Program-made: the position numbers and the translations under genes | Shown: positions 1 to 64,000 of the stretch, piece after piece | Position numbering within the stretch: the stretch's first letter is position 1 | How the letters are laid out: every line of letters starts with the position of its first letter | Notes under the pieces: generated by a model | Told to the model about the DNA's origin: nothing | What the model saw: only the letters and a program-made list of their open reading frames with translations | Database searches by the model: none | Assembly: GCA_030595795.1 (NCBI GenBank) | Contig: JAUVCH010000002.1 | Location: forward strand, 7,216 to 71,215 | DNA from: Gammaproteobacteria bacterium | GTDB lineage: Bacteria > Pseudomonadota > Gammaproteobacteria > GCA-001735895 | Length of the DNA: 64,000 bases | Direction: 5' to 3'

Positions 1-163
1 CACTACAACGCAGCGATATTTTCCCGGCCAATGACCTGGCTTTGCAGGTCGCTATTCAACGCCTAAAGGGTCTGGAGTCCCGTCCGAGCGAAAAGCAGGC
101 GCGTCAGGCAATTGAGCATTGGGCGCCCTGTCGCAGCGCCGGTAGTTTGTTTCTATGGCATTT

Positions 164-1543
164 CTACCGAGGAGCGCCGACCTGAGCTGGTCTTAATGTG
201 AACCGATGGAAACGCCAGGCCAGTAGGTTCGAGGTGACAAATAATCCCGCAGCAAGACCCCACCAGAGGCCAGCGCCCTCGAATTCATATTTGAATGCGA
301 GTAAAGATCCACCGCCGACCCCGAGCACCCAGTAACCGAAGCCAGCAATCCATAATGGTGCGATATTGTCTTTTAGCGCCCGTAAGGCTCTGGCTGCGGC
401 AACCTGAAGTCCGTCGAAGACCTGGAATATTGCGGCGATGATAAGAAAATGCGATGCCAGTACGGCGACTTCTTCATAACCCGGATCGTCCAGATCGATA
501 AAGATTTGAATGATCGGTTCGGCAAAAAAGATGGGCACCAGCGCTAACAGTAATGTTAGCCCGGCCACTATCGCCATGCCCAGTAAGCCCGCACGGCGCG
601 CGGCCTCGGTTTGTTGGCGACCGACTGCGAGGGCTACGCGCACCATAGTTGCCTCGGATAAACCCAGGGCAATAACAAATGGAATGCCGGCCCATGCCAT
701 CACGACTTCGTAAGCTGCCAGGGTTTTTGCTCCGATGACGCCGGATAAAATTGATGTAGCGACGAATAACCCCGCTTCAAACAGCGTGAGCATCGCCACC
801 GGCACACCCAGTTTAAATATCTCTCGACAGAGTTCGCCTTTAAGTTGCCAACGACCTTTAAACACACCGTAGCCGCGCAAGGCCTGCTTGCGATAAATAT
901 GTAGAGCCAGTGCGAAAAACATTAACCAGCTTACGATTGTCGTCGCTAATCCAGCACCGAACAGTCCCAGCGGTTCGAGTCCACCGCCACCGTAGACAAA
1001 CCAGACCGTGAGCAGGTAGTTGAGGAGTACGGCCAGCAGAGTGATGACCATCACCGCGACGGTTTGCGACAGTGCGGCGATAAAGTTTCGAAATACAGCG
1101 AACCAGAGCACCGGTAGTGCCATGCCTGCGAGTCCCTGTAGATAAGGAATGGCCAGTTCGACTACGATTGCTTCCTGTCCGGTAGCCCTTAACACATAGT
1201 CAAGATTCCAGATACCTGCGATGGCCGGAATGCCAATCATAGTCGAGACGATAAACCCCTGGCGAACCGACTGACCGACTTCGTTGTGTCTTCCACCGCC
1301 TTCGGCCTGCGCTATCAGTACGCCAACAACCGAGAGCAGGGCCATTAAAACCACCAGTATCTCGAACGACAAATCCCCGGCGATGCCGACTGCCGCGAGT
1401 TCGTGATAACCCATTTTCCCGACTACCATCTTTGTCGTTATAAACATTGCGAACTCTGCCAGATAAGCGGCCGACAGAGGTATGGCGATTCCGAGGAACT
1501 GGCGAATTTCGGTCTTAAGGGGTGGTAAGGTAGCTGCCATCAA
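164..1543 (-). CDS. MATE family multidrug/toxin efflux transporter
   Basis: 459-aa polytopic membrane protein with about 12 hydrophobic segments and two-fold internal symmetry typical of NorM/MATE. A -10-like element lies upstream at about 1600. Confidence 0.75.
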   Translation of the reverse strand: MMAATLPPLKTEIRQFLGIAIPLSAAYLAEFAMFITTKMVVGKMGYHELAAVGIAGDLSFEILVVLMALLSVVGVLIAQAEGGGRHNEVGQSVRQGFIVSTMIGIPAIAGIWNLDYVLRATGQEAIVVELAIPYLQGLAGMALPVLWFAVFRNFIAALSQTVAVMVITLLAVLLNYLLTVWFVYGGGGLEPLGLFGAGLATTIVSWLMFFALALHIYRKQALRGYGVFKGRWQLKGELCREIFKLGVPVAMLTLFEAGLFVATSILSGVIGAKTLAAYEVVMAWAGIPFVIALGLSEATMVRVALAVGRQQTEAARRAGLLGMAIVAGLTLLLALVPIFFAEPIIQIFIDLDDPGYEEVAVLASHFLIIAAIFQVFDGLQVAAARALRALKDNIAPLWIAGFGYWVLGVGGGSLLAFKYEFEGAGLWWGLAAGLFVTSNLLAWRFHRFTLRPAQVGAPR

Positions 1544-1719
1544 TATGCCTGAGAAAACAATCGCATTCTAATTGAATGTAACAAAAAATACAGAAGTTTG
1601 ACTTTATGTGCATCAACTTTACAATAGCCGAAACCGACTGGTTTTTTAGCTGGAGGACTGCCGAAACTCCTACGCTTTTCGAACAATAATTAATCGGCAC
1701 AACCACAAAGGAGAATATC

Positions 1720-2694
1720 ATGAAAACATTACGTTCAATCGCAATTGCATCATTGGTTGCGACTTCGTTTACTGCTGGCTCAGCTATTGGGGCGCAGCAA
1801 TTTGTCACAATTGGAACTGGCGGTGTAACCGGCGTTTATTATCCAACCGGTGGCGCGATCTGTCGGCTGGTCAATAAAGGTCGTAAAACACACGGTGTCC
1901 GTTGCTCGGTAGAGTCAACTGGCGGCTCGGTTTACAACATTAATACCATCCGTGGCGGTGAGCTGGATATGGGTGTTGCTCAGTCTGACTGGCAATTCCA
2001 TGCATACAACGGTTCGGGTAAGCAGGCATTTATCGATGCTGGTCCCTTCAAAGAGTTGAGAGCGGTATTCTCGGTGCATCCAGAGCCTATTAGTATTGTT
2101 GCACGCAAAGACTCCAATATTAAACATGTCAGCGATCTGGTTGGTAAAAGAGTCAATATCGGTAATGCCGGTTCTGGCACCGAAGCGACCTGGAATGTTC
2201 TCTGGAAAGCGATGGGGCACACCAATAAGGATCTCAAACTGGCGGCACAAATGAAGTCATCGGAAACTCCCGGCGCTTTATGTGATAACAAAATAGACGC
2301 TTTTTTCTGGCTAGTCGGTAACCCTGCAGCCTTAAACAAGGAAGCCACAACTACCTGCGAAGCGAACTTTGTTGCTGTCGATGGGCCTGCTGTCGATAAG
2401 CTTGTCAAAAAGTTCCCTTTCTATGGAACGACTGTGATCCCTGGCGGTATGTATCGCGGCAATCCTGATGATGTTCCGACTTTTGGTGTGCTCGCTACAT
2501 TCGTGGCTTCAACCAATACTTCGGCTGACACCATTTACGCGGTAGTGAAAAGTGTATTCGATAACTTCGAAGACTTTAAAAAGCTTCACCCCGCTTTTGG
2601 TCATCTGGCTGAAAAAGACATGATTAGCAAGGGTATCTCCGCACCGCTACACGAAGGTGCTATTCGTTATTATAAAGAACGCGGCTGGATGTAA
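1720..2694 (+). CDS. TAXI-family TRAP transporter solute-binding protein
   Basis: 324 aa with an N-terminal signal peptide. Followed by fused TRAP permease. Confidence 0.8.
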   Translation: MKTLRSIAIASLVATSFTAGSAIGAQQFVTIGTGGVTGVYYPTGGAICRLVNKGRKTHGVRCSVESTGGSVYNINTIRGGELDMGVAQSDWQFHAYNGSGKQAFIDAGPFKELRAVFSVHPEPISIVARKDSNIKHVSDLVGKRVNIGNAGSGTEATWNVLWKAMGHTNKDLKLAAQMKSSETPGALCDNKIDAFFWLVGNPAALNKEATTTCEANFVAVDGPAVDKLVKKFPFYGTTVIPGGMYRGNPDDVPTFGVLATFVASTNTSADTIYAVVKSVFDNFEDFKKLHPAFGHLAEKDMISKGISAPLHEGAIRYYKERGWM

Positions 2695-2705
2695 GTCGAT
2701 CAGGT

Positions 2706-2738
2706 AAACAAGGGGCTTTTTAGCCCCTTGTTTTTTTA
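2706..2738 (+). terminator. Rho-independent terminator after the TAXI binding-protein gene
   Basis: Perfect hairpin caaggggct / agccccttg with TTTTT loop, followed by a run of 7 T. Confidence 0.7.
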
Positions 2739-2835
2739 AATCAAGCTCTAATCTGTCCGCACTGGAATAGAGTTTGATTTAGAAAAGTAGTATCAGCAAA
2801 AAATCAAAAATAGCCAAACTTAAGGAGTGACCGCA

Positions 2836-5451
2836 ATGGTCGAACAAACCGAAAAACCACAAGCTACCGAAGCAGAACTTGAGGCGATGATCGCCGCGAC
2901 CGATACCGGGGCGCGAAGCCCTCACGGTGCAGTCGGTAAATTATTGTTGATCACTGCATTTTGCTGGTCGGCTTTTCAGCTCTGGATCGCGTCGCCCTTG
3001 CCTTATATGGATATTTTTTCGTCCTGGCTACCCGTGTTGAATAATACTGACACGCGTTCGATACACCTGGCTTTTGCGATTTCACTGGCCTTTCTGGCTT
3101 ATCCGGCATTGAAAAGTTCGCCACGCGATAGTATTCCCATACAGGACTGGATATTCGCCGCTGCGGGCATCATGGTGACAATGTACCTGTCGGTTTTTGC
3201 GGCCGAACTGGGTGAGCGATCGGGCCTGCCGACTACGCTCGACCTGGTGATGGGGGGCATGGGCGTTGTACTGGTACTCGAGGCAGCACGCCGTGCTCTG
3301 GGACCACCGCTCATGGTGATCGCCGCGATCTTCCTCTGCTATGTGTTTTTTGGTCATTTAGGCCCGGACATTATCGCCTGGAAAGGTGCCTCGTTCGGCA
3401 AGGCCATGTCGCATATGTGGTTGACCCAGGAAGGCGTATTCGGTGTTGCACTCGGTGTCTCTACCTCGATGGTATTCCTCTTTGTCTTGTTTGGTTCGAT
3501 GCTGGAGAAAGCGGGTGCGGGTAATTACTTCATCTGGGTGGCATTTTCTTTATTAGGACATATGAAAGGCGGACCAGCCAAGGCCGCCGTAGTGTCGTCG
3601 GCGTTAACGGGGCTGGTTTCCGGTTCGTCGATCGCGAATGTAGTTACCACGGGTACATTTACCATTCCGTTAATGAAACGGGTTGGCTTTTCCGCAGAAA
3701 AAGCCGGTGCAGTAGAAGTGGCCTCTTCGACTAATGGTCAGTTAACGCCACCTGTTATGGGTGCTGCTGCTTTTTTGATGATTGAATTCGTCGGAATATC
3801 CTATATCGAAGTCATCAAGCATGCATTTCTTCCAGCCATTATTGCCTATATTGCGCTGGTTTATATTGTCCACCTGGAAGCTTCCAAGGCCGGCCTGAAA
3901 GGTTTGAAGAAAACCCAGCAAAGCACTTTTCTGCAAAGTTTGTTTGTGTATGCCACAGTAATCGTTGGCATTATTGTCACATCGGCTATCACTTACTACG
4001 GCTTCGGCTGGTTAAAAGGTGCTGCCGGTGATTTCACCTTCTGGATTGCCTCGGTCATTGTATTGGTAGTTTATGTGTTGCTGGTAAGATTCTCGACCAA
4101 ATTTCCCGAACTCGGGCGTAGCGATACCATTAAAGAATTGCCGGTACCCGGACCGATTGTCAAAGCCGGCCTTTACTACTTGCTGCCGGTACTCGTATTA
4201 ATCTGGTGCCTAACCGTGGAAAGACTTTCTCCGGGACTGTCTGCTTTTTACGCGTCGATATTCATGGCTATCGTATTGCTCACGCACAAGCCGTTGAAGG
4301 CTATTTTCCGTGGTGAGAGCGAACTAACTACCTACTTTAAGGAATGCCGGATCGATTTTGTCGAGGGCATGGTAGCTGGTGCCAGAAATATGATCGGTAT
4401 CGGTGTGGCCACGGCCTGTGCCGGTATTATTCTCGGTACGGTGACGCTGACCGGTATTGGCCTGGTTTTGGCTGAATTCGTCGAGTTTATCTCCGCCGGT
4501 AATTTGATCCTGATGCTGATATTTACCGCCATGATCAGTCTGATACTGGGTATGGGTTTGCCAACCACGGCCAATTATATTGTCGTCTCCTCGCTGATGG
4601 CTCCGGTCATTGTTTCGGTCGGCGCCAGTAATGGTTTGATTGTGCCACTGATAGCGGTTCACCTGTTTGTATTTTACTTTGGCATATTGGCGGACGATAC
4701 ACCCCCGGTGGGGCTGGCGGCTTATGCGGCCGCGGCAATATCAGGCGGTGACCCAATCAAGACCGGCGTGCAGGGCTTCACCTACGATATTCGTACCGGT
4801 ATTTTGCCGTTTATGTTTATTTTCAACACCGAGTTATTGATGATCGGTATTACCGGCCCGATACATCTTATCTCGGTGATTGTCTCGGCCACTGTGGCGA
4901 TGCTGCTTTTTGCCGCCGCGACTCAGGGCTTTTTCTTAACCTTTAATAAGAAATGGGAGACAGTTGCGTTATTGATGATTACCTTCACGCTGTTTCGACC
5001 GGGTTTTTTCATGGACATGATTTACGATCCGTTGGTTAAGGTTGAAGCCAGCCAGATTTATGAAGTTGCCGAACAACAGCCGAAAAATGGCCTGCTACGC
5101 GTGCATGTTGTCGGTGAAACCCTGGAAGGTGATGCAGTCGATAAGGTTGTGATGTTGCCGGTTGGTGATGTCGGCCCTGGTAAAGACCGGTTACAAATGG
5201 CCGCGGGGCTCGAGCTTCGTGAAGAAGACGGTAAATTATTTGTTGATAATATCGTTTTTGGTAGTGCCGCTAATAAGCAGGGACTAGATTTTGACTGGGA
5301 AATCGCCGATGTGCAGAAAAAGGCAGATACGCCCGATAAACGCTGGTTTTATATCCCGGCAATTTTACTGTTGATAGTTGTCTGGAAGGCTCAGGCCGCT
5401 CGACGCGATGAGGATGAAATTTCAGTTGAAACCGGAGCCAGCCATGTATAA
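2836..5451 (+). CDS. TRAP transporter fused permease subunit (TAXI type, DctQ-DctM-like fusion)
   Basis: About 870-aa highly hydrophobic protein immediately downstream of the TAXI receptor. The ORF track starts at GTG 2827, but ATG 2836 sits 8 nt after the AGGAG at 2823-2827 and is preferred. Confidence 0.8.
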   Translation: MVEQTEKPQATEAELEAMIAATDTGARSPHGAVGKLLLITAFCWSAFQLWIASPLPYMDIFSSWLPVLNNTDTRSIHLAFAISLAFLAYPALKSSPRDSIPIQDWIFAAAGIMVTMYLSVFAAELGERSGLPTTLDLVMGGMGVVLVLEAARRALGPPLMVIAAIFLCYVFFGHLGPDIIAWKGASFGKAMSHMWLTQEGVFGVALGVSTSMVFLFVLFGSMLEKAGAGNYFIWVAFSLLGHMKGGPAKAAVVSSALTGLVSGSSIANVVTTGTFTIPLMKRVGFSAEKAGAVEVASSTNGQLTPPVMGAAAFLMIEFVGISYIEVIKHAFLPAIIAYIALVYIVHLEASKAGLKGLKKTQQSTFLQSLFVYATVIVGIIVTSAITYYGFGWLKGAAGDFTFWIASVIVLVVYVLLVRFSTKFPELGRSDTIKELPVPGPIVKAGLYYLLPVLVLIWCLTVERLSPGLSAFYASIFMAIVLLTHKPLKAIFRGESELTTYFKECRIDFVEGMVAGARNMIGIGVATACAGIILGTVTLTGIGLVLAEFVEFISAGNLILMLIFTAMISLILGMGLPTTANYIVVSSLMAPVIVSVGASNGLIVPLIAVHLFVFYFGILADDTPPVGLAAYAAAAISGGDPIKTGVQGFTYDIRTGILPFMFIFNTELLMIGITGPIHLISVIVSATVAMLLFAAATQGFFLTFNKKWETVALLMITFTLFRPGFFMDMIYDPLVKVEASQIYEVAEQQPKNGLLRVHVVGETLEGDAVDKVVMLPVGDVGPGKDRLQMAAGLELREEDGKLFVDNIVFGSAANKQGLDFDWEIADVQKKADTPDKRWFYIPAILLLIVVWKAQAARRDEDEISVETGASHV

Positions 5452-5869
5452 GAAAATCCTATTCCCGATCGATTTACAGCATACTAAGGAAGCAAAAAAA
5501 TCTCTGAAAGTAGCGATTGATGAGGCCAGGCGTTCAAAAGCGAAATTAAGAGTCATGACCGCTGCCACCGGCTTCGGCATGCCCATCGTAGCCTCATTTT
5601 TTGATGATAAAACGGTGAAAAAAGCACTCAAGGAAGTCGCTCGTCAATTGAAGGCTTACGTCGATGAAAATATACCCGATGATATTGAGTCGAGCGCTGT
5701 GGTGGTAGAGGGGAATCCTGCCGAACTGATATTAAAACAGGCGAAAAAAGATAAGATCGATTTAATTGTGATGTCCGCACACAATAGTCAGATCGAAAAT
5801 ATATTGCTCGGTTCCTGCGCGGCTAAAGTGGTGCGACATTCAGATTGCTCTGTCAATGTCGTAAAATAA
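5444..5869 (+). CDS. Universal stress protein (UspA family)
   Basis: About 140 aa, start MYKKILFPIDL. ATG 5444 preceded by GGAG. Overlaps the end of the TRAP permease by 8 nt. Confidence 0.7.
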   Translation: MYKKILFPIDLQHTKEAKKSLKVAIDEARRSKAKLRVMTAATGFGMPIVASFFDDKTVKKALKEVARQLKAYVDENIPDDIESSAVVVEGNPAELILKQAKKDKIDLIVMSAHNSQIENILLGSCAAKVVRHSDCSVNVVK

Positions 5870-5924
5870 TAGAGTCGTCCGAATCGATCGGTATTGCCTC
5901 TGCTAGTTTGGGAGCAGGTAGAGA

Positions 5925-6770
5925 GTGACTTCGTTGCTTGTCGGCCTGGTATTATTCGCCGCGTTATTGCACGCCAGTTGGAATGCAATGGCAAAATCCG
6001 GTGGTACGCCGGAGTACAGTATCGCCGCCTATCAACTGGTCGGTGGCGTGGTTTGTTTAGGTTTGATCTTCACCGTACCGACACCACTGCCACAAAGCTG
6101 GCCGATGATTCTGGCCTCGGTAATTATTCATAACGCATATTACTTTACACTGGCGATGTCGTTTCGAACCGGCGACCTCTCGCAGGTTTATCCATTATTT
6201 CGCGGGTTGGCACCGGTACTGGTAGCCATTGGTGCCGCACTGTTTGCCGAAGAGTCGTTATCTCCTGGGTCGATGCTTGGCATCGGGTTGATCAGTTTTG
6301 GCCTAACCAGCCTCACTCTGTTCGGTGGCAAGCTGGGCAGAATTTCGCCAGCGGCGCTGCGCTGGGGTCTGGCGACTTCGGTATTGATTGCGTTTTACAC
6401 GGTGGTCGACGGATTGGGTGTGCGCGTAGCGGGTAATAGTTTCAGCTATATATTCTGGACCTTTCTGTTCGAACCTATTCCTATCTGCCTGTTCCTGCTG
6501 GTTTACAAAAGAGCACAGTGGCTGGCCTATCTACGACAAAAACCCGGTAAAGTTATTATCGGTGGTGTCGCGTCGTCGACGGCCTATGGTCTGGTCATCT
6601 ACGCAATGGGTTTCGGCTCGATGGCAATGGTGTCGTCGCTGCGCGAAACCAGTGTGATATTTGCGGCATTAATCGGCACACTATTGTTTCGAGAGCCCTT
6701 TGGACGGCAGAGGATTATCGCGGCGGTGCTGGTTACCATTGGGATTGTGTTGATTCGGTGGTTGGCCTGA
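5925..6770 (+). CDS. EamA/DMT superfamily transporter
   Basis: 281-aa, about 10-TM protein with two EamA-like halves. GTG start. Confidence 0.7.
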   Translation: MTSLLVGLVLFAALLHASWNAMAKSGGTPEYSIAAYQLVGGVVCLGLIFTVPTPLPQSWPMILASVIIHNAYYFTLAMSFRTGDLSQVYPLFRGLAPVLVAIGAALFAEESLSPGSMLGIGLISFGLTSLTLFGGKLGRISPAALRWGLATSVLIAFYTVVDGLGVRVAGNSFSYIFWTFLFEPIPICLFLLVYKRAQWLAYLRQKPGKVIIGGVASSTAYGLVIYAMGFGSMAMVSSLRETSVIFAALIGTLLFREPFGRQRIIAAVLVTIGIVLIRWLA

Positions 6771-6813
6771 TCATGCTACAATCACCGCCTTTATTTATCA
6801 TCCAATTCAAGCC

Positions 6814-7836
6814 ATGCTAACCGACCCATTTCCCCGAGTTAACCTCAGTCACAAGCCGACTCCATTGGAGCGTCTTGATAATCTCAGTGATGATTTCCAG
6901 ACCAATATCTGGATTAAGCGGGACGATTGTACCGGGCTTGCTTTTGGCGGCAATAAAAGCCGTCAACTCGAATATTACATCGGGCATGCTAAATCTAAGG
7001 GTGCCGATACCTTGCTGACGACGGGTGCGGTGCAGTCTAACCATGTGCGCATGACTGTCGCTGCGGCGCGAAAAATGAATATGGATGTCGAAGTGCAACT
7101 AGAGCATCGGGTCGAGCGCGATCAACCTGAATATCATCGTTCGGGTAACCCGTTTCTGGTTAAACTCATGGGCGCGAAGATTCATTATTATCCGGTCGGT
7201 GAAGACGAGAGTGGCGCCGATCAGGCGATGATCGACAGAGCTGAAGTACTTCGGGCAGAGGGCAAAAATCCGTACGTAATTCCGCTTTCGAATATACGGT
7301 CACCTTATGGTGCTCTGGGATATGTCGAGGCGGCTGAGGAGACTTTGCAGCAGTTGCAGATTTTGCAGGTGACGCCAAAACGTTTTTTCGTAGCGACAGG
7401 GAGCGCCTCGACGCATGCTGGATTTTTGCTGGGATTGCGTGCCAGTAATTGTTCGATTCCTGTGCAGGGAGTTTGTGTGCGGCGCGAAGGTAAGAGTCAG
7501 AAAGAACGCGTACTCGCCAAAATTCAATCTGTCGTTGAAATTATGGAGCTTGATATTAATATCGAATCCGATGACGTGATCTGTGATGATCGTTTTCTCG
7601 CGCCGGGGTATGGGCAGCCCAATCCTCCTACCCGGGCCGCCATCGAAAAGTTAGCGAGGCGAGAGGGTATTTTGCTGGATCCGACCTATTCCGGTAAGGC
7701 GTTTGCGGCCGTTTTAGATGCGCTCGAAAGTGGCGAATTTGGCAGTGATGACCATATCGTTTTTTTACATACCGGTGGTACGCCCTCGTTATTTGCCTAT
7801 CCTGAGTTAGTCGACCAGGAGGAGTCCGGGTTTTGA
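6814..7836 (+). CDS. PLP-dependent ACC deaminase / D-cysteine desulfhydrase family enzyme
   Basis: 340 aa. N-terminus TPLERLDNLSD...IWIKRDDCTGLAFGGNKSRQLEY...GAVQSNH matches the tryptophan-synthase-beta-fold family of ACC deaminase and D-cysteine desulfhydrase (PLP lysine in GNKSR). Confidence 0.75.
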   Translation: MLTDPFPRVNLSHKPTPLERLDNLSDDFQTNIWIKRDDCTGLAFGGNKSRQLEYYIGHAKSKGADTLLTTGAVQSNHVRMTVAAARKMNMDVEVQLEHRVERDQPEYHRSGNPFLVKLMGAKIHYYPVGEDESGADQAMIDRAEVLRAEGKNPYVIPLSNIRSPYGALGYVEAAEETLQQLQILQVTPKRFFVATGSASTHAGFLLGLRASNCSIPVQGVCVRREGKSQKERVLAKIQSVVEIMELDINIESDDVICDDRFLAPGYGQPNPPTRAAIEKLARREGILLDPTYSGKAFAAVLDALESGEFGSDDHIVFLHTGGTPSLFAYPELVDQEESGF

Positions 7837-8309
7837 CCGATAGTTTGCAGTGGAATATCGACACGATCGCGCATGTCATCGAAATTTCGGTTGCGCCGGT
7901 TTTTTTGCTCGCTGGTATATCGGGGCTTTTGATGGTGCTGACCAATAGACTAGCTCGCACCATCGACCGTTCGCGTTCGTTACAGGCTGCCACCAATTAC
8001 TCGGTAATACCGGAACATAAATCAGCCATTGAACGAGAAATGGTCAATCTGTTAACGCGCAGTCGATTTATTAATTTGTCCATCAACTTCGCCACCCTGA
8101 GTGCGCTGATGGTTTGTTTCGTTATCATCGCGCTTTTTTCGGGCAGTCTCGTTAACTCCAACGTGGCCATTGTGGTTGCCAGCCTGTTTATTGCCTGCAT
8201 GATTATGCTGGCAGCCGCATTTTCCTGTTTTCTTATGGAAGTGTTTGTCGCCAGTCGTTCGTTACGTTCCTCTCTTATCAGTACGGAAAGTTTCAAAAAC
8301 CTTAAATAA
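7833..8309 (+). CDS. DUF2721-type small membrane protein
   Basis: 158 aa with 3 TM segments, 4-nt overlap with the upstream gene. Resemblance to DUF2721 recalled from memory, not searched. Confidence 0.5.
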   Translation: MTDSLQWNIDTIAHVIEISVAPVFLLAGISGLLMVLTNRLARTIDRSRSLQAATNYSVIPEHKSAIEREMVNLLTRSRFINLSINFATLSALMVCFVIIALFSGSLVNSNVAIVVASLFIACMIMLAAAFSCFLMEVFVASRSLRSSLISTESFKNLK

Positions 8310-8413
8310 CAGGGGCGGCGATTTTTTAATAGTTTCAGCGGACGCTTATGGTTATGATGCCCGGCTGTTTTATTTGTATTCGATTAAATTAAACCGGAGA
8401 GAGGAGGTTTTGA

Positions 8414-9385
8414 ATGTCTAAACCCAAAATTATTGTTACTCGCCGCTGGCACGAAGCGGTCGAAAAAGAACTGCTGGCGCGTTTTGATACCCAGTTAAAT
8501 GAAGATGACCATCCGATGTCGGTGGCCGAATTACAGGCTGCACTGCGTAATGCAGATGCTGTATTGCCGACCGTTTGCGACAAGATCACAGCAGAAGTCC
8601 TCGGCGCCGATAATATTCAAGCCAAAATTATGGGTAGCAACGGCGTCGGCTTTAATCATATCGACCTCGATGCCGCTAAGGCTGCCGGGCTCACAGTCAC
8701 CAATACGCCTGAAGTACTTACCGATTGCACCGCAGACCTGGCGATGACGTTGCTGCTATCAGTCGCGCGCCGAGCAGGCGAGGGTGAGCGTCACTTGCGT
8801 AGCAAGTCCTGGACTGGCTGGCGTCCCACGCACATGATGGGCACCAGTGTTACCGGTAAGACGCTAGGTTTAATTGGCATGGGTCGAATCGCCCGTGCGG
8901 TTGCTGCTCGCGCCGCGCATGGCTTTAATATGAAAATTATCTTTCATGATCCATTCCCGCCGAGTGCTGATGATTTGGAGGGATTGAACGCGACGCAATG
9001 TAGCTCGCCGGAAGAAGTTTTTGCCAAAGCCGATTTCGTATCGCTGCATTGTCCAGGTGGCGAAGCTACCTATCATCTCATTAGCGACGATGCCTTTGCT
9101 GCGATGAAATCGGGTGCTTTTTTGATCAATACTGCGCGCGGCGACGTTGTCGAAGAAGCGGCTCTGGTGAGAGCGTTGCAGTCGGGCGCTATCGCCGGTG
9201 CTGGCCTCGATGTGTTCGAGAAAGAACCAAAGGTATCAGACGAATTGATGGCGATGGAAAACGTGGTGTTATTGCCTCATCTGGGTAGTGCGACTTCCGA
9301 AACTCGCTATGCGATGGGCATGCGCGTGGTAGAAAATCTCGAAGCTTTCTTTGCAGGTGATACGCCCCGCGACAAATTGGTTTAA
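8414..9385 (+). CDS. D-isomer-specific 2-hydroxyacid dehydrogenase (glyoxylate/hydroxypyruvate reductase-like)
   Basis: 323 aa. NAD-binding GLIGMGRIARAVAARA motif. RBS GGAGAGAGGAGG upstream. Confidence 0.8.
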   Translation: MSKPKIIVTRRWHEAVEKELLARFDTQLNEDDHPMSVAELQAALRNADAVLPTVCDKITAEVLGADNIQAKIMGSNGVGFNHIDLDAAKAAGLTVTNTPEVLTDCTADLAMTLLLSVARRAGEGERHLRSKSWTGWRPTHMMGTSVTGKTLGLIGMGRIARAVAARAAHGFNMKIIFHDPFPPSADDLEGLNATQCSSPEEVFAKADFVSLHCPGGEATYHLISDDAFAAMKSGAFLINTARGDVVEEAALVRALQSGAIAGAGLDVFEKEPKVSDELMAMENVVLLPHLGSATSETRYAMGMRVVENLEAFFAGDTPRDKLV

Positions 9386-9445
9386 TCACTAACGGGTTTA
9401 GTTCTAAGTGGCAGTGGAATTCTGTTTCCGCTGCCCTAACTTAAT

Positions 9446-11041
9446 TCAATTATCTAAAATCATTTGCGCACCTTTTTCGGCGATCATCATAGTCGGTGAC
9501 GAGGTATTACCACTAATAAGTTTCGGCATAATCGATGCGTCGATGACGCGTAAATTATCCATGCCTTTTACTTTTAGCGTCAGCGGGTCGACCACCGCCA
9601 TATCGTCTACACCCATCTTGCAGGTACCCACGGGGTGATAAACCGTGGATGTTGTCGCCTTTAGATAAGCCAGTATTTGTTTATCGGTTTGTACTTCTTT
9701 GCCAGGCGCCATTTCTTCACCACGAATATTATCAAACTGAGGAGAGGCGAGAATTTCCCGTGCTTTCTTCACGCCCTCGATGAGTATTTTCTGGTCTAGT
9801 TCGTCGGCAAAAAAGTTGTGATCTATCAATACATTTTTGCGACTACCATCGTTAGCTAATTTTACCGAACCGCTACTACGCGGGCGAAGTACGCAGGTGA
9901 ATAGCGAATAGCCGTGACCGAATTCGAAACGCTTGCCGCGATGGCTGCGATAAAGCGGAGTGAAGTGAAACTGGATGTCTGGGTCGTCCTCGGCATAGCG
10001 AGTTTTGGCGAAGCCACCAGCTTCGGTGTAATTGGTGGTCCACCAGCCCATGCGTTGAAAGATATATTCAAACGGCGCGATTAGCATTTTTGGAATACGA
10101 CGCCAGGAAACTCCTATCGATAATGGTCTGTCCGATCGTACCGTTACCATGCTGTCGATATGATCCTGTAAATTCTCGCCGACCCCAGGCAAGTGTTGAT
10201 GGCAGGGAATATTCAAATCTTCAAGTGCCTGGCGGTCGCCAATACCCGAGGCAAGCAGGATACGCGGTGAGGCTATCGCACCAGCGCTGAGAATAACTTC
10301 ACGATAGGCGGTGATGGTTTCTTGCTTGCCGCTTCTTTCTATCATAATACCCGTGATTCGATTGCCCTCGATATCTAGCGAAAGGACTTCGCTATTTTTT
10401 AAAATGGTGAGATTGGCTCGGTTTAAAATCGGTTTAACAAAAGCAGTATAGCTGCTAACACGTTCCCCTCTGTCTTGCTTAACGTTATAAATGCCCAGTC
10501 CAAGCTGACTGTCGGCATTGAAGTCTGTATTTTCAGGTAGGCCAGTAGACTTCCCGGCGGAGGCAAAAATGCGTGTTACCTGGTTTGGATCCTGTTGCGC
10601 GACGACTTTCAGCTCGCCATCAAAACCATGATATCGAGGATCTTGTTGCAACCGATTGTTTTCCAGTTTTTTGAAGGCTGGCAAGACATCTTTGTAAGCC
10701 CAGCCCTGGCAACCCAAAGCTGCCCAGTTGTCGTAATCATTCGCATTGCCGCGTATATAGACCATGCCGTTGATAGCACTGGATCCACCGAGACCCTTGC
10801 CACGATTGACTGCGATGATGCGGTTATTCAGGTGCTTTTGCGGAACACCGAGGTATCTGTAATCGTATCGACGATTACCATAGAGTCCAAAAACACCTGC
10901 TGGAATTCTAACTAAAGGGCTATCGGTGCTACCGCCGGCTTCTATCAGGCAAACACGGTGGTTGGGATTGGCACTGAGGCGGTTGGCTAGTACGCAACCG
11001 GCTGCTCCGGCGCCGATTATGATGTAGTCGTAGGCTTTCAT
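9446..11041 (-). CDS. GMC family FAD oxidoreductase (choline/alcohol dehydrogenase-like)
   Basis: 531 aa. N-terminal YDYIIIGAGAAGCVLANRLS FAD fold, GMC signature GKGLGGSSAINGMVYIRG, C-terminal catalytic His region. Confidence 0.85.
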   Translation of the reverse strand: MKAYDYIIIGAGAAGCVLANRLSANPNHRVCLIEAGGSTDSPLVRIPAGVFGLYGNRRYDYRYLGVPQKHLNNRIIAVNRGKGLGGSSAINGMVYIRGNANDYDNWAALGCQGWAYKDVLPAFKKLENNRLQQDPRYHGFDGELKVVAQQDPNQVTRIFASAGKSTGLPENTDFNADSQLGLGIYNVKQDRGERVSSYTAFVKPILNRANLTILKNSEVLSLDIEGNRITGIMIERSGKQETITAYREVILSAGAIASPRILLASGIGDRQALEDLNIPCHQHLPGVGENLQDHIDSMVTVRSDRPLSIGVSWRRIPKMLIAPFEYIFQRMGWWTTNYTEAGGFAKTRYAEDDPDIQFHFTPLYRSHRGKRFEFGHGYSLFTCVLRPRSSGSVKLANDGSRKNVLIDHNFFADELDQKILIEGVKKAREILASPQFDNIRGEEMAPGKEVQTDKQILAYLKATTSTVYHPVGTCKMGVDDMAVVDPLTLKVKGMDNLRVIDASIMPKLISGNTSSPTMMIAEKGAQMILDN

Positions 11042-11148
11042 GGGTGATGATTATATCTTGAAAGCCCATAACAAGGAGTTGTGGAGCGGGGGTTTGGAGT
11101 TAGGGATATTTTGCCAGTGCAGTAGGTGAAGTACGGGCTGCTTAAATT

Positions 11149-11847
11149 CTAAAGCGTATCACCACAGTTGGCTGATACTCCATAAGGGCTCGACGCGAAA
11201 GGATGAAATACACCTAGTTCTTCGGTCTCTGGTTTTGAGACCCCCAATAGAAATGTCTGTATCGCACGATTCTCAGGGAGACCGCCAGATACCGATGCAG
11301 TAAACTGGACTTCAACCCAGGAACCTTCTGCTTTTGGGTAGGTGATAGTGAAATACCCAAAACCATTGTCGTCGGTTACCAATCTTTGCGTACCCGAAAT
11401 TAATGTAGCTGTTTCTGTCGGATGGGAAGTAATTGATGGGATATGAGGTTCTAACAATCCGTTACCATTGAAGTCTTCGCCCGCATCAAGTACACCGTTA
11501 TTATTAGCATCTTCCACTGCACAGACAGCCATTCGAGTTTTCACTAATTCATCAAGCGTACCATCAAGTGGGATCGATGTGTCTGTTTCCAGGTAAAAAC
11601 CCTTCTCAAATTCGGTCGTTTTAAGGCTAAGGGATACAGTTGCGTTGGGGATCGATGCTCAATCCAGCTCCGCGACCTGGACTACCGCAGTTAATCTATA
11701 TTGTGTTTCATTCAACGCTGTTATTTCGTCGCCAATCGAGAGAACAACTTTGGAAGTGCTCGATTCATCATCGTCTGAGGCGCATCCGGTTAGAACAACA
11801 ATTATTCCGACGACAAATGACAAACGGTGTAACGCTTTGAAATTCAT
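11149..11847 (-). pseudogene. Lipoprotein gene with Ca-binding-like DxNxNG motifs, interrupted by an in-frame TGA at 11659-11661
   Basis: ORFs 11659..11847 (signal peptide plus lipobox LTGC) and 11149..11544 are in the same frame, separated by a single TGA. The 37 codons after the TGA are open with no start codon. The downstream part (NNNGVLDAGEDFNGNGLLE) looks extracellular but has no signal peptide of its own. Confidence 0.5.
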
Positions 11848-12094
11848 AGCTTATCTAGCCCTTAAATTGAACATTTGATTTCCTTGACACCCGAAGTGTA
11901 CGAACTCTTTTTTTAAAAGTCCAGAGAAGCAAGGGAATCGAAAAAGTTTCCCTTTAATATAATGCCAGAAGCCCTTATCAAGCAAACAGACTAAACAGAC
12001 AGTTGCTATATACATTCGTGTTGCATACTATAACGGCGCTTGTATACAGAATACCTAAAATATAATTAATCAATATTAACGGCGGAGGATTCAA

Positions 12095-13321
12095 ATGAAA
12101 AAAACAACTCTTTTAACTGGCCTGCTTGCGGGCAGTGCGATGCTAATCTCGCAAGGCGCGCTGGCAGCAAGCTGTGGTGAAATAGTAATAGGATCGGCTA
12201 TATCGCTAACCGGTAAATACGCGACTAATGGTGTCCATGCGCAGAAAGGATACGAATACGCGATTACAAAAATCAGAGAGAATGGTGGCGTTAAAGTCGG
12301 TGGCAAATGCTATAACTTTAAAGTTATCTACTACGATGACGAGTCCAAAGGCGACCGTGGCGCGACTCTGGCAGAGCGTTTGATCAGTCAGGACAAAGTG
12401 CAATACATGCTCGGACCCTATTCTTCGGGTCTGACCAAGGCAATCGCGCCGATCACCGAAAAGTACCAGATCCCGATGGTTGAAGCCGAGGGCGCGTCTC
12501 GCTCGCTGTTTAACAAGGGCTATAAATACCTGTTCGCGGTATTGTCGACTTCGGAGCAATATCTTGCTTCCGCAGTATCGCTGGCCGCCGAAAAAGCGAA
12601 GGAACAGGGCAAGTCCCCGTCTTCGGTTAAAGTGGCCATCGCGGTTGAAAACGATCCATTCTCGCTGGATATTCGGGCTGGAGTATCTGAAGACGCGGCA
12701 AAATTCGGCATGAAAGTGGTAGTCGATGAAAAACTGCCGCGCGACCTGTCGGATATGAGCGCGATCCTGACCAAGGTAAAATTGCTCAAACCCGATCTAC
12801 TCATCGTCAGCGGTCACTCGAAAGGTGCGGCAACCGCAGTACGCCAGATCAAGGAGCAAAATATCAAGGTGCCGATGATTGCGATCACGCACTGTGAAGC
12901 AGCGGATGTTACCGGCAAGTTTGGCGACGCGGCCAATGACTTCTTGTGTTCGACCCAGTGGTCCGAAACTCTGGCCTACAAGGATTCGTTATTCGGTACC
13001 GCTGCTGAATATGAAATAGGCTTCAAAAATGCCTACCCCGAGTATAAAGCCAAGAAAGTGCCCTACCAGACCGCTCAGGCAACGGCTGCGGTTTACGTCT
13101 ATAAGGATGCGTTTGAAAGAGCCAATTCGCTGGACAAGGAAAAGGTTCGCGACGCGCTTACAAAAACCGACATGCAGACCTTCTACGGTGGCATCAAGTT
13201 CTCGAAAGCGGGTAATAATATCGCCAAACCAATGGTATTGCGCCAGATTCAGAACGGCGAATATAATGTGGTGGCACCCTCGGCTTTTGCTTCGCATAAG
13301 TTGAACTGGCCACGTAACTAG
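12095..13321 (+). CDS. ABC transporter periplasmic substrate-binding protein, LivJ/LivK (type I PBP, branched-chain amino acid / amide) family
   Basis: 408 aa with signal peptide. Followed by livHMGF-like genes. Strong RBS GGAGG upstream. Confidence 0.8.
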   Translation: MKKTTLLTGLLAGSAMLISQGALAASCGEIVIGSAISLTGKYATNGVHAQKGYEYAITKIRENGGVKVGGKCYNFKVIYYDDESKGDRGATLAERLISQDKVQYMLGPYSSGLTKAIAPITEKYQIPMVEAEGASRSLFNKGYKYLFAVLSTSEQYLASAVSLAAEKAKEQGKSPSSVKVAIAVENDPFSLDIRAGVSEDAAKFGMKVVVDEKLPRDLSDMSAILTKVKLLKPDLLIVSGHSKGAATAVRQIKEQNIKVPMIAITHCEAADVTGKFGDAANDFLCSTQWSETLAYKDSLFGTAAEYEIGFKNAYPEYKAKKVPYQTAQATAAVYVYKDAFERANSLDKEKVRDALTKTDMQTFYGGIKFSKAGNNIAKPMVLRQIQNGEYNVVAPSAFASHKLNWPRN

Positions 13322-13407
13322 TGTTGGAACGATAAACTCGAACTGAGCAGGGTGTCGGCGTTGCTGACATCCTGTTTTTTTCGCATTGATAGCAAAGCTG
13401 TATTCCC

Positions 13408-14319
13408 ATGGATCAAGTCCTGAGTAATCTTTCCCTGCTGCTTGAATTTCCGATCGTGAATCTGAAAATTATTCTCGATGGGATAATGATCGGTGCCCTG
13501 TTTGCGCTCGCCGCCTACGGTCTCGCGTTGGTATGGGGCGTGATGAATGTCAAGAATCTGGCCCAGGGCGATTTCGTCATTGCCGGGGGCTATGTGTCCT
13601 GGTGGCTGGTGCAGCATGGATTTCCGGCGCTGCTCGGGGTTCCAGCGGCATTCATCGTGATGTGGGGAATCGGCTGGGTGGCCTATAAACTGGTTATTTC
13701 GCGGGTGATCGAGCGCGATCTGTTTACCTCTTTACTGGCGACATTCGGCCTTGCGATCATGCTCGCGCAAATCATGAATCTGTTGTTCGGTTCGGATACC
13801 CAAAGCGTCGATCTCGGTTATAAAACGCTTTATTTTTTCGACGGAATTGTCAATATACCGATAGCCAAGCTAATCGGCGTACTGATGGCTGCGGCATTGG
13901 CGACGGGCGTCATCATTTTCATGAAAACGAGCCGTATGGGCCAGGCGATTCGGGCAACCGCACAGGATGCGCGCGCGGCGCGCGTGATGGGCATCGACAC
14001 CGAGAAGGTTTACGCCTTTACCTTTTCCCTGAATTCGGCCATTTGCGGCGCGGCCGGGGCGATTATCGTCATGGTCTGGGTGATTCAGCCGTTTTATGGC
14101 ATTTCCTATGCCATTCGCGCCTTTGTTATCGTCACTGCGGCGGGCCTCGGTAATCTGCCGGGTGTCATCGCGGCGGGCCTCGGTATCGGGGTGTTCGAAC
14201 AGTACGGTGCACACATTTTCGGCATTAGCTATCAGCAGGCCATTGCGGTGTTGTTGTTACTGCTCGTGCTGATTTTTCGTCTGATCCAGCAGCGGCGTAA
14301 CCGGCAAGTATTGAAGTAG
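13408..14319 (+). CDS. Branched-chain amino acid ABC transporter permease (LivH-like)
   Basis: 303-aa polytopic membrane protein. Position in the operon. Confidence 0.8.
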   Translation: MDQVLSNLSLLLEFPIVNLKIILDGIMIGALFALAAYGLALVWGVMNVKNLAQGDFVIAGGYVSWWLVQHGFPALLGVPAAFIVMWGIGWVAYKLVISRVIERDLFTSLLATFGLAIMLAQIMNLLFGSDTQSVDLGYKTLYFFDGIVNIPIAKLIGVLMAAALATGVIIFMKTSRMGQAIRATAQDARAARVMGIDTEKVYAFTFSLNSAICGAAGAIIVMVWVIQPFYGISYAIRAFVIVTAAGLGNLPGVIAAGLGIGVFEQYGAHIFGISYQQAIAVLLLLLVLIFRLIQQRRNRQVLK

Positions 14320-14328
14320 GCGAAAACA

Positions 14329-15366
14329 ATGGCTAAAAAGAAAATTATCCTGTATGCGTTGATTCTGGCTTTCACCTTTATCGCGCCGTTTGCCTTCCCG
14401 AATTTTGGCACCCAGCTGGCAACCCTGTGGCTAATGATCATAGTCGCCTTGACCTGGGATATGACCGGCGGGCAAATGGGGTATAACTCGCTCGGTAATA
14501 TTTTCTTTTACGGCACCGGTATGTATGTCGCGGCGTTGATTTCGATTGGTCGGGTATACGATATCGGCGACTATACCAGCGCCGCGGGTGGTGGTATTTA
14601 CGAATTTACCGATGTTCAGTATTTTAGTGGAGTATTTCTTGGTGTGCTCGGAGCTGGGGTCTTCTGTTCGATAAGCGCAGTAATAATTGGCTACGTGACG
14701 TTTGGTTTGAGAGGGCCGTATTTCGCCATTGGCACGCTGGGCGTGGCCATCGCCGCCGGTGAACTGGTTTCCAACTGGGATTGGGTTGGCGGTGGACAGG
14801 GCATCTCCTTGCCTGGGTACCCGGGCGATCCCGATACCGGCAAGGTCTTCTTTTACTTTTTATTTGCCGCCGTGGGTGTAAGCGTTTTTGTTTTCGTAAA
14901 GTGGCTTTATGAGACCCGATTCGGCGCGGCGATCAATGCGATTCGCGACGATGAGGAAAAAGCGGAAGCGATGGGTATACATACGCTACGTTATAAACTC
15001 ATCACATGGTCGATGGCGGCATTTTTCGTGGGCATGGCCGGTGGCATATCTGCCTTTCAATTACTTCATTTCGAACCGCTGGAAACCGCATACCAGACCA
15101 TTTTTCTGGGTATTTTCATGGTGGTCTGCGTCTTGCTCGGCGGCAAGGGTACGCTCTGGGGACCTGTCATCGGGGCGATCTTATTCCATCTGTTCAAGGA
15201 GGTGACCTGGAATTACTTCCTCGGCTGGCAGTGGGTTGCGCTCGGTGCGTTGATTGTCGTTACCGTGGTTTATTTCCAGGACGGTGTCATGGGCTGGTTA
15301 GTACATAAACGCCCCGAATGGTTTGGTATCCAGGTCGAAGATAAAATTGCGGGGGAAACAGAATGA
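14329..15366 (+). CDS. Branched-chain amino acid ABC transporter permease (LivM-like)
   Basis: 345-aa polytopic membrane protein, second permease of the operon. Confidence 0.8.
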   Translation: MAKKKIILYALILAFTFIAPFAFPNFGTQLATLWLMIIVALTWDMTGGQMGYNSLGNIFFYGTGMYVAALISIGRVYDIGDYTSAAGGGIYEFTDVQYFSGVFLGVLGAGVFCSISAVIIGYVTFGLRGPYFAIGTLGVAIAAGELVSNWDWVGGGQGISLPGYPGDPDTGKVFFYFLFAAVGVSVFVFVKWLYETRFGAAINAIRDDEEKAEAMGIHTLRYKLITWSMAAFFVGMAGGISAFQLLHFEPLETAYQTIFLGIFMVVCVLLGGKGTLWGPVIGAILFHLFKEVTWNYFLGWQWVALGALIVVTVVYFQDGVMGWLVHKRPEWFGIQVEDKIAGETE

Positions 15367-16106
15367 CCGCAATTATAAACGTCCAGAACGTGTCGAAGTC
15401 CTTCGGCGGCGTGGTTGCGAATCATGACGTATCGCTCACCGTCAAACCAGGAACCATTACCGGATTGATCGGGCCGAACGGCTCGGGCAAAACAACCCTG
15501 TTTAATTCCATCGTCGGTTATCATCCGATTGATTCGGGATCGATCCAGTTTGAAGATGAGGAAATATCGCGCTTGCCGGTGCAACAGATCGCAAGACGGG
15601 GAATGTTGCGTACCTTCCAGCAAACCCGAATCTACGGCGAGATGAACGGTGTCGAGAATATGCTGATATCACTGCCGCATCGCAAGATGAGCATCTGGGA
15701 TGCGCTTAAAAGAAATACTAGTGAAGATTACGAGCGCGCCGATCATCTACTCGAGTTTGTCGGGCTTTACGAAAAAAGAAAGCTGAAAAGCGGGGACCTG
15801 TCCTTTGGCCAGCAAAAGCTGCTCGAATTTGCTATGGCGTTAATGAATGAACCGACCTGCTTGCTGCTCGATGAGCCCACGGCCGGGATCAACCCGACAT
15901 TGATCAATGGTTTGATCGATCGCTTGAAGCTCGCTAACTCCGAGTTTGGTATTACTCTTTTTGTCATCGAGCATAACATGCGCGTGATCATGAATCTGGC
16001 CGAATCGATTTATTGCCTTGCGCACGGCGAATTGCTGGCGCAGGGCACGCCCGACGAAATTCAAAACGACCAGAATGTCATCGACGCTTACCTCGGAGCG
16101 CATTAA
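15363..16106 (+). CDS. ABC transporter ATP-binding protein (LivG-like)
   Basis: Walker A GPNGSGKTT, LSFGQQKLLE signature, Walker B LLLDEP. 4-nt overlap with the permease gene. Confidence 0.85.
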   Translation: MTAIINVQNVSKSFGGVVANHDVSLTVKPGTITGLIGPNGSGKTTLFNSIVGYHPIDSGSIQFEDEEISRLPVQQIARRGMLRTFQQTRIYGEMNGVENMLISLPHRKMSIWDALKRNTSEDYERADHLLEFVGLYEKRKLKSGDLSFGQQKLLEFAMALMNEPTCLLLDEPTAGINPTLINGLIDRLKLANSEFGITLFVIEHNMRVIMNLAESIYCLAHGELLAQGTPDEIQNDQNVIDAYLGAH

Positions 16107-16973
16107 ATGACCGATAACGACAAGGTACGCGGTTACCACGGGGGTAATGTCGATTCGGTCATTTCGGTCGAAGAGGTTACTCGCCAGGCAGCGGCGATTG
16201 CCGAAGATATAACGCTCGAACAGCTCGATGAGCTGGCAGGTAATGAACCGTATTTGTCGATCAATAATCTGGTTGCCGGCTACGGTCAGATGGAGATTCT
16301 GCATAACCTGGATTTGCGAGTCGGTAAGGGGCAGTCTTTGTGTCTGATTGGCCCTAATGGAGCAGGAAAATCGACGATACTTCACGCTATTTTCGGCTTT
16401 AATAGAATATTTTCCGGTTCTATCGAAATTGGTAGCGGTGACGACAAAATGGATGTCACGAGTTTGACGCCGAATCAAAAGTTATCGCAGGCCGGCATCG
16501 CTTATATCCTTCAGGATAAGTCTATTTTTCCCGGTATGACGGTTGAAGAGAATCTATGGATGGGCGGTTTTCTGAAGGACAAACCACAGGAAGCCAAGGT
16601 CGCTGCTGAAGCGGTATTCGATAAGTATTCACGCCTTGCCGATCGGCGTAAACACAAGGCCGGTGTGCTATCCGGTGGCGAAAGACGCTTGCTTGAAATT
16701 TCCCGAGCACTGGTAATGAATCCCGAGATACTGCTTGTCGATGAACCTTCGATTGGTCTCGAACCACGCTTCATCGATATGGTTTTCGATATTCTCGATG
16801 ACCTGCAAAATAATGAAGGCAAGACCATTATCATGGTCGAGCAAAATGCCAAGAAGGGACTCGAGTTTGCCGATATCGGTTATGTGCTGGTTTCTGGCCA
16901 ACTGGCGATTGCCGGTAAGGGTGATGATTTATTGAAGAACCCTAAGGTCGGTGAGTTGTTTTTGGGTGGTTAA
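16107..16973 (+). CDS. ABC transporter ATP-binding protein (LivF-like) with about 50-aa N-terminal extension
   Basis: Walker A GPNGAGKST, signature LSGGERRLLE, Walker B LLVDEP. Confidence 0.85.
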   Translation: MTDNDKVRGYHGGNVDSVISVEEVTRQAAAIAEDITLEQLDELAGNEPYLSINNLVAGYGQMEILHNLDLRVGKGQSLCLIGPNGAGKSTILHAIFGFNRIFSGSIEIGSGDDKMDVTSLTPNQKLSQAGIAYILQDKSIFPGMTVEENLWMGGFLKDKPQEAKVAAEAVFDKYSRLADRRKHKAGVLSGGERRLLEISRALVMNPEILLVDEPSIGLEPRFIDMVFDILDDLQNNEGKTIIMVEQNAKKGLEFADIGYVLVSGQLAIAGKGDDLLKNPKVGELFLGG

Positions 16974-17026
16974 GCGTAGTTAGTCAAGAATGGCGCTAAG
17001 TTAAGCCGCTTTAATCACTTACAATT

Positions 17027-19282
17027 TTATTTCTGCGCCATATTTATTATGTGTGGGTTTTCCGACAATGACTTTGACTTTATTCTCAGCTGGCATTGGG
17101 AAAAATAAAAACGGGAAGGTCCATCATGAGGAAAGCTCCTTAATATCGACTTAAATTCTTCGGAAGCCTTTTTCCATTCCGCCCGCATAAACATATCAAA
17201 GCCTTTAGCAAATCGCTCGCAAAGTTCATTTTGTTGTGTGCTAGCTTCATTTGACAAACTAAGTATTTCGATGATGGGCAAGGGTTCGGTTTTCCCCACA
17301 AAAACAAAATGCCCTATGGGGCGAGTCAGTAAATAATCGATGCCTTCAATTTGGGGTTCAGTGGCGAGTATTTGCGTACCCACATGTTTATTTAACCCTT
17401 CAATGCGCGATGCGGTATTAGCACAGTCGCCTACGATACTGTAAACAAAGTGACCGCCACCGCCGGAGTGTCCGACATAAACTTCACCGGTTTCCATACC
17501 GATGCGCAAAGACGCATCAAAAGCATCGTGCCGGGCCTTGAAGTCCTCGATCGCATCAGCAGCTTGCAATGACGCGAGGATAGGCTTTTCACGTACGTCG
17601 ATATCAGATTCATCGCCGGTCCAGGCACACATAATGGCATCCGCGCGGAATTCGGTAACCGTGACATCATGATTACGCAAAGGTTGTGCCAGCGTGTCAA
17701 AATAATCATTTAAAAATTCAGCCAGTTCTCCGGGGGCCATGTTTTCGGCAATAGTCGAAAACCCTGCCATGTCGGTGGCCAGGCAGGTGCTAAAGATGAC
17801 CTGATTAATGTTTTCAGGAATAAGGTCGTTGCCGGTTAAGGCTTTTGATACTTCTTCGGGTACATAAAGACTAATCGCTTCGCTGATGTGTTTTACCTTG
17901 TGGCGCTGTTGTAAATACTGGGCTATCAAGCCGACAAACAACGCCAGAGGGAACTGAACTAGTAAGGGTATCGACAGGGGTAGCCATAGATAATCATTAT
18001 TGAACAGGGTTTGCGCATAAATCACATACCCACTAACAGCCAGAACCGAGACAGGCACGCCTATAATGGCGGGTGCCAGGTAAATTAACAGGCTGATCAT
18101 GAGCCCGAAACTGAATATAAAAATCAGATAGTTTTCAATTTTTGGGACTCTCAGGGACTGATTGTGTCGTAAGTTTCCGTATGCAGTTGCAGCTATCTCG
18201 ACACCGCTAAGATCAACACCATTTTCGTTGGTAAAAACAGTATAAAAGCGATCAGGCTGGCCAGGGTCATACAGATCCGAGAAGCCTACGAATACTACCT
18301 TGTTGGTCATATCCAGATCTTTGGCTGAGGTATTAGCGTCGGGGCCATTGATAACCGCGTAGTAGGGAACGCTTTTGATCGATCCGGGCGTTCCATAAAA
18401 ATTTAGATAACGTTCGTTCCTTCCAAGGTACATAGAAGTCAGCGAATGGAGTAATTGCTGAATTTCCTCGGATTCTTGCCCGACCCAGGGTTGTTGTAGT
18501 TCTCGTATCAAATTGTTTGCCAGGGTCGGAGATCGAGAAAGAGTACTCCGGATTCCAGTCATGAACCCATGCAGAGATTCTGCATCAGATATTTCGGCTG
18601 CAGATTGAGGGATTTTAAACTCCTGAGTCAATCGACTGTTCTTGAGTAAACGGTAAAATTGATTGTAGGCCTTTAGCGCTTGTACCTGTAATGCCACGGC
18701 GGGCATCGTAGGTGCTCCATACGCGCTATCTTTAAAGACCCAAGATTCGTAAACGGCCGCCTCTTGCTTGGGTAAGGGAAAAGGCCCCAGGCCTCGAGCG
18801 GCTTCCGACAGGACCGGCACAGGTGACAGAAGCTGTTCTACCCACACACTGCCACTGATTTTCCCCGATTTATCTTCAATCGGATTACCTTTGCCGGTCA
18901 GATACTGAAAAAGCACGACTCGTTCCGAGCGCTTTACTGAATCAGCAAAAATCTTTTCGTCACCTGGCGAACGTGGTTTGTGGAAATTAATATCAAAAAC
19001 AATAGTGGATGCGCCCAGTTTCACCAGAGCATCGACCAGCTTTCCGTGAATTGATCGGGGCCAGTCCCGGGGTAGCGGGGGGATATTCAGTTTCTTGCTG
19101 GTTAAACCATTGATTGCAATTACAACAGTTTCCGGCGGGGAGGGGATTTCACCGCGAATGGAAAATAACCAGCCCAGTCCAATGCTTCTTTCAAAAACTG
19201 TTCCGTAGGGTGACAGAGCTAACAGGCTACCAATCAAACCTATCGTCATGCCAAGGAGCAGACCTTTAATACCGCGTCGCAT
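17027..19282 (-). CDS. CHASE2 sensor domain-containing class III adenylate/guanylate cyclase
   Basis: 751 aa. N-terminal TM, then a large periplasmic CHASE2-like domain. Three TM helices follow (approx. aa 380-450). C-terminal cyclase homology domain (FSTCLATDMAGFS...GDCANTASRIEGLNK). Confidence 0.8.
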   Translation of the reverse strand: MRRGIKGLLLGMTIGLIGSLLALSPYGTVFERSIGLGWLFSIRGEIPSPPETVVIAINGLTSKKLNIPPLPRDWPRSIHGKLVDALVKLGASTIVFDINFHKPRSPGDEKIFADSVKRSERVVLFQYLTGKGNPIEDKSGKISGSVWVEQLLSPVPVLSEAARGLGPFPLPKQEAAVYESWVFKDSAYGAPTMPAVALQVQALKAYNQFYRLLKNSRLTQEFKIPQSAAEISDAESLHGFMTGIRSTLSRSPTLANNLIRELQQPWVGQESEEIQQLLHSLTSMYLGRNERYLNFYGTPGSIKSVPYYAVINGPDANTSAKDLDMTNKVVFVGFSDLYDPGQPDRFYTVFTNENGVDLSGVEIAATAYGNLRHNQSLRVPKIENYLIFIFSFGLMISLLIYLAPAIIGVPVSVLAVSGYVIYAQTLFNNDYLWLPLSIPLLVQFPLALFVGLIAQYLQQRHKVKHISEAISLYVPEEVSKALTGNDLIPENINQVIFSTCLATDMAGFSTIAENMAPGELAEFLNDYFDTLAQPLRNHDVTVTEFRADAIMCAWTGDESDIDVREKPILASLQAADAIEDFKARHDAFDASLRIGMETGEVYVGHSGGGGHFVYSIVGDCANTASRIEGLNKHVGTQILATEPQIEGIDYLLTRPIGHFVFVGKTEPLPIIEILSLSNEASTQQNELCERFAKGFDMFMRAEWKKASEEFKSILRSFPHDGPSRFYFSQCQLRIKSKSLSENPHIINMAQK

Positions 19283-19630
19283 AAGTTTAGTGTCTATAGT
19301 TTTTAAATATTATTTTAGTCGCATCACTCACCGATGCGAAATCTACCTTACATGAAATTTTTTTTCAGCGTTAAGGTTTTAGCGAAAAGAAATTGCTATC
19401 AGTCCGCTGAATCCGGATTTTATATTTATCACTTATTACGAATAATAAATCAGTTAACATTATTATTTAGGTAGGTTGTCTATGACAATCGCTATCCGTT
19501 GTATAATCCTTTAGGGGTAGAGCACTGCTCCAATATTCGTCATATGATTTAGTTATAAAAATATAATCAAAAAAAACAAATAAGAATGCCATGCAAATGC
19601 AGGCATCGAAGTTTATTGGAGGGGGACGCG
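19283..19630. promoter_or_regulatory. AT-rich divergent promoter region between the CHASE2 cyclase and the FecR/TPR/barrel gene
   Basis: About 300 bp, over 70% AT. Perfect TATAAT at about 19508 preceded by TTGTCT/TGACAA-like -35 candidates. GGAGGGGGA Shine-Dalgarno at 19618-19626. Confidence 0.4.
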
Positions 19631-22600
19631 TTGTTTACTTTATCGGTTCGATTTTATTCGAAATTAATCACTATATTCTTCATAACTCTGGTCGGTATAT
19701 CTGTCAGCAGACCAGCTATGGCCGCATGCGCCGAACTAGCAGGGAAATTCGTCTCCATCCAGGGCCAGGTAGATGTTCAGGCTCAGAATGGAAGTGCCTG
19801 GGATCTCGCCAAACTTGATGACGCTCTATGCGAAGGGGACAGTGTAAGGGTTGGTAAAGAAAGTCGAGCGGCTCTTTCTCTTGCAAATGATGCCGTACTG
19901 CGAATCGATGAAAACACAACCGTTCGGCTGGTTGATATAAATCAGGAGAAAAAAGAAAAATCACTTCTCGAACTGATATCGGGAGCAATCCAGTCTTTCA
20001 GCCGTAAACCTCGTGAGTTAGTAGTCAATACGCCATATCTCAATGGTTCTATCGAGGGTACTGAATTTATTATTAAAGTCGCTGACAACCAGACCCAGAT
20101 TACCGTATTTGAAGGTTTTGTCGTCGCGGCTAATGACCAGGGGGAAGTTCGGCTGGAGAGCGGACAGTCGGCTTCGGCCAGCGAGGGTAGCGCACCGGTA
20201 TCTCGAACCGTGATCAATCCCCGGGATCAGGTGCAGTGGGGATTATATTATCCGCCAATACTGTCGGCGGAAGGCGGCGCCAACGAACAGCGAGCCGCCG
20301 AATTACTGGCTTTAGGACAGATTAACGAAGCCAGTCAGATACTTGAAAGTGGTGCGGATTCACCGGTTGGGTTAGCCCTGCAGTCGGTAATTGCAATCAC
20401 TCTGAATGACCTGGAGGGGGCTCAGAATTACGCCGATAGAGCCGCTGCCCTGGACGCCAGCAGTGTCGCAGTAGCTATTGCTATGTCTTACGTGAAACAG
20501 GCACGGTTCGAACTAGAGCAGGCTCTGGCGGTCATTGACGCGGCGTTGCAGAAAGAATCTGGCAATGCATTACTGTGGGCTCGCGCTGGAGAATTGCGCC
20601 TGATGTCGGGGTTGAGCAGTGAGGCATTATCAGCAGCGAATAAAGCCAGCGAACTGGATCCGAATTCATCGCAGGCTAATCTGGTCAATGGTTTTGCTGC
20701 TTTATCGATTTTCGATACCGATCAGGCCGCGAGTAGTTTCAAAAATGCCATTGCACTCAATTCAGCTGATCCGATGGGTTACCTGGGACAGGGGTTGACT
20801 AAAATTAGCCAGGGTGATCTAGAAACCGGTCGCCATGACCTCGAAGTCGCTGTGAGCCTCGGTTCCAATAGTGCAATACTCCGCTCTTATCTGGGTAAAG
20901 CCTATTACGAAGAAAAGCGTAGTCCGCTGGAAGATCAGCAGTATAAAATTGCCCAACAACTCGATAGCAACGACCCGACCCCGTGGTTCTATCAGTCGAT
21001 TTCACAGCAAACACAAAATAATCCGGTAGAGGCCTTACAGAGTCAGCAAAAAGCGTTTGAGTTGAATGATAACCGCGCAGTTTATCGTTCGCGACTGTTG
21101 CTTGATTCTGACCGCGCAGCGCGCGGTGTTAGTTTGGGTCGGGTTTATAACGATCTGGGGTTTGAGCAACAAGCATTGGCGGAAGGTTGGAAATCAGTTA
21201 ATACCGATCCAACCAATTCCTCGGCGCATTTGTTTCTAGCCGACTCTTATGGAGCGTTACCGCGCCATGAAATCGCCAGAGTCAGCGAAGCGCTACAGGC
21301 TCAGATGTTGCAACCGGTTAATGCAGCTCCCGTTAGCCCAACCAAAGCGGAAGGTAAATTATTACTAGCTGCCAGTGGCCCCGCAGCAGTTGGATTCAAT
21401 GAATACAATGCGCTATTTGACCGTAATCAGACCAACGCGGTGATCAGTGGTATGGCGGGTGAGCATGGAACCAGTAGTGCAGAAGCTATAGTCTCGGGCT
21501 TACACGGTAAAACGGCATTCAGTGCAGGTATTTATCACTTTGAGACTGACGGTTTTCGTGACAGTGCTTTTCAGGAAGATGATATTGGCAACCTGTTCGT
21601 CCAGCATGATTTTAGTCTGGATACTAGTGTTCAGCTCGAATTCCGCTCGAGAGAAACCGAATACGGTGATGTTCGCCAGAAATTTCATGAGCATAGTATT
21701 TATCCAGACAAGTTAATTGTCGAGGAAACCGATACGCTACGTCTGGGTGCACGGCATTCTTTTGCGCCGGGGTCGGTGCTTCTTGTGTCACTAACTGATC
21801 AGGAAGGTAGCTTTAACGAGACCGATGAACCCTTCCCTCAGCCGGGGGTTCTCTTTTCCGAACTCGATAGCCCTGATCTTGAAGCAAAAGGCAGCGAGCT
21901 CCAGTACCTGTATCGTTCGCCTAAATTCAATGTTACTGCTGGTGTAGGTAATGTTGATTCTAAGGAGGATGTAACGAATAGAGCTTTACTTGATTTAGGC
22001 TTTTTTGGTGGTCCGCCTGGACTTTTATTGCCAATAGAAAGCGTCATTGAGGCAGATATCAAGCACGATAATGCTTATGCGTATTCGAATATCAATCTGA
22101 ACAACCAGATGATCATGACGCTTGGCGTTAGCTATGATGATGTTGATAGTGAATTTCTTGGAGAACCTGTAACGAAAACTAATCCAAAATTTGGCATGAC
22201 ATGGACACCGAATTCACAGACTACGGTGCGTTTGGCATCCTTCGAAACCATGAAACGTACCTTGTCTACGCAACAGACTCTGGAACCGACCCAGGTAGCT
22301 GGTTTTAATCAATTCTTCGATGACTATAACCTGACCGAAACAAAGCGCACAGGTATTGCGGTTGATTACAAATTTAATGCTAACCTGTCAGGTGGGCTGG
22401 AAATTTCAAAGCGGGAACTGGAGATACCCTACGTTGATTTGACCGCTTCACCACCCACGATAGAGGCTGCTGACTGGGAAGAGCGAACGAACCGAGCCTA
22501 TCTCTACTGGACACCCAATAAACAATGGGCACTGCGGGCTGAATATCTGTTTGAAAAACTGGAAAGGGGAGGCGGCACCTTTGTTGATGGTGTCATTGAA

Positions 22601-22921
22601 TCGGAGACGCATCGAGTTCCTTTTGGAGTCAGTTACTTTCACTCCGACAGGCTAAGTGCCTCTCTGACAGCGACTTATTATGATCAGGAGGGAGTATTCG
22701 GTGGTTTCTGGACCACGGATGCCATAGAGCCGGGTGAAGATGATTTCTGGATCGTCGATGCTGCGATTAATTACCTGCTACCCGGGAGGCGAGGTTTCGT
22801 CACAGTCGGTGCGACTAATTTAACCGATGAGGATTTCTCGTATTTCGACACGGACACGAATAACGCCAGCATACAACCCGCAAGCATGGTGTATGGCAAG
22901 TTGACATTATCGTTCCAATAA
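19631..22921 (+). CDS. Secreted FecR-domain / TPR / C-terminal beta-barrel protein (putative outer-membrane sensor or scaffold)
   Basis: ORF 19586..22921. Preferred start is TTG 19631, 8 nt after GGAGG, giving a classic signal peptide MFTLSVRFYSKLITIFFITLVGISVSRPAMA|A. Residues about 45-170 are FecR-like (VRVGKESRAALSLANDAVLRIDENTTVRL...GTEFII). Residues about 230-560 are TPR-like. The C-terminal about 500 aa has an alternating beta-strand pattern and ends KLTLSFQ, like an OM barrel. Confidence 0.65.
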   Translation: MFTLSVRFYSKLITIFFITLVGISVSRPAMAACAELAGKFVSIQGQVDVQAQNGSAWDLAKLDDALCEGDSVRVGKESRAALSLANDAVLRIDENTTVRLVDINQEKKEKSLLELISGAIQSFSRKPRELVVNTPYLNGSIEGTEFIIKVADNQTQITVFEGFVVAANDQGEVRLESGQSASASEGSAPVSRTVINPRDQVQWGLYYPPILSAEGGANEQRAAELLALGQINEASQILESGADSPVGLALQSVIAITLNDLEGAQNYADRAAALDASSVAVAIAMSYVKQARFELEQALAVIDAALQKESGNALLWARAGELRLMSGLSSEALSAANKASELDPNSSQANLVNGFAALSIFDTDQAASSFKNAIALNSADPMGYLGQGLTKISQGDLETGRHDLEVAVSLGSNSAILRSYLGKAYYEEKRSPLEDQQYKIAQQLDSNDPTPWFYQSISQQTQNNPVEALQSQQKAFELNDNRAVYRSRLLLDSDRAARGVSLGRVYNDLGFEQQALAEGWKSVNTDPTNSSAHLFLADSYGALPRHEIARVSEALQAQMLQPVNAAPVSPTKAEGKLLLAASGPAAVGFNEYNALFDRNQTNAVISGMAGEHGTSSAEAIVSGLHGKTAFSAGIYHFETDGFRDSAFQEDDIGNLFVQHDFSLDTSVQLEFRSRETEYGDVRQKFHEHSIYPDKLIVEETDTLRLGARHSFAPGSVLLVSLTDQEGSFNETDEPFPQPGVLFSELDSPDLEAKGSELQYLYRSPKFNVTAGVGNVDSKEDVTNRALLDLGFFGGPPGLLLPIESVIEADIKHDNAYAYSNINLNNQMIMTLGVSYDDVDSEFLGEPVTKTNPKFGMTWTPNSQTTVRLASFETMKRTLSTQQTLEPTQVAGFNQFFDDYNLTETKRTGIAVDYKFNANLSGGLEISKRELEIPYVDLTASPPTIEAADWEERTNRAYLYWTPNKQWALRAEYLFEKLERGGGTFVDGVIESETHRVPFGVSYFHSDRLSASLTATYYDQEGVFGGFWTTDAIEPGEDDFWIVDAAINYLLPGRRGFVTVGATNLTDEDFSYFDTDTNNASIQPASMVYGKLTLSFQ

Positions 22922-23144
22922 CTATTTGAATTAGAGATTATTTTATAAATTTAATGCAAATTTACACCATATGGGTGATGAATTAAGAAGCTGTACCTAA
23001 TAACATAGATGAGTTACTGGAAATGATAATTACTTTCTCAGATTTTGAGTGGTTGCAGAATATTTATGGAGTTGGTTATCAAGGAAAAGTATTTTCAGGA
23101 AATGTTTTGTTTTGCAATTTTTTTTATAGTGGGGAGTAAGTATT

Positions 23145-23909
23145 ATGATGAAGAAAGTAATATTCTTGAGTGTTTTTCTATGCGTAGTAAGTACGGGGGC
23201 CCATGCTTGGTCTTACGGTGTGAGTTGGTATTCGGATATTGACTTCACGTTTGCCGCAAAAGGCAATAAATTAAAACTCGCGAATGGTAATTTCGTGGTC
23301 AGCGAGGTCTACGCTTTCAATTATGTGTCTATATGTATTGCTACCAATTCGAATAAAAAGACGATTCATAATGGTCAAGGTAATAATGGTGACAGCGTTG
23401 TAATCGCCGAGTTAGGTGAGGAGAATACAGACGATTCTGGTAAAAATAAAGGATCCTTCTTTGCAACGGGAACGCAATCATTGGTAAATATGTACCAGCA
23501 TTATAGTCTTTTTAATGGAATAAGCGGGGATGGATCGTTGAGTTGTTATGAAGGTGATAGTCCGTTAAATGCTCCGACGGGAAATTGCACGGAGGAAGAT
23601 AGAAGCCTGTCGCATTTGGAACACTTTTGTCATGCCGAAGCAGATCAAAAGGTTGAATATAAAGATAACCTGTATATGCCGGAAATCGCAGTGTATGTCC
23701 GGGTTGTAGAGGGTGATGGGGTTAATCCGGTACTAGTTGATGGTGAATATATCGTCAAAGCGCACGGCATAGCCGAATGTACATACACTGGAGCCGTATC
23801 GCTGGATAATGGCGATTTTGTTACCGAAACGAAGCCTACGGACTGCGATGTAAACGAATATCCATTGTCAGTAGAGGATCCACGCTTTGATCATATTCTC
23901 AGTTTTTAA
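23145..23909 (+). CDS. Secreted hypothetical protein (8 Cys) in an AT-rich islet
   Basis: 254 aa with signal peptide MMKKVIFLSVFLCVVSTGAHA. Local GC about 35% versus about 50% elsewhere. No family recognised. Confidence 0.5.
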   Translation: MMKKVIFLSVFLCVVSTGAHAWSYGVSWYSDIDFTFAAKGNKLKLANGNFVVSEVYAFNYVSICIATNSNKKTIHNGQGNNGDSVVIAELGEENTDDSGKNKGSFFATGTQSLVNMYQHYSLFNGISGDGSLSCYEGDSPLNAPTGNCTEEDRSLSHLEHFCHAEADQKVEYKDNLYMPEIAVYVRVVEGDGVNPVLVDGEYIVKAHGIAECTYTGAVSLDNGDFVTETKPTDCDVNEYPLSVEDPRFDHILSF

Positions 23910-24379
23910 ATAAAAACAATATTAGGTCTCGAAAGAGGTATTTATTGAGTGCGAAAAGGGGGCGGCGACAAATGCGAGTTATTCGCGTTTATCGCCGACC
24001 CGTTTTAAACTCACTATAAAAATCACCAAAGTTTAATAATTCATGAGCTTCCAGAAAAGGGGGTTGTTAGCTGTTCGCTGGAACAGGATCACATGGAACA
24101 GGATCAGGTCTTTCGAGATCACATTATTCATATCGCTTTATAAACTGCCTCAGGAAACAGCCCCAGCAAACCCCTTCCGACGCTTCACATATCCCACGCT
24201 CGGTAATCAACCCGGTTTTACCAGTCGCGCTGGCGTCATATCGAATGCCGGATTCGCTGCGGGGCTATTACCAGGCGTCAATCGCACAATCACCTGTTCA
24301 TTAACTAAGTAGCCGTTAATAAACGAAACCTCATCAGCTTTCCGTTGCTCGATGGGTATCTGCTCACCCAACGCCCAGG

Positions 24380-24406
24380 CTCGCGCCCTGATAGCGAGGG
24401 CGCGAC
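24380..24406. other. GC-rich stem-loop in the long aprM upstream region
   Basis: tcgcgccct-gatagcg-agggcgcga: 9-bp perfect stem, 7-nt loop, not followed by a T-run on either strand. Confidence 0.35.
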
Positions 24407-24688
24407 TTAATTAATGCATAGCGCCAGAGACCATTTGCAGGCAAAAGATGGTAGTATATTCGGTTTTAACATTGGTACGAATGCCGGTAAAAGTGCAGGG
24501 CAATTCATGTTTCATGGCATATCCACCTGATTCCCCGGCGCGATAGTGATCAGGAGAACCCACAGGGTGGCGTGCGGAAAATTGTTCCCGAAAATGGTGA
24601 GCTATCGTTGGAAGTAATATGCGTCAATTCTCCTTTTAAATCGGGTCATCACTGATAGACATAAAATTTTTTTTATCTACCAATAAAT

Positions 24689-24738
24689 ATTATCAGGTTG
24701 TAACGGTTCAAGAATTCCCACAAAATCAACCTGATAAA
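24689..24738. promoter_or_regulatory. 11-bp inverted repeat (TTATCAGGTTG N26 CAACCTGATAA), candidate operator about 30-80 bp upstream of aprM
   Basis: Perfect 11-bp inverted repeat at 24690-24700 and 24727-24737. The spacer is AT-rich. aprM RBS GGGGAG at 24756 and ATG at 24770 lie just downstream. Confidence 0.4.
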
Positions 24739-24769
24739 TAATACGCCTTCTACCTGGGGAGTTTAATCC

Positions 24770-25600
24770 ATGTTCGATACCAACCCTTTTTACGATTTGT
24801 CAGGTTTCCTGACGCCGGCCATTATGCAAATGTATGTTGTAGCCATGTTCCTGGCTGTGATCGCCGGTACCATCATCGATACGATTCACAAGAAGAGCGC
24901 TCAGTACTTCTTTGAGAACGCTCAAAAGGCTCAGAAATCTGCCACGCGTACCGTAACTGGCGGCGAGAAGGTTTCATTGGCTATTTCTACCGTGGCCAGC
25001 GAGGTGCTGACTTCTTCTGAGTTTGCCAACCCAAAACGTCGCATGTCGCATTTACTGACTATGTATGGTTTCATTATTTTCCTTGTCACTACTGTGGCCA
25101 TGATTTTTGCTTACCCGACACCTGCTGAAGCCGCCCCTGAAATACTCACGGTTCTGTGGCATGTCGGTGCTCTAATGGTCTGTGTCGGCGGCTACTGGTT
25201 CTGGTTCTTCATCCGTTGCGATGTAAATTCCGAGGGTAAGCCCTGGTATCAGCTGGTTCGTGCTGACCTGTTCATCCTTTCATTGTTGATGACCGCCACC
25301 TTTGCCCTGCTGTGGTCTTACTTCGGCGGTATTTTACTGTTCACCATCTTCATTCTGGCCAGTACCTTTTTGTTTACTACCGTATTGTGGTCAAAGTTTG
25401 CTCATATGTTCTTCAAGCCAATGGCGGCCTACCAGAAGAAAATCACCAAGGCAGATGGTTCGCAAGAGAATCTTCCCGATTTGGGTGAGCTTACAGATCC
25501 TGATCTTCAAGCCAGATTTCCAGATATCCCGACATATATGGGTGAAAAACCAGTCCATATGGGACTTGGAATAAAGCGTGAATCTCCAAACCATTTCTAA
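24770..25600 (+). CDS. aprM: Adenylylsulfate reductase membrane anchor AprM
   Basis: 276-aa, 5-TM protein immediately upstream of aprB and aprA, the arrangement described for aprMBA in sulfur-oxidising gammaproteobacteria. Identity inferred from synteny plus topology. Confidence 0.65.
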   Translation: MFDTNPFYDLSGFLTPAIMQMYVVAMFLAVIAGTIIDTIHKKSAQYFFENAQKAQKSATRTVTGGEKVSLAISTVASEVLTSSEFANPKRRMSHLLTMYGFIIFLVTTVAMIFAYPTPAEAAPEILTVLWHVGALMVCVGGYWFWFFIRCDVNSEGKPWYQLVRADLFILSLLMTATFALLWSYFGGILLFTIFILASTFLFTTVLWSKFAHMFFKPMAAYQKKITKADGSQENLPDLGELTDPDLQARFPDIPTYMGEKPVHMGLGIKRESPNHF

Positions 25601-25652
25601 TCAAACAATTGCTGAATTGTAATTAACCAATAATTTAAGAAAGAGGAATATT

Positions 25653-26135
25653 ATGCCTACATTTGTATATATGACTCGTTGCGATGGTTGTGGACATTGC
25701 GTTGATATCTGTCCTTCAGACATCATGCACATCGACAAAACCACGCGTCGTGCGTACAACATCGAACCAAACATGTGCTGGGAATGCTACTCATGTGTTA
25801 AAGCCTGCCCTCACAATGCCATCGACGTTCGTGGTTACGCAGACTTTGCGCCACTAGGTCACTCGGTACGCGTTATCCGTGATGAAGAAAAAGGTGTTAT
25901 TGCGTGGCGGATCAAATCCCGTAACGGCGAAACCGACATGAATCTGCTCGCACCTATCACAACAAAGCCCTGGGGTACGGCAATTCCAAAACTAGCTGAT
26001 GCACCTGCACCCAGCCAGGAAATGCGTGATAGCCAATTGTTATTTAACGAGCCTAAATATATTCGTATGGATGAGGGCGATATCCATACATTGGAGTCTA
26101 ACAAGCTCACGATGAAAGTTGGAGTTTACTACTAA
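25653..26135 (+). CDS. aprB: Adenylylsulfate reductase beta subunit (iron-sulfur) AprB
   Basis: 160 aa. MPTFVYMTRCDGCGHCVDICPSDIM...CWECYSCVKACPHNAI two [4Fe-4S] motifs plus the AprB-specific C-terminal tail. Confidence 0.9.
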   Translation: MPTFVYMTRCDGCGHCVDICPSDIMHIDKTTRRAYNIEPNMCWECYSCVKACPHNAIDVRGYADFAPLGHSVRVIRDEEKGVIAWRIKSRNGETDMNLLAPITTKPWGTAIPKLADAPAPSQEMRDSQLLFNEPKYIRMDEGDIHTLESNKLTMKVGVYY

Positions 26136-28000
26136 TGCCTAAAACTATCATAGAAGACAATATCGACGTCCTGGTCGCGGGCGCTGGCCTCGGTGGAACC
26201 GGTGCGGCTTTCGAAGCACGCTACTGGGGTAAAGATAAGAAGATCGTTATCGCCGAAAAAGCCAACATCGACCGTTCCGGCGCTGTGGCACAAGGGCTAT
26301 ACGCGATCAACTGTTACATGGGAACTCGTTTCGGTGAAAACAATCCTGAAGATCACGTGCGTTATGCACGTATGGATTTAATGGGTATGGTTCGCGAAGA
26401 CCTGTTGTTTGATATGGCCAGGCACGTCGACTCAACCGTGCACCAGTTCGAAGAATGGGGTCTGCCAATCATGCGCGATCCTAAGAGTGGATCCTATCTA
26501 CGCGAAGGACGCTGGCAGATCATGATTCACGGCGAGTCCTACAAGCCTATCGTGGCTGAAGCCGCAAAGAAATCGGCTGACAAGGTATTCAACCGTATTT
26601 GTGTCACCCATCTGCTAATGGATGATGCCAAAGAAAATCGGGTTGCCGGAGCTGTCGGCTTCAACGTACGTACTGGCGACTATCACGTATTCAAATCTAA
26701 AGCCGTTATCGTTGGTGCCGGTGGCGCATCCAACATCTTCAGGCCACGTTCGGTTGGTGAAGGTGCGGGTCGTGTCTGGTATGCACCCTGGTCCTCGGGC
26801 TCAGCCTATGGTTTGATGATCAATGCTGGCGCGAAAATGACCCAGATGGAAAACCGTATTGTACTGGCTCGATTCAAAGATGGTTACGGCCCGGTTGGTG
26901 CTTACTTTCTACATTTAAAAACTTACACTCAAAACTGTAATGGTGAAGAGTACGAGTCAAAGTGGTTTCCTGAACTGACGAAAATGGTGGGTAAGGAATA
27001 CCTGGATACAGAAGGTCAGCATTTATCGCATAAGCCAATTCCAACCTGTCTGCGTAACCATGCATTTATCAATGAGGTGAATGCTGGTCGTGGTCCTATC
27101 CACATGGTTACCATGGAAGCCTTCCAGGATCCACATCTGGAAGAGATCGGCTGGCACAACTTCCTCGGTATGACCATTGGTCAGGCTGTATTATGGGCGG
27201 CAACTGATGTCAATCCGAAGTACGAGAACCCAGAACTGACAACCTCCGAGCCGTACGTCATGGGTTCCCACGCAACCGGTAGTGGTGCCTGGTGTTCCGG
27301 TCCTGAAGATATCTCTCCTGACGAGTATTTCTGGGGCTATAACCGTATGACTACCGTCGAAGGTCTATTCGGTGCCGGTGACGCTGTTGGCGGTACACCG
27401 CATGCATTCTCTTCAGGCTCATTTACCGAAGGTCGCCTGGCTGCCAAGGCTGCCTGTAAGTACATTGACGATGGTAAGGCCGATGGTATTCGTGTTTCTC
27501 AGGAGCAGATCGATCGTCGCAAGAAAGAGATCTTCAAGCCAATGGAGCATTACAAGGTTTACCGTAACGAAATAACAGCGGGAAGTGTTAACCCTAACTA
27601 CATCAACCCGCGCCAGGGTCTTGATCGCTTGCAGAAGCTGATGGACGAGTACGCCGGTGGTGTAATAGTTAACTACATGACCAACGATAAGCTTTTGCAC
27701 ATCGGTCTGAAGAAATTGAAACTCCTGGAAGAGGATCTTGAGAAGGTTGCAGCAGAGGACATTCACGAACTACTTCGTGCATGGGAACTGAAGCATCGTC
27801 ATCTTACCTCTGAGTCTGTCGTGCAACATACCCTGTTCCGCAAGGAAACCCGTTGGCCGGGTTACTACTACCGCGGTGATGCGATGAAACTGGATGATGA
27901 GAACTGGCATGTACTGACAGTTTCCCATCGTGATCCAAAAACTGGTGAATACACCATGGAAAAAGCACCTCTTTATCACCTTGTAGACGATAAAGAATAG
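26135..28000 (+). CDS. aprA: Adenylylsulfate reductase alpha subunit (FAD) AprA
   Basis: 621 aa. DVLVAGAGLGGTGAAFEA FAD fold, fumarate-reductase-family flavoprotein. Start overlaps the aprB stop (ATGA). Confidence 0.9.
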   Translation: MPKTIIEDNIDVLVAGAGLGGTGAAFEARYWGKDKKIVIAEKANIDRSGAVAQGLYAINCYMGTRFGENNPEDHVRYARMDLMGMVREDLLFDMARHVDSTVHQFEEWGLPIMRDPKSGSYLREGRWQIMIHGESYKPIVAEAAKKSADKVFNRICVTHLLMDDAKENRVAGAVGFNVRTGDYHVFKSKAVIVGAGGASNIFRPRSVGEGAGRVWYAPWSSGSAYGLMINAGAKMTQMENRIVLARFKDGYGPVGAYFLHLKTYTQNCNGEEYESKWFPELTKMVGKEYLDTEGQHLSHKPIPTCLRNHAFINEVNAGRGPIHMVTMEAFQDPHLEEIGWHNFLGMTIGQAVLWAATDVNPKYENPELTTSEPYVMGSHATGSGAWCSGPEDISPDEYFWGYNRMTTVEGLFGAGDAVGGTPHAFSSGSFTEGRLAAKAACKYIDDGKADGIRVSQEQIDRRKKEIFKPMEHYKVYRNEITAGSVNPNYINPRQGLDRLQKLMDEYAGGVIVNYMTNDKLLHIGLKKLKLLEEDLEKVAAEDIHELLRAWELKHRHLTSESVVQHTLFRKETRWPGYYYRGDAMKLDDENWHVLTVSHRDPKTGEYTMEKAPLYHLVDDKE

Positions 28001-28017
28001 GCCGCTTTGCAGGTATC

Positions 28018-28079
28018 AAGGGTTGAACAATCAACCCTCAGTTGAAAAGAAGATCAACACTATTGTTGGTCTTTTTTTT
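28018..28079 (+). terminator. Tandem hairpins / terminator after aprA
   Basis: agggttga-acaa-tcaaccct 8-bp perfect hairpin, then caaca-ctat-tgttg hairpin followed by a run of 8 T. Confidence 0.55.
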
Positions 28080-28123
28080 CCTCCGATAATCCTGTTTAAT
28101 CTTAAAATTTAAAGCGAGTTTGT

Positions 28124-28474
28124 ATGAATATTATTGACAAGACTGATGAAGAACTTCAGAAAATCGCCTTTGCTTTCTTCGATGACCTGATCAAGTATTC
28201 CAATAAAGGACAGTATGGAAAGTTCATTCTGAACTTCTCCTACGACCTGCTGCTTGGCCTGAATGAGATGGAAGTCGGAAAGCAATTTGCCAAAAGTGAA
28301 TTGACTCGAAGCCTTGTGCCTGAATATAATTTTCTCGGCTTTATCCGTCGTGGCGAACATGTGACCTGCCTGTTTAGAGTACGCAGTACCAAGAAGGAAG
28401 GCGAATGGCTGGGACGTATGGTCATTGGTTACGAAAGAGGCGAAGTCAAAATTTTTGCAGCTTCAATTTTTTAG
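28124..28474 (+). CDS. Hypothetical cytoplasmic protein
   Basis: 116-aa ORF with reasonable codon usage downstream of aprA. No family recognised. Confidence 0.4.
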   Translation: MNIIDKTDEELQKIAFAFFDDLIKYSNKGQYGKFILNFSYDLLLGLNEMEVGKQFAKSELTRSLVPEYNFLGFIRRGEHVTCLFRVRSTKKEGEWLGRMVIGYERGEVKIFAASIF

Positions 28475-28486
28475 GATATACCGGAT

Positions 28487-29011
28487 ATGGCTAAGGAAAT
28501 TATCGAGGACGGCAAATATGTTGAGCTCACCTATAAAGTAATCGACCAGAATTCGGGCGCTGTACTAACAATGGTCGAGTATCCGATAGGATATGTTCAC
28601 GGCACCAACGAGATACTGGCGCCAGCGGTAATGGCAGAACTCAAGGGTAAATCTGTCAATGAAGTTATAGAAGTACCAATTGATTGCAATGAGTTATACG
28701 GCCCTCGTGACGAATCGCTGGTAATTACCTCTAGTAGACAAGATGTCCCTAAAGAATACCAGGAAGTCGGTATGGCCATTCTGATGGAAAATGACCAGGG
28801 ACAGAGTAAAAGTTTCCTGGTTACCCGTGTTGATGCAAAATCTGTCACTATCGATGGCAACAATCCGCTGTGTGGTCGAGAAGTTATTTTTCGATTGGAG
28901 ATATCGCTGGTTCGCGATGCGTCCGATGAAGAAATCGAGTATGGCGGCAAGATAGAAGAAGGCCCGGATCTTGATGGTGTAGAGGGCGTTACTCCCGTGT
29001 CCCTTAACTAA
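28487..29011 (+). CDS. FKBP-type peptidyl-prolyl cis-trans isomerase (SlyD/FkpB-like)
   Basis: 174 aa. ...NPLCGREVIFRLEISLVRDASDEEIEYGG matches the SlyD C-terminal FKBP segment (HPLAGK..F.V.L..VR.AT.EEL.HGH). Confidence 0.65.
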   Translation: MAKEIIEDGKYVELTYKVIDQNSGAVLTMVEYPIGYVHGTNEILAPAVMAELKGKSVNEVIEVPIDCNELYGPRDESLVITSSRQDVPKEYQEVGMAILMENDQGQSKSFLVTRVDAKSVTIDGNNPLCGREVIFRLEISLVRDASDEEIEYGGKIEEGPDLDGVEGVTPVSLN

Positions 29012-29035
29012 TCGACCCAGTTGCCCTAAAAAGTA

Positions 29036-29452
29036 ATGATCGAACAAACAGTACTTGCCGAAGACGAAGAATGTCGTTTCTGCCTATCCTATTCCGGTCG
29101 TCGCATCATAACCGAAGGAAAATTTGGCTTTGCTGCCTGGGATCGGCATCCGGCCAGCGAGGGACACTTTCTTGTCATCCCTTATCGTCATTTTTCCGAC
29201 TATTTTGACATCACCGACGAGGAACTGGTAGAACTTTGGGGGCTGGTCGCCGAAGGAAAGAGAATAGCCGACGAAAAGTTTAACCCTGATGGTTACAATA
29301 TCGGCATCAACGTCGGTAAATGGGCCGGACAGTCAATTCCTCATCTGCATATTCATGTTATTCCCCGATACAAGGGAGACGTCGAGAATCCGAAAGGGGG
29401 GGTTCGCGGGGTTATTCCTCAGAATAAGCTTTATGCGTTTAAGCCGGATTAA
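29036..29452 (+). CDS. HIT family (histidine triad) nucleotide hydrolase/transferase
   Basis: 138 aa. HLHIHVIPR histidine triad, N-terminal CRFC zinc motif. Confidence 0.8.
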   Translation: MIEQTVLAEDEECRFCLSYSGRRIITEGKFGFAAWDRHPASEGHFLVIPYRHFSDYFDITDEELVELWGLVAEGKRIADEKFNPDGYNIGINVGKWAGQSIPHLHIHVIPRYKGDVENPKGGVRGVIPQNKLYAFKPD

Positions 29453-29466
29453 ACGGCGCGCAAAAA

Positions 29467-29500
29467 AAGCCGTCAAAGACTAAAATCCTCGACGGCTTTC
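29467..29500 (+). terminator. Hairpin after the HIT gene
   Basis: aagccgtc ... gacggctt stem with a 15-nt loop, followed by TCG. Weak T-tract. Confidence 0.4.
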
Positions 29501-29565
29501 GCGATACGCTTACTTTAACTTACAGGATTTCACTCAGCCTGGCAGTTGAGCGCACCCGAATAAAA

Positions 29566-29727
29566 TCATGGACGTTTAGGCGTCTCGTATTTAACTTCTT
29601 TTTGAAACGATTCCCAGATTGTGTCATAACCAATGTAACCTTTATCATTGGCTTCTTTCTGGCGAGTAATTAAATACCGCGACTTGCCATCGGGAACCTT
29701 TATTCTGGTTTTCTTTGCTTCGCTCAT
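29566..29727 (-). CDS. Small basic ORF (53 aa), hypothetical
   Basis: Not in the ORF track (<60 aa). Reverse-strand translation MSEAKKTRIKVPDGKSRYLITRQKEANDKGYIGYDTIWESFQKEVKYETPKRP from ATG 29727 to TGA 29566, in an otherwise empty 440-bp gap. Confidence 0.3.
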   Translation of the reverse strand: MSEAKKTRIKVPDGKSRYLITRQKEANDKGYIGYDTIWESFQKEVKYETPKRP

Positions 29728-29897
29728 AAATCACCTTATGTTGTTCAATTTATCGGTGGATTATATCAATAACAGTCTGGAAGTCCCATCACTCCTTTTT
29801 ATGGGCTGAACACTATATTGAATGGGATTTGAGAATTGTTCATTATGTTTTAAACTACTCTAACCGTTAGAATTAGCAATATTTTCAAATAGATATT

Positions 29898-30539
29898 TTG
29901 GTGACCATGAAACTCATACAAAAACAGTTTTTAAAAGGAAGCAGTCAATTCGAGATCACTGACGATGTGGTTGAGATTCGAATTAAAACCCTGATTAAAG
30001 AAGAAAAACTGACCGTCATGTTGTCGATGCTGGATCCCGACCCTGTCGTCAATAAACCTTTCCTCGAGTTTCATAGCCGCGTTAAATGTGGCCCATTACT
30101 TTCACTTGTTCTGGATAAACCCGATAGAAAAACATTTAATACCTTTGTCGATCAATTAAAAATACGTGCCCGCGACGAATACAATGCTTTTGCCGGCCTG
30201 AAGCCAGGCTCTTTGTCTGAAGGACTTGTAGGGAATGTTAATACAGCGCCAGCAAAATTTGACAAGTCAGGTAAGAATTCAACGACTAAAAACCGCAAAC
30301 CGGTCGATATCGCCAATATTGAAATTGCAATACAGATGCTTGAACAGTATCTGGATGCTAAAGAGGTCGAGCCCCTGCTCTCTGCCTTAAAAGCGATAAA
30401 GTCAGAGCCGAAAAAAGAATCGCATTTTTCTCAATTGGTGGACGCATTCGATAGTCTGGGGCCTCAGCAAGGTGCTGTTTTAACCTACGCACCCTATGTT
30501 GGCACACTGCTGTCTGAAGATCCGTTTGGGTATTTATGA
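29898..30539 (+). CDS. Hypothetical protein
   Basis: 213-aa ORF whose stop overlaps the start of the next gene (ATGA), suggesting co-transcription with the dehydrogenase. No family recognised. Confidence 0.5.
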   Translation: MVTMKLIQKQFLKGSSQFEITDDVVEIRIKTLIKEEKLTVMLSMLDPDPVVNKPFLEFHSRVKCGPLLSLVLDKPDRKTFNTFVDQLKIRARDEYNAFAGLKPGSLSEGLVGNVNTAPAKFDKSGKNSTTKNRKPVDIANIEIAIQMLEQYLDAKEVEPLLSALKAIKSEPKKESHFSQLVDAFDSLGPQQGAVLTYAPYVGTLLSEDPFGYL

Positions 30540-31606
30540 TGGCTAATCATCGCATCGCGGTTATTCCTGGCGACGGTATCGGTAACGAAGTGGTTCCGGA
30601 AGGCCTCAAAGTGCTACAGGCGGTCGCCTCTCGGTTCGACATAGATTTCGAATTCCAACACTTTGACTGGAGTTGCGAGCGTTACCTGGAAACGGGTGCG
30701 ATGATGCCCGATGACGGAATCGAACAACTGGCTAAGTTCGACGCCATATTTCTCGGGGCGGTTGGCTTCCCAACCGTGCTCGATCATGTTTCGCTGTGGG
30801 GATTGCTGATTCCGATTCGACGTGAATTTCAACAGTATATAAATCTGCGCCCGGTTCGCCTGTTCGAGGGTATGCACTGTCCACTGGCAGGTAAAAAACC
30901 AGGCGACATCGACTTTTATGTGGTGCGTGAAAACTGCGAAGGCGAGTATTCCAATATCGGCGGCAGGTTATACGAAGGCACTGATAACGAAATGGCTATG
31001 CAGCAATCGATTTTCACCCGAAAGGGCGTGGATCGAGTATTGAAATATGCCTTCGAACTGGCAAGCCAAAGTGAGCGCAAGATGCTGACTTCTGCGACCA
31101 AGTCGAATGGTATTATTCATACTATGCCCTACTGGGACGAACGTGTCGTAGCCATGGCTGAGCATTACCCCAACATAGCCGTTGATAAATACCATATCGA
31201 TATTCTGGTTGCGCATTTTGTCAATCGACCGGAAATATTCAATGTGGTTGTCGGCTCCAACCTGTTTGGAGACATATTGTCAGACCTGGGGCCAGGCATT
31301 ACGGGTACGATTGCTATCGCACCTTCAGCCAATATCAATCCCGAAAAAGACTTCCCGTCGATGTTCGAGCCAGTGCACGGTTCAGCACCCGACATTGCCG
31401 GGCAGGGTATTGCCAACCCGATTGGTCAGATATGGTCGGGAGCGATGATGCTCGAGCACCTGGGTCATAAAGAGGCGCACGATGCGGTGATACGTGCCAT
31501 CGAAGATACGATTCGCGAACGCGATCATTTAACTGCCGATATGGGTGGAAGTGCCAATTGCGAGCAATGCGGTGATGCGATTATTGGGCGTCTACTAGCC
31601 AAGTAA
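30536..31606 (+). CDS. Tartrate dehydrogenase/decarboxylase / D-malate dehydrogenase (isocitrate-isopropylmalate dehydrogenase family)
   Basis: 356 aa. HRIAVIPGDGIGNEVVPEGLKVL N-terminus, NLRPVR, and GSAPDIAGQGIANPIG motifs of the beta-decarboxylating dehydrogenase family. Closest to the TtuC type. Confidence 0.8.
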   Translation: MMANHRIAVIPGDGIGNEVVPEGLKVLQAVASRFDIDFEFQHFDWSCERYLETGAMMPDDGIEQLAKFDAIFLGAVGFPTVLDHVSLWGLLIPIRREFQQYINLRPVRLFEGMHCPLAGKKPGDIDFYVVRENCEGEYSNIGGRLYEGTDNEMAMQQSIFTRKGVDRVLKYAFELASQSERKMLTSATKSNGIIHTMPYWDERVVAMAEHYPNIAVDKYHIDILVAHFVNRPEIFNVVVGSNLFGDILSDLGPGITGTIAIAPSANINPEKDFPSMFEPVHGSAPDIAGQGIANPIGQIWSGAMMLEHLGHKEAHDAVIRAIEDTIRERDHLTADMGGSANCEQCGDAIIGRLLAK

Positions 31607-31608
31607 AT

Positions 31609-32511
31609 CTAACCTAGTAAAATTAAAACAATACTTGCGGTTATCAGCGCGATGCCCAGCAGTTCGCCGGCTATGATTTTCTCCCGAAAGAAAAAAACCG
31701 TCGCCATAAAAGTAAACAGCAATTCGATCTGCCCAAGCGCGCGCACATAGGTTGCGTTTTGCAGGGTGAATGCGGTAAACCAGCCTATCGAAGTCAGGCC
31801 ACCGCTGACGCCTACTGCCACCGCTGGCCGCCAGTGGATAAAGACCTTCGCCAGATTATCTCTGTCCCGAGTCCACATCCCAACGCCCATGATGAGTGTT
31901 TGCAGAATCAACACGACAAACAGCGTAAACGAAGCCGACAGTAAATAGTCATCGAGCTCCAGCGACAGCGAAGCTGCTCGGAAAAAGACCACACTCGCAC
32001 CCAGAAAGGTAGCGCAAAATAGTCCGATTAAAGTCGTTTTCTGCCATAAGCCAGAGAGTAGGCCGCGTAAGGTCAACATCGATTGGGCGGCACTTAGAAC
32101 AATCAGTCCGACGGTACTCATGGCAATCGCAAAGACGACGATACTAGTCAATTCATCGCCTAGCAAGATCAGGCCAAAAATTGCCACCATGACGGTTTCA
32201 AGCTTGGAAAAAGTGGTGCCGACCGCGAAATTATGGAAGGAAAATAGCCACAGCAGAAACACCGTGAATGCGATCTGGAAGAGTCCACCGAGCAGGCTGT
32301 AAAGCAGAAATGGAGGGGAGAGATTAGGTATCAGCTGTCCGCTGTAAAAATATACTCCGACCAGGTAAACAAAGGCGACGGGCAGGGCATATATAAATCG
32401 AACGTAAGCGGCCCCCAGCGTTGACAACCGGCCTTTTAAATTCTTTTGCAATGCCGAACGAATGTTCTGGAAAAATGCGGCGGCGATGGTTAGGGGGATC
32501 CAGAGTTCCAA
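31609..32511 (-). CDS. EamA/DMT superfamily transporter
   Basis: 300-aa, 10-TM protein with duplicated EamA-like halves. Confidence 0.7.
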   Translation of the reverse strand: MELWIPLTIAAAFFQNIRSALQKNLKGRLSTLGAAYVRFIYALPVAFVYLVGVYFYSGQLIPNLSPPFLLYSLLGGLFQIAFTVFLLWLFSFHNFAVGTTFSKLETVMVAIFGLILLGDELTSIVVFAIAMSTVGLIVLSAAQSMLTLRGLLSGLWQKTTLIGLFCATFLGASVVFFRAASLSLELDDYLLSASFTLFVVLILQTLIMGVGMWTRDRDNLAKVFIHWRPAVAVGVSGGLTSIGWFTAFTLQNATYVRALGQIELLFTFMATVFFFREKIIAGELLGIALITASIVLILLG

Positions 32512-32580
32512 TGGCTATAGTGCTTATTATTTTTGACAGGATAGATTACCATGATTTTATTACCTGGCTGGCTCTAAACT

Positions 32581-33003
32581 GTGATTAAGATTAGGCAATT
32601 TACTATTGAAGACAAAGATGCAGTAATGCAGCTCTGGCACAGTTCTAATCTCGTCGTACCCTGGAATGACCCAGAAAAAGATATCCAGCGAAAAATCAAT
32701 GTCAGTACGGATTTATTCCTGGTAGGCGAGCTAGATGGTGGAATAATCGCGTCGGTAATGGGTGGTTACGAGGGGCATCGAGGTTGGGCTAACTATCTGG
32801 CGATATCACCCGGTTACCAGCACAGGGGTTTTGCGAAAACGATGATGGCTGAACTTGAAAGTCGTCTAAAAGCGCTGGGCTGTCCGAAAATCAACTTGCT
32901 GGTTCGTAATACTAATACCGAGGTAATCGAGTTTTATCAATCCCTTGGTTATACCGTCGATGCCTCGGTAAGTCTGGGTAAGCGTCTTATTCCCGATAAC
33001 TAA
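32581..33003 (+). CDS. GNAT family N-acetyltransferase
   Basis: 140 aa. Acetyl-CoA-binding motif QHRGFAKTMM. Confidence 0.8.
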   Translation: MIKIRQFTIEDKDAVMQLWHSSNLVVPWNDPEKDIQRKINVSTDLFLVGELDGGIIASVMGGYEGHRGWANYLAISPGYQHRGFAKTMMAELESRLKALGCPKINLLVRNTNTEVIEFYQSLGYTVDASVSLGKRLIPDN

Positions 33004-33017
33004 CTCAGAGATTAAAC

Positions 33018-33485
33018 ATGAAGCAATACCACCTGGCACAGCTCAATATTGCCAAAATGAAATTCGCGATCGACGATCCAGGGATGGTCGAATTTGTTAA
33101 TCAGCTCGACAAAATTAACGCCCTGGCCGACTCCACAGCTGGTTTTGTCTGGCGTCTACAAACAGAAGAGGGTAATGCCACTGCGCTGGATTTCTTTGGT
33201 AGTGATATTCTGGTCAACATGAGTGTCTGGCAGGATATGCAGTCGTTACATGAGTATGTTTATCGGAGTGCCCATACTCAGGTGATGAGTCGGCGCAAGC
33301 AATGGTTCGACCGCATGGACGAGTTTTACGCGGTTTTGTGGTGGGTGCCAGCGGGCCATGTACCAACACTCGAAGAGGCCGATGACAGATTGCAGAATTT
33401 GAATCAGCATGGTTCGAGTGAAAGGGCGTTCACCTTCAAAAAAAGTTTCCCAGCCCTGGCCCCGACTCCGGTTACTGAAGACTAA
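33018..33485 (+). CDS. DUF3291 domain protein
   Basis: 155 aa. MKQYHLAQLNIAKMKF...VNMSVWQDMQSLHEYVY, family assignment recalled from memory. Confidence 0.55.
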   Translation: MKQYHLAQLNIAKMKFAIDDPGMVEFVNQLDKINALADSTAGFVWRLQTEEGNATALDFFGSDILVNMSVWQDMQSLHEYVYRSAHTQVMSRRKQWFDRMDEFYAVLWWVPAGHVPTLEEADDRLQNLNQHGSSERAFTFKKSFPALAPTPVTED

Positions 33486-33489
33486 ACCA

Positions 33490-34632
33490 TTGATCTTTTC
33501 CCGCAATTTATTAATCGCATTATGTGCGACGGTAGTATCGTTTAGCACTTTGTATATTCCACAGCCGATGTTGCCTTTGCTGGCGAATCTATTTTCTATT
33601 TCATCCAGCCAGGTGGGATTGTTGATAACAGTAACTTTTTTGCCTTTGGGTCTGGCGCCTGTGGTCTATGGTTATTTCCTGCAGGCGATACCAGCTCGGT
33701 TGATGTTAATCGTCGCGATGACCTTGTTAATGCTCGATCAACTGGCGTTTTATTTTGCCAGTGAATTTTGGCATCTGCTTATCCTTCGCGGCATCCAGGG
33801 ATTGATACTGCCAGCTGTATTTACCGCTCTAATGACTTACTGTGCGAGCATGGCTTCGCCAGGCACTGTTCGTCGTACCATGGGTCTTTATATCGGCGCT
33901 ACCATACTCGGTGGTTTTATCGGGCGCGCAATAGGTGGTTTTTTTGCGACCGGGTTTGCCTGGTATACGGCCTATGTTGTGATGGGTTTCGCAATGCTAC
34001 TGCCACTATTTTTAATGCGCTTCGCCAGTGCAGATGCCGAGATTAGTTTTCAGCGTCTGGATATCCGTAGCATTTCGCGCGTCATGGCTAATCGTGATTT
34101 TCGTTATGTATATCTGGTTTTGTCGGCGGTCTTTTTCGTCTATGCGAGTATTTTGAATTTAATCCCCTTCCGATTACTCGAAATCGATGCTTCGGTGTCA
34201 CCTGCATTCATATCCAGTCTTTACATTGGCTATCTTGTCGGCATTCCAATAGCGCTTTACTCTGAATCTCTGTCAAAGTTTTTAGGCGATGAACGGCGTG
34301 GTTTGATGCTGGGTGTGATGATGAATGGTATAGGGCTGGTGTCCTATTTGCTCACCGACTTCTCAATAATGTTCGTTATGATGTTTTGCTTTGCCGGGGG
34401 GTTCTTTTTCATCCACTCGACTCTCTCCGGTTTGGTCAACCATTTGGCTACCGAGCACAAGGGTGTGGTGAACGGCTTGTACGTATCGATTTACTATCTC
34501 AGTGGTGCGCTGGCTTCATGGCTACCGGGAATTGTTTATGATGAATTCGGCTGGTATGCCGTTATGACTGGGTTGATAGTTATGCTGATGATCGGTGGCT
34601 GGTTTGTTTCACGATTGAAATTCGACAGTTAG
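33490..34632 (+). CDS. MFS transporter
   Basis: 12-TM pattern. The ORF track start (33409) overlaps the upstream gene and precedes TM1 by 30 residues. TTG 33490, directly after the upstream stop, gives a sensible N-terminus (start uncertain). Confidence 0.65.
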   Translation: MIFSRNLLIALCATVVSFSTLYIPQPMLPLLANLFSISSSQVGLLITVTFLPLGLAPVVYGYFLQAIPARLMLIVAMTLLMLDQLAFYFASEFWHLLILRGIQGLILPAVFTALMTYCASMASPGTVRRTMGLYIGATILGGFIGRAIGGFFATGFAWYTAYVVMGFAMLLPLFLMRFASADAEISFQRLDIRSISRVMANRDFRYVYLVLSAVFFVYASILNLIPFRLLEIDASVSPAFISSLYIGYLVGIPIALYSESLSKFLGDERRGLMLGVMMNGIGLVSYLLTDFSIMFVMMFCFAGGFFFIHSTLSGLVNHLATEHKGVVNGLYVSIYYLSGALASWLPGIVYDEFGWYAVMTGLIVMLMIGGWFVSRLKFDS

Positions 34633-34662
34633 AGCAGGGCGTTCTGATCTTATGTTCCGGCC

Positions 34663-35541
34663 TTATTCATCTCCCCAGAGTAGTTTTCCACATTGTTCGA
34701 TTTTGTAACCGCCCAATTCGTTAGCTATCTGTAGGCCTTCTTCAGAACCGATTTTTTCGATTAGATTATGAAATAAATGCCTGAACCAGATATCGCGGGG
34801 TATCGCAAAATCGAAATGTTCCCAGCCTAGGCTGAGAAAGTCGAGGCCAAATTCGTTGGCGGTTGCACGTGAACCCAGTGCGATATCGCATTGTTGCAGG
34901 TTAATGGCTGCTGCGGCTTCGCGGTCTGAATGCGAGTGTGATTTTACGTTTAAACTATCGATGTTAAGACCGTGCTTGCTCAATATTTCTAATAAAAAGC
35001 GCTGCGAACCCGAACCCATGCGGTGAATATCCCAACTGAATTTTTGATCGAACATTTCGGGAATATCGAGACTTCGCTTCTGCGCATTAGCATCGAATAG
35101 CAAACCCTGCTCGCGTCGGTAAGCGCGGATCAGTATCCAGTTATGGCTGGCCGTATATTGCTGCAGCAGCGAGGGATGACGGGTAGCACTTTCTTTGGCG
35201 GGGCCCCAGTGTATACAACAGGCATCGACCCGATTAGCATTTAATAGTTCGAGCCCGGCGCGAGTGCTGGTATTGGTATAGGTGATGATAGCCTTGTTGC
35301 CAAGCGATTCCGAAAAGTCATTGATAATACGGTAGAGGAAAGGGTCATCACTACCGGCGATGATGAGTCGGTCACGTAGCAGACCATTGTGCGTTGAATC
35401 GAGCATCCACTTGTCGATCAACTCCTTGGGGAACATCCATTTACCGGTGATCTTGGTCGCGGGGATAATACCCCGATTGACCATGTCGTAAATTTTCTTC
35501 TCGTTTAAATGCAAATATCCCGAGACTTGTTTGACGTTCAT
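34663..35541 (-). CDS. Transcriptional regulator: excisionase-family HTH (HTH_17-like) N-terminal domain plus periplasmic-binding-protein-like (possibly ModA/TupA-type oxyanion-binding) C-terminal domain
   Basis: Start preferred at MNVKQVSGYLHLNEKKIYDMVNRGIIPATKITGKWMFPKELIDKWM (ATG 35541; ORF track gives 35583). The C-terminal 220 aa resemble a type-2 PBP fold. Divergently oriented to the FDH locus. Confidence 0.55.
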   Translation of the reverse strand: MNVKQVSGYLHLNEKKIYDMVNRGIIPATKITGKWMFPKELIDKWMLDSTHNGLLRDRLIIAGSDDPFLYRIINDFSESLGNKAIITYTNTSTRAGLELLNANRVDACCIHWGPAKESATRHPSLLQQYTASHNWILIRAYRREQGLLFDANAQKRSLDIPEMFDQKFSWDIHRMGSGSQRFLLEILSKHGLNIDSLNVKSHSHSDREAAAAINLQQCDIALGSRATANEFGLDFLSLGWEHFDFAIPRDIWFRHLFHNLIEKIGSEEGLQIANELGGYKIEQCGKLLWGDE

Positions 35542-35846
35542 GAATACGTCGATAGATTGATTTGTGATCAAGACCATAAGCATTGTTGAAGCAATAAATA
35601 TACCTGAATGAATTTTTGGGAAATAAATCTACAAGGACGGTAAGGTCTCTAGGGAAAAACGCTTTTAATGAGTTTAGATCTATTACATGTGGGTCGAATT
35701 GTCTCAACTTCACTGAGTGCCTGAGTCATTTTGTTCCAGGTTTCTGGTGGACGATGCAAATATAAAAGCTTTAATAACCCCTGGTGGCAGTGGTACGACT
35801 ATTGCAATTATGTATTGTATGAATCAGCGACTAAACAGATTGACCT

Positions 35847-36383
35847 ATGGGTGATATTCATTTGGAGGATTTTAATCAAACCCTGCCGCGGCAGAAAACT
35901 GTGTCAGCGGTAATTGAAAAGCGTGCCTCTGATAATGTCTGGTTAGACTTTACTTACAAAGCTATCGGTGTGGTGGTTGGTGAAGCTGGGCAGGAAAAGC
36001 AGGTTAAGCGGATATATCAGGACGGTAAGGTAGAGCATTTCCTGGTCACCGGGCTGGAGCTCAGGCTTCACGAAGATGAATGCGAGAGCTACTATCATAA
36101 TTTAATGTCACCGAAACCGGGTTGTTTTATCGTAGCTGAGGCCGTAGATGACCCGGATGAAATGCCGGTGCCCTACCTGGTGAGTTTGAGTTTTGATGAA
36201 GTCCATGCCTATCTCGAAGGCGACGAACAGGTTTACGCAGTAGAGATTCCCGCCGAGCTATATCAGTGGGCTGAAGCCTATGTGTTAACGCATTATGTCG
36301 CGATCAAAAAGACCAAACGAAAATTGAGGAACTGGACAGAGGAAGCCTCGGTAGCTGGAAAAGGCGCGCAAAAAACATCATGA
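35847..36383 (+). CDS. DUF3305-like protein (FDH-locus associated)
   Basis: 178 aa. First gene of the FDH-oriented block, overlaps the next gene by 4 nt. Family name recalled from memory. Confidence 0.5.
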   Translation: MGDIHLEDFNQTLPRQKTVSAVIEKRASDNVWLDFTYKAIGVVVGEAGQEKQVKRIYQDGKVEHFLVTGLELRLHEDECESYYHNLMSPKPGCFIVAEAVDDPDEMPVPYLVSLSFDEVHAYLEGDEQVYAVEIPAELYQWAEAYVLTHYVAIKKTKRKLRNWTEEASVAGKGAQKTS

Positions 36384-36967
36384 GCCAGAAGGAAGAGGAA
36401 GGCCTGTTATCGCGCTGGTCACGACGTAAATTACAAACACAGGAAGAGAGCCTCAAGGAAGAAGCAGTTTTGGCCACAGAACACCCGGATGTCGTCAATG
36501 CGATCAGTGTTGATGCGCCGCAGGCCGAAGTGCCCGACCAACCAGTTCTATCTGACGAAGATATGCCACCCATCGAATCGCTTACCGAAGACTCGGATTT
36601 TAGCGGATTCATGTCCTCAGGAGTGAGCGATAAATTACGCAATTTGGCTTTGCGAAAAATGTTTCATGCGCCGGTTTTCAATATACGTGATGGCCTCGAT
36701 GAATACGACGAAGACTATACATTTTTCGAACCGCTGGGTGATATTGTCACTTGTGATATGAAGCATCAAGTCGAAATGCTGGAGAAGAAGCGACTTGAAG
36801 AAGCGGAGCTGGAGGCGGCTGAAGAGCCAGTCGAAGCCGAGCTTGAGCCAGTCGAAGCTGAGCTTGAGCAGGCCGACGATGAGGATGATGAGCCCGAGCT
36901 TATCGACGACGAACCCGAACAACCCGAACAACCCGATCAAAGTGATATAACAGTAGAAAAATTATGA
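36380..36967 (+). CDS. DUF3306-like acidic protein (FDH-locus associated)
   Basis: 195 aa. N-terminal LSRWSRRK, very acidic C-terminal region (EAELEAAEEPVEAELEPVEAELEQADDEDDEPELIDDE). 4-nt overlap with both neighbours. Confidence 0.5.
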   Translation: MSQKEEEGLLSRWSRRKLQTQEESLKEEAVLATEHPDVVNAISVDAPQAEVPDQPVLSDEDMPPIESLTEDSDFSGFMSSGVSDKLRNLALRKMFHAPVFNIRDGLDEYDEDYTFFEPLGDIVTCDMKHQVEMLEKKRLEEAELEAAEEPVEAELEPVEAELEQADDEDDEPELIDDEPEQPEQPDQSDITVEKL

Positions 36968-38523
36968 GCCAGTCTAATCTTGATGCACGCGAATCGGCGC
37001 TTTCCGTACTCGATAGCTTTCAGACCACTGCGACCAGTCTGGTTAGCTATCAGTCTAACGGGCGAGCCATTGCCATCGGGGACGATGAGGCACTAGCCTG
37101 TTGTCGGCAATGGTCAGATCAATCCATTTTGACTCTGGTGTCTGCATCCGAGAAGGAGATTGTTGTGCAGGGTTATCTGGGTTCTTTTATTGTCAGGCTA
37201 ATTGACTCGAATGGTAACCCGCAAAATCTGGAAGCCGATATCGTGCTTGATCTAAATCCAGATCCGATAAATCAGAATGAAATATTGCCGCCAGGTTATC
37301 TACATACCTCGATAAACGAAGAAAATCAGCGCGAGGTCGAGGCACAGGTATTAGATCTGGTGGGTGAGTTCGAAAAGCCGAAATACTTTATCTATGATCC
37401 ATCGATTTGCGCGCACTCGGTGAATGGGGTCACTGTTTGCAGTCGGTGCATCGATGCCTGTCCAGCGGGTGCAATCCAAAGTGGCGGCAGTGAGATCGAA
37501 GTCGTGCCGTTTCTCTGTCAGGGTGGTGGAACCTGCGCCACGGTTTGTCCATCGGGAGCGATTCAGTACGCCTATCCGAATCTGTCGGATAGTGGTAATC
37601 AGATCCGCAAAATGTTGCAGGCTTACCGTGAAGCACAGGGAGAACGGGCTGCTGTACTATTTCATGGGGAAGCTTTTTCACCGCAGGCGTTAATGCGGCA
37701 ACACGATAATCTATTACCAGTCCGGGTTGAGGAGCTTGCCAGCGTAGGAGTCGAGTTATGTATGTCGGCACTCGCCTATGGTGCCTCTCAGGTGGTATTG
37801 ATGCTCGACGAAACAGTACCAGGGCTGTCTATAGAAAATCTTAAGCGGCAAGTCGACTGGATGCAGGTTTTGCTAAAAAGTATTGGCATTAATCCCCAGC
37901 AGATTAGCCTTCAGTCCGATTTGATGGCGTTGTCCATGATCGATTCCGCTATCGCTATTGATCCTGCTATACACAGCATGGCGGATGGTAAACGTAATGC
38001 TTTTTATCAGGCACTGGATCACCTGGTCACACAGTTCGGTTGTGCTGACGTGGTTGCTGACCTGCCCGCGGGTGCGCCATTTGGCACGGTGGTCATCGAC
38101 GAAAATAAATGCACGCTGTGCATGGCCTGTATTGGTGCTTGTCCGGGTCGAGCCTTGCAGGATGGTTCTAATCGGGAAGTGCCCGAAGTGTTTTTCATCG
38201 AGAATCATTGCATTCAATGCGGTGCCTGCACTCAGACTTGCCCGGAGCAGGCGATTACCCTGGCGCCTCGCCTCATATTTGATCGGGAAAGCAGAAATAA
38301 ATCGCAGGCGCTCAATCGTGATGAACCGTTTGGTTGTATCGAATGCGGGAAACCTTTCGCGCCGACTTCGGTGATTGAAAAAATGCTGACACAACTAGAA
38401 GACCATCATATGTTTAATACGCCTCGCGCGCTGGATCGACTGAAGATGTGCGAAGACTGTCGAGTGGTGGATATTGTCCAGGATCCAGAAGCGATGAAGG
38501 GTGATTTTGACGCACTTAATTAG
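36964..38523 (+). CDS. Multi-cluster 4Fe-4S ferredoxin-domain protein
   Basis: 519 aa with at least four CxxCxxCxxxCP motifs. Confidence 0.7.
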   Translation: MSQSNLDARESALSVLDSFQTTATSLVSYQSNGRAIAIGDDEALACCRQWSDQSILTLVSASEKEIVVQGYLGSFIVRLIDSNGNPQNLEADIVLDLNPDPINQNEILPPGYLHTSINEENQREVEAQVLDLVGEFEKPKYFIYDPSICAHSVNGVTVCSRCIDACPAGAIQSGGSEIEVVPFLCQGGGTCATVCPSGAIQYAYPNLSDSGNQIRKMLQAYREAQGERAAVLFHGEAFSPQALMRQHDNLLPVRVEELASVGVELCMSALAYGASQVVLMLDETVPGLSIENLKRQVDWMQVLLKSIGINPQQISLQSDLMALSMIDSAIAIDPAIHSMADGKRNAFYQALDHLVTQFGCADVVADLPAGAPFGTVVIDENKCTLCMACIGACPGRALQDGSNREVPEVFFIENHCIQCGACTQTCPEQAITLAPRLIFDRESRNKSQALNRDEPFGCIECGKPFAPTSVIEKMLTQLEDHHMFNTPRALDRLKMCEDCRVVDIVQDPEAMKGDFDALN

Positions 38524-38632
38524 TATGTAAGTTATTTATTACCCATTATGGTTATAAATAGTTATTATTCCCCTATATATTTTGGAATGCAGGTTGCTAT
38601 ATATTTTGGATAAAAACAATGAAACCGAAGAC

Positions 38633-39295
38633 ATGACATCAATCGCCACTGCCCTGCCTATAGAAAGTGGTTCTATAGAGGCAACCGACTTGCTGGGTGA
38701 GTGCCCAGATAGCGAGACTATTAGCGAGGAGCAGCGTTACCGTGCGTCCGCCTATGGTTTGCTGGCCGCGTTGCTACGTAGCTCTCCCGATCAGGTTATG
38801 CTCAGTCAATTGTGTGATCTTTGTGAAACTACCAGCGAAGGCGACGAGCTTATGCTGTCGATGTCGATGCTTGCGCTGGCGGCAAAGGTGCATAACGCTG
38901 AAGATGTTGAGGATGAATTTCATCAATTGTTTATCGGTTTGGGTAAGGGTGAAGTTGTCCCGTATGGATCGTGGTATTTGACCGGGTTTCTCATGGAGAA
39001 GCCGCTGAGCGATCTACGAGAAGATTTGGCGAGACTCGGTTTTGAGCGAAGTGACGATGTCGCCGAGCCGGAAGATCACGCCGCTGCGTTGTGCGAAGTG
39101 ATTTCGATCATGATCGGCGATGCGAGCGAGCTTTCGGAGCAGGATCAATTTTTTCAAACCCATATGGCCAACTGGCTGGATCGATTTTTTAATGACCTGG
39201 GTAATGCCGGTTCTGCCGTTTTTTATAAATCTGTTGCACGTTTTGGTGCCGCATTTATCGCATTGGAAAAACAGTATTTTTCCATGCAAGTATGA
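38633..39295 (+). CDS. TorD/DmsD-family redox enzyme maturation chaperone
   Basis: About 220 aa. EPEDHAAALCEVISIM motif typical of the TorD/NarJ family. Lies directly upstream of the Tat-dependent FDH catalytic subunit. ORF track start TTG 38582, ATG 38633 preferred. Confidence 0.6.
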   Translation: MTSIATALPIESGSIEATDLLGECPDSETISEEQRYRASAYGLLAALLRSSPDQVMLSQLCDLCETTSEGDELMLSMSMLALAAKVHNAEDVEDEFHQLFIGLGKGEVVPYGSWYLTGFLMEKPLSDLREDLARLGFERSDDVAEPEDHAAALCEVISIMIGDASELSEQDQFFQTHMANWLDRFFNDLGNAGSAVFYKSVARFGAAFIALEKQYFSMQV

Positions 39296-39338
39296 GTTGT
39301 TGATAGCAATCTAATCGACCTTTCGAGGGGAGTATCTG

Positions 39339-39545
39339 GTGAAAAAGACAAATGAGACGTTAAACAATAATAGACGGGATTTCATAAAGAAATCAGCTCT
39401 GGTTGGTGTGGGTGTCGCTGCCAGTACGGTCGCAAGTGGCGAGGCCATGGCGGCAGTGACGACTGACACTGTCGAAACCGGGAAAAATAAAGGCTATCAA
39501 CTAACACAACATGTTGCTGATTATTACAAATCAGCAGCAAGCTAA
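39339..39545 (+). CDS. Small twin-arginine signal protein ('formate dehydrogenase region TAT target' type)
   Basis: 68 aa, NNNRRDFIKKSALVGVGVAA Tat motif. GTG start after GAGGGGAG. Confidence 0.55.
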   Translation: MKKTNETLNNNRRDFIKKSALVGVGVAASTVASGEAMAAVTTDTVETGKNKGYQLTQHVADYYKSAAS

Positions 39546-39563
39546 ACGCGAGGAGATTGAAAT

Positions 39564-42443
39564 ATGAGTAAATTAACCAAAAAATCGAATCGCCCGGCCC
39601 AGGTCGCTTTGAAGAAGAGTCCAGGCGAAGCGATTAGTCGTCGTTCCTTTTTAAAGAATTCCAGTCTGATGGCCGGCGGCGCAGCATTAACTTCCACTGT
39701 TGCACCCGTCATGATGAAAAAAGTCCAGGCCGCTTCGGTAACCGGTGGCGATGCGGAGCAGATCAAAACCATATGCACGCACTGTTCGGTGGGTTGTGGC
39801 ATTATTGCCGAGGTGCAAAACGGAGTGTGGACGGGTCAGGAGCCTGCTTTCGACCACCCTTTTAACAAGGGCGCGCATTGTGCTAAAGGTGCTTCGATTC
39901 GCGAGCACGGCCACGGCGAGCGCCGTCTCAAATACCCAACTAAACTGGTTGGTGGCAAATGGAAGAGGGTTTCCTGGGAAGAAGCGATCAATGAGATTGG
40001 CGACAAGCTACTCGATATTCGTGAAAAATCCGGCCCCGATTCGGTTTACTGGCTAGGTTCGGCTAAACACAGTAATGAGCAGGCCTATCTGTTCCGTAAG
40101 ATGGCGGCGATGTGGGGAACCAATAATGTCGATCACCAGGCGCGAATCTGTCACTCCACTACGGTTGCCGGGGTAGCCAATACCTGGGGTTATGGTGCGA
40201 TGACCAATTCCTACAACGATATCCACTTCTCCAAATCGGTATTGTTGATCGGTTCTAATCCGGCCGAAGCGCATCCGGTGGCTTTACAGCATATTTTTAA
40301 AGCCAAGGAAGAAAATAATGCACCGATTATTGTTATCGACCCGCGTTACACTCGTACTGCCGCGCATGCCGATCATTACCTGAAAATCCGCCCTGGTACC
40401 GACGTACCGATCATCTGGGGCATGCTCTGGCACATATTCGAAAACGGTTGGGAAGATAAGGAATTTATCCGTCAGCGTGTTTACGGCCTTGACGATGTTA
40501 TGGCCGAAGTGAAGAACTGGACGCCCGATGAAGTTGAACGCGTCACTGACGTACCTGGACATCTGGTTAAGGCTGCGGCTAAGGCCATGGCCGACAATCG
40601 TCCCGGTACCTTTATCTGGTGCATGGGTGGTACTCAGCACACGGTCGGTAATAATAATACACGTGCTTATTGTGCCTTCCAGCTGGCACTTGGCAATATG
40701 GGTGTGTCTGGTGGTGGTGCGAATATTTTCCGTGGACACGATAACGTACAGGGCGCTACCGATCTGGGTGTATTGTCGAACACCTTGCCCGGTTATTACG
40801 GTCTGAGTTCGGGGTCATGGAAGCATTGGTCTCGGGTCTGGGATCTGGATTACGAATGGGTTAAAGGCCAGTTCGATGGCGGTAGCTATGAGCAGAGTAA
40901 AGGCAAGGATGTCCATGTCATGAACACCAAGGGTATTCCGGTTTCGCGCTGGATTGATGGTGTACTCGAAGAGAAATCAAATATCGCTCAGAAAGACAAT
41001 GTTAAGGCGATGATCCTCTGGGGCCATGCACCTAACAGTCAGACCCGTGGTGTGGAACAGAAAAAGGCGATGGAAAAGCTTGATTTAATGGTAGTCGTCG
41101 ATCCTTATCCAACCGTATCGGCAGTTATGCATGACCGTACCGACGGAGTGTATTTATTACCGGCCGCCACGCAAATGGAAACTTATGGATCGGTTACCGC
41201 TTCAAACCGTTCTTTCCAATGGCGTTCGAAGGTTATCGATCCATTGTTCGAGTCACTGCCAGACCATACCATCATGTATAAGCTCACCAGGAAGCTTGGT
41301 TTATCTGACCAGTTGTTTAAAAACATTAAGATTAATGGCGAGGAGCCGCTGGTCGAAGACGTGTTGCGAGAAATCAATAGTGGTATGTGGACTATCGGTT
41401 ACACAGGACAAAGTCCTGAGCGGCTGAAGAAGCATCAGGAAAACTGGGGTACCTTCGATTACGATACATTACAGGCTGAGGGCGGCCCTGCTGATGGTGA
41501 TTACTACGGGTTACCATGGCCATCCTGGGGAACACCGGAGATGAACCATCCGGGCACGCCGAATCTGTATGATACCTCTAAGTCAGTCGCTGAGGGTGGT
41601 TTGACCTTCCGTGCTCGATTCGGTGTAGAACGCGATGGCGTTAATTTGCTGGCCGAAGGTTCTTACGGTAAGGACTCGGAAATCAAAGATGGTTACCCGG
41701 AATTCAGTGATAAGATGCTGAAAAAACTGGGTTGGTGGGATGACCTGACCGCTGAAGAAAAAGCAGCAGCAGAAGGCAGAAACTGGAAAACCGATCTCTC
41801 CGGTGGCATACAACGTGTTGCGATTAAACACGGTTGTTCGCCATTTGGTAATGCCAAGGCGCGAGCGATGGTCTGGACCTTCCCGGATCCGGTACCGATT
41901 CATCGAGAGCCGCTTTATACCTCGCGGCGCGATCTGGTGGACAAGTATCCGACTTATGAAGATCGAAAATCATTCTGGAGACTGCCAACTCGGTATAAGT
42001 CTATCCAGGAGCAGGATTTCTCCAAAGACTATCCTCTTATTCTAACTTCCGGGCGACTGGTCGAGTACGAGGGTGGTGGTGATGAGACTCGCTCTAATGC
42101 CTGGCTTGCCGAGTTACAGCAGGACATGTTTGTCGAAATCCATCCGCGCGATGCCAACAACGCGGGTATTAAAGACGGCGACGACGTTTGGGTCGAAGGT
42201 GCTGAATCCGCAAAGGTTAAAGTTAAGGCACAGGTTACTCGAAGGGTCGGTTCCGGCGTGGCATTTATGCCATTCCACTTCGCTGGTCATATGCAGGGTG
42301 AAGACAGGAGCTCTAAATATCCAGAGGGTGCCGCACCGTATGTTTCGGGTGAAGCAGCCAATACTGCGATGACCTACGGTTACGACTCAGTGACACAAAT
42401 GCAAGAATCAAAATGCAGCTTGTGCCGCATTACCAAAGCTTAA
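39564..42443 (+). CDS. Formate dehydrogenase catalytic (alpha) subunit, molybdopterin, Tat-exported, Cys-type (FdnG/FdoG-like)
   Basis: 959 aa. Tat signal SRRSFLKNSSLMAGGAAL, N-terminal [4Fe-4S] motif CTHCSVGCGI. Active-site region HQARICHSTTVAG with Cys (TGT at 40150-40152) where E. coli FdnG has Sec. Confidence 0.9.
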   Translation: MSKLTKKSNRPAQVALKKSPGEAISRRSFLKNSSLMAGGAALTSTVAPVMMKKVQAASVTGGDAEQIKTICTHCSVGCGIIAEVQNGVWTGQEPAFDHPFNKGAHCAKGASIREHGHGERRLKYPTKLVGGKWKRVSWEEAINEIGDKLLDIREKSGPDSVYWLGSAKHSNEQAYLFRKMAAMWGTNNVDHQARICHSTTVAGVANTWGYGAMTNSYNDIHFSKSVLLIGSNPAEAHPVALQHIFKAKEENNAPIIVIDPRYTRTAAHADHYLKIRPGTDVPIIWGMLWHIFENGWEDKEFIRQRVYGLDDVMAEVKNWTPDEVERVTDVPGHLVKAAAKAMADNRPGTFIWCMGGTQHTVGNNNTRAYCAFQLALGNMGVSGGGANIFRGHDNVQGATDLGVLSNTLPGYYGLSSGSWKHWSRVWDLDYEWVKGQFDGGSYEQSKGKDVHVMNTKGIPVSRWIDGVLEEKSNIAQKDNVKAMILWGHAPNSQTRGVEQKKAMEKLDLMVVVDPYPTVSAVMHDRTDGVYLLPAATQMETYGSVTASNRSFQWRSKVIDPLFESLPDHTIMYKLTRKLGLSDQLFKNIKINGEEPLVEDVLREINSGMWTIGYTGQSPERLKKHQENWGTFDYDTLQAEGGPADGDYYGLPWPSWGTPEMNHPGTPNLYDTSKSVAEGGLTFRARFGVERDGVNLLAEGSYGKDSEIKDGYPEFSDKMLKKLGWWDDLTAEEKAAAEGRNWKTDLSGGIQRVAIKHGCSPFGNAKARAMVWTFPDPVPIHREPLYTSRRDLVDKYPTYEDRKSFWRLPTRYKSIQEQDFSKDYPLILTSGRLVEYEGGGDETRSNAWLAELQQDMFVEIHPRDANNAGIKDGDDVWVEGAESAKVKVKAQVTRRVGSGVAFMPFHFAGHMQGEDRSSKYPEGAAPYVSGEAANTAMTYGYDSVTQMQESKCSLCRITKA

Positions 42444-42461
42444 CTAGCGAGGAACTATAAA

Positions 42462-43055
42462 ATGGCTAGAATGAAATTTTATTGCGATGCGGAACGCTGT
42501 ATTGAGTGTAATGCCTGTGTCACCGCCTGTAAGAATGAGCACGAAATCCCCTGGGGTGTTAATCGTCGCCGTGTGGTAACGATTAAAGATGGTCAGCAGG
42601 GTGAGCGATCACTCTCGGTGGCCTGTATGCATTGTTCCGATGCACCCTGTGCGGCTGTTTGCCCTGTCGATTGTTTTTACACGACGGACGATGGTGTGGT
42701 TTTGCACGACAAGGATATCTGTATCGGTTGTGGCTACTGTTTTTACGCCTGTCCTTTTGGCGCACCACAGTTCCCCGAAAATGCTGCATTTTCGTCGCGT
42801 GGCAAAATGGATAAGTGTACTTTCTGTGCTGGTGGCCCAGAAGATGACCATAGTTCCGACGAGTACAAGAAATACGGTCGCAACCGTCTTGCCGAAGGTA
42901 AGTTGCCGCTTTGTGCTGAAATGTGTTCGACTAAGGCGCTACTGGCTGGTGATGCCAATATGCTGTCCGATATCTATCGGAAACGCATTATCAACCGTGG
43001 AGCCAGCGTACTCAATTGGGGTGTCAACTATGACAAGGTCAAGTTGAATACCTAA
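42462..43055 (+). CDS. Formate dehydrogenase iron-sulfur (beta) subunit
   Basis: 197 aa with four Cys clusters (CIECNACVTAC, CMHCSDAPCAAVCP, CIGCGYCFYACP, CTFCAGG...CAEMC). No C-terminal TM helix. Confidence 0.85.
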   Translation: MARMKFYCDAERCIECNACVTACKNEHEIPWGVNRRRVVTIKDGQQGERSLSVACMHCSDAPCAAVCPVDCFYTTDDGVVLHDKDICIGCGYCFYACPFGAPQFPENAAFSSRGKMDKCTFCAGGPEDDHSSDEYKKYGRNRLAEGKLPLCAEMCSTKALLAGDANMLSDIYRKRIINRGASVLNWGVNYDKVKLNT

Positions 43056-43156
43056 AGGGTAATCAATAATAAAATAGTTTGGCCGGGTTTTGATAATAAA
43101 AGATATCAGAACTCGGCTTGATTTTTGGCTAAGAGACAATAACGAGAGGTTGTCGC

Positions 43157-44245
43157 ATGCTTAAACAGAATATGGTCAGCCCTGTGGGAGATATCTTGAA
43201 ATTTTTATCGATATTGATGCTGCTGGTTATCACCGTCATTTCACAGCCGACATTTGCTGCTGTAGAAGGTGAACCCGAAGGTGTCATCATGAAGAATCCC
43301 GGTGCGGATTTATGGCGTGAGGTTCGGCAAAGAAATATAGCCATAGAAGGCATTAGCCAGATCAAGAGTGTCGATAGCGGAATTTTGATTAACCCAGAAG
43401 CTGACCGTTGGACCAGATTTCGAGTTGACCAGTTAGTAAACTATGCTGCAATCATATTGGCTGGATTGGCGCTATTGCTGCTAGTATTCTATTTGTTGCG
43501 CGGAAAAATAAAAGTTGAGGGTGGGCTGTCGAGACAGATGTTGCACCGATTTAGTGACTACGAGAGAGTATTACACTGGACCCTGGCGATTGTCTTCCTC
43601 TTTCTAGCTATAACGGGATTAACCCTGTTGTTAGGAAGAACTTTCCTGATCCCCCTGTTTGGACAGGAATTTTTCTCCTTACTGGCTTCGTCGAGTAAAG
43701 AAGGTCATAACTTATTCGGGCCAATTTTCTTTGCATCCCTGATAATGATGATACTTCGATTTGTGAAAAGGAATATTTATGAAAAAGGAGACCTTACCTG
43801 GCTGGTAAAAGGAGGTGGGATTATCGGCAAGTCTCATGTTTCTGGTGGATTTTTTAACATGGGTGAGAAGACCTGGTACTGGATAGTTATACTGATCGGG
43901 CTGCTTATTTCCGTCAGTGGGTTGATTCTGGTTTCCCCTAACTTTGGTCAGGGGCGAGTGATCATGGAGTTGTCACACATCGTGCATGTGATTAGTGCAA
44001 TTATTCTGATCGCGGTTTCTTTCGGACATATGTATTTGGGTTCGGTGGGTACAGAGGGCGCCCTTGAAAGCATGAAAACTGGCTACGTTGATGTTAATTG
44101 GGCAGAGTCACATCATGACCGCTGGGCAAAGGAGTGCCGCGACAATAATAGAGTGATCTCGGCCGATAAATTTAACAGGTTGCAGGGTAAGATTAACAGT
44201 GGAACGGAAGAGTCCGGCTCGGTAGCAGTGGAGGGTAATAAATAA
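43157..44245 (+). CDS. Formate dehydrogenase cytochrome b (gamma) subunit with N-terminal periplasmic extension
   Basis: 362 aa. Signal peptide plus about 90-aa extension, then a 4-TM b-type cytochrome core with conserved His (RVLHWTLA..., HIVHVISAIIL...GHMYLG). Confidence 0.8.
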   Translation: MLKQNMVSPVGDILKFLSILMLLVITVISQPTFAAVEGEPEGVIMKNPGADLWREVRQRNIAIEGISQIKSVDSGILINPEADRWTRFRVDQLVNYAAIILAGLALLLLVFYLLRGKIKVEGGLSRQMLHRFSDYERVLHWTLAIVFLFLAITGLTLLLGRTFLIPLFGQEFFSLLASSSKEGHNLFGPIFFASLIMMILRFVKRNIYEKGDLTWLVKGGGIIGKSHVSGGFFNMGEKTWYWIVILIGLLISVSGLILVSPNFGQGRVIMELSHIVHVISAIILIAVSFGHMYLGSVGTEGALESMKTGYVDVNWAESHHDRWAKECRDNNRVISADKFNRLQGKINSGTEESGSVAVEGNK

Positions 44246-44883
44246 TGGCAACTTTCATTGATGGGTTCTTGTGGTATTTTGCGCTGGCTGTTTTTGTAAT
44301 TGGGGTAAGCGGAAACCTGGTCACGATCATTCTGGCCAGTCGGAAAGTAGATTTATCGGTACCGCGCGATTCAGCTTTTTCGGGCGCCTTAAGAACCTTA
44401 TTTTCTCGCTTCCTGCCAGATCAACATATGTTGTCTCGCATCGGTATACAGGTTGTGGCGGGTTATATGTTTCATCTGGGATTATTCATCTTATTGTTTT
44501 TCGCCGCGCCGCATGTTGCTTTTCTCGAAGAAAATATTCTTGGGTTTGGCTGGACAGCGGCACCTCACTGGCTCTTTATAGTAGCGTCCCAATTTGCCTT
44601 TCTCGGCATAATCATGCTGTGGCTGTATCGTATGACGAATTCGGTATCACGGTTAATTTCAAAACTGGACGATCATGTTGCAACCATATTGACATTTCTA
44701 GTGATGCTTAGCGGTTGCCTGGCATTGCTGGAGTCGTTCGAAACATTGCGCCTACTACACCGGTTTCTAGTTGAGTTACTGTTAATTTATTTCCCCTTTA
44801 GCCGTTTAATGCATGCATTTACTTTTGTTCCTAGTCGGCTTTTCACCGGTGCATGGTTTGGCCGAAGAGGTGTTGATTCATGA
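44245..44883 (+). CDS. NarI-fold membrane cytochrome b (DsrM/HdrE/HmeC-like)
   Basis: 212 aa, 5 TM helices, His in TM2 (MFHLG, PHVAF) and the C-terminal PFSRLMHAF motif matching the NarI-family PF(T/S)RLVH heme-ligand motif. Start overlaps the stop of fdh-gamma (ATAATGG). Confidence 0.6.
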   Translation: MATFIDGFLWYFALAVFVIGVSGNLVTIILASRKVDLSVPRDSAFSGALRTLFSRFLPDQHMLSRIGIQVVAGYMFHLGLFILLFFAAPHVAFLEENILGFGWTAAPHWLFIVASQFAFLGIIMLWLYRMTNSVSRLISKLDDHVATILTFLVMLSGCLALLESFETLRLLHRFLVELLLIYFPFSRLMHAFTFVPSRLFTGAWFGRRGVDS

Positions 44884-44899
44884 TAACCGGAGGTCAACT

Positions 44900-46168
44900 A
44901 TGAGTGAGAGACTGGAACGAGGCCTTAGTAAGCTAAGGTCTCAAATTGATCCAAAGGTTAAATCGTTTTTCTCGAGCTGTGTGCACTGTGGAATTTGTGC
45001 AGAATCCTGTTTGTTTTTTACTGAAACCCGTGATCCTCGCTATACACCTATTTATAAAACCGAGCCATTGCGTAAGGTCTGGCAACAGGAATATACGTTC
45101 TGGGGAAAGTTAGCCAGTAAGTTGGGGATAGCAGCGCCGATAGCAGAGCAGGATTTAGCCGACTGGGAGGAACTGGTTTACGATGGTTGCTCGATGTGCG
45201 GTCGCTGTAGCATGGTTTGCCCAATGGGTATAGATATTGCGCAGATTATCTTCAAGGTCAAAACTGGTCTGTCGGCGGCAGGATTCTCGCCACCAGATCT
45301 TGCCGAAACCACTCAACGTGCAGTCGATATTGGTAGCCCGATGGGTGTGAAGCTCCCCGCATTGCAAGCTCAAATAGGCCATATCGAAGAAGAAATAAAT
45401 TTAAAAATCCCGGTCGATGTCGAAGGGTCAGAGTATATGGCGCTGCTGTCGTCGATGGAAATTATGTATTTCCCGGAGTATATTTCGGCCCTTGCAAAAA
45501 TATTCCATCAGGCTGGCGTTAGCTGGACACTTTGCTCCGATGCGTTTGAGGCAACAAACTCCGGTCTGCAAATTGGTAATACCGAGGTAGCCGGGGTTTT
45601 GGTCGAAAGGATTGTTGCCGGTGCCGAGAAGCTGAAGGTGAAAAACGTGATTAGCCCGGAATGCGGTCACGCTTATACAGCGATTCGATGGGAGGGGCCT
45701 AATTTCATCGGCAGACCTTATTCCTTTAAAGTCGTGCATATCCTGGAACTACTCGACGAACTACTCCAGTCAGGCCGTCTGAAAACAACGGGTAAGGAAT
45801 CTTCTCGACTCACTTTTCACGATCCGTGTTCTATCGTGCGTAGGGGTGGGGTTGAGACGCAACCACGTCATATATTAAATGCTATAGCAGAAAATGCGGT
45901 TGAAATGACCGAGCACGGTGCTATGAACTGGTGCTGTGGCGGTGGTGGTGGCGTCAGTGGCAATGAAAGAGCAGAGCCGCTAAAACTAAAAGTCTTTAAC
46001 CGAAAAAAATCACAGCTCGAGGAGCTTGATGTTGAAACTATTGTAACTTCCTGTTCCAATTGCCGATTGGTCATCGAAGATGGTCTGGAAGCAAATGATA
46101 TGGAAATTAATATAGTCGGTTTAACCGAAATGCTTGCTGACCACCTGGTTGTAGATAATTCTCAATAG
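44900..46168 (+). CDS. CCG-domain iron-sulfur oxidoreductase (HdrD/DsrK/GlpC-like)
   Basis: About 420 aa. Two ferredoxin-like motifs (CVHCGICAESC, CSMCGRCSMVCP) followed by Cys-rich CCG-type regions (HDPCS..., NWCCGGGGG, TSCSNCR). ATG 44900 after GGAGG; ORF track start 44813 overlaps the upstream gene. Confidence 0.7.
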   Translation: MSERLERGLSKLRSQIDPKVKSFFSSCVHCGICAESCLFFTETRDPRYTPIYKTEPLRKVWQQEYTFWGKLASKLGIAAPIAEQDLADWEELVYDGCSMCGRCSMVCPMGIDIAQIIFKVKTGLSAAGFSPPDLAETTQRAVDIGSPMGVKLPALQAQIGHIEEEINLKIPVDVEGSEYMALLSSMEIMYFPEYISALAKIFHQAGVSWTLCSDAFEATNSGLQIGNTEVAGVLVERIVAGAEKLKVKNVISPECGHAYTAIRWEGPNFIGRPYSFKVVHILELLDELLQSGRLKTTGKESSRLTFHDPCSIVRRGGVETQPRHILNAIAENAVEMTEHGAMNWCCGGGGGVSGNERAEPLKLKVFNRKKSQLEELDVETIVTSCSNCRLVIEDGLEANDMEINIVGLTEMLADHLVVDNSQ

Positions 46169-46184
46169 GTTCAGATTATAGTAT

Positions 46185-46496
46185 ATGAATGATCAGGAAA
46201 TGGGTGACGAAGAGCTAGATGTACAATACCGTGCGATGATCGACCAGTTTATCGATCAATCCAATCAATTTGCTGAAACTAATAGCCCGGAGAATGTCGG
46301 TATGGCGCTCTTATTTGCGGCTTCTCGGTTTAATGCTTTTGTGGTTTCGCAGCACGCGGAATCATTAGCAGATTATGAAAAAGACCTTGGTAAAGCGAAG
46401 TCGTTTTTCTCGACACAATACGGGGAAATGCTCGACGAAAATCTGGATGATTACAAAAAAACATACGATAAGTATCACCAGTTTATGAAACAGTAG
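46185..46496 (+). CDS. Small acidic cytoplasmic protein (DUF3144-like)
   Basis: 103-aa ORF 17 nt downstream of the HdrD-like gene. Family assignment from memory is weak. Confidence 0.4.
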   Translation: MNDQEMGDEELDVQYRAMIDQFIDQSNQFAETNSPENVGMALLFAASRFNAFVVSQHAESLADYEKDLGKAKSFFSTQYGEMLDENLDDYKKTYDKYHQFMKQ

Positions 46497-46665
46497 GCCA
46501 GATTTCCCTGATTTTCCGTGGACATGCTACTACGAGAAATATCTACATAGGGTAATTGGGAACTATTTAGCTTAAAAAACAGCAATTTCAGGCTACAATA
46601 TATAGTGATATATAATGTTAATAGGAATTGCGTACTAGCGATATAGGATCTCAAGGCTCAAAGTT

Positions 46666-47208
46666 ATGAAAAAAAAATATATCAATAAAATATCTCTCGT
46701 AATCGTGCTGATCGCCTTAAGCGTTGTGCCGTTCCTTGCGAAGGCGGCTGAAGTTACACAAGAGCAGATAAAAGGACTGGATGAACAGGTTCAGGATATC
46801 AAGGAAGATGTACTCGATCTAACAACCGAGCTAAGCCTGCTCGAAGAGAAGCTGTTATTTCCCTCCAATACTCAGGTCTCGCTGTTTGTTTCTCTCGATA
46901 GCGGTAAGAAGTTTGTACTTGATGCCATGCAGATTAAGCTTGACGACAAGGTTGTCGCCAAGCATTTATATACTTTCAAGGAGCTAGAGGCTTTAAGGTT
47001 AGGTGGTGTTCAGCGCATTTATACAGGTAATATCAACACTGGGGATCATTCGATGATAGCCAGTTTCTTAGGTCGCGATGCTTCGGGCGAGCAATTCAAA
47101 GGCGTGGCTGATTTTACGGTTAACAAAGCGGTTGGGCCAAAATTTGTCGAAATCAAAATTACCGGCGGCGACTCGGCTGATCAGACGATCAGTTTCCAAG
47201 ACTGGTAA
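46666..47208 (+). CDS. Secreted coiled-coil protein, first gene of the TPR/Ton-like cluster
   Basis: 180 aa. Signal peptide KISLVIVLIALSVVPFLAKA|AE, N-terminal coiled coil, C-terminal beta-rich domain. Reminiscent of the small periplasmic proteins that lead TonB2-type clusters. Confidence 0.5.
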   Translation: MKKKYINKISLVIVLIALSVVPFLAKAAEVTQEQIKGLDEQVQDIKEDVLDLTTELSLLEEKLLFPSNTQVSLFVSLDSGKKFVLDAMQIKLDDKVVAKHLYTFKELEALRLGGVQRIYTGNINTGDHSMIASFLGRDASGEQFKGVADFTVNKAVGPKFVEIKITGGDSADQTISFQDW

Positions 47209-47214
47209 GTAATC

Positions 47215-49290
47215 TTGAAGCGGAATGTAATATTTATCGCCGCTTTTTTCTGCAGCCTGTCAAGCTATGCGGCAAGTGGGCTAAAAGATGTCGAGCTGCG
47301 TGACCTGTATTTCGGCGAGGTGCTTTTTTATGCCTATCAGGATAAGTATTTTGAGGCGCTGGAACGGCTCGATAGCGAACTAATACAATATTACAGGGTA
47401 GACGAATCCAATCTTGACCCGTTATCCCAGAATCTGGGACAGGCCGAGTTTTCGGTCGGCGATATAGAATTGCAATATCGTATGGATAAGCGCGCTGGAA
47501 AAGCCATACAGGCGGTGCTCGGCAGCGGTATCAACCTGGCAATGCGGAATCAGGCTGCGTTGCAGCTGGCGCGAATGTATTTTCGTAAGAATGATGCGGA
47601 AAGAGCGCTATATGCGCTCGATCTGATACACAATAGAGTCGATATGACGAAGTACCCGGATAAGTCAGTCGACGATCTTCGGGGTGTAGAACCGGAAAAC
47701 TTCAAGATAGATGTTCTTTATCTGCGTGCTCTGGCCTATATTAGCACCGGGCAGTTTACCAATGCTGTCGAAATTCTCGATTCCCTGCGTAATGAAAAAT
47801 CAATAAAAGGCTATGTATTGTATAACCTGGGTATTGCGCTGATTCAGGCTCAACAGGAACTACAAGGATTAGAAGTACTCGATGAGCTGGGCATGCTGGA
47901 AACCCAGGATAAAAATCTGCAGGCACTCAAGGATAAAGCCAATTTAAAGATCGCCTATCGATTGCTCGATTCCGGCAATGCGGAGCAGGCTCGGATCTAT
48001 TTTCAACGAATTCGTCTCGATGGGCCATACTCAAATCAGGCGCTGCTGGGCGCAGGCTGGGCTGAAGCTGCACTGGATCGCTATGAGCGAGCTCTGGTAC
48101 CCTGGACAATTCTGCACAAAAGAGAAAAAACCAATCATTCGGTACAGGAATCGTTAATGTCGGTGCCTTATGCCTATGGGAAATTACAGGCCTACGGCAA
48201 ATCGGCCAATATGTATGCCGAGGCAATGGATATGTTTGCCTATGAAATATCCCGGCTCGACGACTCAATAAAGGCCATTCGAGGTGGAAAATTTCTCGAA
48301 GCATTAGTCGATGAGAAATCCAGACAGGATGAAAACTGGGTAGTAAATTTGCGAGAATTGCCCGATGCGCCGGAAACCCGTTATATCCTCGATCTGTTGG
48401 CATCGAGTGATTTTCAGACTTCGTATAATAACTACCGAGATTTGGCGGATTTGAAAGTACGAATCGAAACCTGGTTGGCTAACCTTAAGGTTTTCGAGGA
48501 AATTATTGATATTCGTCGAGCCTATCAAGAGCCTTTGCTACCCATAGTCGGGGAGCGTTTCGAGAAGATCGATGCCAGGGCAAAACTACGCCTGGAACAA
48601 CGAAACAGTCTGGCTGATAAAATTAAGAATATATTGATTGCGCCGCGACCAGATTTTCTGGCGACGGCTGACGAACGCCTGGCGTCGGATCGGGTAACGG
48701 CATTCGAGCAATACATAGCCGAGCACCCTGGAAAAGTCACTGGTGAACAGATCTATCGCGTTAAACGCCTGCGCGGTTTGTTGTCGTGGCGCTTGCAAAG
48801 CGAATATGACCAACGCCTAACCGAAGCTTATGATCATTTGTTGTCGCTGGATGAGACTACCGAGGCATTCAAAAAACGATATGGTTCTTTTATTCGTACC
48901 CGCCAGGCTGCGACGCAAAGTTATGAAGGATATCAATCAGTCATTAGACAGCTCCGCACCGGATTGTTTTCTGCGCAACGAAAGTTGAAAGGTGTTATGG
49001 CCAAACAGGGCAGGTTCCTCGAAACTATGGCGGAGAATGAGCTTGATCGTCGCCGCAAGCGCCTCGAAGATTATCAGATTAAGGCGCGATTTGCGTTGGC
49101 AGAAAACTATGACCGAGTAACCAAGGCGGATCAGGATAAGTTAATCGAGGAACAGAATCAGCTTCGGGAGGAAAAGCAAAAGCAACTTGAGCTTGAAAAA
49201 GAAGCCCAGAAGGCCGAGGAGTCGGCGCCATCAGCGGAAGATAGCTTAGATAAGGGTTCTTCAATTTTGAATAATGTACCCGCCAACTGA
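47215..49290 (+). CDS. Secreted TPR-repeat protein with C-terminal K/E-rich coiled coil
   Basis: 691 aa. TTG start, signal peptide, repeated A/L/Y-rich 34-residue helical-hairpin pattern. C-terminal EEQNQLREEKQKQLELEKEAQKAEE. Confidence 0.6.
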   Translation: MKRNVIFIAAFFCSLSSYAASGLKDVELRDLYFGEVLFYAYQDKYFEALERLDSELIQYYRVDESNLDPLSQNLGQAEFSVGDIELQYRMDKRAGKAIQAVLGSGINLAMRNQAALQLARMYFRKNDAERALYALDLIHNRVDMTKYPDKSVDDLRGVEPENFKIDVLYLRALAYISTGQFTNAVEILDSLRNEKSIKGYVLYNLGIALIQAQQELQGLEVLDELGMLETQDKNLQALKDKANLKIAYRLLDSGNAEQARIYFQRIRLDGPYSNQALLGAGWAEAALDRYERALVPWTILHKREKTNHSVQESLMSVPYAYGKLQAYGKSANMYAEAMDMFAYEISRLDDSIKAIRGGKFLEALVDEKSRQDENWVVNLRELPDAPETRYILDLLASSDFQTSYNNYRDLADLKVRIETWLANLKVFEEIIDIRRAYQEPLLPIVGERFEKIDARAKLRLEQRNSLADKIKNILIAPRPDFLATADERLASDRVTAFEQYIAEHPGKVTGEQIYRVKRLRGLLSWRLQSEYDQRLTEAYDHLLSLDETTEAFKKRYGSFIRTRQAATQSYEGYQSVIRQLRTGLFSAQRKLKGVMAKQGRFLETMAENELDRRRKRLEDYQIKARFALAENYDRVTKADQDKLIEEQNQLREEKQKQLELEKEAQKAEESAPSAEDSLDKGSSILNNVPAN

Positions 49291-52200
49291 TGTCTGTCAA
49301 AAATCACAAATGTATCAATTTCTGTAAAGCGGCATTAGTCCTGGCGCTAGTTTGGATGCTGGCGTCTTGCGCCACAGGAACCGACGGTACAACCCTGGCC
49401 AGTCTGGAAAATGTCGAATTCGAAGTAATTGACGAAAAGGTTACGGACAGTCTCGAAAAAGCACTGGCAAGCTATCAGGACTTTTTGGAGAATACCCCCG
49501 ATACCGAAATGACGCCGGAAGCCTTGCGTCGCCTGGCTGATCTGAAAATTCAGAAAGAGCAATTCAACGAGAATACTCAAATTATCGAGTCGGAGGCGCT
49601 CGCAACTACAAGCACCCAAAGAAACGTTACTGGTACAGAGACAAGCACTGTGCAGTCCATCACCGAGATAGAGATGCCGGAAACTGTGTCCGTGCCTGAT
49701 AATGGCAATACCTCAGAACAACAAAGCATTACCGATCAGGCGAGCCCTATTGCGGCAATCGACGAAAGTGATAAAGCTTTCGACGAAAGGGCGGGTGAGA
49801 AAATCGAAATCAGCGACTCTAGTCAACAGCTAGAACTGCCTGAAGACGAGAGTGCTGAGGTAGGACAGGACTTACAAACCGTCGGTGCAATGGAAGCCAT
49901 CGAGATATATAAGAACCTACTGAAAAACCATCCGTTATTTGAACGTAATGATCAGGTGGTTTACCAATTGTCGCGCGCTTATGAGGATACCGGGCAGATA
50001 GATATCGCCATGGATACGATCATATTGCTGCTTTCGAAATACCCGAACTCGCGTCATGTCGATGAATCGCAGTTTCGACTGGCTGAATTCTATTTCTCCC
50101 GTAAAAAATATCTCGATGCCGAAGAGTCATACCAGGCTGTGGCGGCGCGTGGAGAAGACACGGAGTTTTATGAGTTATCACTTTATAAACTCGGGTGGTC
50201 TTATTTCAAACAGGAATTATATGAAGAAGCATTACAGGCTTTTATCAAAATGCTGGACTATAAAATCGAGAATGGTTTTGAACTGGATAATATTGAAAGC
50301 CAGATAGATGGAAAAAGGGTTGAAGATACTTATCGAGTTATCAGTTTAAGTTTCTCCTACCTCGAAGGGCCTCAGTCCATTGTCGAATTTTTTAACCAAA
50401 ATGGCCCTAGATCTTATGAGTCGAGTATCTATAGCCACCTGGGAGAATACTACTTTTCTAAGAGGCGTTTTGCCGATGCAAGCAATACCTATAAGACTTT
50501 TATTGAGCGTAATCCTCTATCCGCCGAATCGGCTTATTTCAGTATTCGTATTATCGAAATTTACGACAAAGGTGGTTTTCCCAAGCTGGTTATAGATACC
50601 AAAAAGGCCTTCGCCAAAACATATAGCCCCGATTCCACCTACTGGACATATTTCGACATTAATGAACATCCAGATATCCGCTTCTATGTGAAGACTAATC
50701 TGACTGATTTGGCGAATCACTATCATGCTTTGTATCAGAATAAGAAGTTGGAGAAGGCAAAGGGTGAAAATTATGAGGAGGCGATATACTGGTATCGGGA
50801 ATTTCTGGCCTCTTTCTTTGATGACTCCGAAGCTCCGGGTCTCAATAACCAACTGGCCGGTTTGATGCTAGAGCAAAAGGACTTTTTCCAGGCGGCGGGT
50901 GAATACGAGCGCACTGCGTACGAATATCCACCCCATGATGGATCGTCCGGTGCGGGCTATGCGGCTGTCTATGCGTATCGAGAGTACTATAAAGTTGTTG
51001 AACAATCACAGAGATACAATATCAGCCGGGAAATTGTGCGCAGTTCGATACGATTTTTTGAGGTATTTCCCGATCATAAACATGCCCCGGTGGTACTTGT
51101 TGCCGCTGTAGAAGACCTATATGGACTCGAAGATTTTGAACGTGCCATCGTCTATGGTCAGCGTGCAATCGAAACTTACCCCCGAGCCGACCGGAAATTG
51201 CTGCGTTCTGCCTGGATGGCTGTGGCGCATTCTTCATTTAATATCGCTAATTACCAGGGGGCTGAAATTGCCTATAGCGAAACACTGATTCTTACCGATA
51301 TAAATGACAAGAGTTACGAATCACTTAACGAAAACCTGGCTGCCTCTATTTATAAACAGGGTGAACAGGCGCTCAAGCTGGAAGACCATCAGTTAGCCGC
51401 CGATCATTTCCTGCGGGTCGCTAAAGTCGTGCCCAAATCTAAAATTCGTCCGACAGCCGAATACGACGCCGCCACTTCGTTGTTAATACTGAAACAGTGG
51501 AAGAATGTTGCCAACTTGCTTGAAGGCTTCAGAAAACGTTTTCCTCAGCATAAACTGCTACCGGATATCACCAAAAAACTGGCAATTGTTTATAAGGAGG
51601 ATGGTCGTTATTTGCTATCGGCAGCAGAATTTGAGCGTATAGAAAGAGAAAATCCAGAAAACGAAGCCTTGCGCCGCGAAGCCTTATACCAGGCTGCTGA
51701 ACTGTATGACCGGGCTGACGCTAAAGGTAGAGTTTTATTGACCTATCAAAAACTGGTTAACTATTTTCCCGATCCAATCGAAGAGGCGCTAGAAACACGC
51801 CAGAAAATGGCCGATATTTATCAGCAGCAGGGTAATCAAATTGAATATCTGGCTCAGCTCGAAAGAATTGTCGAGATCGACGCCACCGGTGGCAGTGGAC
51901 GTACAGACAGAACCCAATATCTTGCCGCGCATGCCGCGTTGGTATTAGCAGTTCCCAAATGGGAAGCATTTACGCGAGTGGCCCTTGTGGAGCCTTTCAA
52001 GGCCAATTTGGCTAAAAAGAAAAAGCGAATGAGTATTGCTATCGATTCGTTTGCAAAGCTGGTTGATTATCAGGTTGGCGACGTTACTGCTGCGGCAACT
52101 TTTTACCTTGCCGAAATATATTTTGACTTTAATGTGTCTCTGGTCGAATCAGAAAGACCGACTAACCTGAATGATGAAGAACTGGAAGAATATGAGCTGA

Positions 52201-52469
52201 TTATCGAAGATCAGGCTTATCCTTTTGAGGCAAAGGCTATCGATGTTCATGAAAAAAATATGGAATTACTGGATATTGGGGTCTATAACGAATGGATCGA
52301 TAAGAGTATCGCAAAACTATCGGTGTTGTTGCCCGCGCGATACGCTAAAACTGAGCAAGACAGTACTGTTATCACTTTGATACAGCCTCCGAATATCGTC
52401 AATGCAGCGGTTAATGAAACCGAGGACTCGACAGTAATCGAATCCTTACCGGAACCGGTGGAGCAATAG
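49290..52469 (+). CDS. Large TPR-repeat lipoprotein with acidic disordered N-terminal region
   Basis: 1059 aa. Lipobox MLASC, about 200-aa D/E/S/T-rich segment, then about 800 aa of TPR-like repeats. Start overlaps the upstream stop. Confidence 0.6.
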   Translation: MSVKNHKCINFCKAALVLALVWMLASCATGTDGTTLASLENVEFEVIDEKVTDSLEKALASYQDFLENTPDTEMTPEALRRLADLKIQKEQFNENTQIIESEALATTSTQRNVTGTETSTVQSITEIEMPETVSVPDNGNTSEQQSITDQASPIAAIDESDKAFDERAGEKIEISDSSQQLELPEDESAEVGQDLQTVGAMEAIEIYKNLLKNHPLFERNDQVVYQLSRAYEDTGQIDIAMDTIILLLSKYPNSRHVDESQFRLAEFYFSRKKYLDAEESYQAVAARGEDTEFYELSLYKLGWSYFKQELYEEALQAFIKMLDYKIENGFELDNIESQIDGKRVEDTYRVISLSFSYLEGPQSIVEFFNQNGPRSYESSIYSHLGEYYFSKRRFADASNTYKTFIERNPLSAESAYFSIRIIEIYDKGGFPKLVIDTKKAFAKTYSPDSTYWTYFDINEHPDIRFYVKTNLTDLANHYHALYQNKKLEKAKGENYEEAIYWYREFLASFFDDSEAPGLNNQLAGLMLEQKDFFQAAGEYERTAYEYPPHDGSSGAGYAAVYAYREYYKVVEQSQRYNISREIVRSSIRFFEVFPDHKHAPVVLVAAVEDLYGLEDFERAIVYGQRAIETYPRADRKLLRSAWMAVAHSSFNIANYQGAEIAYSETLILTDINDKSYESLNENLAASIYKQGEQALKLEDHQLAADHFLRVAKVVPKSKIRPTAEYDAATSLLILKQWKNVANLLEGFRKRFPQHKLLPDITKKLAIVYKEDGRYLLSAAEFERIERENPENEALRREALYQAAELYDRADAKGRVLLTYQKLVNYFPDPIEEALETRQKMADIYQQQGNQIEYLAQLERIVEIDATGGSGRTDRTQYLAAHAALVLAVPKWEAFTRVALVEPFKANLAKKKKRMSIAIDSFAKLVDYQVGDVTAAATFYLAEIYFDFNVSLVESERPTNLNDEELEEYELIIEDQAYPFEAKAIDVHEKNMELLDIGVYNEWIDKSIAKLSVLLPARYAKTEQDSTVITLIQPPNIVNAAVNETEDSTVIESLPEPVEQ

Positions 52470-52473
52470 GGTT

Positions 52474-53085
52474 ATGATAAAAACATTTCATACTGGGGTG
52501 GTGATATTAGGCTGTTTGATCTTAATTTCCTGTGCCGGGGGTCAGGCACCGCGTGTTGAAAAAGCTGCGGCAGTAAAGTTATCCCCACCGCCAGAAGATT
52601 CGGCATATATTAATCTGGACGCAGATATTGAGTCGGATTTCCTCGATGCAGTAGACAGGATGGAAAATAGTGACTATGTATCGGCAATAGAAAAGCTGGA
52701 ATCGGTTATAGGTCGCGAAAAACGGTTGATTGCACCGTTTGTCAATATTGCGATTGCGTATCGCAAAACAGGTGAAGTTGAGCAGGCAGAAAAAAATCTG
52801 GCCAAAGCCCTGGAGTTGGACCCTGTGCATCCCGTTGCGAATAACGAGCTGGGTTTAATTTACCGTCAGGCCGGAAAATTTGAGGAAGCCAGAGCGGTCT
52901 ATGAGCTGGTGATCAAAAACCATCCAGATTCCACTGCGGCAATGATTAATCTAGGCGTATTATGTGATTTGTATATGCACGATTATGAATGTGCCCTCGA
53001 ACAATTTGAGCGTTATCTGGCGCTAAATCCGGATGATAAGAAAATTTTCATCTGGGTAGCTGATGTAAAACAAAGAGTAAAATAA
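52474..53085 (+). CDS. Small TPR-repeat lipoprotein
   Basis: 203 aa. Lipobox LILISC, three to four clear TPR units. Confidence 0.6.
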   Translation: MIKTFHTGVVILGCLILISCAGGQAPRVEKAAAVKLSPPPEDSAYINLDADIESDFLDAVDRMENSDYVSAIEKLESVIGREKRLIAPFVNIAIAYRKTGEVEQAEKNLAKALELDPVHPVANNELGLIYRQAGKFEEARAVYELVIKNHPDSTAAMINLGVLCDLYMHDYECALEQFERYLALNPDDKKIFIWVADVKQRVK

Positions 53086-53104
53086 TAGCGGAGGTACTAA
53101 TATT

Positions 53105-53389
53105 ATGTTAATTAGAATTCTATTTAGTTTAGTAATTGCCGGAGTAACCTTGCAAGCGCCCGTCATGGCCCAGGAAAAAAAAATTGATTCCGACGTTAAG
53201 GAACTATCTGGCATCTCGATCATAGGTAATCAGGAAGCGCCCAAATCGCTTTACATTATACCCTGGCAAAACTCCGAAGTTGGGGTGGCCAGCAGTTTAC
53301 AATCAGGTCTGTTTGACGACAGTATGAAACCTTTGTCCAAAGAAGTGTTTCTGAGAGAGCTTAATTTTTACGAATTAAGTCATAATTGA
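53105..53389 (+). CDS. Small secreted protein of the Ton-like cluster
   Basis: 94 aa with signal peptide. Confidence 0.4.
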   Translation: MLIRILFSLVIAGVTLQAPVMAQEKKIDSDVKELSGISIIGNQEAPKSLYIIPWQNSEVGVASSLQSGLFDDSMKPLSKEVFLRELNFYELSHN

Positions 53390-53431
53390 TAATCGATATA
53401 ATATGAATAGTGACACATTGAGGGTTTCGTA

Positions 53432-54442
53432 ATGAGTGAACACAATACCAATCAGAGTGAGCTGGATACTTCAGTAGACACAGAGGCTCCGAGCGGTCAG
53501 GAAAATTTGAGCGAGCCGAGCACTACGGACGGTAATGAGATTACCGAATCTCCAGATGTAGCAGAAATTCTGGAGTCTTCTGGAGTCGTGGATGCGGCTG
53601 GTGGCTTCGACCCCCTAAGCTATGTTGAAACCATCGTGTCGTTTTTCCAGACTGGTGGTGCGTTTATGTATCCAATACTGATCGTCTTATCGGTGGGGTT
53701 AGCGATATCAATCGAGCGTTACATCAAACTCACTTACGAGCGCGGGATTAATCGCAAAATGTGGAATAAGCTGCAGCCAGTTCTGGCTGAAGCAGATTTT
53801 GACACGGCTCGAGAATTAGTTGCCCTCGACGATAAATCGACCATCAGTAAATTAATGTCTATGGGCCTGGCAAGAGAAGGGCTGGTCAGGCGAAGGGACG
53901 ATATCGAAATCGCCATGGAAGAAAGTATGATGGAAATTATTCCTCAACTCGAAAAACGCACACCTTACATCGCGTTGTTTTCAAATATTTGCACCCTGCT
54001 TGGACTGCTTGGTACGATTATGGGCCTGATCGAGGCTTTCACCGCTGTCGCGAATGCCAATCCTGCAGAAAAAGCGGATTTGCTATCAGCAAGTATATCG
54101 GTTGCGATGAATACTACCGCTTTTGGTTTGATGGCGGGTATCCCTCTTTTGATAATCCATGCATTTTTGACTTCGCGAACCGGAGAAATAATAGACAGCC
54201 TGGAAATGGCGTCGGTTAAAACACTGAATGTCATCACCTCTGCCAGTAAGCGTAGGGGTGATAAGAATCTATCTCCCCCAGAAGTAACAATGAGTGATTT
54301 TACGGATACGGGTACTTTTATGGCTAATGTTGAAAAAGATGTTACCCGGGTTAGTGAATCGACCGCAACACCAGGTGTTGAAGGTTCAGCATCAGAGCCA
54401 GGCGTAGCTGCTGATACAGATGTGCCTAAAAAGCCCGATTAA
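53432..54442 (+). CDS. MotA/TolQ/ExbB proton-channel family protein with acidic N- and C-terminal extensions
   Basis: 336 aa, 3 TM helices. Conserved ExbB core ...ALFSNICTLLGLLGTIMGLIEAF...AMNTTAFGLMAGIPLLIIHAFL. Confidence 0.8.
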   Translation: MSEHNTNQSELDTSVDTEAPSGQENLSEPSTTDGNEITESPDVAEILESSGVVDAAGGFDPLSYVETIVSFFQTGGAFMYPILIVLSVGLAISIERYIKLTYERGINRKMWNKLQPVLAEADFDTARELVALDDKSTISKLMSMGLAREGLVRRRDDIEIAMEESMMEIIPQLEKRTPYIALFSNICTLLGLLGTIMGLIEAFTAVANANPAEKADLLSASISVAMNTTAFGLMAGIPLLIIHAFLTSRTGEIIDSLEMASVKTLNVITSASKRRGDKNLSPPEVTMSDFTDTGTFMANVEKDVTRVSESTATPGVEGSASEPGVAADTDVPKKPD

Positions 54443-54467
54443 GCGACCAGCGCAATAGATAATAATC

Positions 54468-55022
54468 ATGAACAGAAGGAAACACGGTAAATCCAGGGAA
54501 GCTCCGGAGCTTGATATCACGGCATTCCTGAATTTAATGGTTGTGCTGGTGCCTTTTCTTCTTGTCTCGGCAGTATTTTCTCGTATCACGATACTGGAGC
54601 TCAATATGCCTCCGGGCGCTGGTGCGGCAGCAGCTATCCCTCCCAAGATTAGTATTGAAGTTGTAATTCGTGACGAGGTCATGGAAATTAGTGACGGGCG
54701 AAAGGTAATCGTTCGTTTTCCGAAAATTGGAAATACTGACCCCAAAACACTCGAGGAGGATCCCAGAGTCTATGACCTGATTCAGCTCACTAATTATCTG
54801 TTAAAGATTAAGGCGAACTATCCCGACAAGACCGATTCCATTATTTTAATGGAACCTGGCATTGAATACAGGCATCTGGTCACTGTTATGGATGCGATGA
54901 GAAATGCTGAAATTCCTTTGAATGAGGCTTCCGCCGGTGGCACGGAAGGGGCTGGCGAAGTTCAACCCGAATTTCAGAAAATCGAATTGTTCCCCGATAT
55001 ATCGATAGGCGATGCACCATGA
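54468..55022 (+). CDS. ExbD/TolR-family protein (long form)
   Basis: 184 aa. N-terminal LDITAFLNLMVVLVPFLLV single TM typical of ExbD/TolR, periplasmic domain. Confidence 0.65.
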   Translation: MNRRKHGKSREAPELDITAFLNLMVVLVPFLLVSAVFSRITILELNMPPGAGAAAAIPPKISIEVVIRDEVMEISDGRKVIVRFPKIGNTDPKTLEEDPRVYDLIQLTNYLLKIKANYPDKTDSIILMEPGIEYRHLVTVMDAMRNAEIPLNEASAGGTEGAGEVQPEFQKIELFPDISIGDAP

Positions 55023-55510
55023 GAAACAGTAATCGTCGTATCGCGCGTATGGGGCGAAGCCGAAAAAAATTACCTGGCATGAATCTGACATCGCTGATGG
55101 ATGTATTTACTATTCTGGTATTTTTTCTGCTGACAAATTCGGCAACTAACGAAGCACTGGAGGCGCCTAAATCGATTTCCTTGCCCGCATCGGTGGTAGA
55201 GACCAAGCCACAGGAAACGGTAGTGATACTGGTGACGCCTGAAAATATACTGGTTCAGGGTAAAATAGTTTCGAGCACAGTAGATGTTAATAATAGCCCG
55301 GCAGTTGTGGTGGAAGCGATAAAGAAAGCGTTGTTAGTACAGCGAAGCAGGGCAATCGGTATCGATGTAAGCAAAGAACCTGAAGTAAACATATTGGCCG
55401 ACAGGAAAATACCTTTCAGTCTGCTGAAAAAAATTATGTCCAGTTGTACCAGTGCAGGATATAGCAAGATCTCGTTGGCTGTAATTCAGAAAGCATCGCA
55501 GAGTTCGTAG
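55019..55510 (+). CDS. ExbD/TolR-family protein
   Basis: 163 aa. MNLTSLMDVFTILVFFLL TM helix, ExbD-like periplasmic domain. 4-nt overlaps with both neighbours. Confidence 0.75.
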   Translation: MRNSNRRIARMGRSRKKLPGMNLTSLMDVFTILVFFLLTNSATNEALEAPKSISLPASVVETKPQETVVILVTPENILVQGKIVSSTVDVNNSPAVVVEAIKKALLVQRSRAIGIDVSKEPEVNILADRKIPFSLLKKIMSSCTSAGYSKISLAVIQKASQSS

Positions 55511-55516
55511 CTCACC

Positions 55517-56923
55517 ATGGACGATATCAGTAAAAGAAAGAAAAAAGTCAGGGCCAAGCAAAAGCGAGCCTGGCGACTCCTTTTGGAATGCAAAAGTCAA
55601 CAGCGGGATATTGAGGCTGAACATGTCAGGTTACTAAAGAAAAGAGTGCGTTACGACGCGCTTATTGAGGTATCGACAAATCTGGCCAGATTAGACGCGT
55701 TAGGCGCGTCAGATCTTTTCTGGGGTGGGTTGGGTGAAGAGAGGCGTGGGCGAGATCACCTCGCTCGCGTGCATAATCTGGTTACTGAATACGAGAGTCG
55801 ACTCGAAGCCTCAATACAGGCTCGCCAGGATATCTGGAATAAAATTCAGGTACTCAACGATAAAACTAGTGAATACAAAGAGCAGGGCCAGGTACTACTC
55901 GAAGTAGAGGAAGAATCTCGTGATGAGTTTGTTATTGATCGGGAACCAGGGGGGTCGTTATATCGTACCTCAGTCATGCCCTGGACGGTTCATGGAGAGG
56001 ATGAGAAGCGCTTTCGAAAAATATTACTGCTGATATTGTTTTTAACTATTTTGCTGGGTTACCTGGTTCCTTCGTGGAATATAACGGTAGTCGAAAGAGA
56101 GGTAAAAATAGAAGTGCCTGAGCGCCTCGCCAGGCTATTGCTTGAGAAGGCGCCACCACCACCTCCACCGAAGAAAGAAGAAGTCGAGGAAGAGAAAGAG
56201 GAAGAGGAAGAGCCAAAACCGGAGAAAAAAGAGGAGAAGAAGGAAGAAATTGAGAAGAAGCCTGAACCCGAGCAAAAGCCGAAGCCGACCAAGGAGAAAA
56301 AGCCGGTCAAGAAAAAGGCCCAAAGTGCCGGTGTGCTGGCCTTCAAGAATGACTTTGCTGGGTTGCTGGATCTCGATAGTGATGTAGATAGCAAGCTGGG
56401 AGCTAAAGCCAGTCTTACCAATCTTGGGGCCACTGCAAAGAAAAGCACCAGATCAATAATTACTTCTCAGTCAACATCGGGCTCAGGTGGAATCAATACT
56501 GCGGCGATTAGTAAAAATGTCGGCGGCACGGGCAGTGGCCTTGAAGGAGTTGGCTTCTCTCGTGTCGAAAGTACAATCGGCACAGAATATGCGACTGACG
56601 ATCGACCTTTAAGTGAAGGGCCAGGACCTTCCCGTACAGACGAAGAAATCCAGATCGTATTTGATAAATACAAATCTGCGCTATACCGAATTTATAATCG
56701 GGAACTACGTAAGAATCCCACCCTACAGGGCAAAATGGTGCTACGTTTGACTATTGAGCCCGATGGTAAGGTATCCGCTGCTAGTGTGGAATCTAGCGAT
56801 ATGGATGCCCCGGATCTGGATAAAAAGATTGTCGCCAGGGTAAAGAAGTTTAAGTTCGGAGCGAAGGAGGGAGTGCCTACCATAACGATTCTCTTCCCCA
56901 TTGACTTTCTACCCGCAAACTAG
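55517..56923 (+). CDS. TonB-family energy transducer-like protein with long Pro/Glu/Lys-rich linker
   Basis: 468 aa. Cytoplasmic coiled-coil N-terminus, TM helix ILLLILFLTILLGYLV, PPPPPPKKEEVEEEKEEEEEPKPEKKEEKK... linker, S/T/G-rich segment, C-terminal TonB-like domain (...KMVLRLTIEPDGKVSAASVESSDMD...). Confidence 0.7.
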   Translation: MDDISKRKKKVRAKQKRAWRLLLECKSQQRDIEAEHVRLLKKRVRYDALIEVSTNLARLDALGASDLFWGGLGEERRGRDHLARVHNLVTEYESRLEASIQARQDIWNKIQVLNDKTSEYKEQGQVLLEVEEESRDEFVIDREPGGSLYRTSVMPWTVHGEDEKRFRKILLLILFLTILLGYLVPSWNITVVEREVKIEVPERLARLLLEKAPPPPPPKKEEVEEEKEEEEEPKPEKKEEKKEEIEKKPEPEQKPKPTKEKKPVKKKAQSAGVLAFKNDFAGLLDLDSDVDSKLGAKASLTNLGATAKKSTRSIITSQSTSGSGGINTAAISKNVGGTGSGLEGVGFSRVESTIGTEYATDDRPLSEGPGPSRTDEEIQIVFDKYKSALYRIYNRELRKNPTLQGKMVLRLTIEPDGKVSAASVESSDMDAPDLDKKIVARVKKFKFGAKEGVPTITILFPIDFLPAN

Positions 56924-57232
56924 GGCGGAATCATCTGCCTATTCTTCCCGCTTCGCAAATAAACGTAAATTTTCGGTTCTGCTGGCATGTATAATGAAAA
57001 ATTTAACATTATTAGTTAAACTATTGAAAATAATAAGGAAAGCGTAACTATTTTTATTGTTGTTCAGACCTCATCGTCTATACTAAATTGTGCAATATGC
57101 CCCAGTGGCCCGCGTTGCTAAATGAAAGGCCTTTTCTATTGAATTAAAGATCCGATAACCAGAACTGACACTGTTGTGAAAAAAATATTATCAGCACTTC
57201 TGAGTTGGTTCGCCCTTAAAGCTGAGGGCGAA

Positions 57233-60200
57233 ATGCTCTCAGATGCCCGGGAATCCAATACCAGAACTACAGGCAGATCGAAGTCTGGGTTATGGCTGCT
57301 ACTTTTGTTGATGCTGTTTGGGGTGGCATCACCGGCGCTTGCGGGTGAGTTTTGCGTACAAAACCCCAGCTTTTTTGGCGTCGACGATACTGGTGACGGC
57401 ATTAACGATTTTGGTATTGTTGATGGTGAAGATCCTGCCACTGTGCAATTCATTAACGACAACAATGTTACTCAGATCACTATCGATGGTGATTGTACTT
57501 TTCGCAACTGGACGGCTAGCAACCCGTTAACTGTCACCCTCAATTTTCAGACTAGCGACCCGTCGATTTATCTCATCACGTTTGATAATGTGGTTTTTAC
57601 CGGCAACATGGCCTGCGCCAGCATCGACCATCGTATCTGGTTTGTTAATGGCGACCCAGCTGATTTTAATAGCTCCTGTCAGGATTTGTTTATACCGGTC
57701 GAATCTATCAATAAAGCTGTTCCTGCCGGCAAAACCACGGTTGGTATTGGTGAAGTCTTTACCTACACGCTGAAGGTACCCGTTTTATACGACCCGGCGA
57801 ATGACGTGGTGATTAGTGATTCGGGTTCGTTGAACGAGTTGCATAGCATTGTCGTTACCGATGATATCAACGAAATTGGCGCTAACCTGACCCTGGTAGG
57901 GGCACCTACCGTAGTGTGGGCGGCCGGTAGTTCTCAAAGCGGATCTGTATCGCACAATTTTACTAATAGTGCAGGGCTACTTACTTTTGAAATTCTGCCA
58001 ACTGGTATAGCACAGGTGTCAATAGGCGACCAGTTCGAAATCAAAATTACGCTTTCGGTCGACGATACTAATGTTATCGGTACGCAGTTTTTTAATACGG
58101 CAAGGTGGGTATTCGGGCGGTTAATCGAGTTAGACCCGAATGATGATAATGGTGATGGCGATCTCGAACTGACTTTCTTCGACCCCTTACCCGGTGAAAA
58201 TGGTGTCTCCGAACTATTAACTATCGGTGCCCCGGATCTGACTGTTACCAAGTCGAGTCCTGACACCGCGTTAAATATCGGTATACAGGGGACATTTTTT
58301 ATCGATGTGCAGAATACGGGTAATACCGATGCCTGGGATTTCACTATCATCGATGAAATTCCGGGTGCCGCGGATAATCCGGCTCTACCGTTAGTCGCGG
58401 GTATGTGTCAATTCGATCCGAGTGCCACGGTCACCGCACAGATTTTTGAAGCCGATGGTACGACGGCTGTCAGCCCTGTGTTAACAGCTGGTGCCGATTA
58501 TTCGATTAGTTTCAATAATGCAATACCCCTGCCCTGTGAGTTGACGCTAGTCTTTGACAGTTCCGGCCCCAATGCGGCTGTGCTCGCGCCCGGCGAACGT
58601 CTGATCATTAGCTATCAGTCAGAACTCGACAGTGCTCCACCGATGGATCAGGATGGTGCCTTACTAACCAATGTCGCGGGTGCGACCCAATGGTATAGCT
58701 CGGATCCCAACGGTACGCCAATAGCTACTGTTACTAATGAAACGCTAACTGATGGTACGCCTGGTGACACCACCGATCACGAATCCAGCTATACCATTAC
58801 CGCTGGTTTATCGGGTTACTTTTTTACCAAGTCCGTGCAAAACATTACTACCGGGGCGAACCCAGCAAGCACCGCAGCGGCCGGTGATACCCTGCGGTAC
58901 CAATTGCGCGTATTTAATATCGACCAGACGATCTCTTCTATCAACATTGTCGACAATGACTTAATCGCTGCTAATTTTGATACAGGTTCTTTTTCGATTG
59001 TCTCTTCGAATGCGGTTTCAGAAAATTACGACCCAGGCACCGGAACATTAACCATCGATGGTGGCAGCGTGTCAGCGCTGAATTTTCTGCTGGTCGAATA
59101 CGATATTAATCTCGCGGCAGGCCTGACTAATGGCGCAGTCGTATCCAACCAGGCGTCAATGACAGCGACCGGCACGATATCGCCTACCACGTTAAGTGAC
59201 GATCCCAATATTAACGGTGTCGATGACCCAACCACTCTACCCAATCCAGACCCAACCGTCATTACCATACTGCAGCCCGGCCCTCTGCTGAAAACCGGCG
59301 GCCCTGCAACAGCAACCATTGGTAATGAAATCACCTACAGAATCACGGTGCCAGAAGTTCCGCTTGCAACGCCGTTATACGATGTACGCATGCTGGATAA
59401 TTTGACGACCTCGAGTGCCGATCTGGAATTTGTTAGCGCGACGGTTGTTTCCGGTGGTAGCTGGACTCTGACCAATACCGGAACCAGTAATAACCTGGTC
59501 ATCGAAGATACCGGAGCAGGTATCGATATACCGACCAGCGGACAGGCGGTGATCGATGTCACGGTACGCGTATCGAACACCGTGAATAATCAAATTGGAG
59601 ATAGCTTCAACAATACGGCAACCTATACCTACAACCGCACCAACAATCTACTTGCGTCGCAGACACTGGGTAGTGGTGATACCACCCCTGTAACTACAGT
59701 AATCACTGAACCCGATATCTCGACAATTACCAAAATAGCTGACAATACGACACCGACCGCCGGCAGCACCATTCGCTATAGCGTGACGTTGACAGCAACT
59801 AGTGGCGCTAATATTTCGGACGTATTCGATGTCACTCTCAGTGATTCTTTGGATCTGGGGCTGGCATACGCAGGTAGCCCGACTGTTACAATCGGCAGTG
59901 GTGTCGGGAGTGATAATATCATTACCGACCCGGATGTCACCGGTGATGGTATCACCATACCGCAGTCGCTGGTGTGGAGCACGGTAGAAGCGGATATCGA
60001 CATCGATGCTGGCGAAACCATTATCATCGCCTACGATGTGCTTGTGCTGAACAATGTTTTGGCGAACCAGTCTCTAAGCAACAGTGTCATCGCGCAATGG
60101 ACCGGCATCGACGGTGTCAACACCTTCGAGCGCACCGGCATAGACGGTGTTGGCGGCGTGCTTAACGATTACGCGGTCGCACCTGTCGTGGAAACTGTAA

Positions 60201-63200
60201 CCACTGCGGATATCGTTACTACGATTAATAAAATTCGTAGCTCCGACACTTTTGTTGCGGGTGACGATAATGTCCGTATCGGCGATGTGATCGATTACAC
60301 ACTCACCATTCCGGTACCGGAAGGCACGCTTGGTAATTTGCAACTGGTCGATACCCTGAGCCAGGGTCTGGACTTCCTTGGTGTCGTCAGCATCAACGGT
60401 AATATCGGCCCGGCACCTTATTCTGCAATAGCACCATTTACCCATACCGATATTGCGGCTCCGGTCGAAGCGGGGGACCCTGCAACAGGCCCGAGCACGG
60501 TGACCTGGAATATTGGCAATTTATCGAATGCAGTCAATGATGGTCTTAGCGACAACTTCGTCATCGTTTATCAGGCGCAGGTACTTAACAACGATGTACT
60601 GGTGCAGGTCAACAGCACGGCGCTTAGCAACGGCATCACCATGACCTACGATACGGCAACGGGTACTGTTATTAGTACAGACAATGACACCGTCATCAAC
60701 GTGCTGCAGCCGAATGTGGCAGTGAACAAATCGGCTACACCCGCCAATGGTGATGTCTTCATTGATACCGGAGAAGTCATCACTTACAGCGTTGATCTGG
60801 TCAACACCGGTGCAGCGCCTGCCTATGACCTGGTACTCGAAGATATTATTCCGGTTGGCTTGCGGGCCGCAGTCCCGACTACCACCAGCATTACCCGGCA
60901 CACGACATCGACCGATGCCCTGGTCGCCACTCTGGCAGTTCTCGCCCCGACCTATAGCGTTGCTACCGGCCTCGCCACCTGGAATTTCGATACGGGCGTG
61001 GCTGATACCTATACCATCCCGGTCGGTGAAACTCTGCGTATCGTCTATACCGTGACCGCCGATGCCGGTATCGCTCAGGGCCTGATTCTGACTAATGCGG
61101 CCACTGCTACGCTTTACTATTCCTTCGATGATGAGGCGATACCAGCGGGTGCAGCTTCCACTGATCGCGAAATCTATGGCCCCAGCAATACCGCCAGCAC
61201 TACTTTGTTTACCTCTGCTCCACCGAGCAAGACTCTGATCACGCCAGCGGAAGCGACTATCGGTGAAGAGGTTGTCTATCAGGTTACCGTTCCCGGCGTA
61301 GCAAGTTCGAGTGCGCTATTCGATGTCAGTATTACCGATACGCTCGATACGAATCTGGAAATCACCAGTGTCACCGTCGCTGGCGTAGCTGGTGCTGTGG
61401 ACGCTAGCACCGCCAGCCAGATGAATATTGCTATCCCGACAATTCCGGCCGGACAACAGGCAACCATAGAACTGCGTACGCGACTACTCAATGTGCTTAG
61501 TGCGCAACAGGGCGTCGATATCAATAATACGGTTAGTTACAGCTACGCGTTTACTCCGGGTGGGACAGTGCAACCTACTCTGGCCAGTACCGACATAGTC
61601 ACGGTTAATATTGTCGAGCCGAACATTAGCGCGATCAGCAAGACCGTAGATATTCCTGCGCCAACATCGGGTGAAACGATTCGTTATAGCGTGCAGTTAG
61701 CCGCCAGTGGTGGTGTTGACTCATCCGATGTATTCGATGTGACGCTCACTGATAATCTCGATCTCGGTTTGATTTACGTCGGCAACCCGACGGTTACCGG
61801 GGCGTTGAACACCATTGGTGTGCCAGTGATTACTGGTAATGGAATCACGATTGCACAGACGCTGGTGTGGAGTTCGGCTGCTGTCGATACGAACATAGAT
61901 ATTGTCGAGGGCACGCCGATAACCATCGATTACGATGTGCGTCTCGACAACAGTGTCCTGGCTGGGCAAATTCTGAATAACAGCGCCGTCGCGCAGTGGA
62001 CCGGCATCGATGGTGCCAATGGCTTCGAACGCGATGGCTCCGATGGTATCGGCGGGTTAAATGACTACATCACCGTACCTGCCACGGTCGCACTCAATTT
62101 ACCCGGCATCAACACCACTATTAGCAAGCTACGTAGTAGCGATACCTTCGGTGCTGCCGATGACGATGTGCGAATTGGGGATATCGTCGAATATACGCTA
62201 ACAATTCCGATGCCAGAAGGTTCAATAAGCAATTTGCAACTGGTCGACACGCTGCCGCAGGGGCTCGATTTTGAAGGTATCGTCAGTATCAATGGCAATA
62301 TCGGTCCGGCACCTTATACGGCGGTCGCACCGTTCAGTCATGGCAATATCGATGCCACAGATGTAGTGGAATCTGGCGACCCGGCGTTAGGCGCTACGAC
62401 AATCACCTGGACTATTGGCACGCTCTCCAATCTACCGGTGGATAATCTGGCAAATGACTTTGTCATCGTGTACCGCGCACGGGTGATGAATCTCGTATTT
62501 GCGCACTCGCTCCTCAGTTTCTCGCTGAATAATATCGTTACCATGAGCTACGATACGGCTAGCGGCACGATCATCACTTCAGATCTGGGCACCGTCATTA
62601 CCGCTGGGCAGCCACTGTTGACGGTTAGCAAGACTGCGGCTCCTGCTGGCGGAGACACTATTATCGATGCGAGTGAGCTGATTGAATATACGATAGAGGT
62701 GGTCAACGGCGGCACGGCGCCAGCCTATGATTTGCTGTTACAGGATATTATTCCGCTGGGTATGCGCAATGGCGCGGCAACCGTAACCATGGTTAGCACC
62801 GAGTTACTGGTGGCGGGAGCTCTGGCCAATCCACCGCTGGTTTACAACGCCGCAACCGGATTGATACTCTGGGATCTGGATACTGGTGTCGCGGATACCT
62901 ACACGATTCCACCAGGAGACACCCTGAGATTAGTATACCGGGTGCAGGCAGATGCCGATCTGGGGCCGGGTCAAACCATGACCAATGCGGCGACCGCGAA
63001 TCTCTACTACTCCTTCGATGACGATGCGGTGCCAACACTCGGTTCAGTGAGCGGTATACGCGAGATTTACGGGCCGAGTAATACCGCCACGACCACGTTG
63101 ACTACTGCTGCCCCTGCGGCGCTACTAAAAGAGACTACACAAACGACGGCTTTCATTGGCGAACAGTTTACCTATCGCATTACCGTGCCTGCGACACCGC

Positions 63201-64000
63201 AGACCACGTCGCTGGAAGATGTCCGCATCCTCGATGACCTCTCTACTTCGTTGGCCGACCTGAGTTTTGTCAGCGTGACCAAAATTTCGGGATCCGAGCC
63301 ATGGACACCCGTGAATACCAGCGGTGATTCGACCAATTTGGTGATCGAAGATACTAGTATTGGCATCGATATTCCCGCAGGCGATCAGGCGGTAATCGAG
63401 ATTACCGTGGTAGTGAATGATAGCGTCGATAATTTTGCTGGTCTGGTGTTCAACAATACTGCCGATTATACCTACACGGTAGCTCAGACTCCCGGTTTAC
63501 CAGGTACCAGCGGCGATATGACGATCATTGGCGCAGATACGCTAGTGCTACAGAAAACCGGCCCAGTCACCATGCGCATCGGTCTTCCTGAAACCTTTAC
63601 CATCGATATTCAAAACACTGCCACGGCTACAGCCTGGGATATCACCATTGAGGATGTATTACCCGATCCGTCACCGGGTGGTATGTGCGATACCGCGCCA
63701 ACTATTCTCAGTGCCCAGGTTTTCGAGGCCGATGGTGTTACAGCCGTGTCGGGCCTCCTGTCCGAAGGCAGTGATTTTACCAGCAGTTTCATCGGCGTTC
63801 CTGTTTGTAGCTTAACCATCGTCATGCAATCTCCGAGTACCGCAATCGCACCCACGCAAAAATTAATCATTACCTACGAAGCCTTTATCAATAACGACAG
63901 TATCGGCGGCACCAGCCTGACTAATATTGCCGCCGCAACGCAATGGTTTAGCGACGATACCGCTGGTGGTGGCGCAACTGGTGAAATACGAACCTATACC
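57233..64000 (+). CDS. Giant secreted DUF11-like ('conserved repeat domain') surface protein / putative adhesin, 3' end beyond window
   Basis: Single open frame from GTG 57176 / ATG 57233 (signal peptide GRSKSGLWLLLLLMLFGVASPALA|GEF) to the window edge with no stop, over 2250 aa. Absent from the ORF track only because it is unterminated. Repeated modules with the DUF11-type signature, e.g. LTVSKTAAPAGGDTIIDASELIEYTIEVVNGGTAPAYDLLLQDIIPLGM. Ala/Thr/Val/Asp/Gly-rich, almost Cys-free. Confidence 0.7.
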   Translation, partial: MLSDARESNTRTTGRSKSGLWLLLLLMLFGVASPALAGEFCVQNPSFFGVDDTGDGINDFGIVDGEDPATVQFINDNNVTQITIDGDCTFRNWTASNPLTVTLNFQTSDPSIYLITFDNVVFTGNMACASIDHRIWFVNGDPADFNSSCQDLFIPVESINKAVPAGKTTVGIGEVFTYTLKVPVLYDPANDVVISDSGSLNELHSIVVTDDINEIGANLTLVGAPTVVWAAGSSQSGSVSHNFTNSAGLLTFEILPTGIAQVSIGDQFEIKITLSVDDTNVIGTQFFNTARWVFGRLIELDPNDDNGDGDLELTFFDPLPGENGVSELLTIGAPDLTVTKSSPDTALNIGIQGTFFIDVQNTGNTDAWDFTIIDEIPGAADNPALPLVAGMCQFDPSATVTAQIFEADGTTAVSPVLTAGADYSISFNNAIPLPCELTLVFDSSGPNAAVLAPGERLIISYQSELDSAPPMDQDGALLTNVAGATQWYSSDPNGTPIATVTNETLTDGTPGDTTDHESSYTITAGLSGYFFTKSVQNITTGANPASTAAAGDTLRYQLRVFNIDQTISSINIVDNDLIAANFDTGSFSIVSSNAVSENYDPGTGTLTIDGGSVSALNFLLVEYDINLAAGLTNGAVVSNQASMTATGTISPTTLSDDPNINGVDDPTTLPNPDPTVITILQPGPLLKTGGPATATIGNEITYRITVPEVPLATPLYDVRMLDNLTTSSADLEFVSATVVSGGSWTLTNTGTSNNLVIEDTGAGIDIPTSGQAVIDVTVRVSNTVNNQIGDSFNNTATYTYNRTNNLLASQTLGSGDTTPVTTVITEPDISTITKIADNTTPTAGSTIRYSVTLTATSGANISDVFDVTLSDSLDLGLAYAGSPTVTIGSGVGSDNIITDPDVTGDGITIPQSLVWSTVEADIDIDAGETIIIAYDVLVLNNVLANQSLSNSVIAQWTGIDGVNTFERTGIDGVGGVLNDYAVAPVVETVTTADIVTTINKIRSSDTFVAGDDNVRIGDVIDYTLTIPVPEGTLGNLQLVDTLSQGLDFLGVVSINGNIGPAPYSAIAPFTHTDIAAPVEAGDPATGPSTVTWNIGNLSNAVNDGLSDNFVIVYQAQVLNNDVLVQVNSTALSNGITMTYDTATGTVISTDNDTVINVLQPNVAVNKSATPANGDVFIDTGEVITYSVDLVNTGAAPAYDLVLEDIIPVGLRAAVPTTTSITRHTTSTDALVATLAVLAPTYSVATGLATWNFDTGVADTYTIPVGETLRIVYTVTADAGIAQGLILTNAATATLYYSFDDEAIPAGAASTDREIYGPSNTASTTLFTSAPPSKTLITPAEATIGEEVVYQVTVPGVASSSALFDVSITDTLDTNLEITSVTVAGVAGAVDASTASQMNIAIPTIPAGQQATIELRTRLLNVLSAQQGVDINNTVSYSYAFTPGGTVQPTLASTDIVTVNIVEPNISAISKTVDIPAPTSGETIRYSVQLAASGGVDSSDVFDVTLTDNLDLGLIYVGNPTVTGALNTIGVPVITGNGITIAQTLVWSSAAVDTNIDIVEGTPITIDYDVRLDNSVLAGQILNNSAVAQWTGIDGANGFERDGSDGIGGLNDYITVPATVALNLPGINTTISKLRSSDTFGAADDDVRIGDIVEYTLTIPMPEGSISNLQLVDTLPQGLDFEGIVSINGNIGPAPYTAVAPFSHGNIDATDVVESGDPALGATTITWTIGTLSNLPVDNLANDFVIVYRARVMNLVFAHSLLSFSLNNIVTMSYDTASGTIITSDLGTVITAGQPLLTVSKTAAPAGGDTIIDASELIEYTIEVVNGGTAPAYDLLLQDIIPLGMRNGAATVTMVSTELLVAGALANPPLVYNAATGLILWDLDTGVADTYTIPPGDTLRLVYRVQADADLGPGQTMTNAATANLYYSFDDDAVPTLGSVSGIREIYGPSNTATTTLTTAAPAALLKETTQTTAFIGEQFTYRITVPATPQTTSLEDVRILDDLSTSLADLSFVSVTKISGSEPWTPVNTSGDSTNLVIEDTSIGIDIPAGDQAVIEITVVVNDSVDNFAGLVFNNTADYTYTVAQTPGLPGTSGDMTIIGADTLVLQKTGPVTMRIGLPETFTIDIQNTATATAWDITIEDVLPDPSPGGMCDTAPTILSAQVFEADGVTAVSGLLSEGSDFTSSFIGVPVCSLTIVMQSPSTAIAPTQKLIITYEAFINNDSIGGTSLTNIAAATQWFSDDTAGGGATGEIRTYT
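59288..64000 (+). repeat. In-frame tandem super-repeats (about 1938 and about 1899 nt units, third unit truncated by the window) inside the giant gene
   Basis: Homologous anchor codons at 59291, 61229 and 63128, e.g. LKTGGPATATIGNEITYRITVP / SKTLITPAEATIGEEVVYQVTVP / LKETTQTTAFIGEQFTYRITVP. Long stretches, e.g. gcgcagtggaccggcatcga at 60096 and 61993, are about 80% identical at nucleotide level. 57.4-59.3 kb holds a more divergent copy. Confidence 0.7.

Follow-up and report, generated by a model that had tools for sequence, protein, structure and literature searches.

An Isp1/Isp2-like gene pair at the 3' end of a formate dehydrogenase operon in a gammaproteobacterium

Within the window (the whole 64-kb stretch of gammaproteobacterial DNA that was analyzed), a formate dehydrogenase (FDH) operon continues past its gamma-subunit gene, fdhC, into two further genes encoding a membrane protein and a cytoplasmic Fe-S protein. 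The features of the locus are as follows.

34663 to 35583, minus strand: divergent regulator (HTH_17 and PBP_like; Pfam matches)
35847 to 36383, plus strand: DUF3305 protein, accessory gene of this FDH operon type (Pfam PF11749, E 1.7e-34)
36380 to 36967, plus strand: DUF3306 protein, accessory gene (Pfam PF11748, E 3.7e-28; synteny conserved)
36964 to 38523, plus strand: poly-ferredoxin of 519 aa without a signal peptide, accessory gene (several Fer4 families; synteny conserved)
38582 to 39295, plus strand: TorD/NarJ-family chaperone for a Tat-exported molybdoenzyme (Pfam Nitrate_red_del, E 1.9e-29; NCBIfam TorD, E 1.3e-16)
39339 to 39545, plus strand: small 68-aa protein with a twin-arginine signal, "formate dehydrogenase region TAT target" (TIGR02811, 51.8 bits, above the cutoff of 48.45)
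39564 to 42443, plus strand: FdhA, predicted periplasmic Mo/W-bisPGD formate dehydrogenase catalytic subunit of the Cys type (motifs and Pfam)
42462 to 43055, plus strand: FdhB, four-cluster Fe-S subunit (NCBIfam FDH3_beta, 344.8 bits, above the cutoff of 240)
43081 to 43118, plus strand: putative terminator-like hairpin in the fdhB-fdhC spacer, a 15-bp stem followed by a T-run (consensus scan only)
43157 to 44245, plus strand: FdhC, FdnI-type di-heme cytochrome b (TIGR01583, 167.5 bits, above the cutoff of 115.85)
44245 to 44883, plus strand: Isp1-like membrane subunit of 212 aa, directly 3' of fdhC (NCBIfam TmcC, invariant His, fold matches)
44900 to 46168, plus strand: Isp2-like cytoplasmic Fe-S subunit with two [4Fe-4S] motifs and a CCG domain (Pfam CCG and Fer4_8; 14 invariant Cys)
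46185 to 46496, plus strand: DUF3144 protein of 103 aa without Cys (Pfam PF11342, E 1.1e-20)

By sequence, FdhABC is a respiratory periplasmic formate dehydrogenase in which alpha is Tat exported, beta carries four clusters, and gamma is a cytochrome b. FdhA carries the Tat signal RRSFLK and the active-site motif ARICHS and matched the Pfam families Molybdopterin, Molydop_binding, and Molybdop_Fe4S4; its score against TIGR01591 was 483 bits, below the equivalog cutoff of 666. FdhA, FdhB, FdhC, and the accessory genes all match the FDH-N (FdnGHI) type and the operon type with DUF3305, DUF3306, TorD, and TAT-target genes. The DUF3305 gene is kept 5' of at least 15 FDH loci, small open reading frames (ORFs) equivalent to the TAT-target protein are present in loci L082 and L087, and the HTH_17/PBP_like gene, possibly the regulator of the operon, occupies an unchanged position in L082. 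FdhC carries a signal at its N terminus, a periplasmic segment, and one additional transmembrane helix, and the hairpin upstream of its gene is a possible boundary or attenuator separating fdhAB from the membrane genes. Described FDH-N-type enzymes stop at the gamma subunit, whereas here two further genes, translationally coupled to gamma, follow it.

That such a pair is attached to the FDH operon, as the original prediction had it, was correct: both genes lie on the plus strand directly 3' of fdhC. The ATG of the isp1-like gene (44245 to 44247) has one base in common with the TAA of fdhC (44243 to 44245). The mechanical ORF of the isp2-like gene spans 44813 to 46168 (451 aa), but its start is likely the ATG at 44900, six bases past a GGAGG at 44889 to 44893; the product from this start is 422 aa long, matching the length of nearly all homologues. 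Because the isp2-like gene would start at 44900, the two genes of the pair do not overlap, so that the predicted overlapping start was borne out at the fdhC/isp1-like junction but not between isp1-like and isp2-like.

We read the Isp1-like subunit as a NarI/TmcC-type cytochrome with five predicted transmembrane helices and two putative b hemes. It matched the NCBIfam models TmcC (E 1.9e-21) and HmcE (E 3.4e-17) over their full length, both below cutoff, and Pfam Nitrate_red_gam weakly (17.1 bits, cutoff 22.9). All 73 of the Isp1 homologues compared, of both the FDH-type and Hyn kinds, retain H77, H90, H172, and H190; these are the predicted heme-ligand histidines, in common with Hyn Isp1. An AlphaFold model with a pLDDT of only 66 gave Escherichia coli NarI and the NarI-like domain of M. 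smegmatis EtfD as its top nine Foldseek matches (TM ~0.5, probability 1.0, E 0.07 to 0.3), with a clear gap before the next matches. The Isp2-like subunit contains the CxxCxxCxxxC motif twice, along with a CCG domain (Pfam CCG, E 1.4e-15). All 14 of its Cys ligand positions are invariant and common to the FDH-type proteins and 48 Hyn Isp2 proteins, and only three fixed differences, all conservative, separate the FDH-type from the Hyn-type Isp2, which speaks for like chemistry on the cytoplasmic side. At the superfamily level, the original description was right for the CCG protein related to HdrD/DsrK and probably right for the NarI-fold di-heme b protein beside it.

The pair is not DsrMK, HdrDE, TmcBC, HmcEF, or GlpC/GlcF. 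The best NCBIfam scores of the Isp2-like protein were those for DsrK (239.8 bits, cutoff 400), TmcB (226.6, cutoff 735), and HmcF (219.9, cutoff 750). DsrMK, the core of DsrMKJOP, was rejected on the DsrK score and on a DsrM score of 22.7 against a cutoff of 300. A true DsrK representative (P0150, 451 bits against the cutoff of 400) is 28 to 31% identical to the CCG protein and resembles it in superfamily and architecture, with the CCG motif and both ferredoxin motifs conserved; no dsrJOP, dsrAB, or dsrC was found within the 64-kb window. The substrate of DsrK is DsrC, and DsrC-family genes adjoin some Isp-type modules. TmcBC and HmcEF of Desulfovibrio, which likewise connect the cytoplasm with the oxidation of H2 or formate in the periplasm, are the source of the curated models that scored highest with the membrane subunit (TmcC, 76.6 bits against 240; HmcE, 62.8 against 275), with comparable scores for the CCG subunit, and were rejected on these values. 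They have a multiheme cytochrome partner (TmcA or HmcA), whereas the module described here contacts its donor through a cytochrome b, and no TmcA/HmcA or any cytochrome c gene occurs in the FDH operon. HdrDE was rejected as well (HdrB model, 22 against 345 bits; HdrC model, 17 against 160), although together with the periplasmic VhtGAC hydrogenase of Methanosarcina it provides the best functional analogy. There, a periplasmic oxidoreductase with its own cytochrome b and a NarI-like cytochrome b plus a CCG protein that reduces a cytoplasmic disulfide form a redox loop (PMC3949148). Vht and HdrDE are separately encoded and linked via methanophenazine, whereas here the three membrane and cytoplasmic genes sit inside the FDH operon, and the HdrDE acceptor, CoM-S-S-CoB, is presumably not that of the FDH-linked module. 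Finally, clustering with GlpC/GlcF-type substrate dehydrogenases, which would have counted against the original prediction, was absent: GlpC scored 50 bits (cutoff 278), GlcF 36 (cutoff 333), and LutB 32 (cutoff 445), against 240 for DsrK, and the FDH operon holds no flavoprotein dehydrogenase partner gene of the GlpC/GlcF/LutA kind. As a counterpoint to a disulfide-reductase role, the CCG domains of GlpC, LutA, and EtfD-type proteins are not disulfide reductases.

The nearest relatives lie elsewhere, in proteins that the original prediction of an HdrDE/DsrMK-like module did not consider. On sequence grounds, the pair after fdhC consists of paralogues of Isp1/Isp2 from Isp-type [NiFe] hydrogenases (group 1e; operon hynS-isp1-isp2-hynL in Thiocapsa, Allochromatium, Aquifex, and Acidithiobacillus; archaeal group 1g), the closest known relatives. 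The CCG subunit is 59 to 74% identical to Isp2 from 48 hynS-isp1-isp2-hynL loci, and the CCG proteins of FDH, MHC, and Hyn loci formed one clade in 100% of 200 neighbor-joining (NJ) bootstraps, in trees run against 20 and then 6 outgroup sequences and holding few distant taxa. Both systems place a b-type cytochrome and an HdrD-like Fe-S protein on a Tat-exported periplasmic oxidizer of a low-potential donor. The donor enzyme there is a hydrogenase, with the isp pair lying between the catalytic subunit genes, whereas here it is a formate dehydrogenase, with the pair at the 3' end of the operon behind an FdnI-type cytochrome b; the FDH operon contains no hydrogenase genes.

The two subunits have different histories. 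The Isp1-like subunit is only ~33% identical to Hyn Isp1 and 46 to 55% identical to its counterparts at L087 and L084; in NJ trees it grouped with all cytochrome-b-linked homologues at 100% bootstrap support and with gammaproteobacterial Hyn Isp1 in 0% of bootstraps. The cytochrome-b-linked clade is set apart from Hyn Isp1 by its own invariant H108, H144, and C158. The CCG subunit showed the opposite pattern, with 65% identity to Hyn and 37% to L087. The membrane subunit tracks the donor (cytochrome b or HynS) and the cytoplasmic subunit tracks the host lineage.

The arrangement recurs far above chance. FDH genes lie directly 5' of an isp-like pair in at least 23 species-level genomes, 16 of them with the full operon, and the order fdhAB, cytochrome b, isp1-like, isp2-like is found again in a distant lineage (L087 and L088) whose CCG protein is only 37% identical. 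In public data, more than 120 clusters were found at 61% identity or higher for each of three proteins. The recurrence of synteny expected by the original prediction was therefore confirmed. Many of the carrier genomes are named as sulfur-oxidizing symbionts or their relatives. In agreement with the earlier impression that the linkage had not been described, our literature search found no published description of an Isp1/Isp2-like pair linked to formate dehydrogenase; what appears new is the occurrence of such a pair on this enzyme, Isp1/Isp2 having so far been known from one hydrogenase class only.

The real unit comprises three genes, the FdhC-type cytochrome b, Isp1, and Isp2. The isp1-like genes are always preceded by the cytochrome b subtype of FdhC, and in 24 of 28 loci the start codon of the isp1-like gene shares sequence with the stop codon of the cytochrome b gene; hynS of the Hyn loci shows the same overlap with isp1. 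The trio also occurs with a multiheme cytochrome (L012 and L014), alone (L019), and after a separate FdhC (L016 and L029). In the last two loci, FdhC of the window is 59 to 63% identical to the second, Isp-adjacent cytochrome b and 41 to 44% identical to the first copy.

Our best explanation, which we hold tentatively though it may well be right, is that formate drives electrons across the membrane to an acceptor of Isp2 that is of the DsrC or thiol-disulfide kind. In the mechanism that we infer, Tat-exported FdhAB would oxidize formate in the periplasm and pass electrons to the hemes of FdhC. From there they could reduce quinone, as in any FDH-N-type enzyme, or could alternatively pass to a physically associated Isp1-like subunit and cross the membrane, reaching the Isp2-like subunit with its Fe-S clusters and CCG site. 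This subunit would reduce an acceptor of the thiol/disulfide type in the cytoplasm, for which a sulfur carrier of the DsrC family is the likeliest candidate, and with proton release outside and uptake inside the route would be energy conserving. Formate would here take the part that H2 has in sulfur reduction by Isp-type Hyn hydrogenases; the Thiocapsa Isp-type hydrogenase reduces S0 with H2 (PMC10892978). Since close relatives of Isp1/Isp2, so far known only from one hydrogenase class, end an FDH operon, formate and H2 probably feed one common acceptor in the cytoplasm, which may be a sulfur carrier like DsrC. What we infer in this scheme is that the subunits form a complex, which way the electrons flow, that they bypass the quinone pool, and what the acceptor is.

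The original prediction had routed electrons from formate through quinone to a cytoplasmic acceptor. Such a serial redox loop, in which FdhABC reduces free quinone and a separate Isp1/Isp2-like quinol:acceptor oxidoreductase takes electrons back from the quinol on the periplasmic side and hands them to a disulfide in the cytoplasm, on the model of Vht plus HdrDE of Methanosarcina or DsrMK of sulfate reducers, seems to us rather unlikely. The pair does belong to the HdrDE/DsrMK/TmcBC superfamily, described as coupling the oxidation of quinol or methanophenazine to the reduction of a disulfide (PMC3949148). FdhC is itself a full quinone reductase of the FdnI type; because it can reduce quinone alone, the extra pair might communicate only via the quinone pool, and the FDH of L016 and L029 has its own FdhC besides the Isp-adjacent cytochrome b. 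However, with a diffusible quinone alone the membrane subunit would have no need to diverge along with the donor type or to be translationally coupled to a dedicated cytochrome b subtype, and the coevolution of membrane subunit and donor argues for a physical complex rather than for passage of electrons through the pool. Moreover, with ubiquinone, the usual quinone of Gammaproteobacteria, electron transfer from quinol to disulfide would be uphill. An energetic doubt has also been raised for transfer from menaquinol to DsrC (PMC3949148).

Electron bifurcation at the Isp1 quinone site, with one electron going to a high-potential quinone and one via Isp2 to a low-potential ferredoxin or NAD+, is improbable in our view; if true, CO2 fixation could draw reductant from it with no need for reverse electron transport. 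Literature accounts of Isp2 in hydrogenases consist of sequence-based descriptions and a bifurcation proposal, made for archaeal Isp hydrogenases from AlphaFold models (10.1101/2022.12.13.520232, PMC11018855), and a nearly identical Isp2 serves H2 and formate, donors of almost equal low potential. Against this, profile searches found no flavin or ferredoxin/NAD-binding domain in Isp2 or its conserved neighbors, and the neighborhoods hint at DsrC, TusA, and DsrE carriers, not ferredoxin.

We give equally little weight to reverse flow, in which Isp2 would oxidize a cytoplasmic thiol/persulfide carrier and pass electrons via Isp1 to quinone or FdhC, cotranscription with FDH reflecting merely a common membrane partner or periplasmic CO2 reduction under reductant excess. 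DsrMK in sulfur oxidizers is thought to oxidize a thiol/persulfide carrier, group 1e is entered in HydDB as "physiologically reversible," Thiocapsa Hyn evolves H2 when the cells have been grown on thiosulfate (PMC3325256), and the naming of many carrier genomes as sulfur-oxidizing symbionts or relatives would suit this direction. Yet formation of formate from CO2 in the periplasm offers no obvious benefit, and the FDH is a standard respiratory enzyme, Tat exported and with a gamma subunit that reduces quinone. That two unrelated genes lie 3' of fdhC by chance is extremely improbable, given an order conserved across those 23 or more genomes and the lineage with the divergent CCG protein and the start/stop overlap in most loci.

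Returning to the favored formate-driven route, a broader version of it is possible, if rather doubtful: the trio may be a portable, donor-independent "electron import" module of marine sulfur-storing Gammaproteobacteria that connects periplasmic low-potential donors (formate, H2 through a HynS-docking version, and multiheme cytochromes) to one dedicated cytoplasmic system, a DsrC-family carrier together with p150, an unannotated Cys protein of ~150 aa. If so, it would constitute an undescribed formate:protein-(poly)sulfide respiratory chain, the cytoplasmic subunit of which would have been exchanged or homogenized between formate and hydrogen versions inside host lineages.

As a lead to the acceptor of the favored route, the genes for p150 and a DsrC-family protein (TIGR03342, 101 bits against a cutoff of 53.5) form a conserved pair 17 to 128 nt 3' of both operon types. 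This pair is present at L004, L005, and L011 and at nine Hyn loci, that is, at only 3 of 26 FDH-type loci, two of which (L005 and L011) are short contigs labeled FDH-type from CCG identity alone, and at 9 of 38 Hyn loci. The search for dsrC/tusA-like genes that the original prediction suggested thus succeeded beside related loci but not within the 64-kb window, where we found no dsrC-like, p150, tusA, or other sulfur genes and no sign of sulfur oxidation by this organism. A DUF3144 gene comes next after the CCG gene, in the same orientation, at 13 of 26 FDH/MHC-type loci but after none of the Hyn loci. A relative at 34% identity is a member of a trio of DsrC, membrane protein, and CCG protein, and another Isp hydrogenase operon is flanked by genes for TusA, DsrE, a GcvH-like protein, and LplA.

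The two genes that the original prediction placed directly after fdhC are both present at the locus, within a tightly packed gene array on the plus strand (35847 to 46496) that comprises the following features.

35847-36383, plus strand: DUF3305 protein
36380-36967, plus strand: DUF3306 protein
36964-38523, plus strand: poly-ferredoxin, 519 aa
38582-39295, plus strand: TorD-family chaperone
39339-39545, plus strand: 68-aa "formate dehydrogenase region TAT target" with a twin-arginine signal (TIGR02811, above cut-off)
39564-42443, plus strand: FdhA, with Tat motif RRSFLK and active-site motif ARICHS
42462-43055, plus strand: FdhB (FDH3_beta, 345 bits versus a cut-off of 240)
43157-44245, plus strand: FdhC (TIGR01583, 167 bits versus 116)
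44245-44883, plus strand: membrane protein, 212 aa
44900-46168, plus strand: Fe-S protein with a CCG motif (CCG protein), 422 aa
46185-46496, plus strand: DUF3144 protein, after the CCG gene

The ATG of the membrane protein gene overlaps the fdhC stop codon by one base. The likely start of the CCG gene, at 44900, is preceded by GGAGG at 44889 to 44893 and gives a protein of typical homolog length; an alternative start at 44813 (451-aa open reading frame [ORF]) was dropped because the ribosome-binding site and the homolog lengths favor 44900. Two further ORFs that overlap 44245 to 46168, at 44271 to 44711 (plus strand) and 45428 to 45739 (minus strand), are alternative frames of the two conserved genes. 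The ARICHS motif makes FdhA a Cys-type enzyme. The 68-aa ORF between the torD-like gene and fdhA is one that is easily lost to ORF length filters. The DUF3144 protein is acidic and Cys-free (103 aa), and a literature search on its family found no paper. Among 26 loci of the formate dehydrogenase (FDH) type, 13 have its gene behind the CCG gene in the same orientation; no hydrogenase (Hyn-type) locus does. A spacer always parts fdhB from the cytochrome b gene in the loci compared; here it is 101 nt long and holds a terminator-like hairpin (43081 to 43118; 15-bp stem, T-run), which is strong yet lies inside what otherwise resembles a single operon. An Rfam scan of the whole window gave no matches and no Moco riboswitch. 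Upstream of the FDH operon is a divergent gene (34663 to 35583, minus strand) for an HTH_17 and PBP_like regulator, which is kept in L082, a locus on a 2.6-Mb scaffold, and which may be a sensor of an oxyanion, e.g., molybdate or tungstate. The remainder of the window encodes transporters, a GMC oxidoreductase, a cyclase, and similar proteins, and there were no sulfur genes among the other genes of the 64 kb.

The CCG protein contains two CxxCxxCxxxC motifs, C255, and a full CCG motif (C310, C345, C346, C385, and C388); all of these Cys residues are invariant in 76 close homologs and are also present in genuine DsrK. Its top curated scores were those for DsrK (240 bits), TmcB (227 bits), and HmcF (220 bits), all far under the cut-offs, and the GlpC, GlcF, LutB, and HdrB models gave 22 to 50 bits. 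The membrane protein showed full-length, sub-cut-off matches to TmcC (E value, 1.9e-21) and HmcE (3.4e-17). Membership in DsrMK, HdrDE, TmcBC, HmcEF, or GlpC/GlcF was rejected, as every curated cut-off was missed. The description of the CCG protein as HdrD/DsrK-like and not GlpC/GlcF-like nevertheless stands, since GlpC and GlcF fell in the lowest-scoring group and no firm clustering with them was found. Four His residues are invariant in the membrane protein, and their spacing and positions are consistent with two bis-His hemes on TM2 and TM5, as in the ligand arrangement of NarI. For an AlphaFold model of this protein (33-sequence alignment; pLDDT 66, medium confidence), the sole coherent fold matches were NarI of Escherichia coli and the EtfD domain that resembles it, which is suggestive of a NarI-like fold but not decisive. 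In sequence searches of the PDB, the sole match of the CCG protein was an EtfD-like protein of M. smegmatis (9ojn_A; E value, 1e-16), and the membrane protein matched nothing meaningful.

The closest relatives came from a different system. When one genome per species was scanned, 558 proteins related to the CCG protein emerged, of which the best 80 loci were examined. Forty-nine of these 80 were hynS-isp1-isp2-hynL operons with HupH and HycI upstream, and their CCG proteins were 64 to 67% identical to that of the window; this arrangement is diagnostic for Isp-type [NiFe] hydrogenases (PMC2621215; PMC10892978). A bona fide Isp2, that of "Ca. Thiodiazotropha endolucinida," had the same NCBIfam profile as the window protein (DsrK, 239.5 versus 239.8 bits), and no dedicated curated Isp2 model exists among the NCBIfam profiles. 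When 20 sequences representing the wider superfamily were included in a neighbor-joining tree, FDH-linked and hydrogenase-linked CCG proteins formed one clade in 100% of 200 bootstraps. DsrK has the CCG and ferredoxin Cys residues in common with the window protein, but the true DsrK representative was only 28 to 31% identical. Only three fixed differences, all conservative (K59R, K121R, and L223I), separate FDH-type from Hyn-type Isp2, and the Hyn Isp2 proteins are all roughly equidistant from the FDH clade (61 to 66%). We regard the FDH-linked genes as an Isp/HdrDE-type module that another periplasmic enzyme has acquired by way of an additional cytochrome b. The isp genes have so far been thought exclusive to two hydrogenase subgroups, and we found no paper in the open-access literature that describes isp1/isp2 or an HdrD/DsrK-like pair with a bacterial periplasmic FDH. 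Public annotations call the membrane protein a "hypothetical protein" or "nitrate reductase gamma subunit" and the CCG protein an "(Fe-S)-binding protein" or "Fe-S oxidoreductase"; with such generic names, metabolic reconstructions miss a possible formate-to-sulfur or formate-to-cytoplasm route.

Recurrence of the FDH linkage, which the original prediction had proposed to check, was borne out. FDH genes lie directly upstream of the pair in 23 of the remaining 31 best loci, 16 of them with the full DUF3305-to-FdhC operon; two more loci, on short contigs, show an FdhC-type cytochrome b, and four are on contigs too short for any upstream view. L082 is a further full example. Among the genomes with the linkage are those of the Olavius algarvensis Gamma 3 symbiont and of numerous Gammaproteobacteria from sediment, as well as a Thiomicrorhabdus MAG. 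The linkage also occurs in a deeply diverged second lineage (L087:1-8338 and L088), where genes for a 413-aa cytochrome b, a NarI-like protein, and a CCG protein again come after those for FDH. FdhA there is 70% identical to the window FdhA and the CCG protein only 37%. Next to this operon, an ABC transporter is encoded whose binding protein is of the PBP_like_2 family. Contexts in the wider family were taken from the nearest 50%-identity cluster representatives. Among these, P0121 (51% identity) is another trio of cytochrome b, Isp1-like, and Isp2-like genes; P0127, P0130, P0134, and P0137 lie in hynS-isp1-isp2-hynL operons of other lineages; P0132 forms a trio with genes for DsrC and a membrane protein; and P0128 (37% identity), from the deeply diverged FDH-linked version, follows genes for DUF3306, TorD, TAT target, FdhA, FdhB, cytochrome b, and a 216-aa membrane protein. 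The FDH linkage is hence old or recurrent and no single recent accident.

The stop codon of the cytochrome b gene overlaps the isp1-like start in 24 of 28 loci, and hynS overlaps isp1 likewise in Hyn operons. The trio stands alone in L019:8235-11287, beside heat-shock and thioredoxin-like genes, and in L012 and L014 the genes ahead of it encode a 489-aa multiheme cytochrome c, a TPR protein, and a protein with an NlpE_C domain. In L016 (7030 to 9350) and L029 (652 to 2925), fdhB is separated from the isp1-like gene by a tandem pair of FdhC-type cytochrome b genes. The two copies are 41 to 44% identical to each other, and only the second is of the window FdhC subtype (59 to 63% identity to the window FdhC, versus 41 to 44% for the first copies). 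A search for FdhC homologs returned close relatives only (at least 61% identity). The overlap and the lone-trio, multiheme, and double-FdhC contexts indicate that a three-gene description suits the unit added to FDH better than a two-gene one: the predicted attachment of the pair to FDH was upheld, and its extent has to be widened to include the cytochrome b. As a separate observation, the multiheme cytochrome c of L012 and L014 (L014:5573-11278; the two loci come from a Cocleimonas MAG and a relative) weakly matches the HAO/hydrazine-dehydrogenase family.

The two Isp-like subunits differed in their relationships. Identities to the window proteins were 65% (CCG) and 33% (membrane) for gammaproteobacterial Hyn Isp2 and Isp1, 37% and 46% for the distant FDH-linked L087, and 49% and 55% for the cytochrome-b-linked L084. 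In neighbor-joining trees with few distant taxa, the CCG proteins supported a group of FDH, multiheme, and gammaproteobacterial Hyn loci at 100% bootstrap and a group of all cytochrome-b-linked loci at 0%; for the membrane subunit, the values were reversed. Residues H108, H144, and C158, located where TM3 and TM4 end and within TM4, are invariant in the cytochrome-b-linked (FDH and multiheme) Isp1-like proteins; the Hyn Isp1 residues there are S/N, Y, and Y. Conceivable roles for the three are additional ligands, a quinone site, or a docking surface for cytochrome b. We infer that direct contact with the donor (cytochrome b or HynS) shapes the membrane subunit and that a host-specific cytoplasmic partner, common to formate and hydrogen systems, shapes the cytoplasmic one. 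Both systems occur together in single genomes (L004 and L078, on one contig; L006/L076; L005/L037; and L028/L074).

A lead to this partner came from a search with the DsrC of locus L093, which identified a DsrC-family gene (PF04358, 105 bits; TIGR03342, 101 bits versus a cut-off of 53.5) immediately downstream of several loci. The encoded protein has an unusual C terminus, GGCKLACKIAGLPDCHCRG(L/V). Its gene is preceded by one for a protein of ~150 aa (p150) with conserved Cys residues in TYTACG, KACLTP, and NC.MIE, which matched no family in Pfam or NCBIfam; kinship with DUF3144 was ruled out (hhalign probability, 2%). In FDH- and Hyn-type loci alike, these genes share the strand of the operon and lie 17 to 128 nt beyond its end, as follows.

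FDH type, p150 only: L004 (full fdh operon), 11388-11816
FDH type, p150 and DsrC-like: L005:1428-2315 and L011:1390-2157 (short contigs, typed by 75% CCG identity only)
Hyn type, p150 only: L040, L067, and L078
Hyn type, p150 and DsrC-like: L045, L062, L066 (13050-13885), L074, L076, and L079

In one genome, p150 stands behind both operons (L004 and L078). The association involves a minority of loci, and the window is not among them: tblastn found no DsrC-like, p150, TusA, DsrE, or GcvH-like genes there. The dsrC/tusA-like genes that the original prediction proposed to look for are thus absent from the 64 kb and present at related loci. In L045, L066, and L074, a gene for a pentapeptide-repeat protein comes next after the p150/DsrC-like pair. 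In a distant lineage, a hydrogenase operon of the Isp type (L085:3596-11689) lies amid TusA, DsrE2, DsrE, and GcvH-like genes, followed by a lipoate-protein ligase gene; we take this set to resemble the sulfur-carrier and lipoate-binding accessory genes of sulfur-oxidizing Hdr-like systems. The GcvH-like protein is possibly lipoate binding, and the operon also adjoins V-type ATPase genes.

Our functional reading draws on sequence, synteny, and analogy. By analogy with FDH-N, FdhAB would oxidize periplasmic formate and pass electrons to the hemes of FdhC, from which quinone reduction would be possible. We argue that FdhC and the Isp1-like and Isp2-like proteins may well form one complex, because the Isp1-like protein is translationally coupled to and coevolves with its donor, because the Isp2-like protein is practically identical to an Isp2 that serves hydrogenase, and because the trio also exists independently of FDH. 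Electrons would thereby be carried across the membrane to the CCG site, which would most plausibly reduce a disulfide, trisulfide, or persulfide of a DsrC-type protein. In the dark, the Isp-type enzyme of Thiocapsa uses H2 to reduce S0 (PMC10892978), and the known physiology of the relatives fits a DsrC-type acceptor route. The serial route originally proposed, from formate through the free quinone pool to a cytoplasmic acceptor, would give the pair the textbook role of HdrDE and DsrMK (PMC3949148); we consider it less probable than the one-complex route, as donor-specific divergence of the membrane subunit is harder to reconcile with it and as quinol-to-disulfide transfer is energetically unfavorable and is questioned in PMC3949148 itself. 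Electron bifurcation, as proposed for archaeal Isp hydrogenases (10.1101/2022.12.13.520232; PMC11018855), seems improbable here, and reversed electron flow just as improbable.

A near-identical Isp2 is paired with a formate dehydrogenase and, in other loci, with a multiheme cytochrome; the membrane subunit varies with the donor, and the cytoplasmic subunit stays constant inside a host lineage. A DsrC-family gene and a new small Cys protein stand behind both FDH- and Hyn-type operons. The near-constant Isp2, the donor-tracking Isp1, and the common downstream genes together suggest that the acceptor is independent of the donor, and they name a candidate for it. The papers on Isp1 and Isp2 consulted here describe them from sequence or AlphaFold models and name no Isp2 acceptor, and the present results make that question testable. 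With hundreds of protein clusters, the module is common among Gammaproteobacteria from marine sediments and symbioses. In L021:9992-11653 (Thiomicrorhabdus MAG), the Isp2-like protein has a C-terminal extension of ~130 aa in which a Ser-rich linker joins a segment resembling a helix-hairpin-helix (IEGIGPKIEE...). In 14 Hyn loci of the "Ca. Thiodiazotropha" type (L080:13377-15114 and 13 others), a cytochrome b561-family gene comes after hynL, mostly along with DUF1924 and diheme cytochrome c genes, a second electron transfer set, membrane-bound and periplasmic, beside Isp1/Isp2.

Follow-up and report, generated by a model that had tools for sequence, protein, structure and literature searches.

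Nine forward-strand genes (g1 to g9) spanning positions 46666-56923 of a 64,000-nucleotide stretch of gammaproteobacterial DNA (the window) match, in order, size and domain content, a stand-alone Agl/Glt 'core complex' of a known kind and not a new type of Ton/Tol system. They are part of a larger conserved eleven-gene unit that also comprises a giant gene, g10, and a further gene, g11. The core itself is already known. We came across no previous account of its linkage to g10 and g11, which makes these two candidates for the cargo of the core machine.

All nine open reading frames (9/9) that a preliminary description had reported as co-directional and tightly spaced were recovered at these positions on the + strand, packed with intergenic gaps of -4 to +42 nt. 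The same nine genes are found in the same order in essentially all of 80 genome loci on contigs long enough to judge, across which the identity of the GltD-like protein falls from 83% to 46%, and the arrangement is therefore far beyond chance. These loci extend over Gamma- and Betaproteobacteria and Desulfuromonadales, and include a Thioalkalivibrio metagenome-assembled genome at 49% identity. What is directly observed for the cluster is the set of genes, their order, the identity of their domains and the conserved linkage.

A module of this composition was reported by Luciano et al. (2011) from Gammaproteobacteria, one betaproteobacterium and Geobacter, in the order gltC-gltD-gltE-small gene-aglR-aglQ-aglS-gltG (PMC3169522). 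Its order and sizes in Thioalkalivibrio HL-EbGR7, Methylibium and Geobacter are identical to those found here (PMC3169522), and the two have in common one TolQ-like protein, two TolR-like proteins, a TonB-like protein of GltG type with an AgmX/PglI domain, the small gene between gltE and aglR, and their taxonomic range. The layout, initially taken as atypical, has already been published as the Agl/Glt 'core complex' (PMC3169522). We take that core (PMC3169522; Wartel et al. 2013, PMC3858216) as the ancestral module behind two Myxococcus machines, Agl-Glt for gliding and Agl-Nfs for the spore coat, and the literature calls it 'a basal transport machinery' for which no cargo is known there. Whereas it consists of seven genes and one extra, the cluster adds g1, which is equally conserved.

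The motor and transducer genes carry the clearest domain identities. Pfam matches bear out the earlier claims of one MotA_ExbB protein, two ExbD proteins and a TonB-like C-terminus in the 468-aa protein. The AglR-like proton-channel subunit of the MotA/TolQ/ExbB family is encoded by g6 (53432..54442, + strand, 336 aa; PF01618, 85 bits), with membrane helices at residues 68-86, 179-197 and 224-242. It is equally distant from TolQ (33 bits) and ExbB (31 bits) among PDB sequences, and far below the cut-offs of the TolQ and ExbB equivalog models. It was correctly noted as extended, given that most relatives have about 222-226 aa; in this lineage both of its termini carry acidic extensions (about 60 and 70 aa), a feature that sets it apart from the published core. 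Two ExbD/TolR-family subunits follow on the + strand: g7 (54468..55022, 184 aa; PF02472, 50 bits), AglQ-like by position, has one N-terminal membrane helix with an Asp ahead of it (LDITAFLNL), and g8 (55019..55510, 163 aa; PF02472, 53 bits), AglS-like by position, has an Asp within its membrane helix (LMDVFTILVFF).

The putative force transducer, g9 (55517..56923, + strand, 468 aa), is classed as GltG-like on the basis of NF033768, NF033760 and TonB_C. It comprises a cytoplasmic coiled-coil region (residues 1-165), one membrane helix devoid of His, a periplasmic linker that is first Pro/Glu/Lys-rich and then Gly/Ser/Thr-rich, and a C-terminal domain at about residues 380-468. This domain passes the curated AgmX/PglI model NF033768 (68 bits against a cut-off of 40), a domain type typical of GltG and GltJ, and reaches PF03544 (TonB_C) by a narrow margin (24.7 bits against 24.6). 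From the membrane helix to the C-terminus, g9 also aligns to the GltG model NF033760 (E 1.6e-19, model positions 342-645 of 650), but remains far below its equivalog cut-off (70 versus 650 bits), and profile searches found none of the FHA domains of GltG. Profile typing of the components thus yielded a GltG/AgmX-type C-terminus, and every Ton/Tol equivalog model fell far below its cut-off. The cluster is neither canonical ExbB-ExbD-TonB nor Tol-Pal, and has its nearest counterparts among envelope machines of the gliding (Agl/Glt) type, one of the two comparisons first drawn.

The scaffold genes are assigned more cautiously: the GltC-, GltD- and GltE-like labels of g2, g3 and g4 are putative and draw on the published table and on architecture, as g2 and g3 had no match to Glt models. 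With 691 aa, g2 (47215..49290, + strand) is a GltC-like exported helical/TPR protein by position and size; core homologues of GltC (MXAN_2541) are Tgr7_0543 (620 aa), Mpe_A1224 (634 aa) and TERTU_3747 (640 aa) (PMC3169522). The GltD-like TPR lipoprotein g3 (49290..52469, + strand, 1059 aa) has the lipobox LASC, TPR, YfiO and YbgF-like repeats in profile searches, and more than 2500 homologues; position and size fit the GltD homologues of the published core (922-964 aa; PMC3169522). The acidic region described for it is confirmed as a disordered N-terminal linker at residues 28-200 with a net charge of -29. GltD of M. xanthus is likewise described as containing TPRs; its mature chain begins at Cys1, from which it is read here as a lipoprotein, and continues into a disordered N-terminus. 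The GltE-like g4 (52474..53085, + strand, 203 aa) carries the lipobox LISC, so that both proposed lipoproteins hold, and matches the published GltE homologues (190-243 aa; PMC3169522) in position and size. Its TPR matches are strong and that to the GltE model (E 2.8e-8) is one among many, hence non-specific. Of the three TPR proteins originally listed, the 1059-aa and 203-aa ones stand, while the 691-aa one yields weak matches that fall short of the Pfam cut-offs.

Two smaller genes would complete the proposed scaffold. The conserved g1 (46666..47208, + strand, 180 aa), exported or membrane-anchored, combines a hydrophobic helix at the N-terminus with a coiled-coil helix (32-63) and a transthyretin/TssJ-like beta-sandwich (69-179), and is absent from the list of seven core genes of Luciano et al. 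The exported g5 (53105..53389, + strand, 94 aa) had no family match in profile searches, but 74 loci share a strongly conserved mature part (motif KELSGISIIGNKEAPKSLYIVPW...RELDFYELS). By position it is the 'additional gene' of the core complex between gltE and aglR, where Table S3 skips a locus tag (Tgr7_0540, Mpe_A1227).

Directly downstream of g9, and conserved beside the cluster, lies a tenth, giant gene of CLIPPER/DUF11 type, which the preliminary description had overlooked. Its reading frame opens at 57143, with 57233 as the probable ATG, and continues to 64000 without a stop codon; g10 (57233..64000, + strand, cut by the window end) thus encodes a Sec-exported protein of at least 2255 aa. 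With isopeptide-type domains and a resemblance to pilins or fibrillar adhesins, it looks like an isopeptide-bonded fibrillar adhesin and is a candidate cargo or output of the machine. Giant open reading frames of this type after g9 fall into two different N-terminal families, which differ even among close relatives, and Pfam finds DUF11 in the window g10 and in all family-B examples tested. The C-terminal domain of about 220 aa is conserved in 59 loci. The 309-nt spacer between g9 and g10 has no + strand terminator-like site, and includes a conserved AT-rich block (56994..57066, + strand) in which 72/73 bases are identical to those of one relative (L001), compared to about 80% in the flanks. 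It contains a promoter-like site (57003-57031) and probably serves g10 as promoter or operator. Because of the 309-nt gap and this conserved promoter-like region of its own, g10 may be regulated separately from g9.

The comparative genomics of co-occurring candidate cargo shows that g10 and g11 adjoin the nine-gene set: each of about 160 related loci has the nine genes linked to g10, and likewise to g11, either as g1-g9-g10-g11 or as the circular permutation g10-g11-g1-g9. In relatives, g11 has roughly 1700 aa, three OmpA-like peptidoglycan-binding domains and a barrel-like C-terminal part that we infer, from composition and sequence pattern, to be a beta-barrel; in the present genome it is expected after g10, beyond the window end. 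Among 49 loci with at least 1.5 kb past g9, a giant + strand open reading frame follows g9 in 41, and the remaining 8 have g11 directly upstream of g1. All 11 loci with g11 before g1 and sequence upstream of g11 (7 of those 8 included) have a preceding open reading frame that ends in the g10 C-terminal domain (matches of about E 1e-100). A search from homologues of the giant protein recovered the same clusters together with g11. When a metagenome scan was anchored on g11, g10 lay directly upstream in 56/59 loci, the other 3 being in-frame g10-g11 fusions or cases of split g11, and g9 and the motor genes were present upstream in 21 of the 22 loci with enough upstream sequence. We found no mention of such a linkage in the core literature (PMC3169522, PMC3858216) or in searches of a literature library. 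The linkage shows a functional association, with export, anchoring and movement as alternatives.

The reading we favour, with moderate confidence, is a stand-alone core machine of Agl/Glt type whose motor work is delivered to the g10/g11 pair, and not to nutrient import. The AglR-like g6 and the two different ExbD-like subunits, g7 and g8, would assemble in the inner membrane into a 5:2 motor driven by protons. The GltG-like g9 would attach to it through its membrane helix and span the periplasm with its long linker, rich in Pro/Glu/Lys and in Gly/Ser, and its TonB-like C-terminal domain would engage a scaffold beneath the outer membrane, made of the GltD-like g3 and GltE-like g4 lipoproteins, the GltC-like g2 and the small conserved g1 and g5. 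The giant adhesin g10, with its C-terminal domain as a docking domain, would be driven across or along the outer membrane, or kept anchored and tensioned. We infer all protein contacts, as well as the direction and purpose of the work. The original proposal of a proton-driven apparatus for a task other than import is supported at the level of homology and gene context.

Two other uses of such a motor are unlikely, and about equally so. In one, the cluster would be a gliding machine whose motor moves g10 over the cell surface, in the manner of SprB under GldLM/T9SS in Flavobacteria or CglB under Agl-Glt in Myxococcus. In its favour, the cluster shares homology with the core of the Myxococcus gliding motor, the genes for a proton motor and for a giant filamentous adhesin are coupled, and reviews of T9SS gliding give the same logic. 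However, the cluster has none of the Group A genes required for Myxococcus gliding (gltA, B, F, H, I, J, K), Luciano et al. (PMC3169522) argue that the core by itself does not suffice and note that its carriers are not known gliders, the cytoplasmic part of g9 is without the FHA domains that connect GltG to the GltI/MreB platform, and g11, having three peptidoglycan-binding domains, looks more like a fixed anchor than a mobile one. The other is a Tol-Pal-like paralogue for envelope integrity, which would tether or remodel peptidoglycan and the outer membrane; g11 would take the part of Pal/OmpA, g3 that of CpoB/YbgF, and g10 would be a structural element of the envelope instead of cargo. The YbgF/CpoB-like TPR repeats of g3 (85.5 bits against a cut-off of 90.1), its BamD-like repeats, the three OmpA/Pal-like domains of g11 and the equal closeness of g6 to TolQ and ExbB are in line with this, but neither TolB nor a Pal lipoprotein occurs in the window or the loci, similarity to TolA is weak (E 0.003), all Tol equivalog models score far below cut-off, and an exclusive, specific linkage to a pilin-like repeat protein with a signal peptide is no Tol-Pal trait.

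Less probable still, by analogy with Agl-Nfs, would be transport or deposition of a surface polysaccharide with the giant protein as an unrelated neighbour: Agl-Nfs moves a carbohydrate polymer (the spore coat) and the core authors suggested sugar polymers among the possible cargo classes, but no glycosyltransferase, Wza/Wzc or other polysaccharide genes flank the cluster in the window or in annotated relatives, and the conserved neighbours, in two permuted orders, are the proteins g10 and g11. An ordinary TonB2/TonB3-like energy system serving nutrient uptake through receptors encoded elsewhere is highly improbable. It would account for the ExbB-, ExbD- and TonB_C-like domains, and extra accessory proteins occur in TonB2 systems of Vibrio; yet the ExbB, ExbD and TonB equivalog models reach 17-38 bits against cut-offs of 135-402, the C-terminal domain of g9 is of AgmX/PglI type and its membrane helix is without His, and the neighbours conserved at other loci are g10 and g11. 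As first noted, there is no TonB-dependent receptor among the eight large open reading frames scanned at window positions 1-36000 (0/8), and the annotated genes at four relatives' loci hold none either. Zorya includes MotA/ExbB-like and partner genes, but a Zorya-like or other MotAB-based anti-phage defence is scarcely credible, as the motor and transducer proteins had no PADLOC match and the cluster shows wide, vertical conservation and keeps the same envelope partners instead of sitting in variable defence islands.

Compared with known systems, the cluster shares its motor logic with Agl-Glt and Agl-Nfs of Myxococcus xanthus, in which an AglR5-AglQ/S motor and the transducer GltG act through a GltD/GltE/GltC periplasmic scaffold on an outer-membrane complex, with a surface adhesin (CglB) or a moved polymer. 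It differs in being without gltA, B, F, H, I, J and K, and in its partners, an OmpA-domain giant and a CLIPPER fibre, in place of the GltABHK porins and the vWA lipoprotein CglB. ExbB-ExbD-TonB and TolQ-TolR-TolA-TolB-Pal-CpoB belong to the same 5:2 proton motor family and likewise rely on a single-pass transducer that has a Pro-rich linker and a C-terminal domain of TonB/TolA type, and g3 carries CpoB-like repeats; unlike these, the cluster has two different ExbD/TolR paralogues and, in g9, a long cytoplasmic N-terminal domain and a helix without His. Type IX secretion and gliding of Bacteroidota (GldLM motor, SprA translocon, SprB adhesin) is an analogy only, in its proton-driven, periplasm-spanning 5:2 motor, very large outer-membrane protein and giant repetitive adhesins: no Gld, Spr or Por homology was detected except a weak TPR match to PorW, and no T9SS C-terminal sorting domain was evident in the available part of g10. 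The closest known kind for g10 is the CLIPPER/DUF11 fibrillar adhesins, such as Acinetobacter silvestris B9T28_05395 (bioRxiv 10.1101/2025.04.25.650565; PDB 9ifr). In contrast to these, the OmpA-like domains here reside on a separate neighbouring protein of roughly 1700 aa, rarely fused to g10, and whereas the CLIPPER/DUF11 survey (bioRxiv 10.1101/2025.04.25.650565) describes no tie to a proton motor, the g10 gene has one.

The cluster consists of nine co-directional genes on the forward strand at 46666–56923 (g1–g9), spaced from a 4-nt overlap to 42 nt apart, and the boundaries assigned to them in the preliminary description match open reading frames (ORFs) exactly. It opens with g1 (46666–47208, 180 aa), which matches no Pfam or NCBIfam family, followed by three TPR proteins, of which g2 (47215–49290, 691 aa) has sub-threshold TPR matches only, while g3 (49290–52469, 1059 aa) and g4 (52474–53085, 203 aa) carry the lipoboxes LASC and LISC, respectively. 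After g5 (53105–53389, 94 aa), again with no match in Pfam or NCBIfam, come a MotA_ExbB protein (g6, 53432–54442, 336 aa, 85 bits), two ExbD proteins (g7, 54468–55022, 184 aa, 50 bits; g8, 55019–55510, 163 aa, 53 bits) and g9 (55517–56923, 468 aa), which has a TonB-type C-terminus. With the reservation on the TPRs of g2, Pfam and NCBIfam thus support the domain assignments made earlier, and the finer points are borne out as well: both lipoboxes are there, g3 has its acidic stretch (residues 28–200, net charge −29), and g1, g2 and g5 each begin with a hydrophobic segment.

The g1 family is large and unnamed: one search found 5492 proteins at E ≤ 0.001, another 1211 cluster representatives. In its structural model a coiled-coil helix precedes a transthyretin/TssJ-like sandwich predicted with confidence. 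In its mature part g5 is nearly invariant among relatives, and by analogy with GltF, which has been modelled to dock by strand addition, one of its conserved strands may dock in the same way on the TonB-like domain. The motor protein g6 is extended by about 60 aa N-terminally and about 70 aa C-terminally; both extensions are acidic and probably disordered, and they are common only to the closest relative examined (L001, 329 aa); in three other relatives with called genes the protein has 222–226 aa.

The nine genes resemble the core complex described by Luciano et al. in 2011 (PMC3169522), from which the machines for gliding and sporulation in myxobacteria are considered to derive. That set comprises gltC, gltD, gltE, gltG, aglR, aglQ, aglS and one additional gene; it was reported, with no function assigned, as a cluster in Geobacter, one betaproteobacterium and several Gammaproteobacteria. 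In Thioalkalivibrio HL-EbGR7 it runs from GltC (Tgr7_0543, 620 aa), GltD (Tgr7_0542, 922 aa) and GltE (Tgr7_0541, 190 aa) over a skipped locus tag, Tgr7_0540, to AglR (Tgr7_0539, 222 aa), AglQ (Tgr7_0538, 168 aa), AglS (Tgr7_0537, 170 aa) and GltG (Tgr7_0536, 535 aa), and Methylibium, Teredinibacter and Geobacter follow the same pattern (Table S3 of PMC3169522). Genes g2–g9 reproduce this order and size pattern, with g5 at the skipped position. As expected for the transducer of such a complex, g9 is a single-pass protein with a basic, coiled-coil-like region (residues 1–165), a membrane helix (about 165–190), a proline-rich linker (PPPPPP/EK-rich, 212–270) and a GltG/GltJ-type TonB-like C-terminal domain, to which the AgmX/PglI model NF033768 aligns at residues 374–464 (68 bits, cut-off 40). 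The GltG equivalog model NF033760 aligns from the membrane helix to the C-terminus (model positions 342–645, E 1.6e-19) and reaches 69.9 bits against a cut-off of 650, its positions 1–341 being unmatched; a search of PDB sequences with g9 gave low-complexity matches only.

In Myxococcus xanthus, GltD and GltE have been described as TPR proteins whose mature chain begins at Cys1 (taken here to mean lipoproteins) and continues into a disordered N-terminus. GltG, according to the same description, spans the membrane once, has a long and disordered linker in the periplasm, and binds GltD through its TonB-like C-terminal domain. The products of g3, g4 and g9 fit these descriptions, g3 and g4 sharing the architecture of a lipoprotein with a disordered N-terminus and central TPRs. 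The GltE equivalog model matches g4 (E 2.8e-8) as one among many TPR models, and NCBIfam gave no Glt-specific match for g1, g2, g3 or g5 at E ≤ 10. Relatives come from the lineages of the published complex, among them a Thioalkalivibrio MAG (49% identity), Gallionellaceae, Sideroxydans and Desulfuromonadales, with g3 being 46–50% identical to its counterparts in the Thioalkalivibrio MAG and in Desulfuromonadales, both of lineages that Luciano et al. list. On the strength of gene order and size, the AgmX/PglI domain and these common lineages, we therefore file the cluster as a putative member of the core complex. The preliminary description had proposed an Agl/Glt- or Tol-like envelope machine with a layout unlike the established ones; the kind of machine was rightly recognized, but the novelty of the layout does not hold, because the cluster belongs to a kind described in 2011. 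In HMM typing of the components, which had been suggested as a check, the AgmX/PglI model passed its cut-off and the ExbB, ExbD, TonB, TolQ, TolR and TolA equivalogs stayed far below theirs.

The unit is widespread. Homologues of g3 number more than 2500, nearly all of them unnamed TPR proteins of uncultured Gammaproteobacteria, and a genome scan with g3 returned 80 loci at 46–83% identity. Essentially every locus on a long enough contig keeps the order g1–g9, so g1 and g5 belong to the unit as much as the seven named genes do. A few relatives have an incomplete second set (g3, g4 and g6–g9, lacking g1, g2 and g5) or an additional g1–g2 pair immediately before the full one (L056, 675–6997; L071, 592–7001; L030, 1933–4336; L035, 2130–4699), similar to duplications described in Marinobacter and Teredinibacter.

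The preliminary description goes no further than g9 and missed a tenth gene; 57–64 kb seems empty in the list of ORFs only because frames running off the window are left out of it. This gene, g10 (57233–64000, forward strand), encodes at least 2255 aa in a frame that is open from 57143 to the last base and is cut by the window end. Its probable start codon, ATG at 57233, is preceded by a GAGG motif and yields a typical signal peptide; a GTG at 57176, in the same frame, could serve instead. The protein matches PF01345 (DUF11/CLIPPER, 93.5 bits), the isopeptide-forming fimbrial D2 domain TIGR04226 (206 bits, eight stretches) and the DUF11-type repeats of TIGR01451 (139 bits, seven stretches), and its fold matches pilins and PDB entry 9ifr. 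It shares with the CLIPPER/DUF11 fibrillar adhesins a signal peptide, tandem CnaA-like stalk domains and great length, and its isopeptide bonds are predicted only. A search of the apparently ORF-poor 57–64 kb for rRNA or other RNA genes gave no Rfam match, and the region is one long truncated ORF.

Between g9 and g10 lies a spacer of 309 nt without a terminator-like site, in which an AT-rich block of 73 nt (56994–57066) is identical at 72 of 73 positions to the closest relative, L001, as against about 80% in its flanks. A promoter-like site (57003–57031) overlaps the block, which is possibly an operator or promoter of g10, and g10 is probably under its own regulated promoter.

The association of g10 with the nine genes is conserved, as is that of an eleventh gene, g11, seen in relatives only. 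Where relatives have called genes, the protein encoded next after g9 is 3376–3529 aa long and has CLIPPER matches. Of the genome loci, 49 extend at least 1.5 kb beyond g9, and 41 of these have a giant forward-strand ORF there. By their N-termini the giant ORFs divide into two families (13 and 27 loci), with DUF11 present in the g10 of the window, from family A, and in all five family-B examples tested. That a different gene follows the short giant ORFs of some loci (L007, L008, L015, L026 and L030) was considered and rejected: the next ORFs there continue g10, which is interrupted by ambiguous bases or frameshifts. Searching from homologues of the giant protein added two loci with g1–g9, one or more DUF11 proteins and then g11 (L083, 15105–20234; L084, 16582–21663), a protein of about 1700 aa that has a signal peptide of its own and, N-terminally, an OmpA domain. 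The eight loci without a downstream giant, mostly from Desulfuromonadales, have g11 immediately upstream of g1, and in all 11 such permuted loci with upstream sequence (seven of these eight included) the ORF before g11 ends in the C-terminal domain of g10 (E ~1e-100). Because g11 upstream of g1 follows an ORF ending in this way, the gene order is either g1–g9–g10–g11 or g10–g11–g1–g9; the two are circular permutations of each other, and both preserve the linkage.

Scanning metagenomes with g11 as the anchor contributed 80 more loci, bringing the linkage to about 160 loci in two permuted orders. Among the 59 metagenome loci with upstream sequence, g10 lies directly upstream of g11 in 56, and the other three have in-frame g10–g11 fusions or a split g11. 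Of the 22 with more than 9 kb upstream, 21 also contain g9 and the motor genes. The C-terminal domain of g10 (about 220 aa) is kept in 59 loci, and the N-terminal domain of the window type is found on at least 26 metagenome g10 proteins. The preliminary description had pointed to comparative genomics as the way to find cargo genes, and g10 and g11, linked to the nine-gene set in this way, are candidates. One uninterrupted frame joins the DUF11 giant to the OmpA-domain protein in L104 (3281–14974, 3898 aa) and L089 (1–8166), as either a true fusion or an assembly error.

The g11 protein carries three tandem OmpA-like peptidoglycan-binding domains, and its remaining ~1200 residues have no match in Pfam, NCBIfam or PDB sequences. 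Its last ~600 residues are Gly/Tyr-rich with an alternating pattern as in outer-membrane barrels, which suggests a barrel-like C-terminal part. In the loci examined (L083, L084, L058–L079 upstream of g1, and L085–L164), g11 is seen only beside a DUF11 giant and a Glt-like cluster.

Elsewhere in the window, 35847–46496 upstream of g1 encodes a molybdopterin oxidoreductase (959 aa), a 4Fe-4S protein, cytochrome b561-type and CCG/Fe-S proteins, a nitrate-reductase-delta-like chaperone and a DUF3144 protein. Synteny of this cluster is shared with L001 and not with L002, which places it outside the motor system. At 17027–22921, a CHASE2-domain adenylate/guanylate cyclase (751 aa, reverse strand) is divergent from a 1111-aa FecR-domain and TPR protein (forward strand), and the two may be a signalling pair; at 2827–5451 lies an 874-aa TRAP-transporter membrane protein with fused DctM and DUF3394.

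What we observe is a parts list, topology signals and a conserved association; for the mechanism we draw on the 5:2 motors of the Mot/Tol/Exb family, the TonB and TolA transducers and an AlphaFold-based Agl–Glt model (PMC11761067). By this analogy, g6, g7 and g8 would turn proton flow into movement, g9 would carry that movement over the periplasm, g1 and g2–g5 would form a scaffold beneath the outer membrane, and g11 and g10 would be the recipients of the motor's work. As to purpose, we consider it most likely that the giant adhesin is exported or anchored, through or at g11.

A wider reading is tentative, and we hold it to be improbable rather than probable: the core, the CLIPPER/DUF11 giant and the OmpA-domain, barrel-like protein could form an unrecognized pmf-dependent system by which Proteobacteria export, anchor or move giant fibrillar adhesins, held by isopeptide bonds, across or on their outer membrane. 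It would then be a new secretion or display pathway and the ancestral function that preceded the myxobacterial gliding and spore-coat machines, gliding having arisen from an adhesin-handling machine. Should the core indeed have the adhesin and its OmpA-domain partner as its cargo, this would explain how very large isopeptide-stabilized fibres are placed or powered on a Gram-negative outer membrane, which itself has no energy source. A motor of the Ton/Tol family would then count among the engines of secretion or display, and there would be an evolutionary path from adhesin handling to gliding. Should it not, the cluster is one more ordinary instance of a gene set already described.

A follow-up paper of 2013 described the core as a basal transport machinery and left the type of cargo open (PMC3858216). 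A 2026 review of gliding mentions neither the core complex nor Gammaproteobacteria, a survey of CLIPPER adhesins mentions no motor context, and a full-text search of open-access papers found no earlier report of a DUF11/CLIPPER or OmpA-domain partner; the linkage to g10 and g11 may therefore be unreported. With the tenth gene and a conserved unit of eleven genes added here, an old question about the core becomes testable: the linkage provides a concrete cargo hypothesis for the core in its many non-gliding carriers, one that can be tested in the cultivable ones.

Export or anchoring of the adhesin has two main rivals. In one, the adhesin is propelled along the surface in a gliding-like function. 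By sequence, the cluster is not a Myxococcus-type gliding machine: the Group A genes gltA, gltB, gltF, gltH, gltI, gltJ and gltK are absent in and beside it, its flanks being the oxidoreductase genes upstream and g10 downstream; the sole GltJ match is to the C-terminal domain of g9, common to GltG and GltJ; and g9 lacks the cytoplasmic FHA domains of Myxococcus GltG, reaching 70 of the 650 bits set for that protein. In the other, the machine serves a Tol-Pal-like tethering function. Here the ybgF model comes close on g3 (85.5 bits against 90.1), and g6 is equidistant in PDB sequences from TolQ (33 bits) and ExbB (31 bits), whereas the tolQ, tolR and tolA models reach only 48, 23 and 16.9 bits against 221, 127 and 59, and neither TolB nor Pal was found with Pfam and NCBIfam.

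Three further explanations are unlikely. Zorya-type anti-phage defence, conceivable for a motor of this family, was dropped because a PADLOC scan gave no match for the motor and transducer proteins g6–g9, its one marginal TPR match falling on g4. Polysaccharide transport would give the motor a different cargo, and the genes conserved beside it in other loci are g10 and g11. Classical TonB-dependent uptake could call on the generic TonB_C and tonB_Cterm domain models, the only TonB-type ones that passed; the specific models remained far from their cut-offs (exbB 37.5 bits against 206, ExbD 17–20 against 153–216, TonB 16–21 against 265–315). The earlier statement that no TonB-dependent receptor is encoded in the window holds for the eight large ORFs scanned at window positions 1–36000, and none is among the annotated genes of four relatives' loci; other loci have g10 and g11 as their conserved neighbours, and receptors may lie elsewhere in the genome. 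Pfam and NCBIfam gave no Ttp-specific match, and the composition is unlike the Vibrio-type TonB2 layout (TtpB-TtpC-ExbB-ExbD-TonB2-TtpD) with its single ExbD: the cluster combines a pair of ExbD paralogues with three TPR proteins, and its C-terminal transducer domain is of the GltG type.

Follow-up and report, generated by a model that had tools for sequence, protein, structure and literature searches.

Does the cluster of TPR and proton-motor genes that precedes a giant repeat-protein gene in a gammaproteobacterial contig form a functional unit with that gene, or are the two simply neighbors? The original prediction favored a functional unit on the basis of adjacency. Here, comparison with related loci points to a machine driven by proton-motive force (PMF), composed of the cluster and an outer-membrane OmpA/barrel protein, which would export, hold or pull a giant isopeptide-stabilized adhesin; we give this reading a probability of about 60%.

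Organization of the locus

The window (the whole 64,000-nt stretch of DNA analyzed) contains nine tightly packed ORFs on the + strand (46666-56923, spacings of -4 to +42 bp), downstream of which an ORF on the same strand is open from 57143 to the window end. With the giant gene running from 57233 onward, this bears out the predicted layout of a nine-gene cluster directly upstream of the giant on the same strand. The features are as follows:

46666-47208 (+): p180, first gene of the block; secreted protein of 180 aa with a signal peptide (AKA, then AE) and an N-terminal coiled coil
47215-49290 (+): GltC-like protein of 691 aa; signal peptide, weak TPR, coiled coil at the C-terminus
49290-52469 (+): GltD-like TPR lipoprotein of 1059 aa; lipobox LASC, read directly in the sequence
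52474-53085 (+): GltE-like TPR lipoprotein of 203 aa; lipobox LISC
53105-53389 (+): p94, small secreted protein of 94 aa, between the GltE-like and AglR-like genes
53432-54442 (+): AglR-like proton channel of the MotA/TolQ/ExbB family, 336 aa; PF01618, 85.4 bits
54468-55022 (+): first ExbD/TolR-like subunit (AglQ position), 184 aa; PF02472, 50 bits
55019-55510 (+): second ExbD/TolR-like subunit (AglS position), 163 aa; PF02472, 53.3 bits
55517-56923 (+): GltG-like TonB-type force transducer, 468 aa
56924-57232 (no strand): AT-rich intergenic gap of 309 bp, GC 0.37
57233-64000 (+): giant fibrillar-adhesin-like protein, 5' part (2255 aa), cut by the window end

The Pfam domains of the nine-gene block comprise one MotA_ExbB, two ExbD and one TonB_C domain, together with TPRs in three proteins.

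The likely start of the giant is ATG 57233, which is preceded by GAGGG and is also the start of the homologue in a related locus (L004); the gap is therefore 309 bp. The gap is indeed AT-rich, as predicted, but the earlier figure of about 250 bp, which fits a start at GTG 57177, is probably too short, as this codon lacks a ribosome-binding site. Consensus promoter and terminator matches in the region occur at chance level (22 vs 20 expected and 12 vs 10.7 expected, respectively). No + strand terminator-like site was found between 56923 and 57233, and no Rfam match in the 309-bp gap. The gap holds a TATACT-containing block that is conserved among close relatives only, and its length together with this -10-like box suggests that the giant may possess its own promoter in this lineage. 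Elsewhere, riboswitch aptamers of the c-di-GMP-I clan, including tandem copies, precede the giant gene (two in Geomonas, four in Citrifermentans and one in a Nitrospirota-labelled MAG). Such control of the giant in Geobacteraceae fits a function in a surface lifestyle.

Linkage of the cluster to the giant gene

The original prediction had called for a comparison of cluster and giant across genomes. We inspected the best 80 of 384 GltG-like loci. A locus counted as informative if 1.5 kb or more of sequence follows the GltG-like gene; there were 68 of these, 67 from GTDB species genomes and one from a metagenome contig. Co-occurrence and adjacency were confirmed throughout, with a DUF11 giant downstream on the same strand in 68/68 informative loci. 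The giant is the next same-strand ORF in 64 of them, with a median gap of 285 bp, and lies within 2.8 kb in the other four. Among these loci, in which GltG is 44-62% identical, 28 Microbulbifer species are represented, alongside uncultured Thiotrichaceae, Thiohalophilus, Thiohalomonadaceae and further MAGs of gammaproteobacteria. Across the related loci compared, the upstream flank (CCG/DUF3144 genes) is not conserved and is kept in the two closest relatives only. Because all 68 loci keep the giant while this flank is lost, the adjacency is far beyond chance. Orthologous clusters beside unrelated genes had been named as evidence against a unit; every informative cluster adjoins a DUF11 giant.

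The gene that follows the giant encodes a conserved OmpA-repeat protein of about 1700 aa in all 11 loci in which the giant's 3' end is visible, and it often overlaps the giant's stop codon or sits close to it. The same eleven genes (the nine-gene block, the giant and this partner) also occur in a giant-first order in Geomonas nitrogeniifigens, Citrifermentans bremense, Desulfuromonas soudanensis and MAGs labelled Desulfuromonadaceae, Nitrospirota and Verrucomicrobiota, and in a divergent order on one contig (L091). In these rearranged loci, each of the nine window proteins has an orthologue (30-72% identity), the GltG-like protein being the least similar (30-39%). The linkage in 68/68 loci, the partner gene and the three arrangements across several phyla thus define one conserved eleven-gene system, and they support the earlier proposal that cluster and giant form a functional unit. 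The unit is larger than the window could show: ten of this envelope-spanning system's eleven genes lie in the window, and the partner gene is expected past 64000 from the order seen in the related loci. More distant core complexes (e.g. in Saccharophagus and Cellvibrio, where GltG has 323-325 aa) may lack the giant.

These data bear on the possibility that the adjacency is meaningless and that the giant is merely a neighbor with its own promoter. The 309-bp gap and the conserved -10-like box would agree with such an arrangement, but the giant is retained where upstream synteny is lost, and the linkage survives three arrangements in several phyla. We consider this reading extremely unlikely, and the comparative data effectively refute it.

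Relationship to the Agl-Glt core complex

Judging from gene order, similar protein sizes and domain content, the nine-gene block is the Agl-Glt 'core complex' of Luciano et al. 2011 plus p180. The order of this complex in gammaproteobacteria is GltC-GltD-GltE-small gene-AglR-AglQ-AglS-GltG, and its function was left unexplained (PMC3169522). It has also been found in Geobacter and Fibrobacter, and it stands alone in non-gliding bacteria, where a role as 'basal transport machinery' was considered probable, its cargo being unknown (PMC3169522, PMC3858216). The corresponding window proteins (691, 1059, 203, 94, 336, 184, 163 and 468 aa) match the complex in order and size; the published sizes are, for example, 640/964/225/-/245 in Teredinibacter and 648/952 in Marinobacter (PMC3169522, Table S3). 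This corrects the 'Ton-like' label of the original prediction: the cluster is this known complex and not a generic Ton system. The papers describe seven genes plus one extra, to which p180, the giant and the OmpA/barrel protein are added here; no mention of p180, a giant CLIPPER protein or an OmpA/barrel protein was found in PMC3169522 or PMC3858216, and we found no paper reporting a link between the core complex and a giant adhesin.

The scaffold proteins are assigned by position as well as size (Table S3). The GltC-like protein (691 aa vs 640-648 aa for homologues of MXAN_2541, GltC) has weak TPR matches and is present in all loci compared. The GltD-like protein (1059 aa vs 952-964 aa for homologues of MXAN_4870, GltD) matches TPR families and contains a YbgF/CpoB-like stretch of 85.5 bits, which is under the cut-off of 90.1; the corresponding CpoB/YbgF-like TPR stretch in Geomonas reaches 108 bits. 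The GltE-like protein (203 aa vs 190-230 aa for homologues of MXAN_4869) matches TPR_16 with 63.6 bits. Models of the Myxococcus equivalogs are matched only in part: NCBIfam GltE gives 33 bits against a cut-off of 225, and GltG 69.9 of 650 bits (residues 169-464).

Neither p94 nor p180 matches any Pfam or NCBIfam family. In all loci compared, p94 is kept between the genes for the GltE-like and AglR-like proteins, and it probably corresponds to the 'additional gene' that Luciano et al. noted in the core complex, because the locus tags skip one gene exactly there (Sde_2958, TERTU_3744, Tgr7_0540). p180 keeps its place at the head of the block wherever a locus extends far enough upstream, with 51-56% identity in Geomonas, Desulfuromonas and the Nitrospirota-labelled MAG. 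Its family contains 684 representatives (50%-identity clusters, E ≤ 1e-10), and it is a ninth conserved gene, newly added to the core complex.

The putative motor and force transducer

The AglR-like channel shows 61-82% identity across loci and carries lineage-specific acidic extensions at both ends. In the first ExbD-like subunit, the transmembrane Asp is replaced by Asn22, and Asn occupies this site in 80/80 loci; in the second, Asp28 is kept, with Asp in 86/86 loci. The motor looks functional, given the invariance of Asp28 in the second ExbD-like subunit and of Asn22 in the first.

The GltG-like protein, with more than 4800 homologues, consists of a cytoplasmic coiled coil, one transmembrane helix (ILLLILFLTILLGYLV), a Pro/Lys/Glu-rich linker and a C-terminal AgmX/PglI (TonB_C-like) domain. 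The latter is recognized by NF033768 with 68 bits, above the cut-off of 40, and by TonB_C at threshold only (24.7 vs 24.6 bits). The helix contains no His, and an alignment of 26 GltG-like homologues contains no invariant His. No FHA domain was detected: Pfam gives TonB_C alone, and residues 1-165 are coiled-coil-like.

Two familiar PMF-coupled systems were considered and rejected for this cluster. A generic TonB-ExbB-ExbD uptake system disagrees with the borderline TonB_C match, with a helix without the His of the SHLS/His motif and with the lack of a receptor, as no linked gene matches Plug or TonB_dep_Rec; ExbB and ExbD equivalog scores are also far under their cut-offs. For a Tol-Pal system, TolQ reaches 48 of 221 bits and TolR 23 of 127 bits, the YbgF-like stretch falls short of its cut-off as given above, and TolB and Pal are absent from the locus.

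The giant protein and its outer-membrane partner

The giant begins with a Sec signal peptide (ending in SPALA, followed by GEF; read in the sequence and common to L004) and a 'type B' N-terminal head, followed by CLIPPER/DUF11 and isopeptide-forming repeats (DUF11 is now named CLIPPER in Pfam). It matches PF01345 with 93.5 bits, TIGR01451 with 139.4 bits (seven stretches) and the TIGR04226 isopeptide domains with 206.1 bits (eight stretches), and its counterpart behind this cluster in L004 is 84% identical. With these tandem domains in a long secreted protein, it is a candidate fibrillar surface adhesin. Related giants exceed 3000 aa and have two N-terminal head types, both in DUF11/isopeptide proteins; the variable heads are swapped between congeneric species.

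Conservation is far higher in the C-terminal module (last ~330 aa) than in the stalk. Among the best 120 of 1508 matches the module is 60-87% identical, and Microbulbifer shares about 60% identity with Geomonas, Desulfuromonas and the Nitrospirota-labelled MAG. The module of the window giant is expected past 64000, to judge from its relatives. An AF2 model of the module of a related giant (pLDDT 86.6) consists of pilin/adhesin-type sandwiches and a small alpha/beta domain, with the Gram-positive pilins BcpA and SpaD, SdrD and the solved CLIPPER domain (PDB 9ifr) as best structural matches. The module has no RTX or T1SS family match, and no ABC or MFP genes were present among the called neighbors in 10 annotated loci. 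A type 1 secreted giant adhesin (LapA, SiiE or RTX type) was rejected, the giant having an N-terminal Sec signal peptide. A giant accompanied by a classical T1SS instead of the cluster had also been named as evidence against the unit; no T1SS genes accompany the giant.

The partner belongs to a family with more than 2400 matches and carries three to four OmpA-type peptidoglycan-binding domains. A C-terminal beta-barrel is probable. Its last 605 aa show period-2 amphipathicity (z = 4.1), OMP_b-brl matches are weak or faint, and the protein has no sequence relatives in the PDB. An AF2 model of its non-OmpA part contains about 24 long strands at unusable confidence (pLDDT 35.7); because of this failure, the barrel assignment depends on three weaker indications, namely the OMP_b-brl matches, the amphipathicity and the secondary structure of the low-confidence model.

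The DUF11 family includes envelope-associated proteins, such as chlamydial OmcB. The giant could accordingly be a periplasmic or envelope-structural fibre, which the motor assembles or tensions between peptidoglycan and outer membrane. A Sec signal combined with no recognizable outer-membrane secretion signal, and a partner with several peptidoglycan-binding domains, are compatible with such a fibre. However, a length above 3000 aa, heads swapped between congeneric species and pilin-like isopeptide domains speak against it, as does a survey that treats CLIPPER proteins as extracellular stalks (PMC12617251). We regard a fibre of this kind as highly improbable.

Another possibility is that the nine-gene block provides Tol-Pal-like envelope maintenance where a very large anchored protein inserts, strengthening the connection of outer membrane and peptidoglycan at that site, with no action on the adhesin itself. 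In favor of this role, the motor is of the TolQR/ExbBD family, CpoB/YbgF-like TPR stretches occur in the GltD-like protein of both the window and Geomonas, and the partner is rich in OmpA/Pal-type peptidoglycan-binding domains. But YbgC is absent as well as TolB and Pal, and the giant's conserved C-terminal module, together with the overlap or close spacing with the partner gene, indicates a specific complex. Canonical Tol-Pal would be expected elsewhere in these genomes. Maintenance of this type is an unlikely role for the block.

Proposed mechanism and significance

The adhesin-handling machine is built on observed features, namely gene content, domain identities, eleven-gene linkage, the motor Asp and the giant's C-terminal module. 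All physical contacts, the topology and the use of energy we infer as follows. In the inner membrane, the AglR-like channel and a heteromeric ExbD/TolR-like pair (one Asp, one Asn) would form a proton-driven motor, whose work the GltG-like TonB-type protein would transmit through the periplasm. The GltD-like and GltE-like lipoproteins, the GltC-like protein, p94 and p180 would make up a periplasmic scaffold that docks on the ~1700-aa outer-membrane protein with its OmpA domains and probable barrel. This protein would hold the conserved C-terminal module of the giant, with the variable N-terminal head facing outward. The motor would thereby deliver proton-motive energy at the outer membrane, where the giant could be threaded out, anchored and/or pulled and moved. 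Folding of the isopeptide domains outside the cell could drive export without PMF, so the task of the motor may differ.

More tentatively, the core complex and its OmpA/barrel partner may represent a previously unrecognized PMF pathway that exports Sec-delivered giant adhesins with isopeptide links across the outer membrane, anchors them and actuates them mechanically. This handling of adhesins would be the ancestral function, from which the Nfs spore-coat machine as well as the focal-adhesion gliding of myxobacteria evolved. The core complex has been known from many non-gliding bacteria since 2011 with its function and cargo declared unknown (PMC3169522, PMC3858216), and the eleven-gene unit offers a candidate cargo and outer-membrane module. 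If the proposal is true, it would add a way to use proton-motive force at the outer membrane, account for the handling of giant Sec-dependent CLIPPER adhesins in diderm bacteria and provide a plausible origin from which focal-adhesion gliding could have evolved. The p180 and partner families have no curated models yet are large, so the system is widespread but unannotated. Several carriers are cultivated and partly tractable, including Geomonas, Citrifermentans, Desulfuromonas soudanensis and Microbulbifer.

Comparison with known systems

The focal-adhesion gliding machine of Myxococcus xanthus (AglRQS, GltA-K, CglB) has a motor homologous to the one here, together with a GltG resembling TonB and the TPR proteins GltC/D/E. 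The proposed system would follow the same overall logic, in which an inner-membrane motor and a periplasmic scaffold connect to a barrel module in the outer membrane that holds a surface adhesin. In the Myxococcus AlphaFold model, AglR5QS-GltG, GltD/E and GltC are connected to adhesin-holding barrels of the outer membrane, and the cytoplasmic FHA domain of GltG links to the GltI/MglA platform (PMC11761067). The locus could encode a true gliding machine, in which trafficking motors would move the giant over the cell surface, like CglB in Myxococcus or SprB in Flavobacterium, and so propel the cell. The homology to the Agl-Glt core, the pairing of an adhesin with an outer-membrane module, which recalls the Myxococcus model, and the cyclic-dinucleotide riboswitches of Geobacteraceae would all suit gliding. 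However, none of the nine proteins reaches the NCBIfam models of gltA/B/F/H/I/J/K, which are needed for gliding in Myxococcus; the sole GltJ match (35.5 of 450 bits) is a shared C-terminal domain, and the genes neighboring the block encode the giant or the OmpA protein, or have no relation to it. The GltG-like protein lacks the FHA domain for the platform, and three to four peptidoglycan-binding OmpA domains point to a fixed anchor. Gliding proper is thus quite unlikely here. The locus also differs in having no CglB-type VWA lipoprotein; its outer-membrane module is one 1700-aa protein with OmpA repeats and a probable barrel, and the adhesin exceeds 3000 aa and has isopeptide domains.

In Flavobacterium, the proton-driven 5:2-type motor of GldLM/T9SS powers secretion and movement of the giant repetitive adhesin SprB (PMC8986121). 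That system is non-homologous beyond the motor superfamily: the present locus lacks T9SS components as well as a C-terminal T9SS signal, and its PorW similarity is weak and confined to TPR.

Acinetobacter silvestris B9T28_05395 (PDB 9IFR) resembles the giant in its tandem CLIPPER stalk, N-terminal adhesive head and C-terminal anchoring, which is of the OmpA peptidoglycan-binding type (PMC12617251). Its OmpA-like anchor is in the same chain and no motor cluster has been described, whereas here OmpA domains reside on a separate partner that is linked to a proton motor.

Finally, the original prediction considered that an analogous PMF-coupled system for this DUF11 giant would be new in a gammaproteobacterium. 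The class already offers a precedent in Salmonella SPI4, where the MotAB/ExbBD-like proton-channel proteins SiiAB serve the giant adhesin SiiE (bioRxiv 10.1101/641415). SiiE exits through a type 1 system (ABC transporter, MFP and TolC-like protein), whereas the locus described here has no T1SS genes and its giant carries an N-terminal Sec signal. Given this precedent, the novelty lies in this machine and its cargo rather than in the principle.

Identity of the nine-gene block

Nine + strand ORFs, separated by -4 to +42 bp, occupy positions 46666-56923 of the window. The following features were read from their translations (in gene order; all lie within this interval):

46666-47208, +, p180: cleavable signal peptide
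+, GltC-like 691-aa protein: cleavable signal peptide
+, GltD-like 1059-aa protein: lipobox LASC
+, GltE-like 203-aa protein: lipobox LISC
+, p94: cleavable signal peptide
+, GltG-like 468-aa protein: cytoplasmic coiled-coil, one transmembrane helix, PPPPPP/Lys-Glu-rich linker, C-terminal globular domain

Pfam searches gave TPR matches in three block proteins, a MotA_ExbB match in the AglR-like protein (85 bits), ExbD matches in two proteins (50 and 53 bits) and a TonB_C match at threshold in the GltG-like protein. Among the NCBIfam models, that of the AgmX/PglI C-terminal domain matches the GltG-like C-terminus at 68 bits, above its cut-off of 40, and that of the Myxococcus gliding protein GltG partially matches the 468-aa protein (residues 169-464).

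The Agl-Glt core complex has been described as a cluster in gammaproteobacteria, one betaproteobacterium, Geobacter and Fibrobacter, with a function unknown at that time (Luciano et al., PMC3169522). Table S3 of that study lists, in this order, GltC, GltD and GltE (about 640-650, 950-965 and 190-230 aa, respectively), one skipped locus tag, AglR (about 220-245 aa), AglQ and AglS (about 165-185 aa), and GltG (323-535 aa). The window block matches this table gene for gene: p94 takes the position of the skipped locus tag, and p180 is an additional first gene that is equally conserved. The nine-gene block is an Agl-Glt core complex, that is, a system of an already known kind. The p180 family comprises 684 representatives at 50% identity (E<=1e-10); p180 has no curated family model in Pfam or NCBIfam, and a PDB search gave no useful match. 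At 336 aa, the AglR-like protein (53432-54442) is longer than its orthologues elsewhere (211-245 aa) and has an acidic low-complexity extension at each end.

Two other identities were rejected. A generic TonB uptake system is contradicted by equivalog scores far below the cut-offs, by the lack of a linked TonB-dependent receptor and by a transducer transmembrane helix without the SHLS/His motif; Tol-Pal is contradicted by similarly low equivalog scores and by the absence of TolB and Pal from the linked genes.

With regard to the motor itself, the second ExbD/TolR-like subunit (55019-55510) has a transmembrane Asp28, conserved in 86 of 86 loci, and the first (54468-55022) has Asn22 at the equivalent site in 80 of 80 loci. 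As judged from these residues, the Asp/Asn pattern indicates that the axle would be a conserved heterodimer with a single protonatable residue, from which a working motor is predicted.

Linkage of the block to a giant DUF11 gene

From the more than 4800 homologues of the GltG-like protein, 26 were aligned, and this alignment was used to scan GTDB with a single genome for each species. The scan yielded 384 relatives, and the best 80 of these 384 loci (GltG 44-62% identical) were fetched with 10-kb flanks. They represent Microbulbifer species, Thiohalophilus, Thiohalomonadaceae, uncultured Thiotrichaceae and other gammaproteobacterial MAGs. Wherever the upstream DNA reaches far enough, the complete set of nine genes is found in unchanged order. 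The genes for the CCG-domain protein and DUF3144 upstream of the block recur in the two closest relatives only, and therefore synteny around the block has decayed.

We then considered the 68 loci with at least 1.5 kb of DNA past the GltG-like gene. A homologue of the DUF11 giant is the next same-strand ORF in 64 of them (median gap 285 bp) and lies at most 2.8 kb downstream in the remaining four, so that the giant is found in 68/68 informative loci, a count to which short-GltG core complexes (Saccharophagus, Cellvibrio) and second copies do not belong. Most of these giants exceed 3000 aa and extend past the 10-kb flank. The original prediction had proposed, from adjacency in the window, that motor genes and giant form a functional unit; the check that it put forward, on their co-occurrence and adjacency across genomes, supports this.

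Spurious small ORFs alone precede the giant in L020 and L071. Two Microbulbifer loci (L060, 11544-13696; L062, 4128-6306) carry two extra genes between the GltG-like gene and the giant, encoding proteins of about 424-432 and 293 aa without Pfam match. Broken giants (L007, L012, L029, L050 and L066) all come from long-read-style 'MFD' MAG assemblies, whose contigs bear 'contig_' names; frameshift errors in these assemblies are the probable cause. L044 (700-781) and L052 (728-810) each have a tRNA gene close to the 5' end of the fetched sequence, some 0.5-1 kb ahead of the block.

Divergence is uneven among the close relatives. In L004 and L005, the proteins from p180 to p94 are 85-96% and the giant 83-84% identical to those of the window; the four motor/transducer proteins (AglR-like to GltG-like) are just 61-74% identical. 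Every gene of L001 is 85-96% identical to its window counterpart. This pattern suggests that the motor block may have been replaced by recombination in one lineage.

Upstream of the block, the window has redox genes at 26135-28000 and 36964-46496, among them those for an AprA-like flavoprotein, a 4Fe-4S protein, a molybdopterin oxidoreductase (959 aa), a cytochrome b561-type protein, the CCG-domain (HdrD/DsrK-like) protein and DUF3144. This flank, which is common to the closest relatives only, would fit a gammaproteobacterium specialised in sulfur or redox metabolism. A CHASE2 adenylate/guanylate cyclase gene (17030-19282, - strand) is divergent from the gene of a 1111-aa FecR-domain/TPR protein (19586-22921, + strand).

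The intergenic gap

The ORF of the giant opens at 57143 and continues off the window end. Its probable start is the ATG at 57233: a GAGGG ribosome-binding site precedes it, and the L004 homologue has the same start. With this start the gap between block and giant is 309 bp, at a GC content of 0.37. The predicted arrangement of a Ton-like cluster followed on the same strand, after an AT-rich interval, by the giant gene is confirmed in all but the promoter-like character of the gap: in a consensus scan for promoters and terminators, matches were at chance level, and no terminator-like site was found within the gap. A 5'-UTR-like motif there is conserved among close relatives only. The GC content of the giant (57233-64000) is 0.515, that of the whole window 0.478 and that of the block (46666-56923) 0.457; the higher value of the giant could be due to amino-acid composition or a different history.

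The giant protein

The visible 2255 residues of the giant consist of a Sec signal peptide, a head of about 300 aa and repeats matching DUF11, TIGR01451 and the isopeptide-forming TIGR04226 (Pfam, NCBIfam). DUF11 is now named CLIPPER, and an intramolecular isopeptide bond has been shown in such fibrillar-adhesin stalks; the CLIPPER adhesin studied bears a C-terminal OmpA-like anchor (PMC12617251). A type 1 secretion (T1SS) adhesin was rejected, because the giant has a Sec signal peptide and T1SS genes are absent from its neighbourhood.

The giants have two N-terminal types, type A in 52 loci and type B in 11 loci and the window, both of them DUF11/CLIPPER proteins with TIGR04226 and both found inside the genus Microbulbifer. 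Microbulbifer congeners (for example L037, L052, L064, L075 and L079 versus L022, L030, L042 and L047) carry these unrelated head/stalk types on the same C-terminal module, and the C-terminus is conserved between two complete giants, one of each type. Two head/stalk types on one module imply that the exposed part of the putative adhesin is exchanged in a modular fashion.

With the last 330 aa of this conserved C-terminus as query, 1508 proteins were matched; the best 120 are 60-87% identical, and nearly all of these are contig-truncated giant fragments. This C-terminal module is far more conserved than the stalk, with about 60% identity between Microbulbifer and Geomonas, Desulfuromonas or a Nitrospirota-labelled MAG. 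PDB searches with the head and the C-terminal module as queries gave no useful match. The AF2 model of the module (pLDDT 86.6) contains two sandwiches, one CLIPPER-type and one SdrD_B-type, and in addition a small beta-alpha-beta-alpha-beta domain. The PDB structures that match it best are the pilins BcpA, SpaD and RrgB of Gram-positive bacteria, together with SdrD and 9ifr, a solved CLIPPER domain.

An OmpA-domain partner with a probable barrel

Directly 3' of the giant, and in many cases overlapping its stop codon, related loci carry an eleventh gene, which for the window would lie past position 64000; it follows the giant in 11 of 11 loci with a visible giant 3' end. In its product, the partner (~1700 aa), a signal peptide and 3-4 OmpA-type peptidoglycan-binding domains are combined with a long middle region and, at the C-terminus, ~600 aa rich in Gly/Tyr/Ser. 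The family has more than 2400 members, the best 120 being 65-100% identical. Sequence and profile searches against PDB matched the OmpA domains and found no relative for the remainder. A C-terminal beta-barrel is probable: Pfam OMP_b-brl matches are weak, period-2 amphipathicity is enriched (z=4.1), and the AF2 model of residues 556-1705, which was left out of the fold search at pLDDT 35.7, has about 24 long strands.

Other gene arrangements and riboswitches

Nine further contigs were found from the giant's C-terminal module or the partner, a starting point that favours finding both. A giant-first order (giant, OmpA/barrel, p180, GltC, GltD, GltE, p94, AglR, AglQ, AglS, GltG), with giant and partner upstream of the block instead of downstream, is carried by Geomonas nitrogeniifigens and Desulfuromonas soudanensis (complete genomes), Citrifermentans bremense, and MAGs labelled Desulfuromonadaceae, Nitrospirota and Verrucomicrobiota, labels that may be wrong. 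Orthologues of all nine window block proteins are encoded in these contigs, with the internal order retained; identities are mostly 42-72%, and that of the GltG-like protein is lower (30-39%). In a third arrangement (L091), the block is divergent from the giant-partner pair. The genes past the partner are unrelated in two contigs that have the gammaproteobacterial gene order, which marks the end of the unit.

Since three arrangements occur in several phyla and the surroundings are not conserved, shared function is much the most economical reading of the linkage, and we put the probability that block, giant and partner form a functional unit at about 90%. The Geobacter strains of Luciano et al. 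are today placed in genera such as Citrifermentans and Geotalea, and so the original 'Geobacter core complexes' very probably also have giant and partner genes.

Tandem aptamers of the c-di-GMP-I-clan riboswitches, whose ligand would be c-di-GMP or cGAMP, lie upstream of the giant in Geomonas (L088, 464-540 and 665-740), Citrifermentans (L093, 58-136, 285-363, 512-591 and 1024-1103) and the Nitrospirota-labelled MAG (L090, 1205-1281), with a small ORF of 53-80 aa between aptamers and giant. They are of the Rfam variants GGC and UAU, each at or above the gathering score. Such riboswitch control is typical of surface-lifestyle genes. An Rfam scan of window positions 46000-58000 gave no match at E<=1, and thus the Geobacteraceae-type control does not apply to the window.

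Proposed mechanism and comparison with known systems

In an AlphaFold-based model of the Myxococcus machinery, AglR5QS-GltG sits in the inner membrane, GltD stands in the periplasm as a pillar to which GltG and GltE bind, and outer-membrane barrels docked by GltC retain the adhesin CglB (PMC11761067). By analogy, the motor and GltG-like transducer would work via a scaffold of the GltD-, GltE- and GltC-like proteins with p94 and p180; the scaffold would act on the OmpA/barrel partner, and the partner would grip the C-terminal module of the Sec-exported giant, with stalk and variable head outside. Motor energy could thread the fibre out, lock or release it, pull it, or move it. That the motor acts on such an adhesin-anchor complex seems to us somewhat more probable than not.

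A true gliding machinery, the role of the Myxococcus counterpart, is argued against by the absence of the Myxococcus-specific gliding genes, the missing FHA domain in the GltG-like protein and the several peptidoglycan-binding domains on the partner; moreover, the core genes are not enough for motility (Luciano et al., PMC3169522). No report of a link between core complex and giant adhesin was found in the literature searched, whose reach excluded most subscription journals, and the invariable pairing of the core complex with two further proteins, a giant CLIPPER adhesin and an OmpA/barrel protein, seems not to have been described before. The stand-alone core has been regarded as a possible 'basal transport machinery' whose cargo is not known (Wartel et al. 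2013, PMC3858216); through the pairing, this long-unexplained complex gains candidates for both its cargo and its outer-membrane module.
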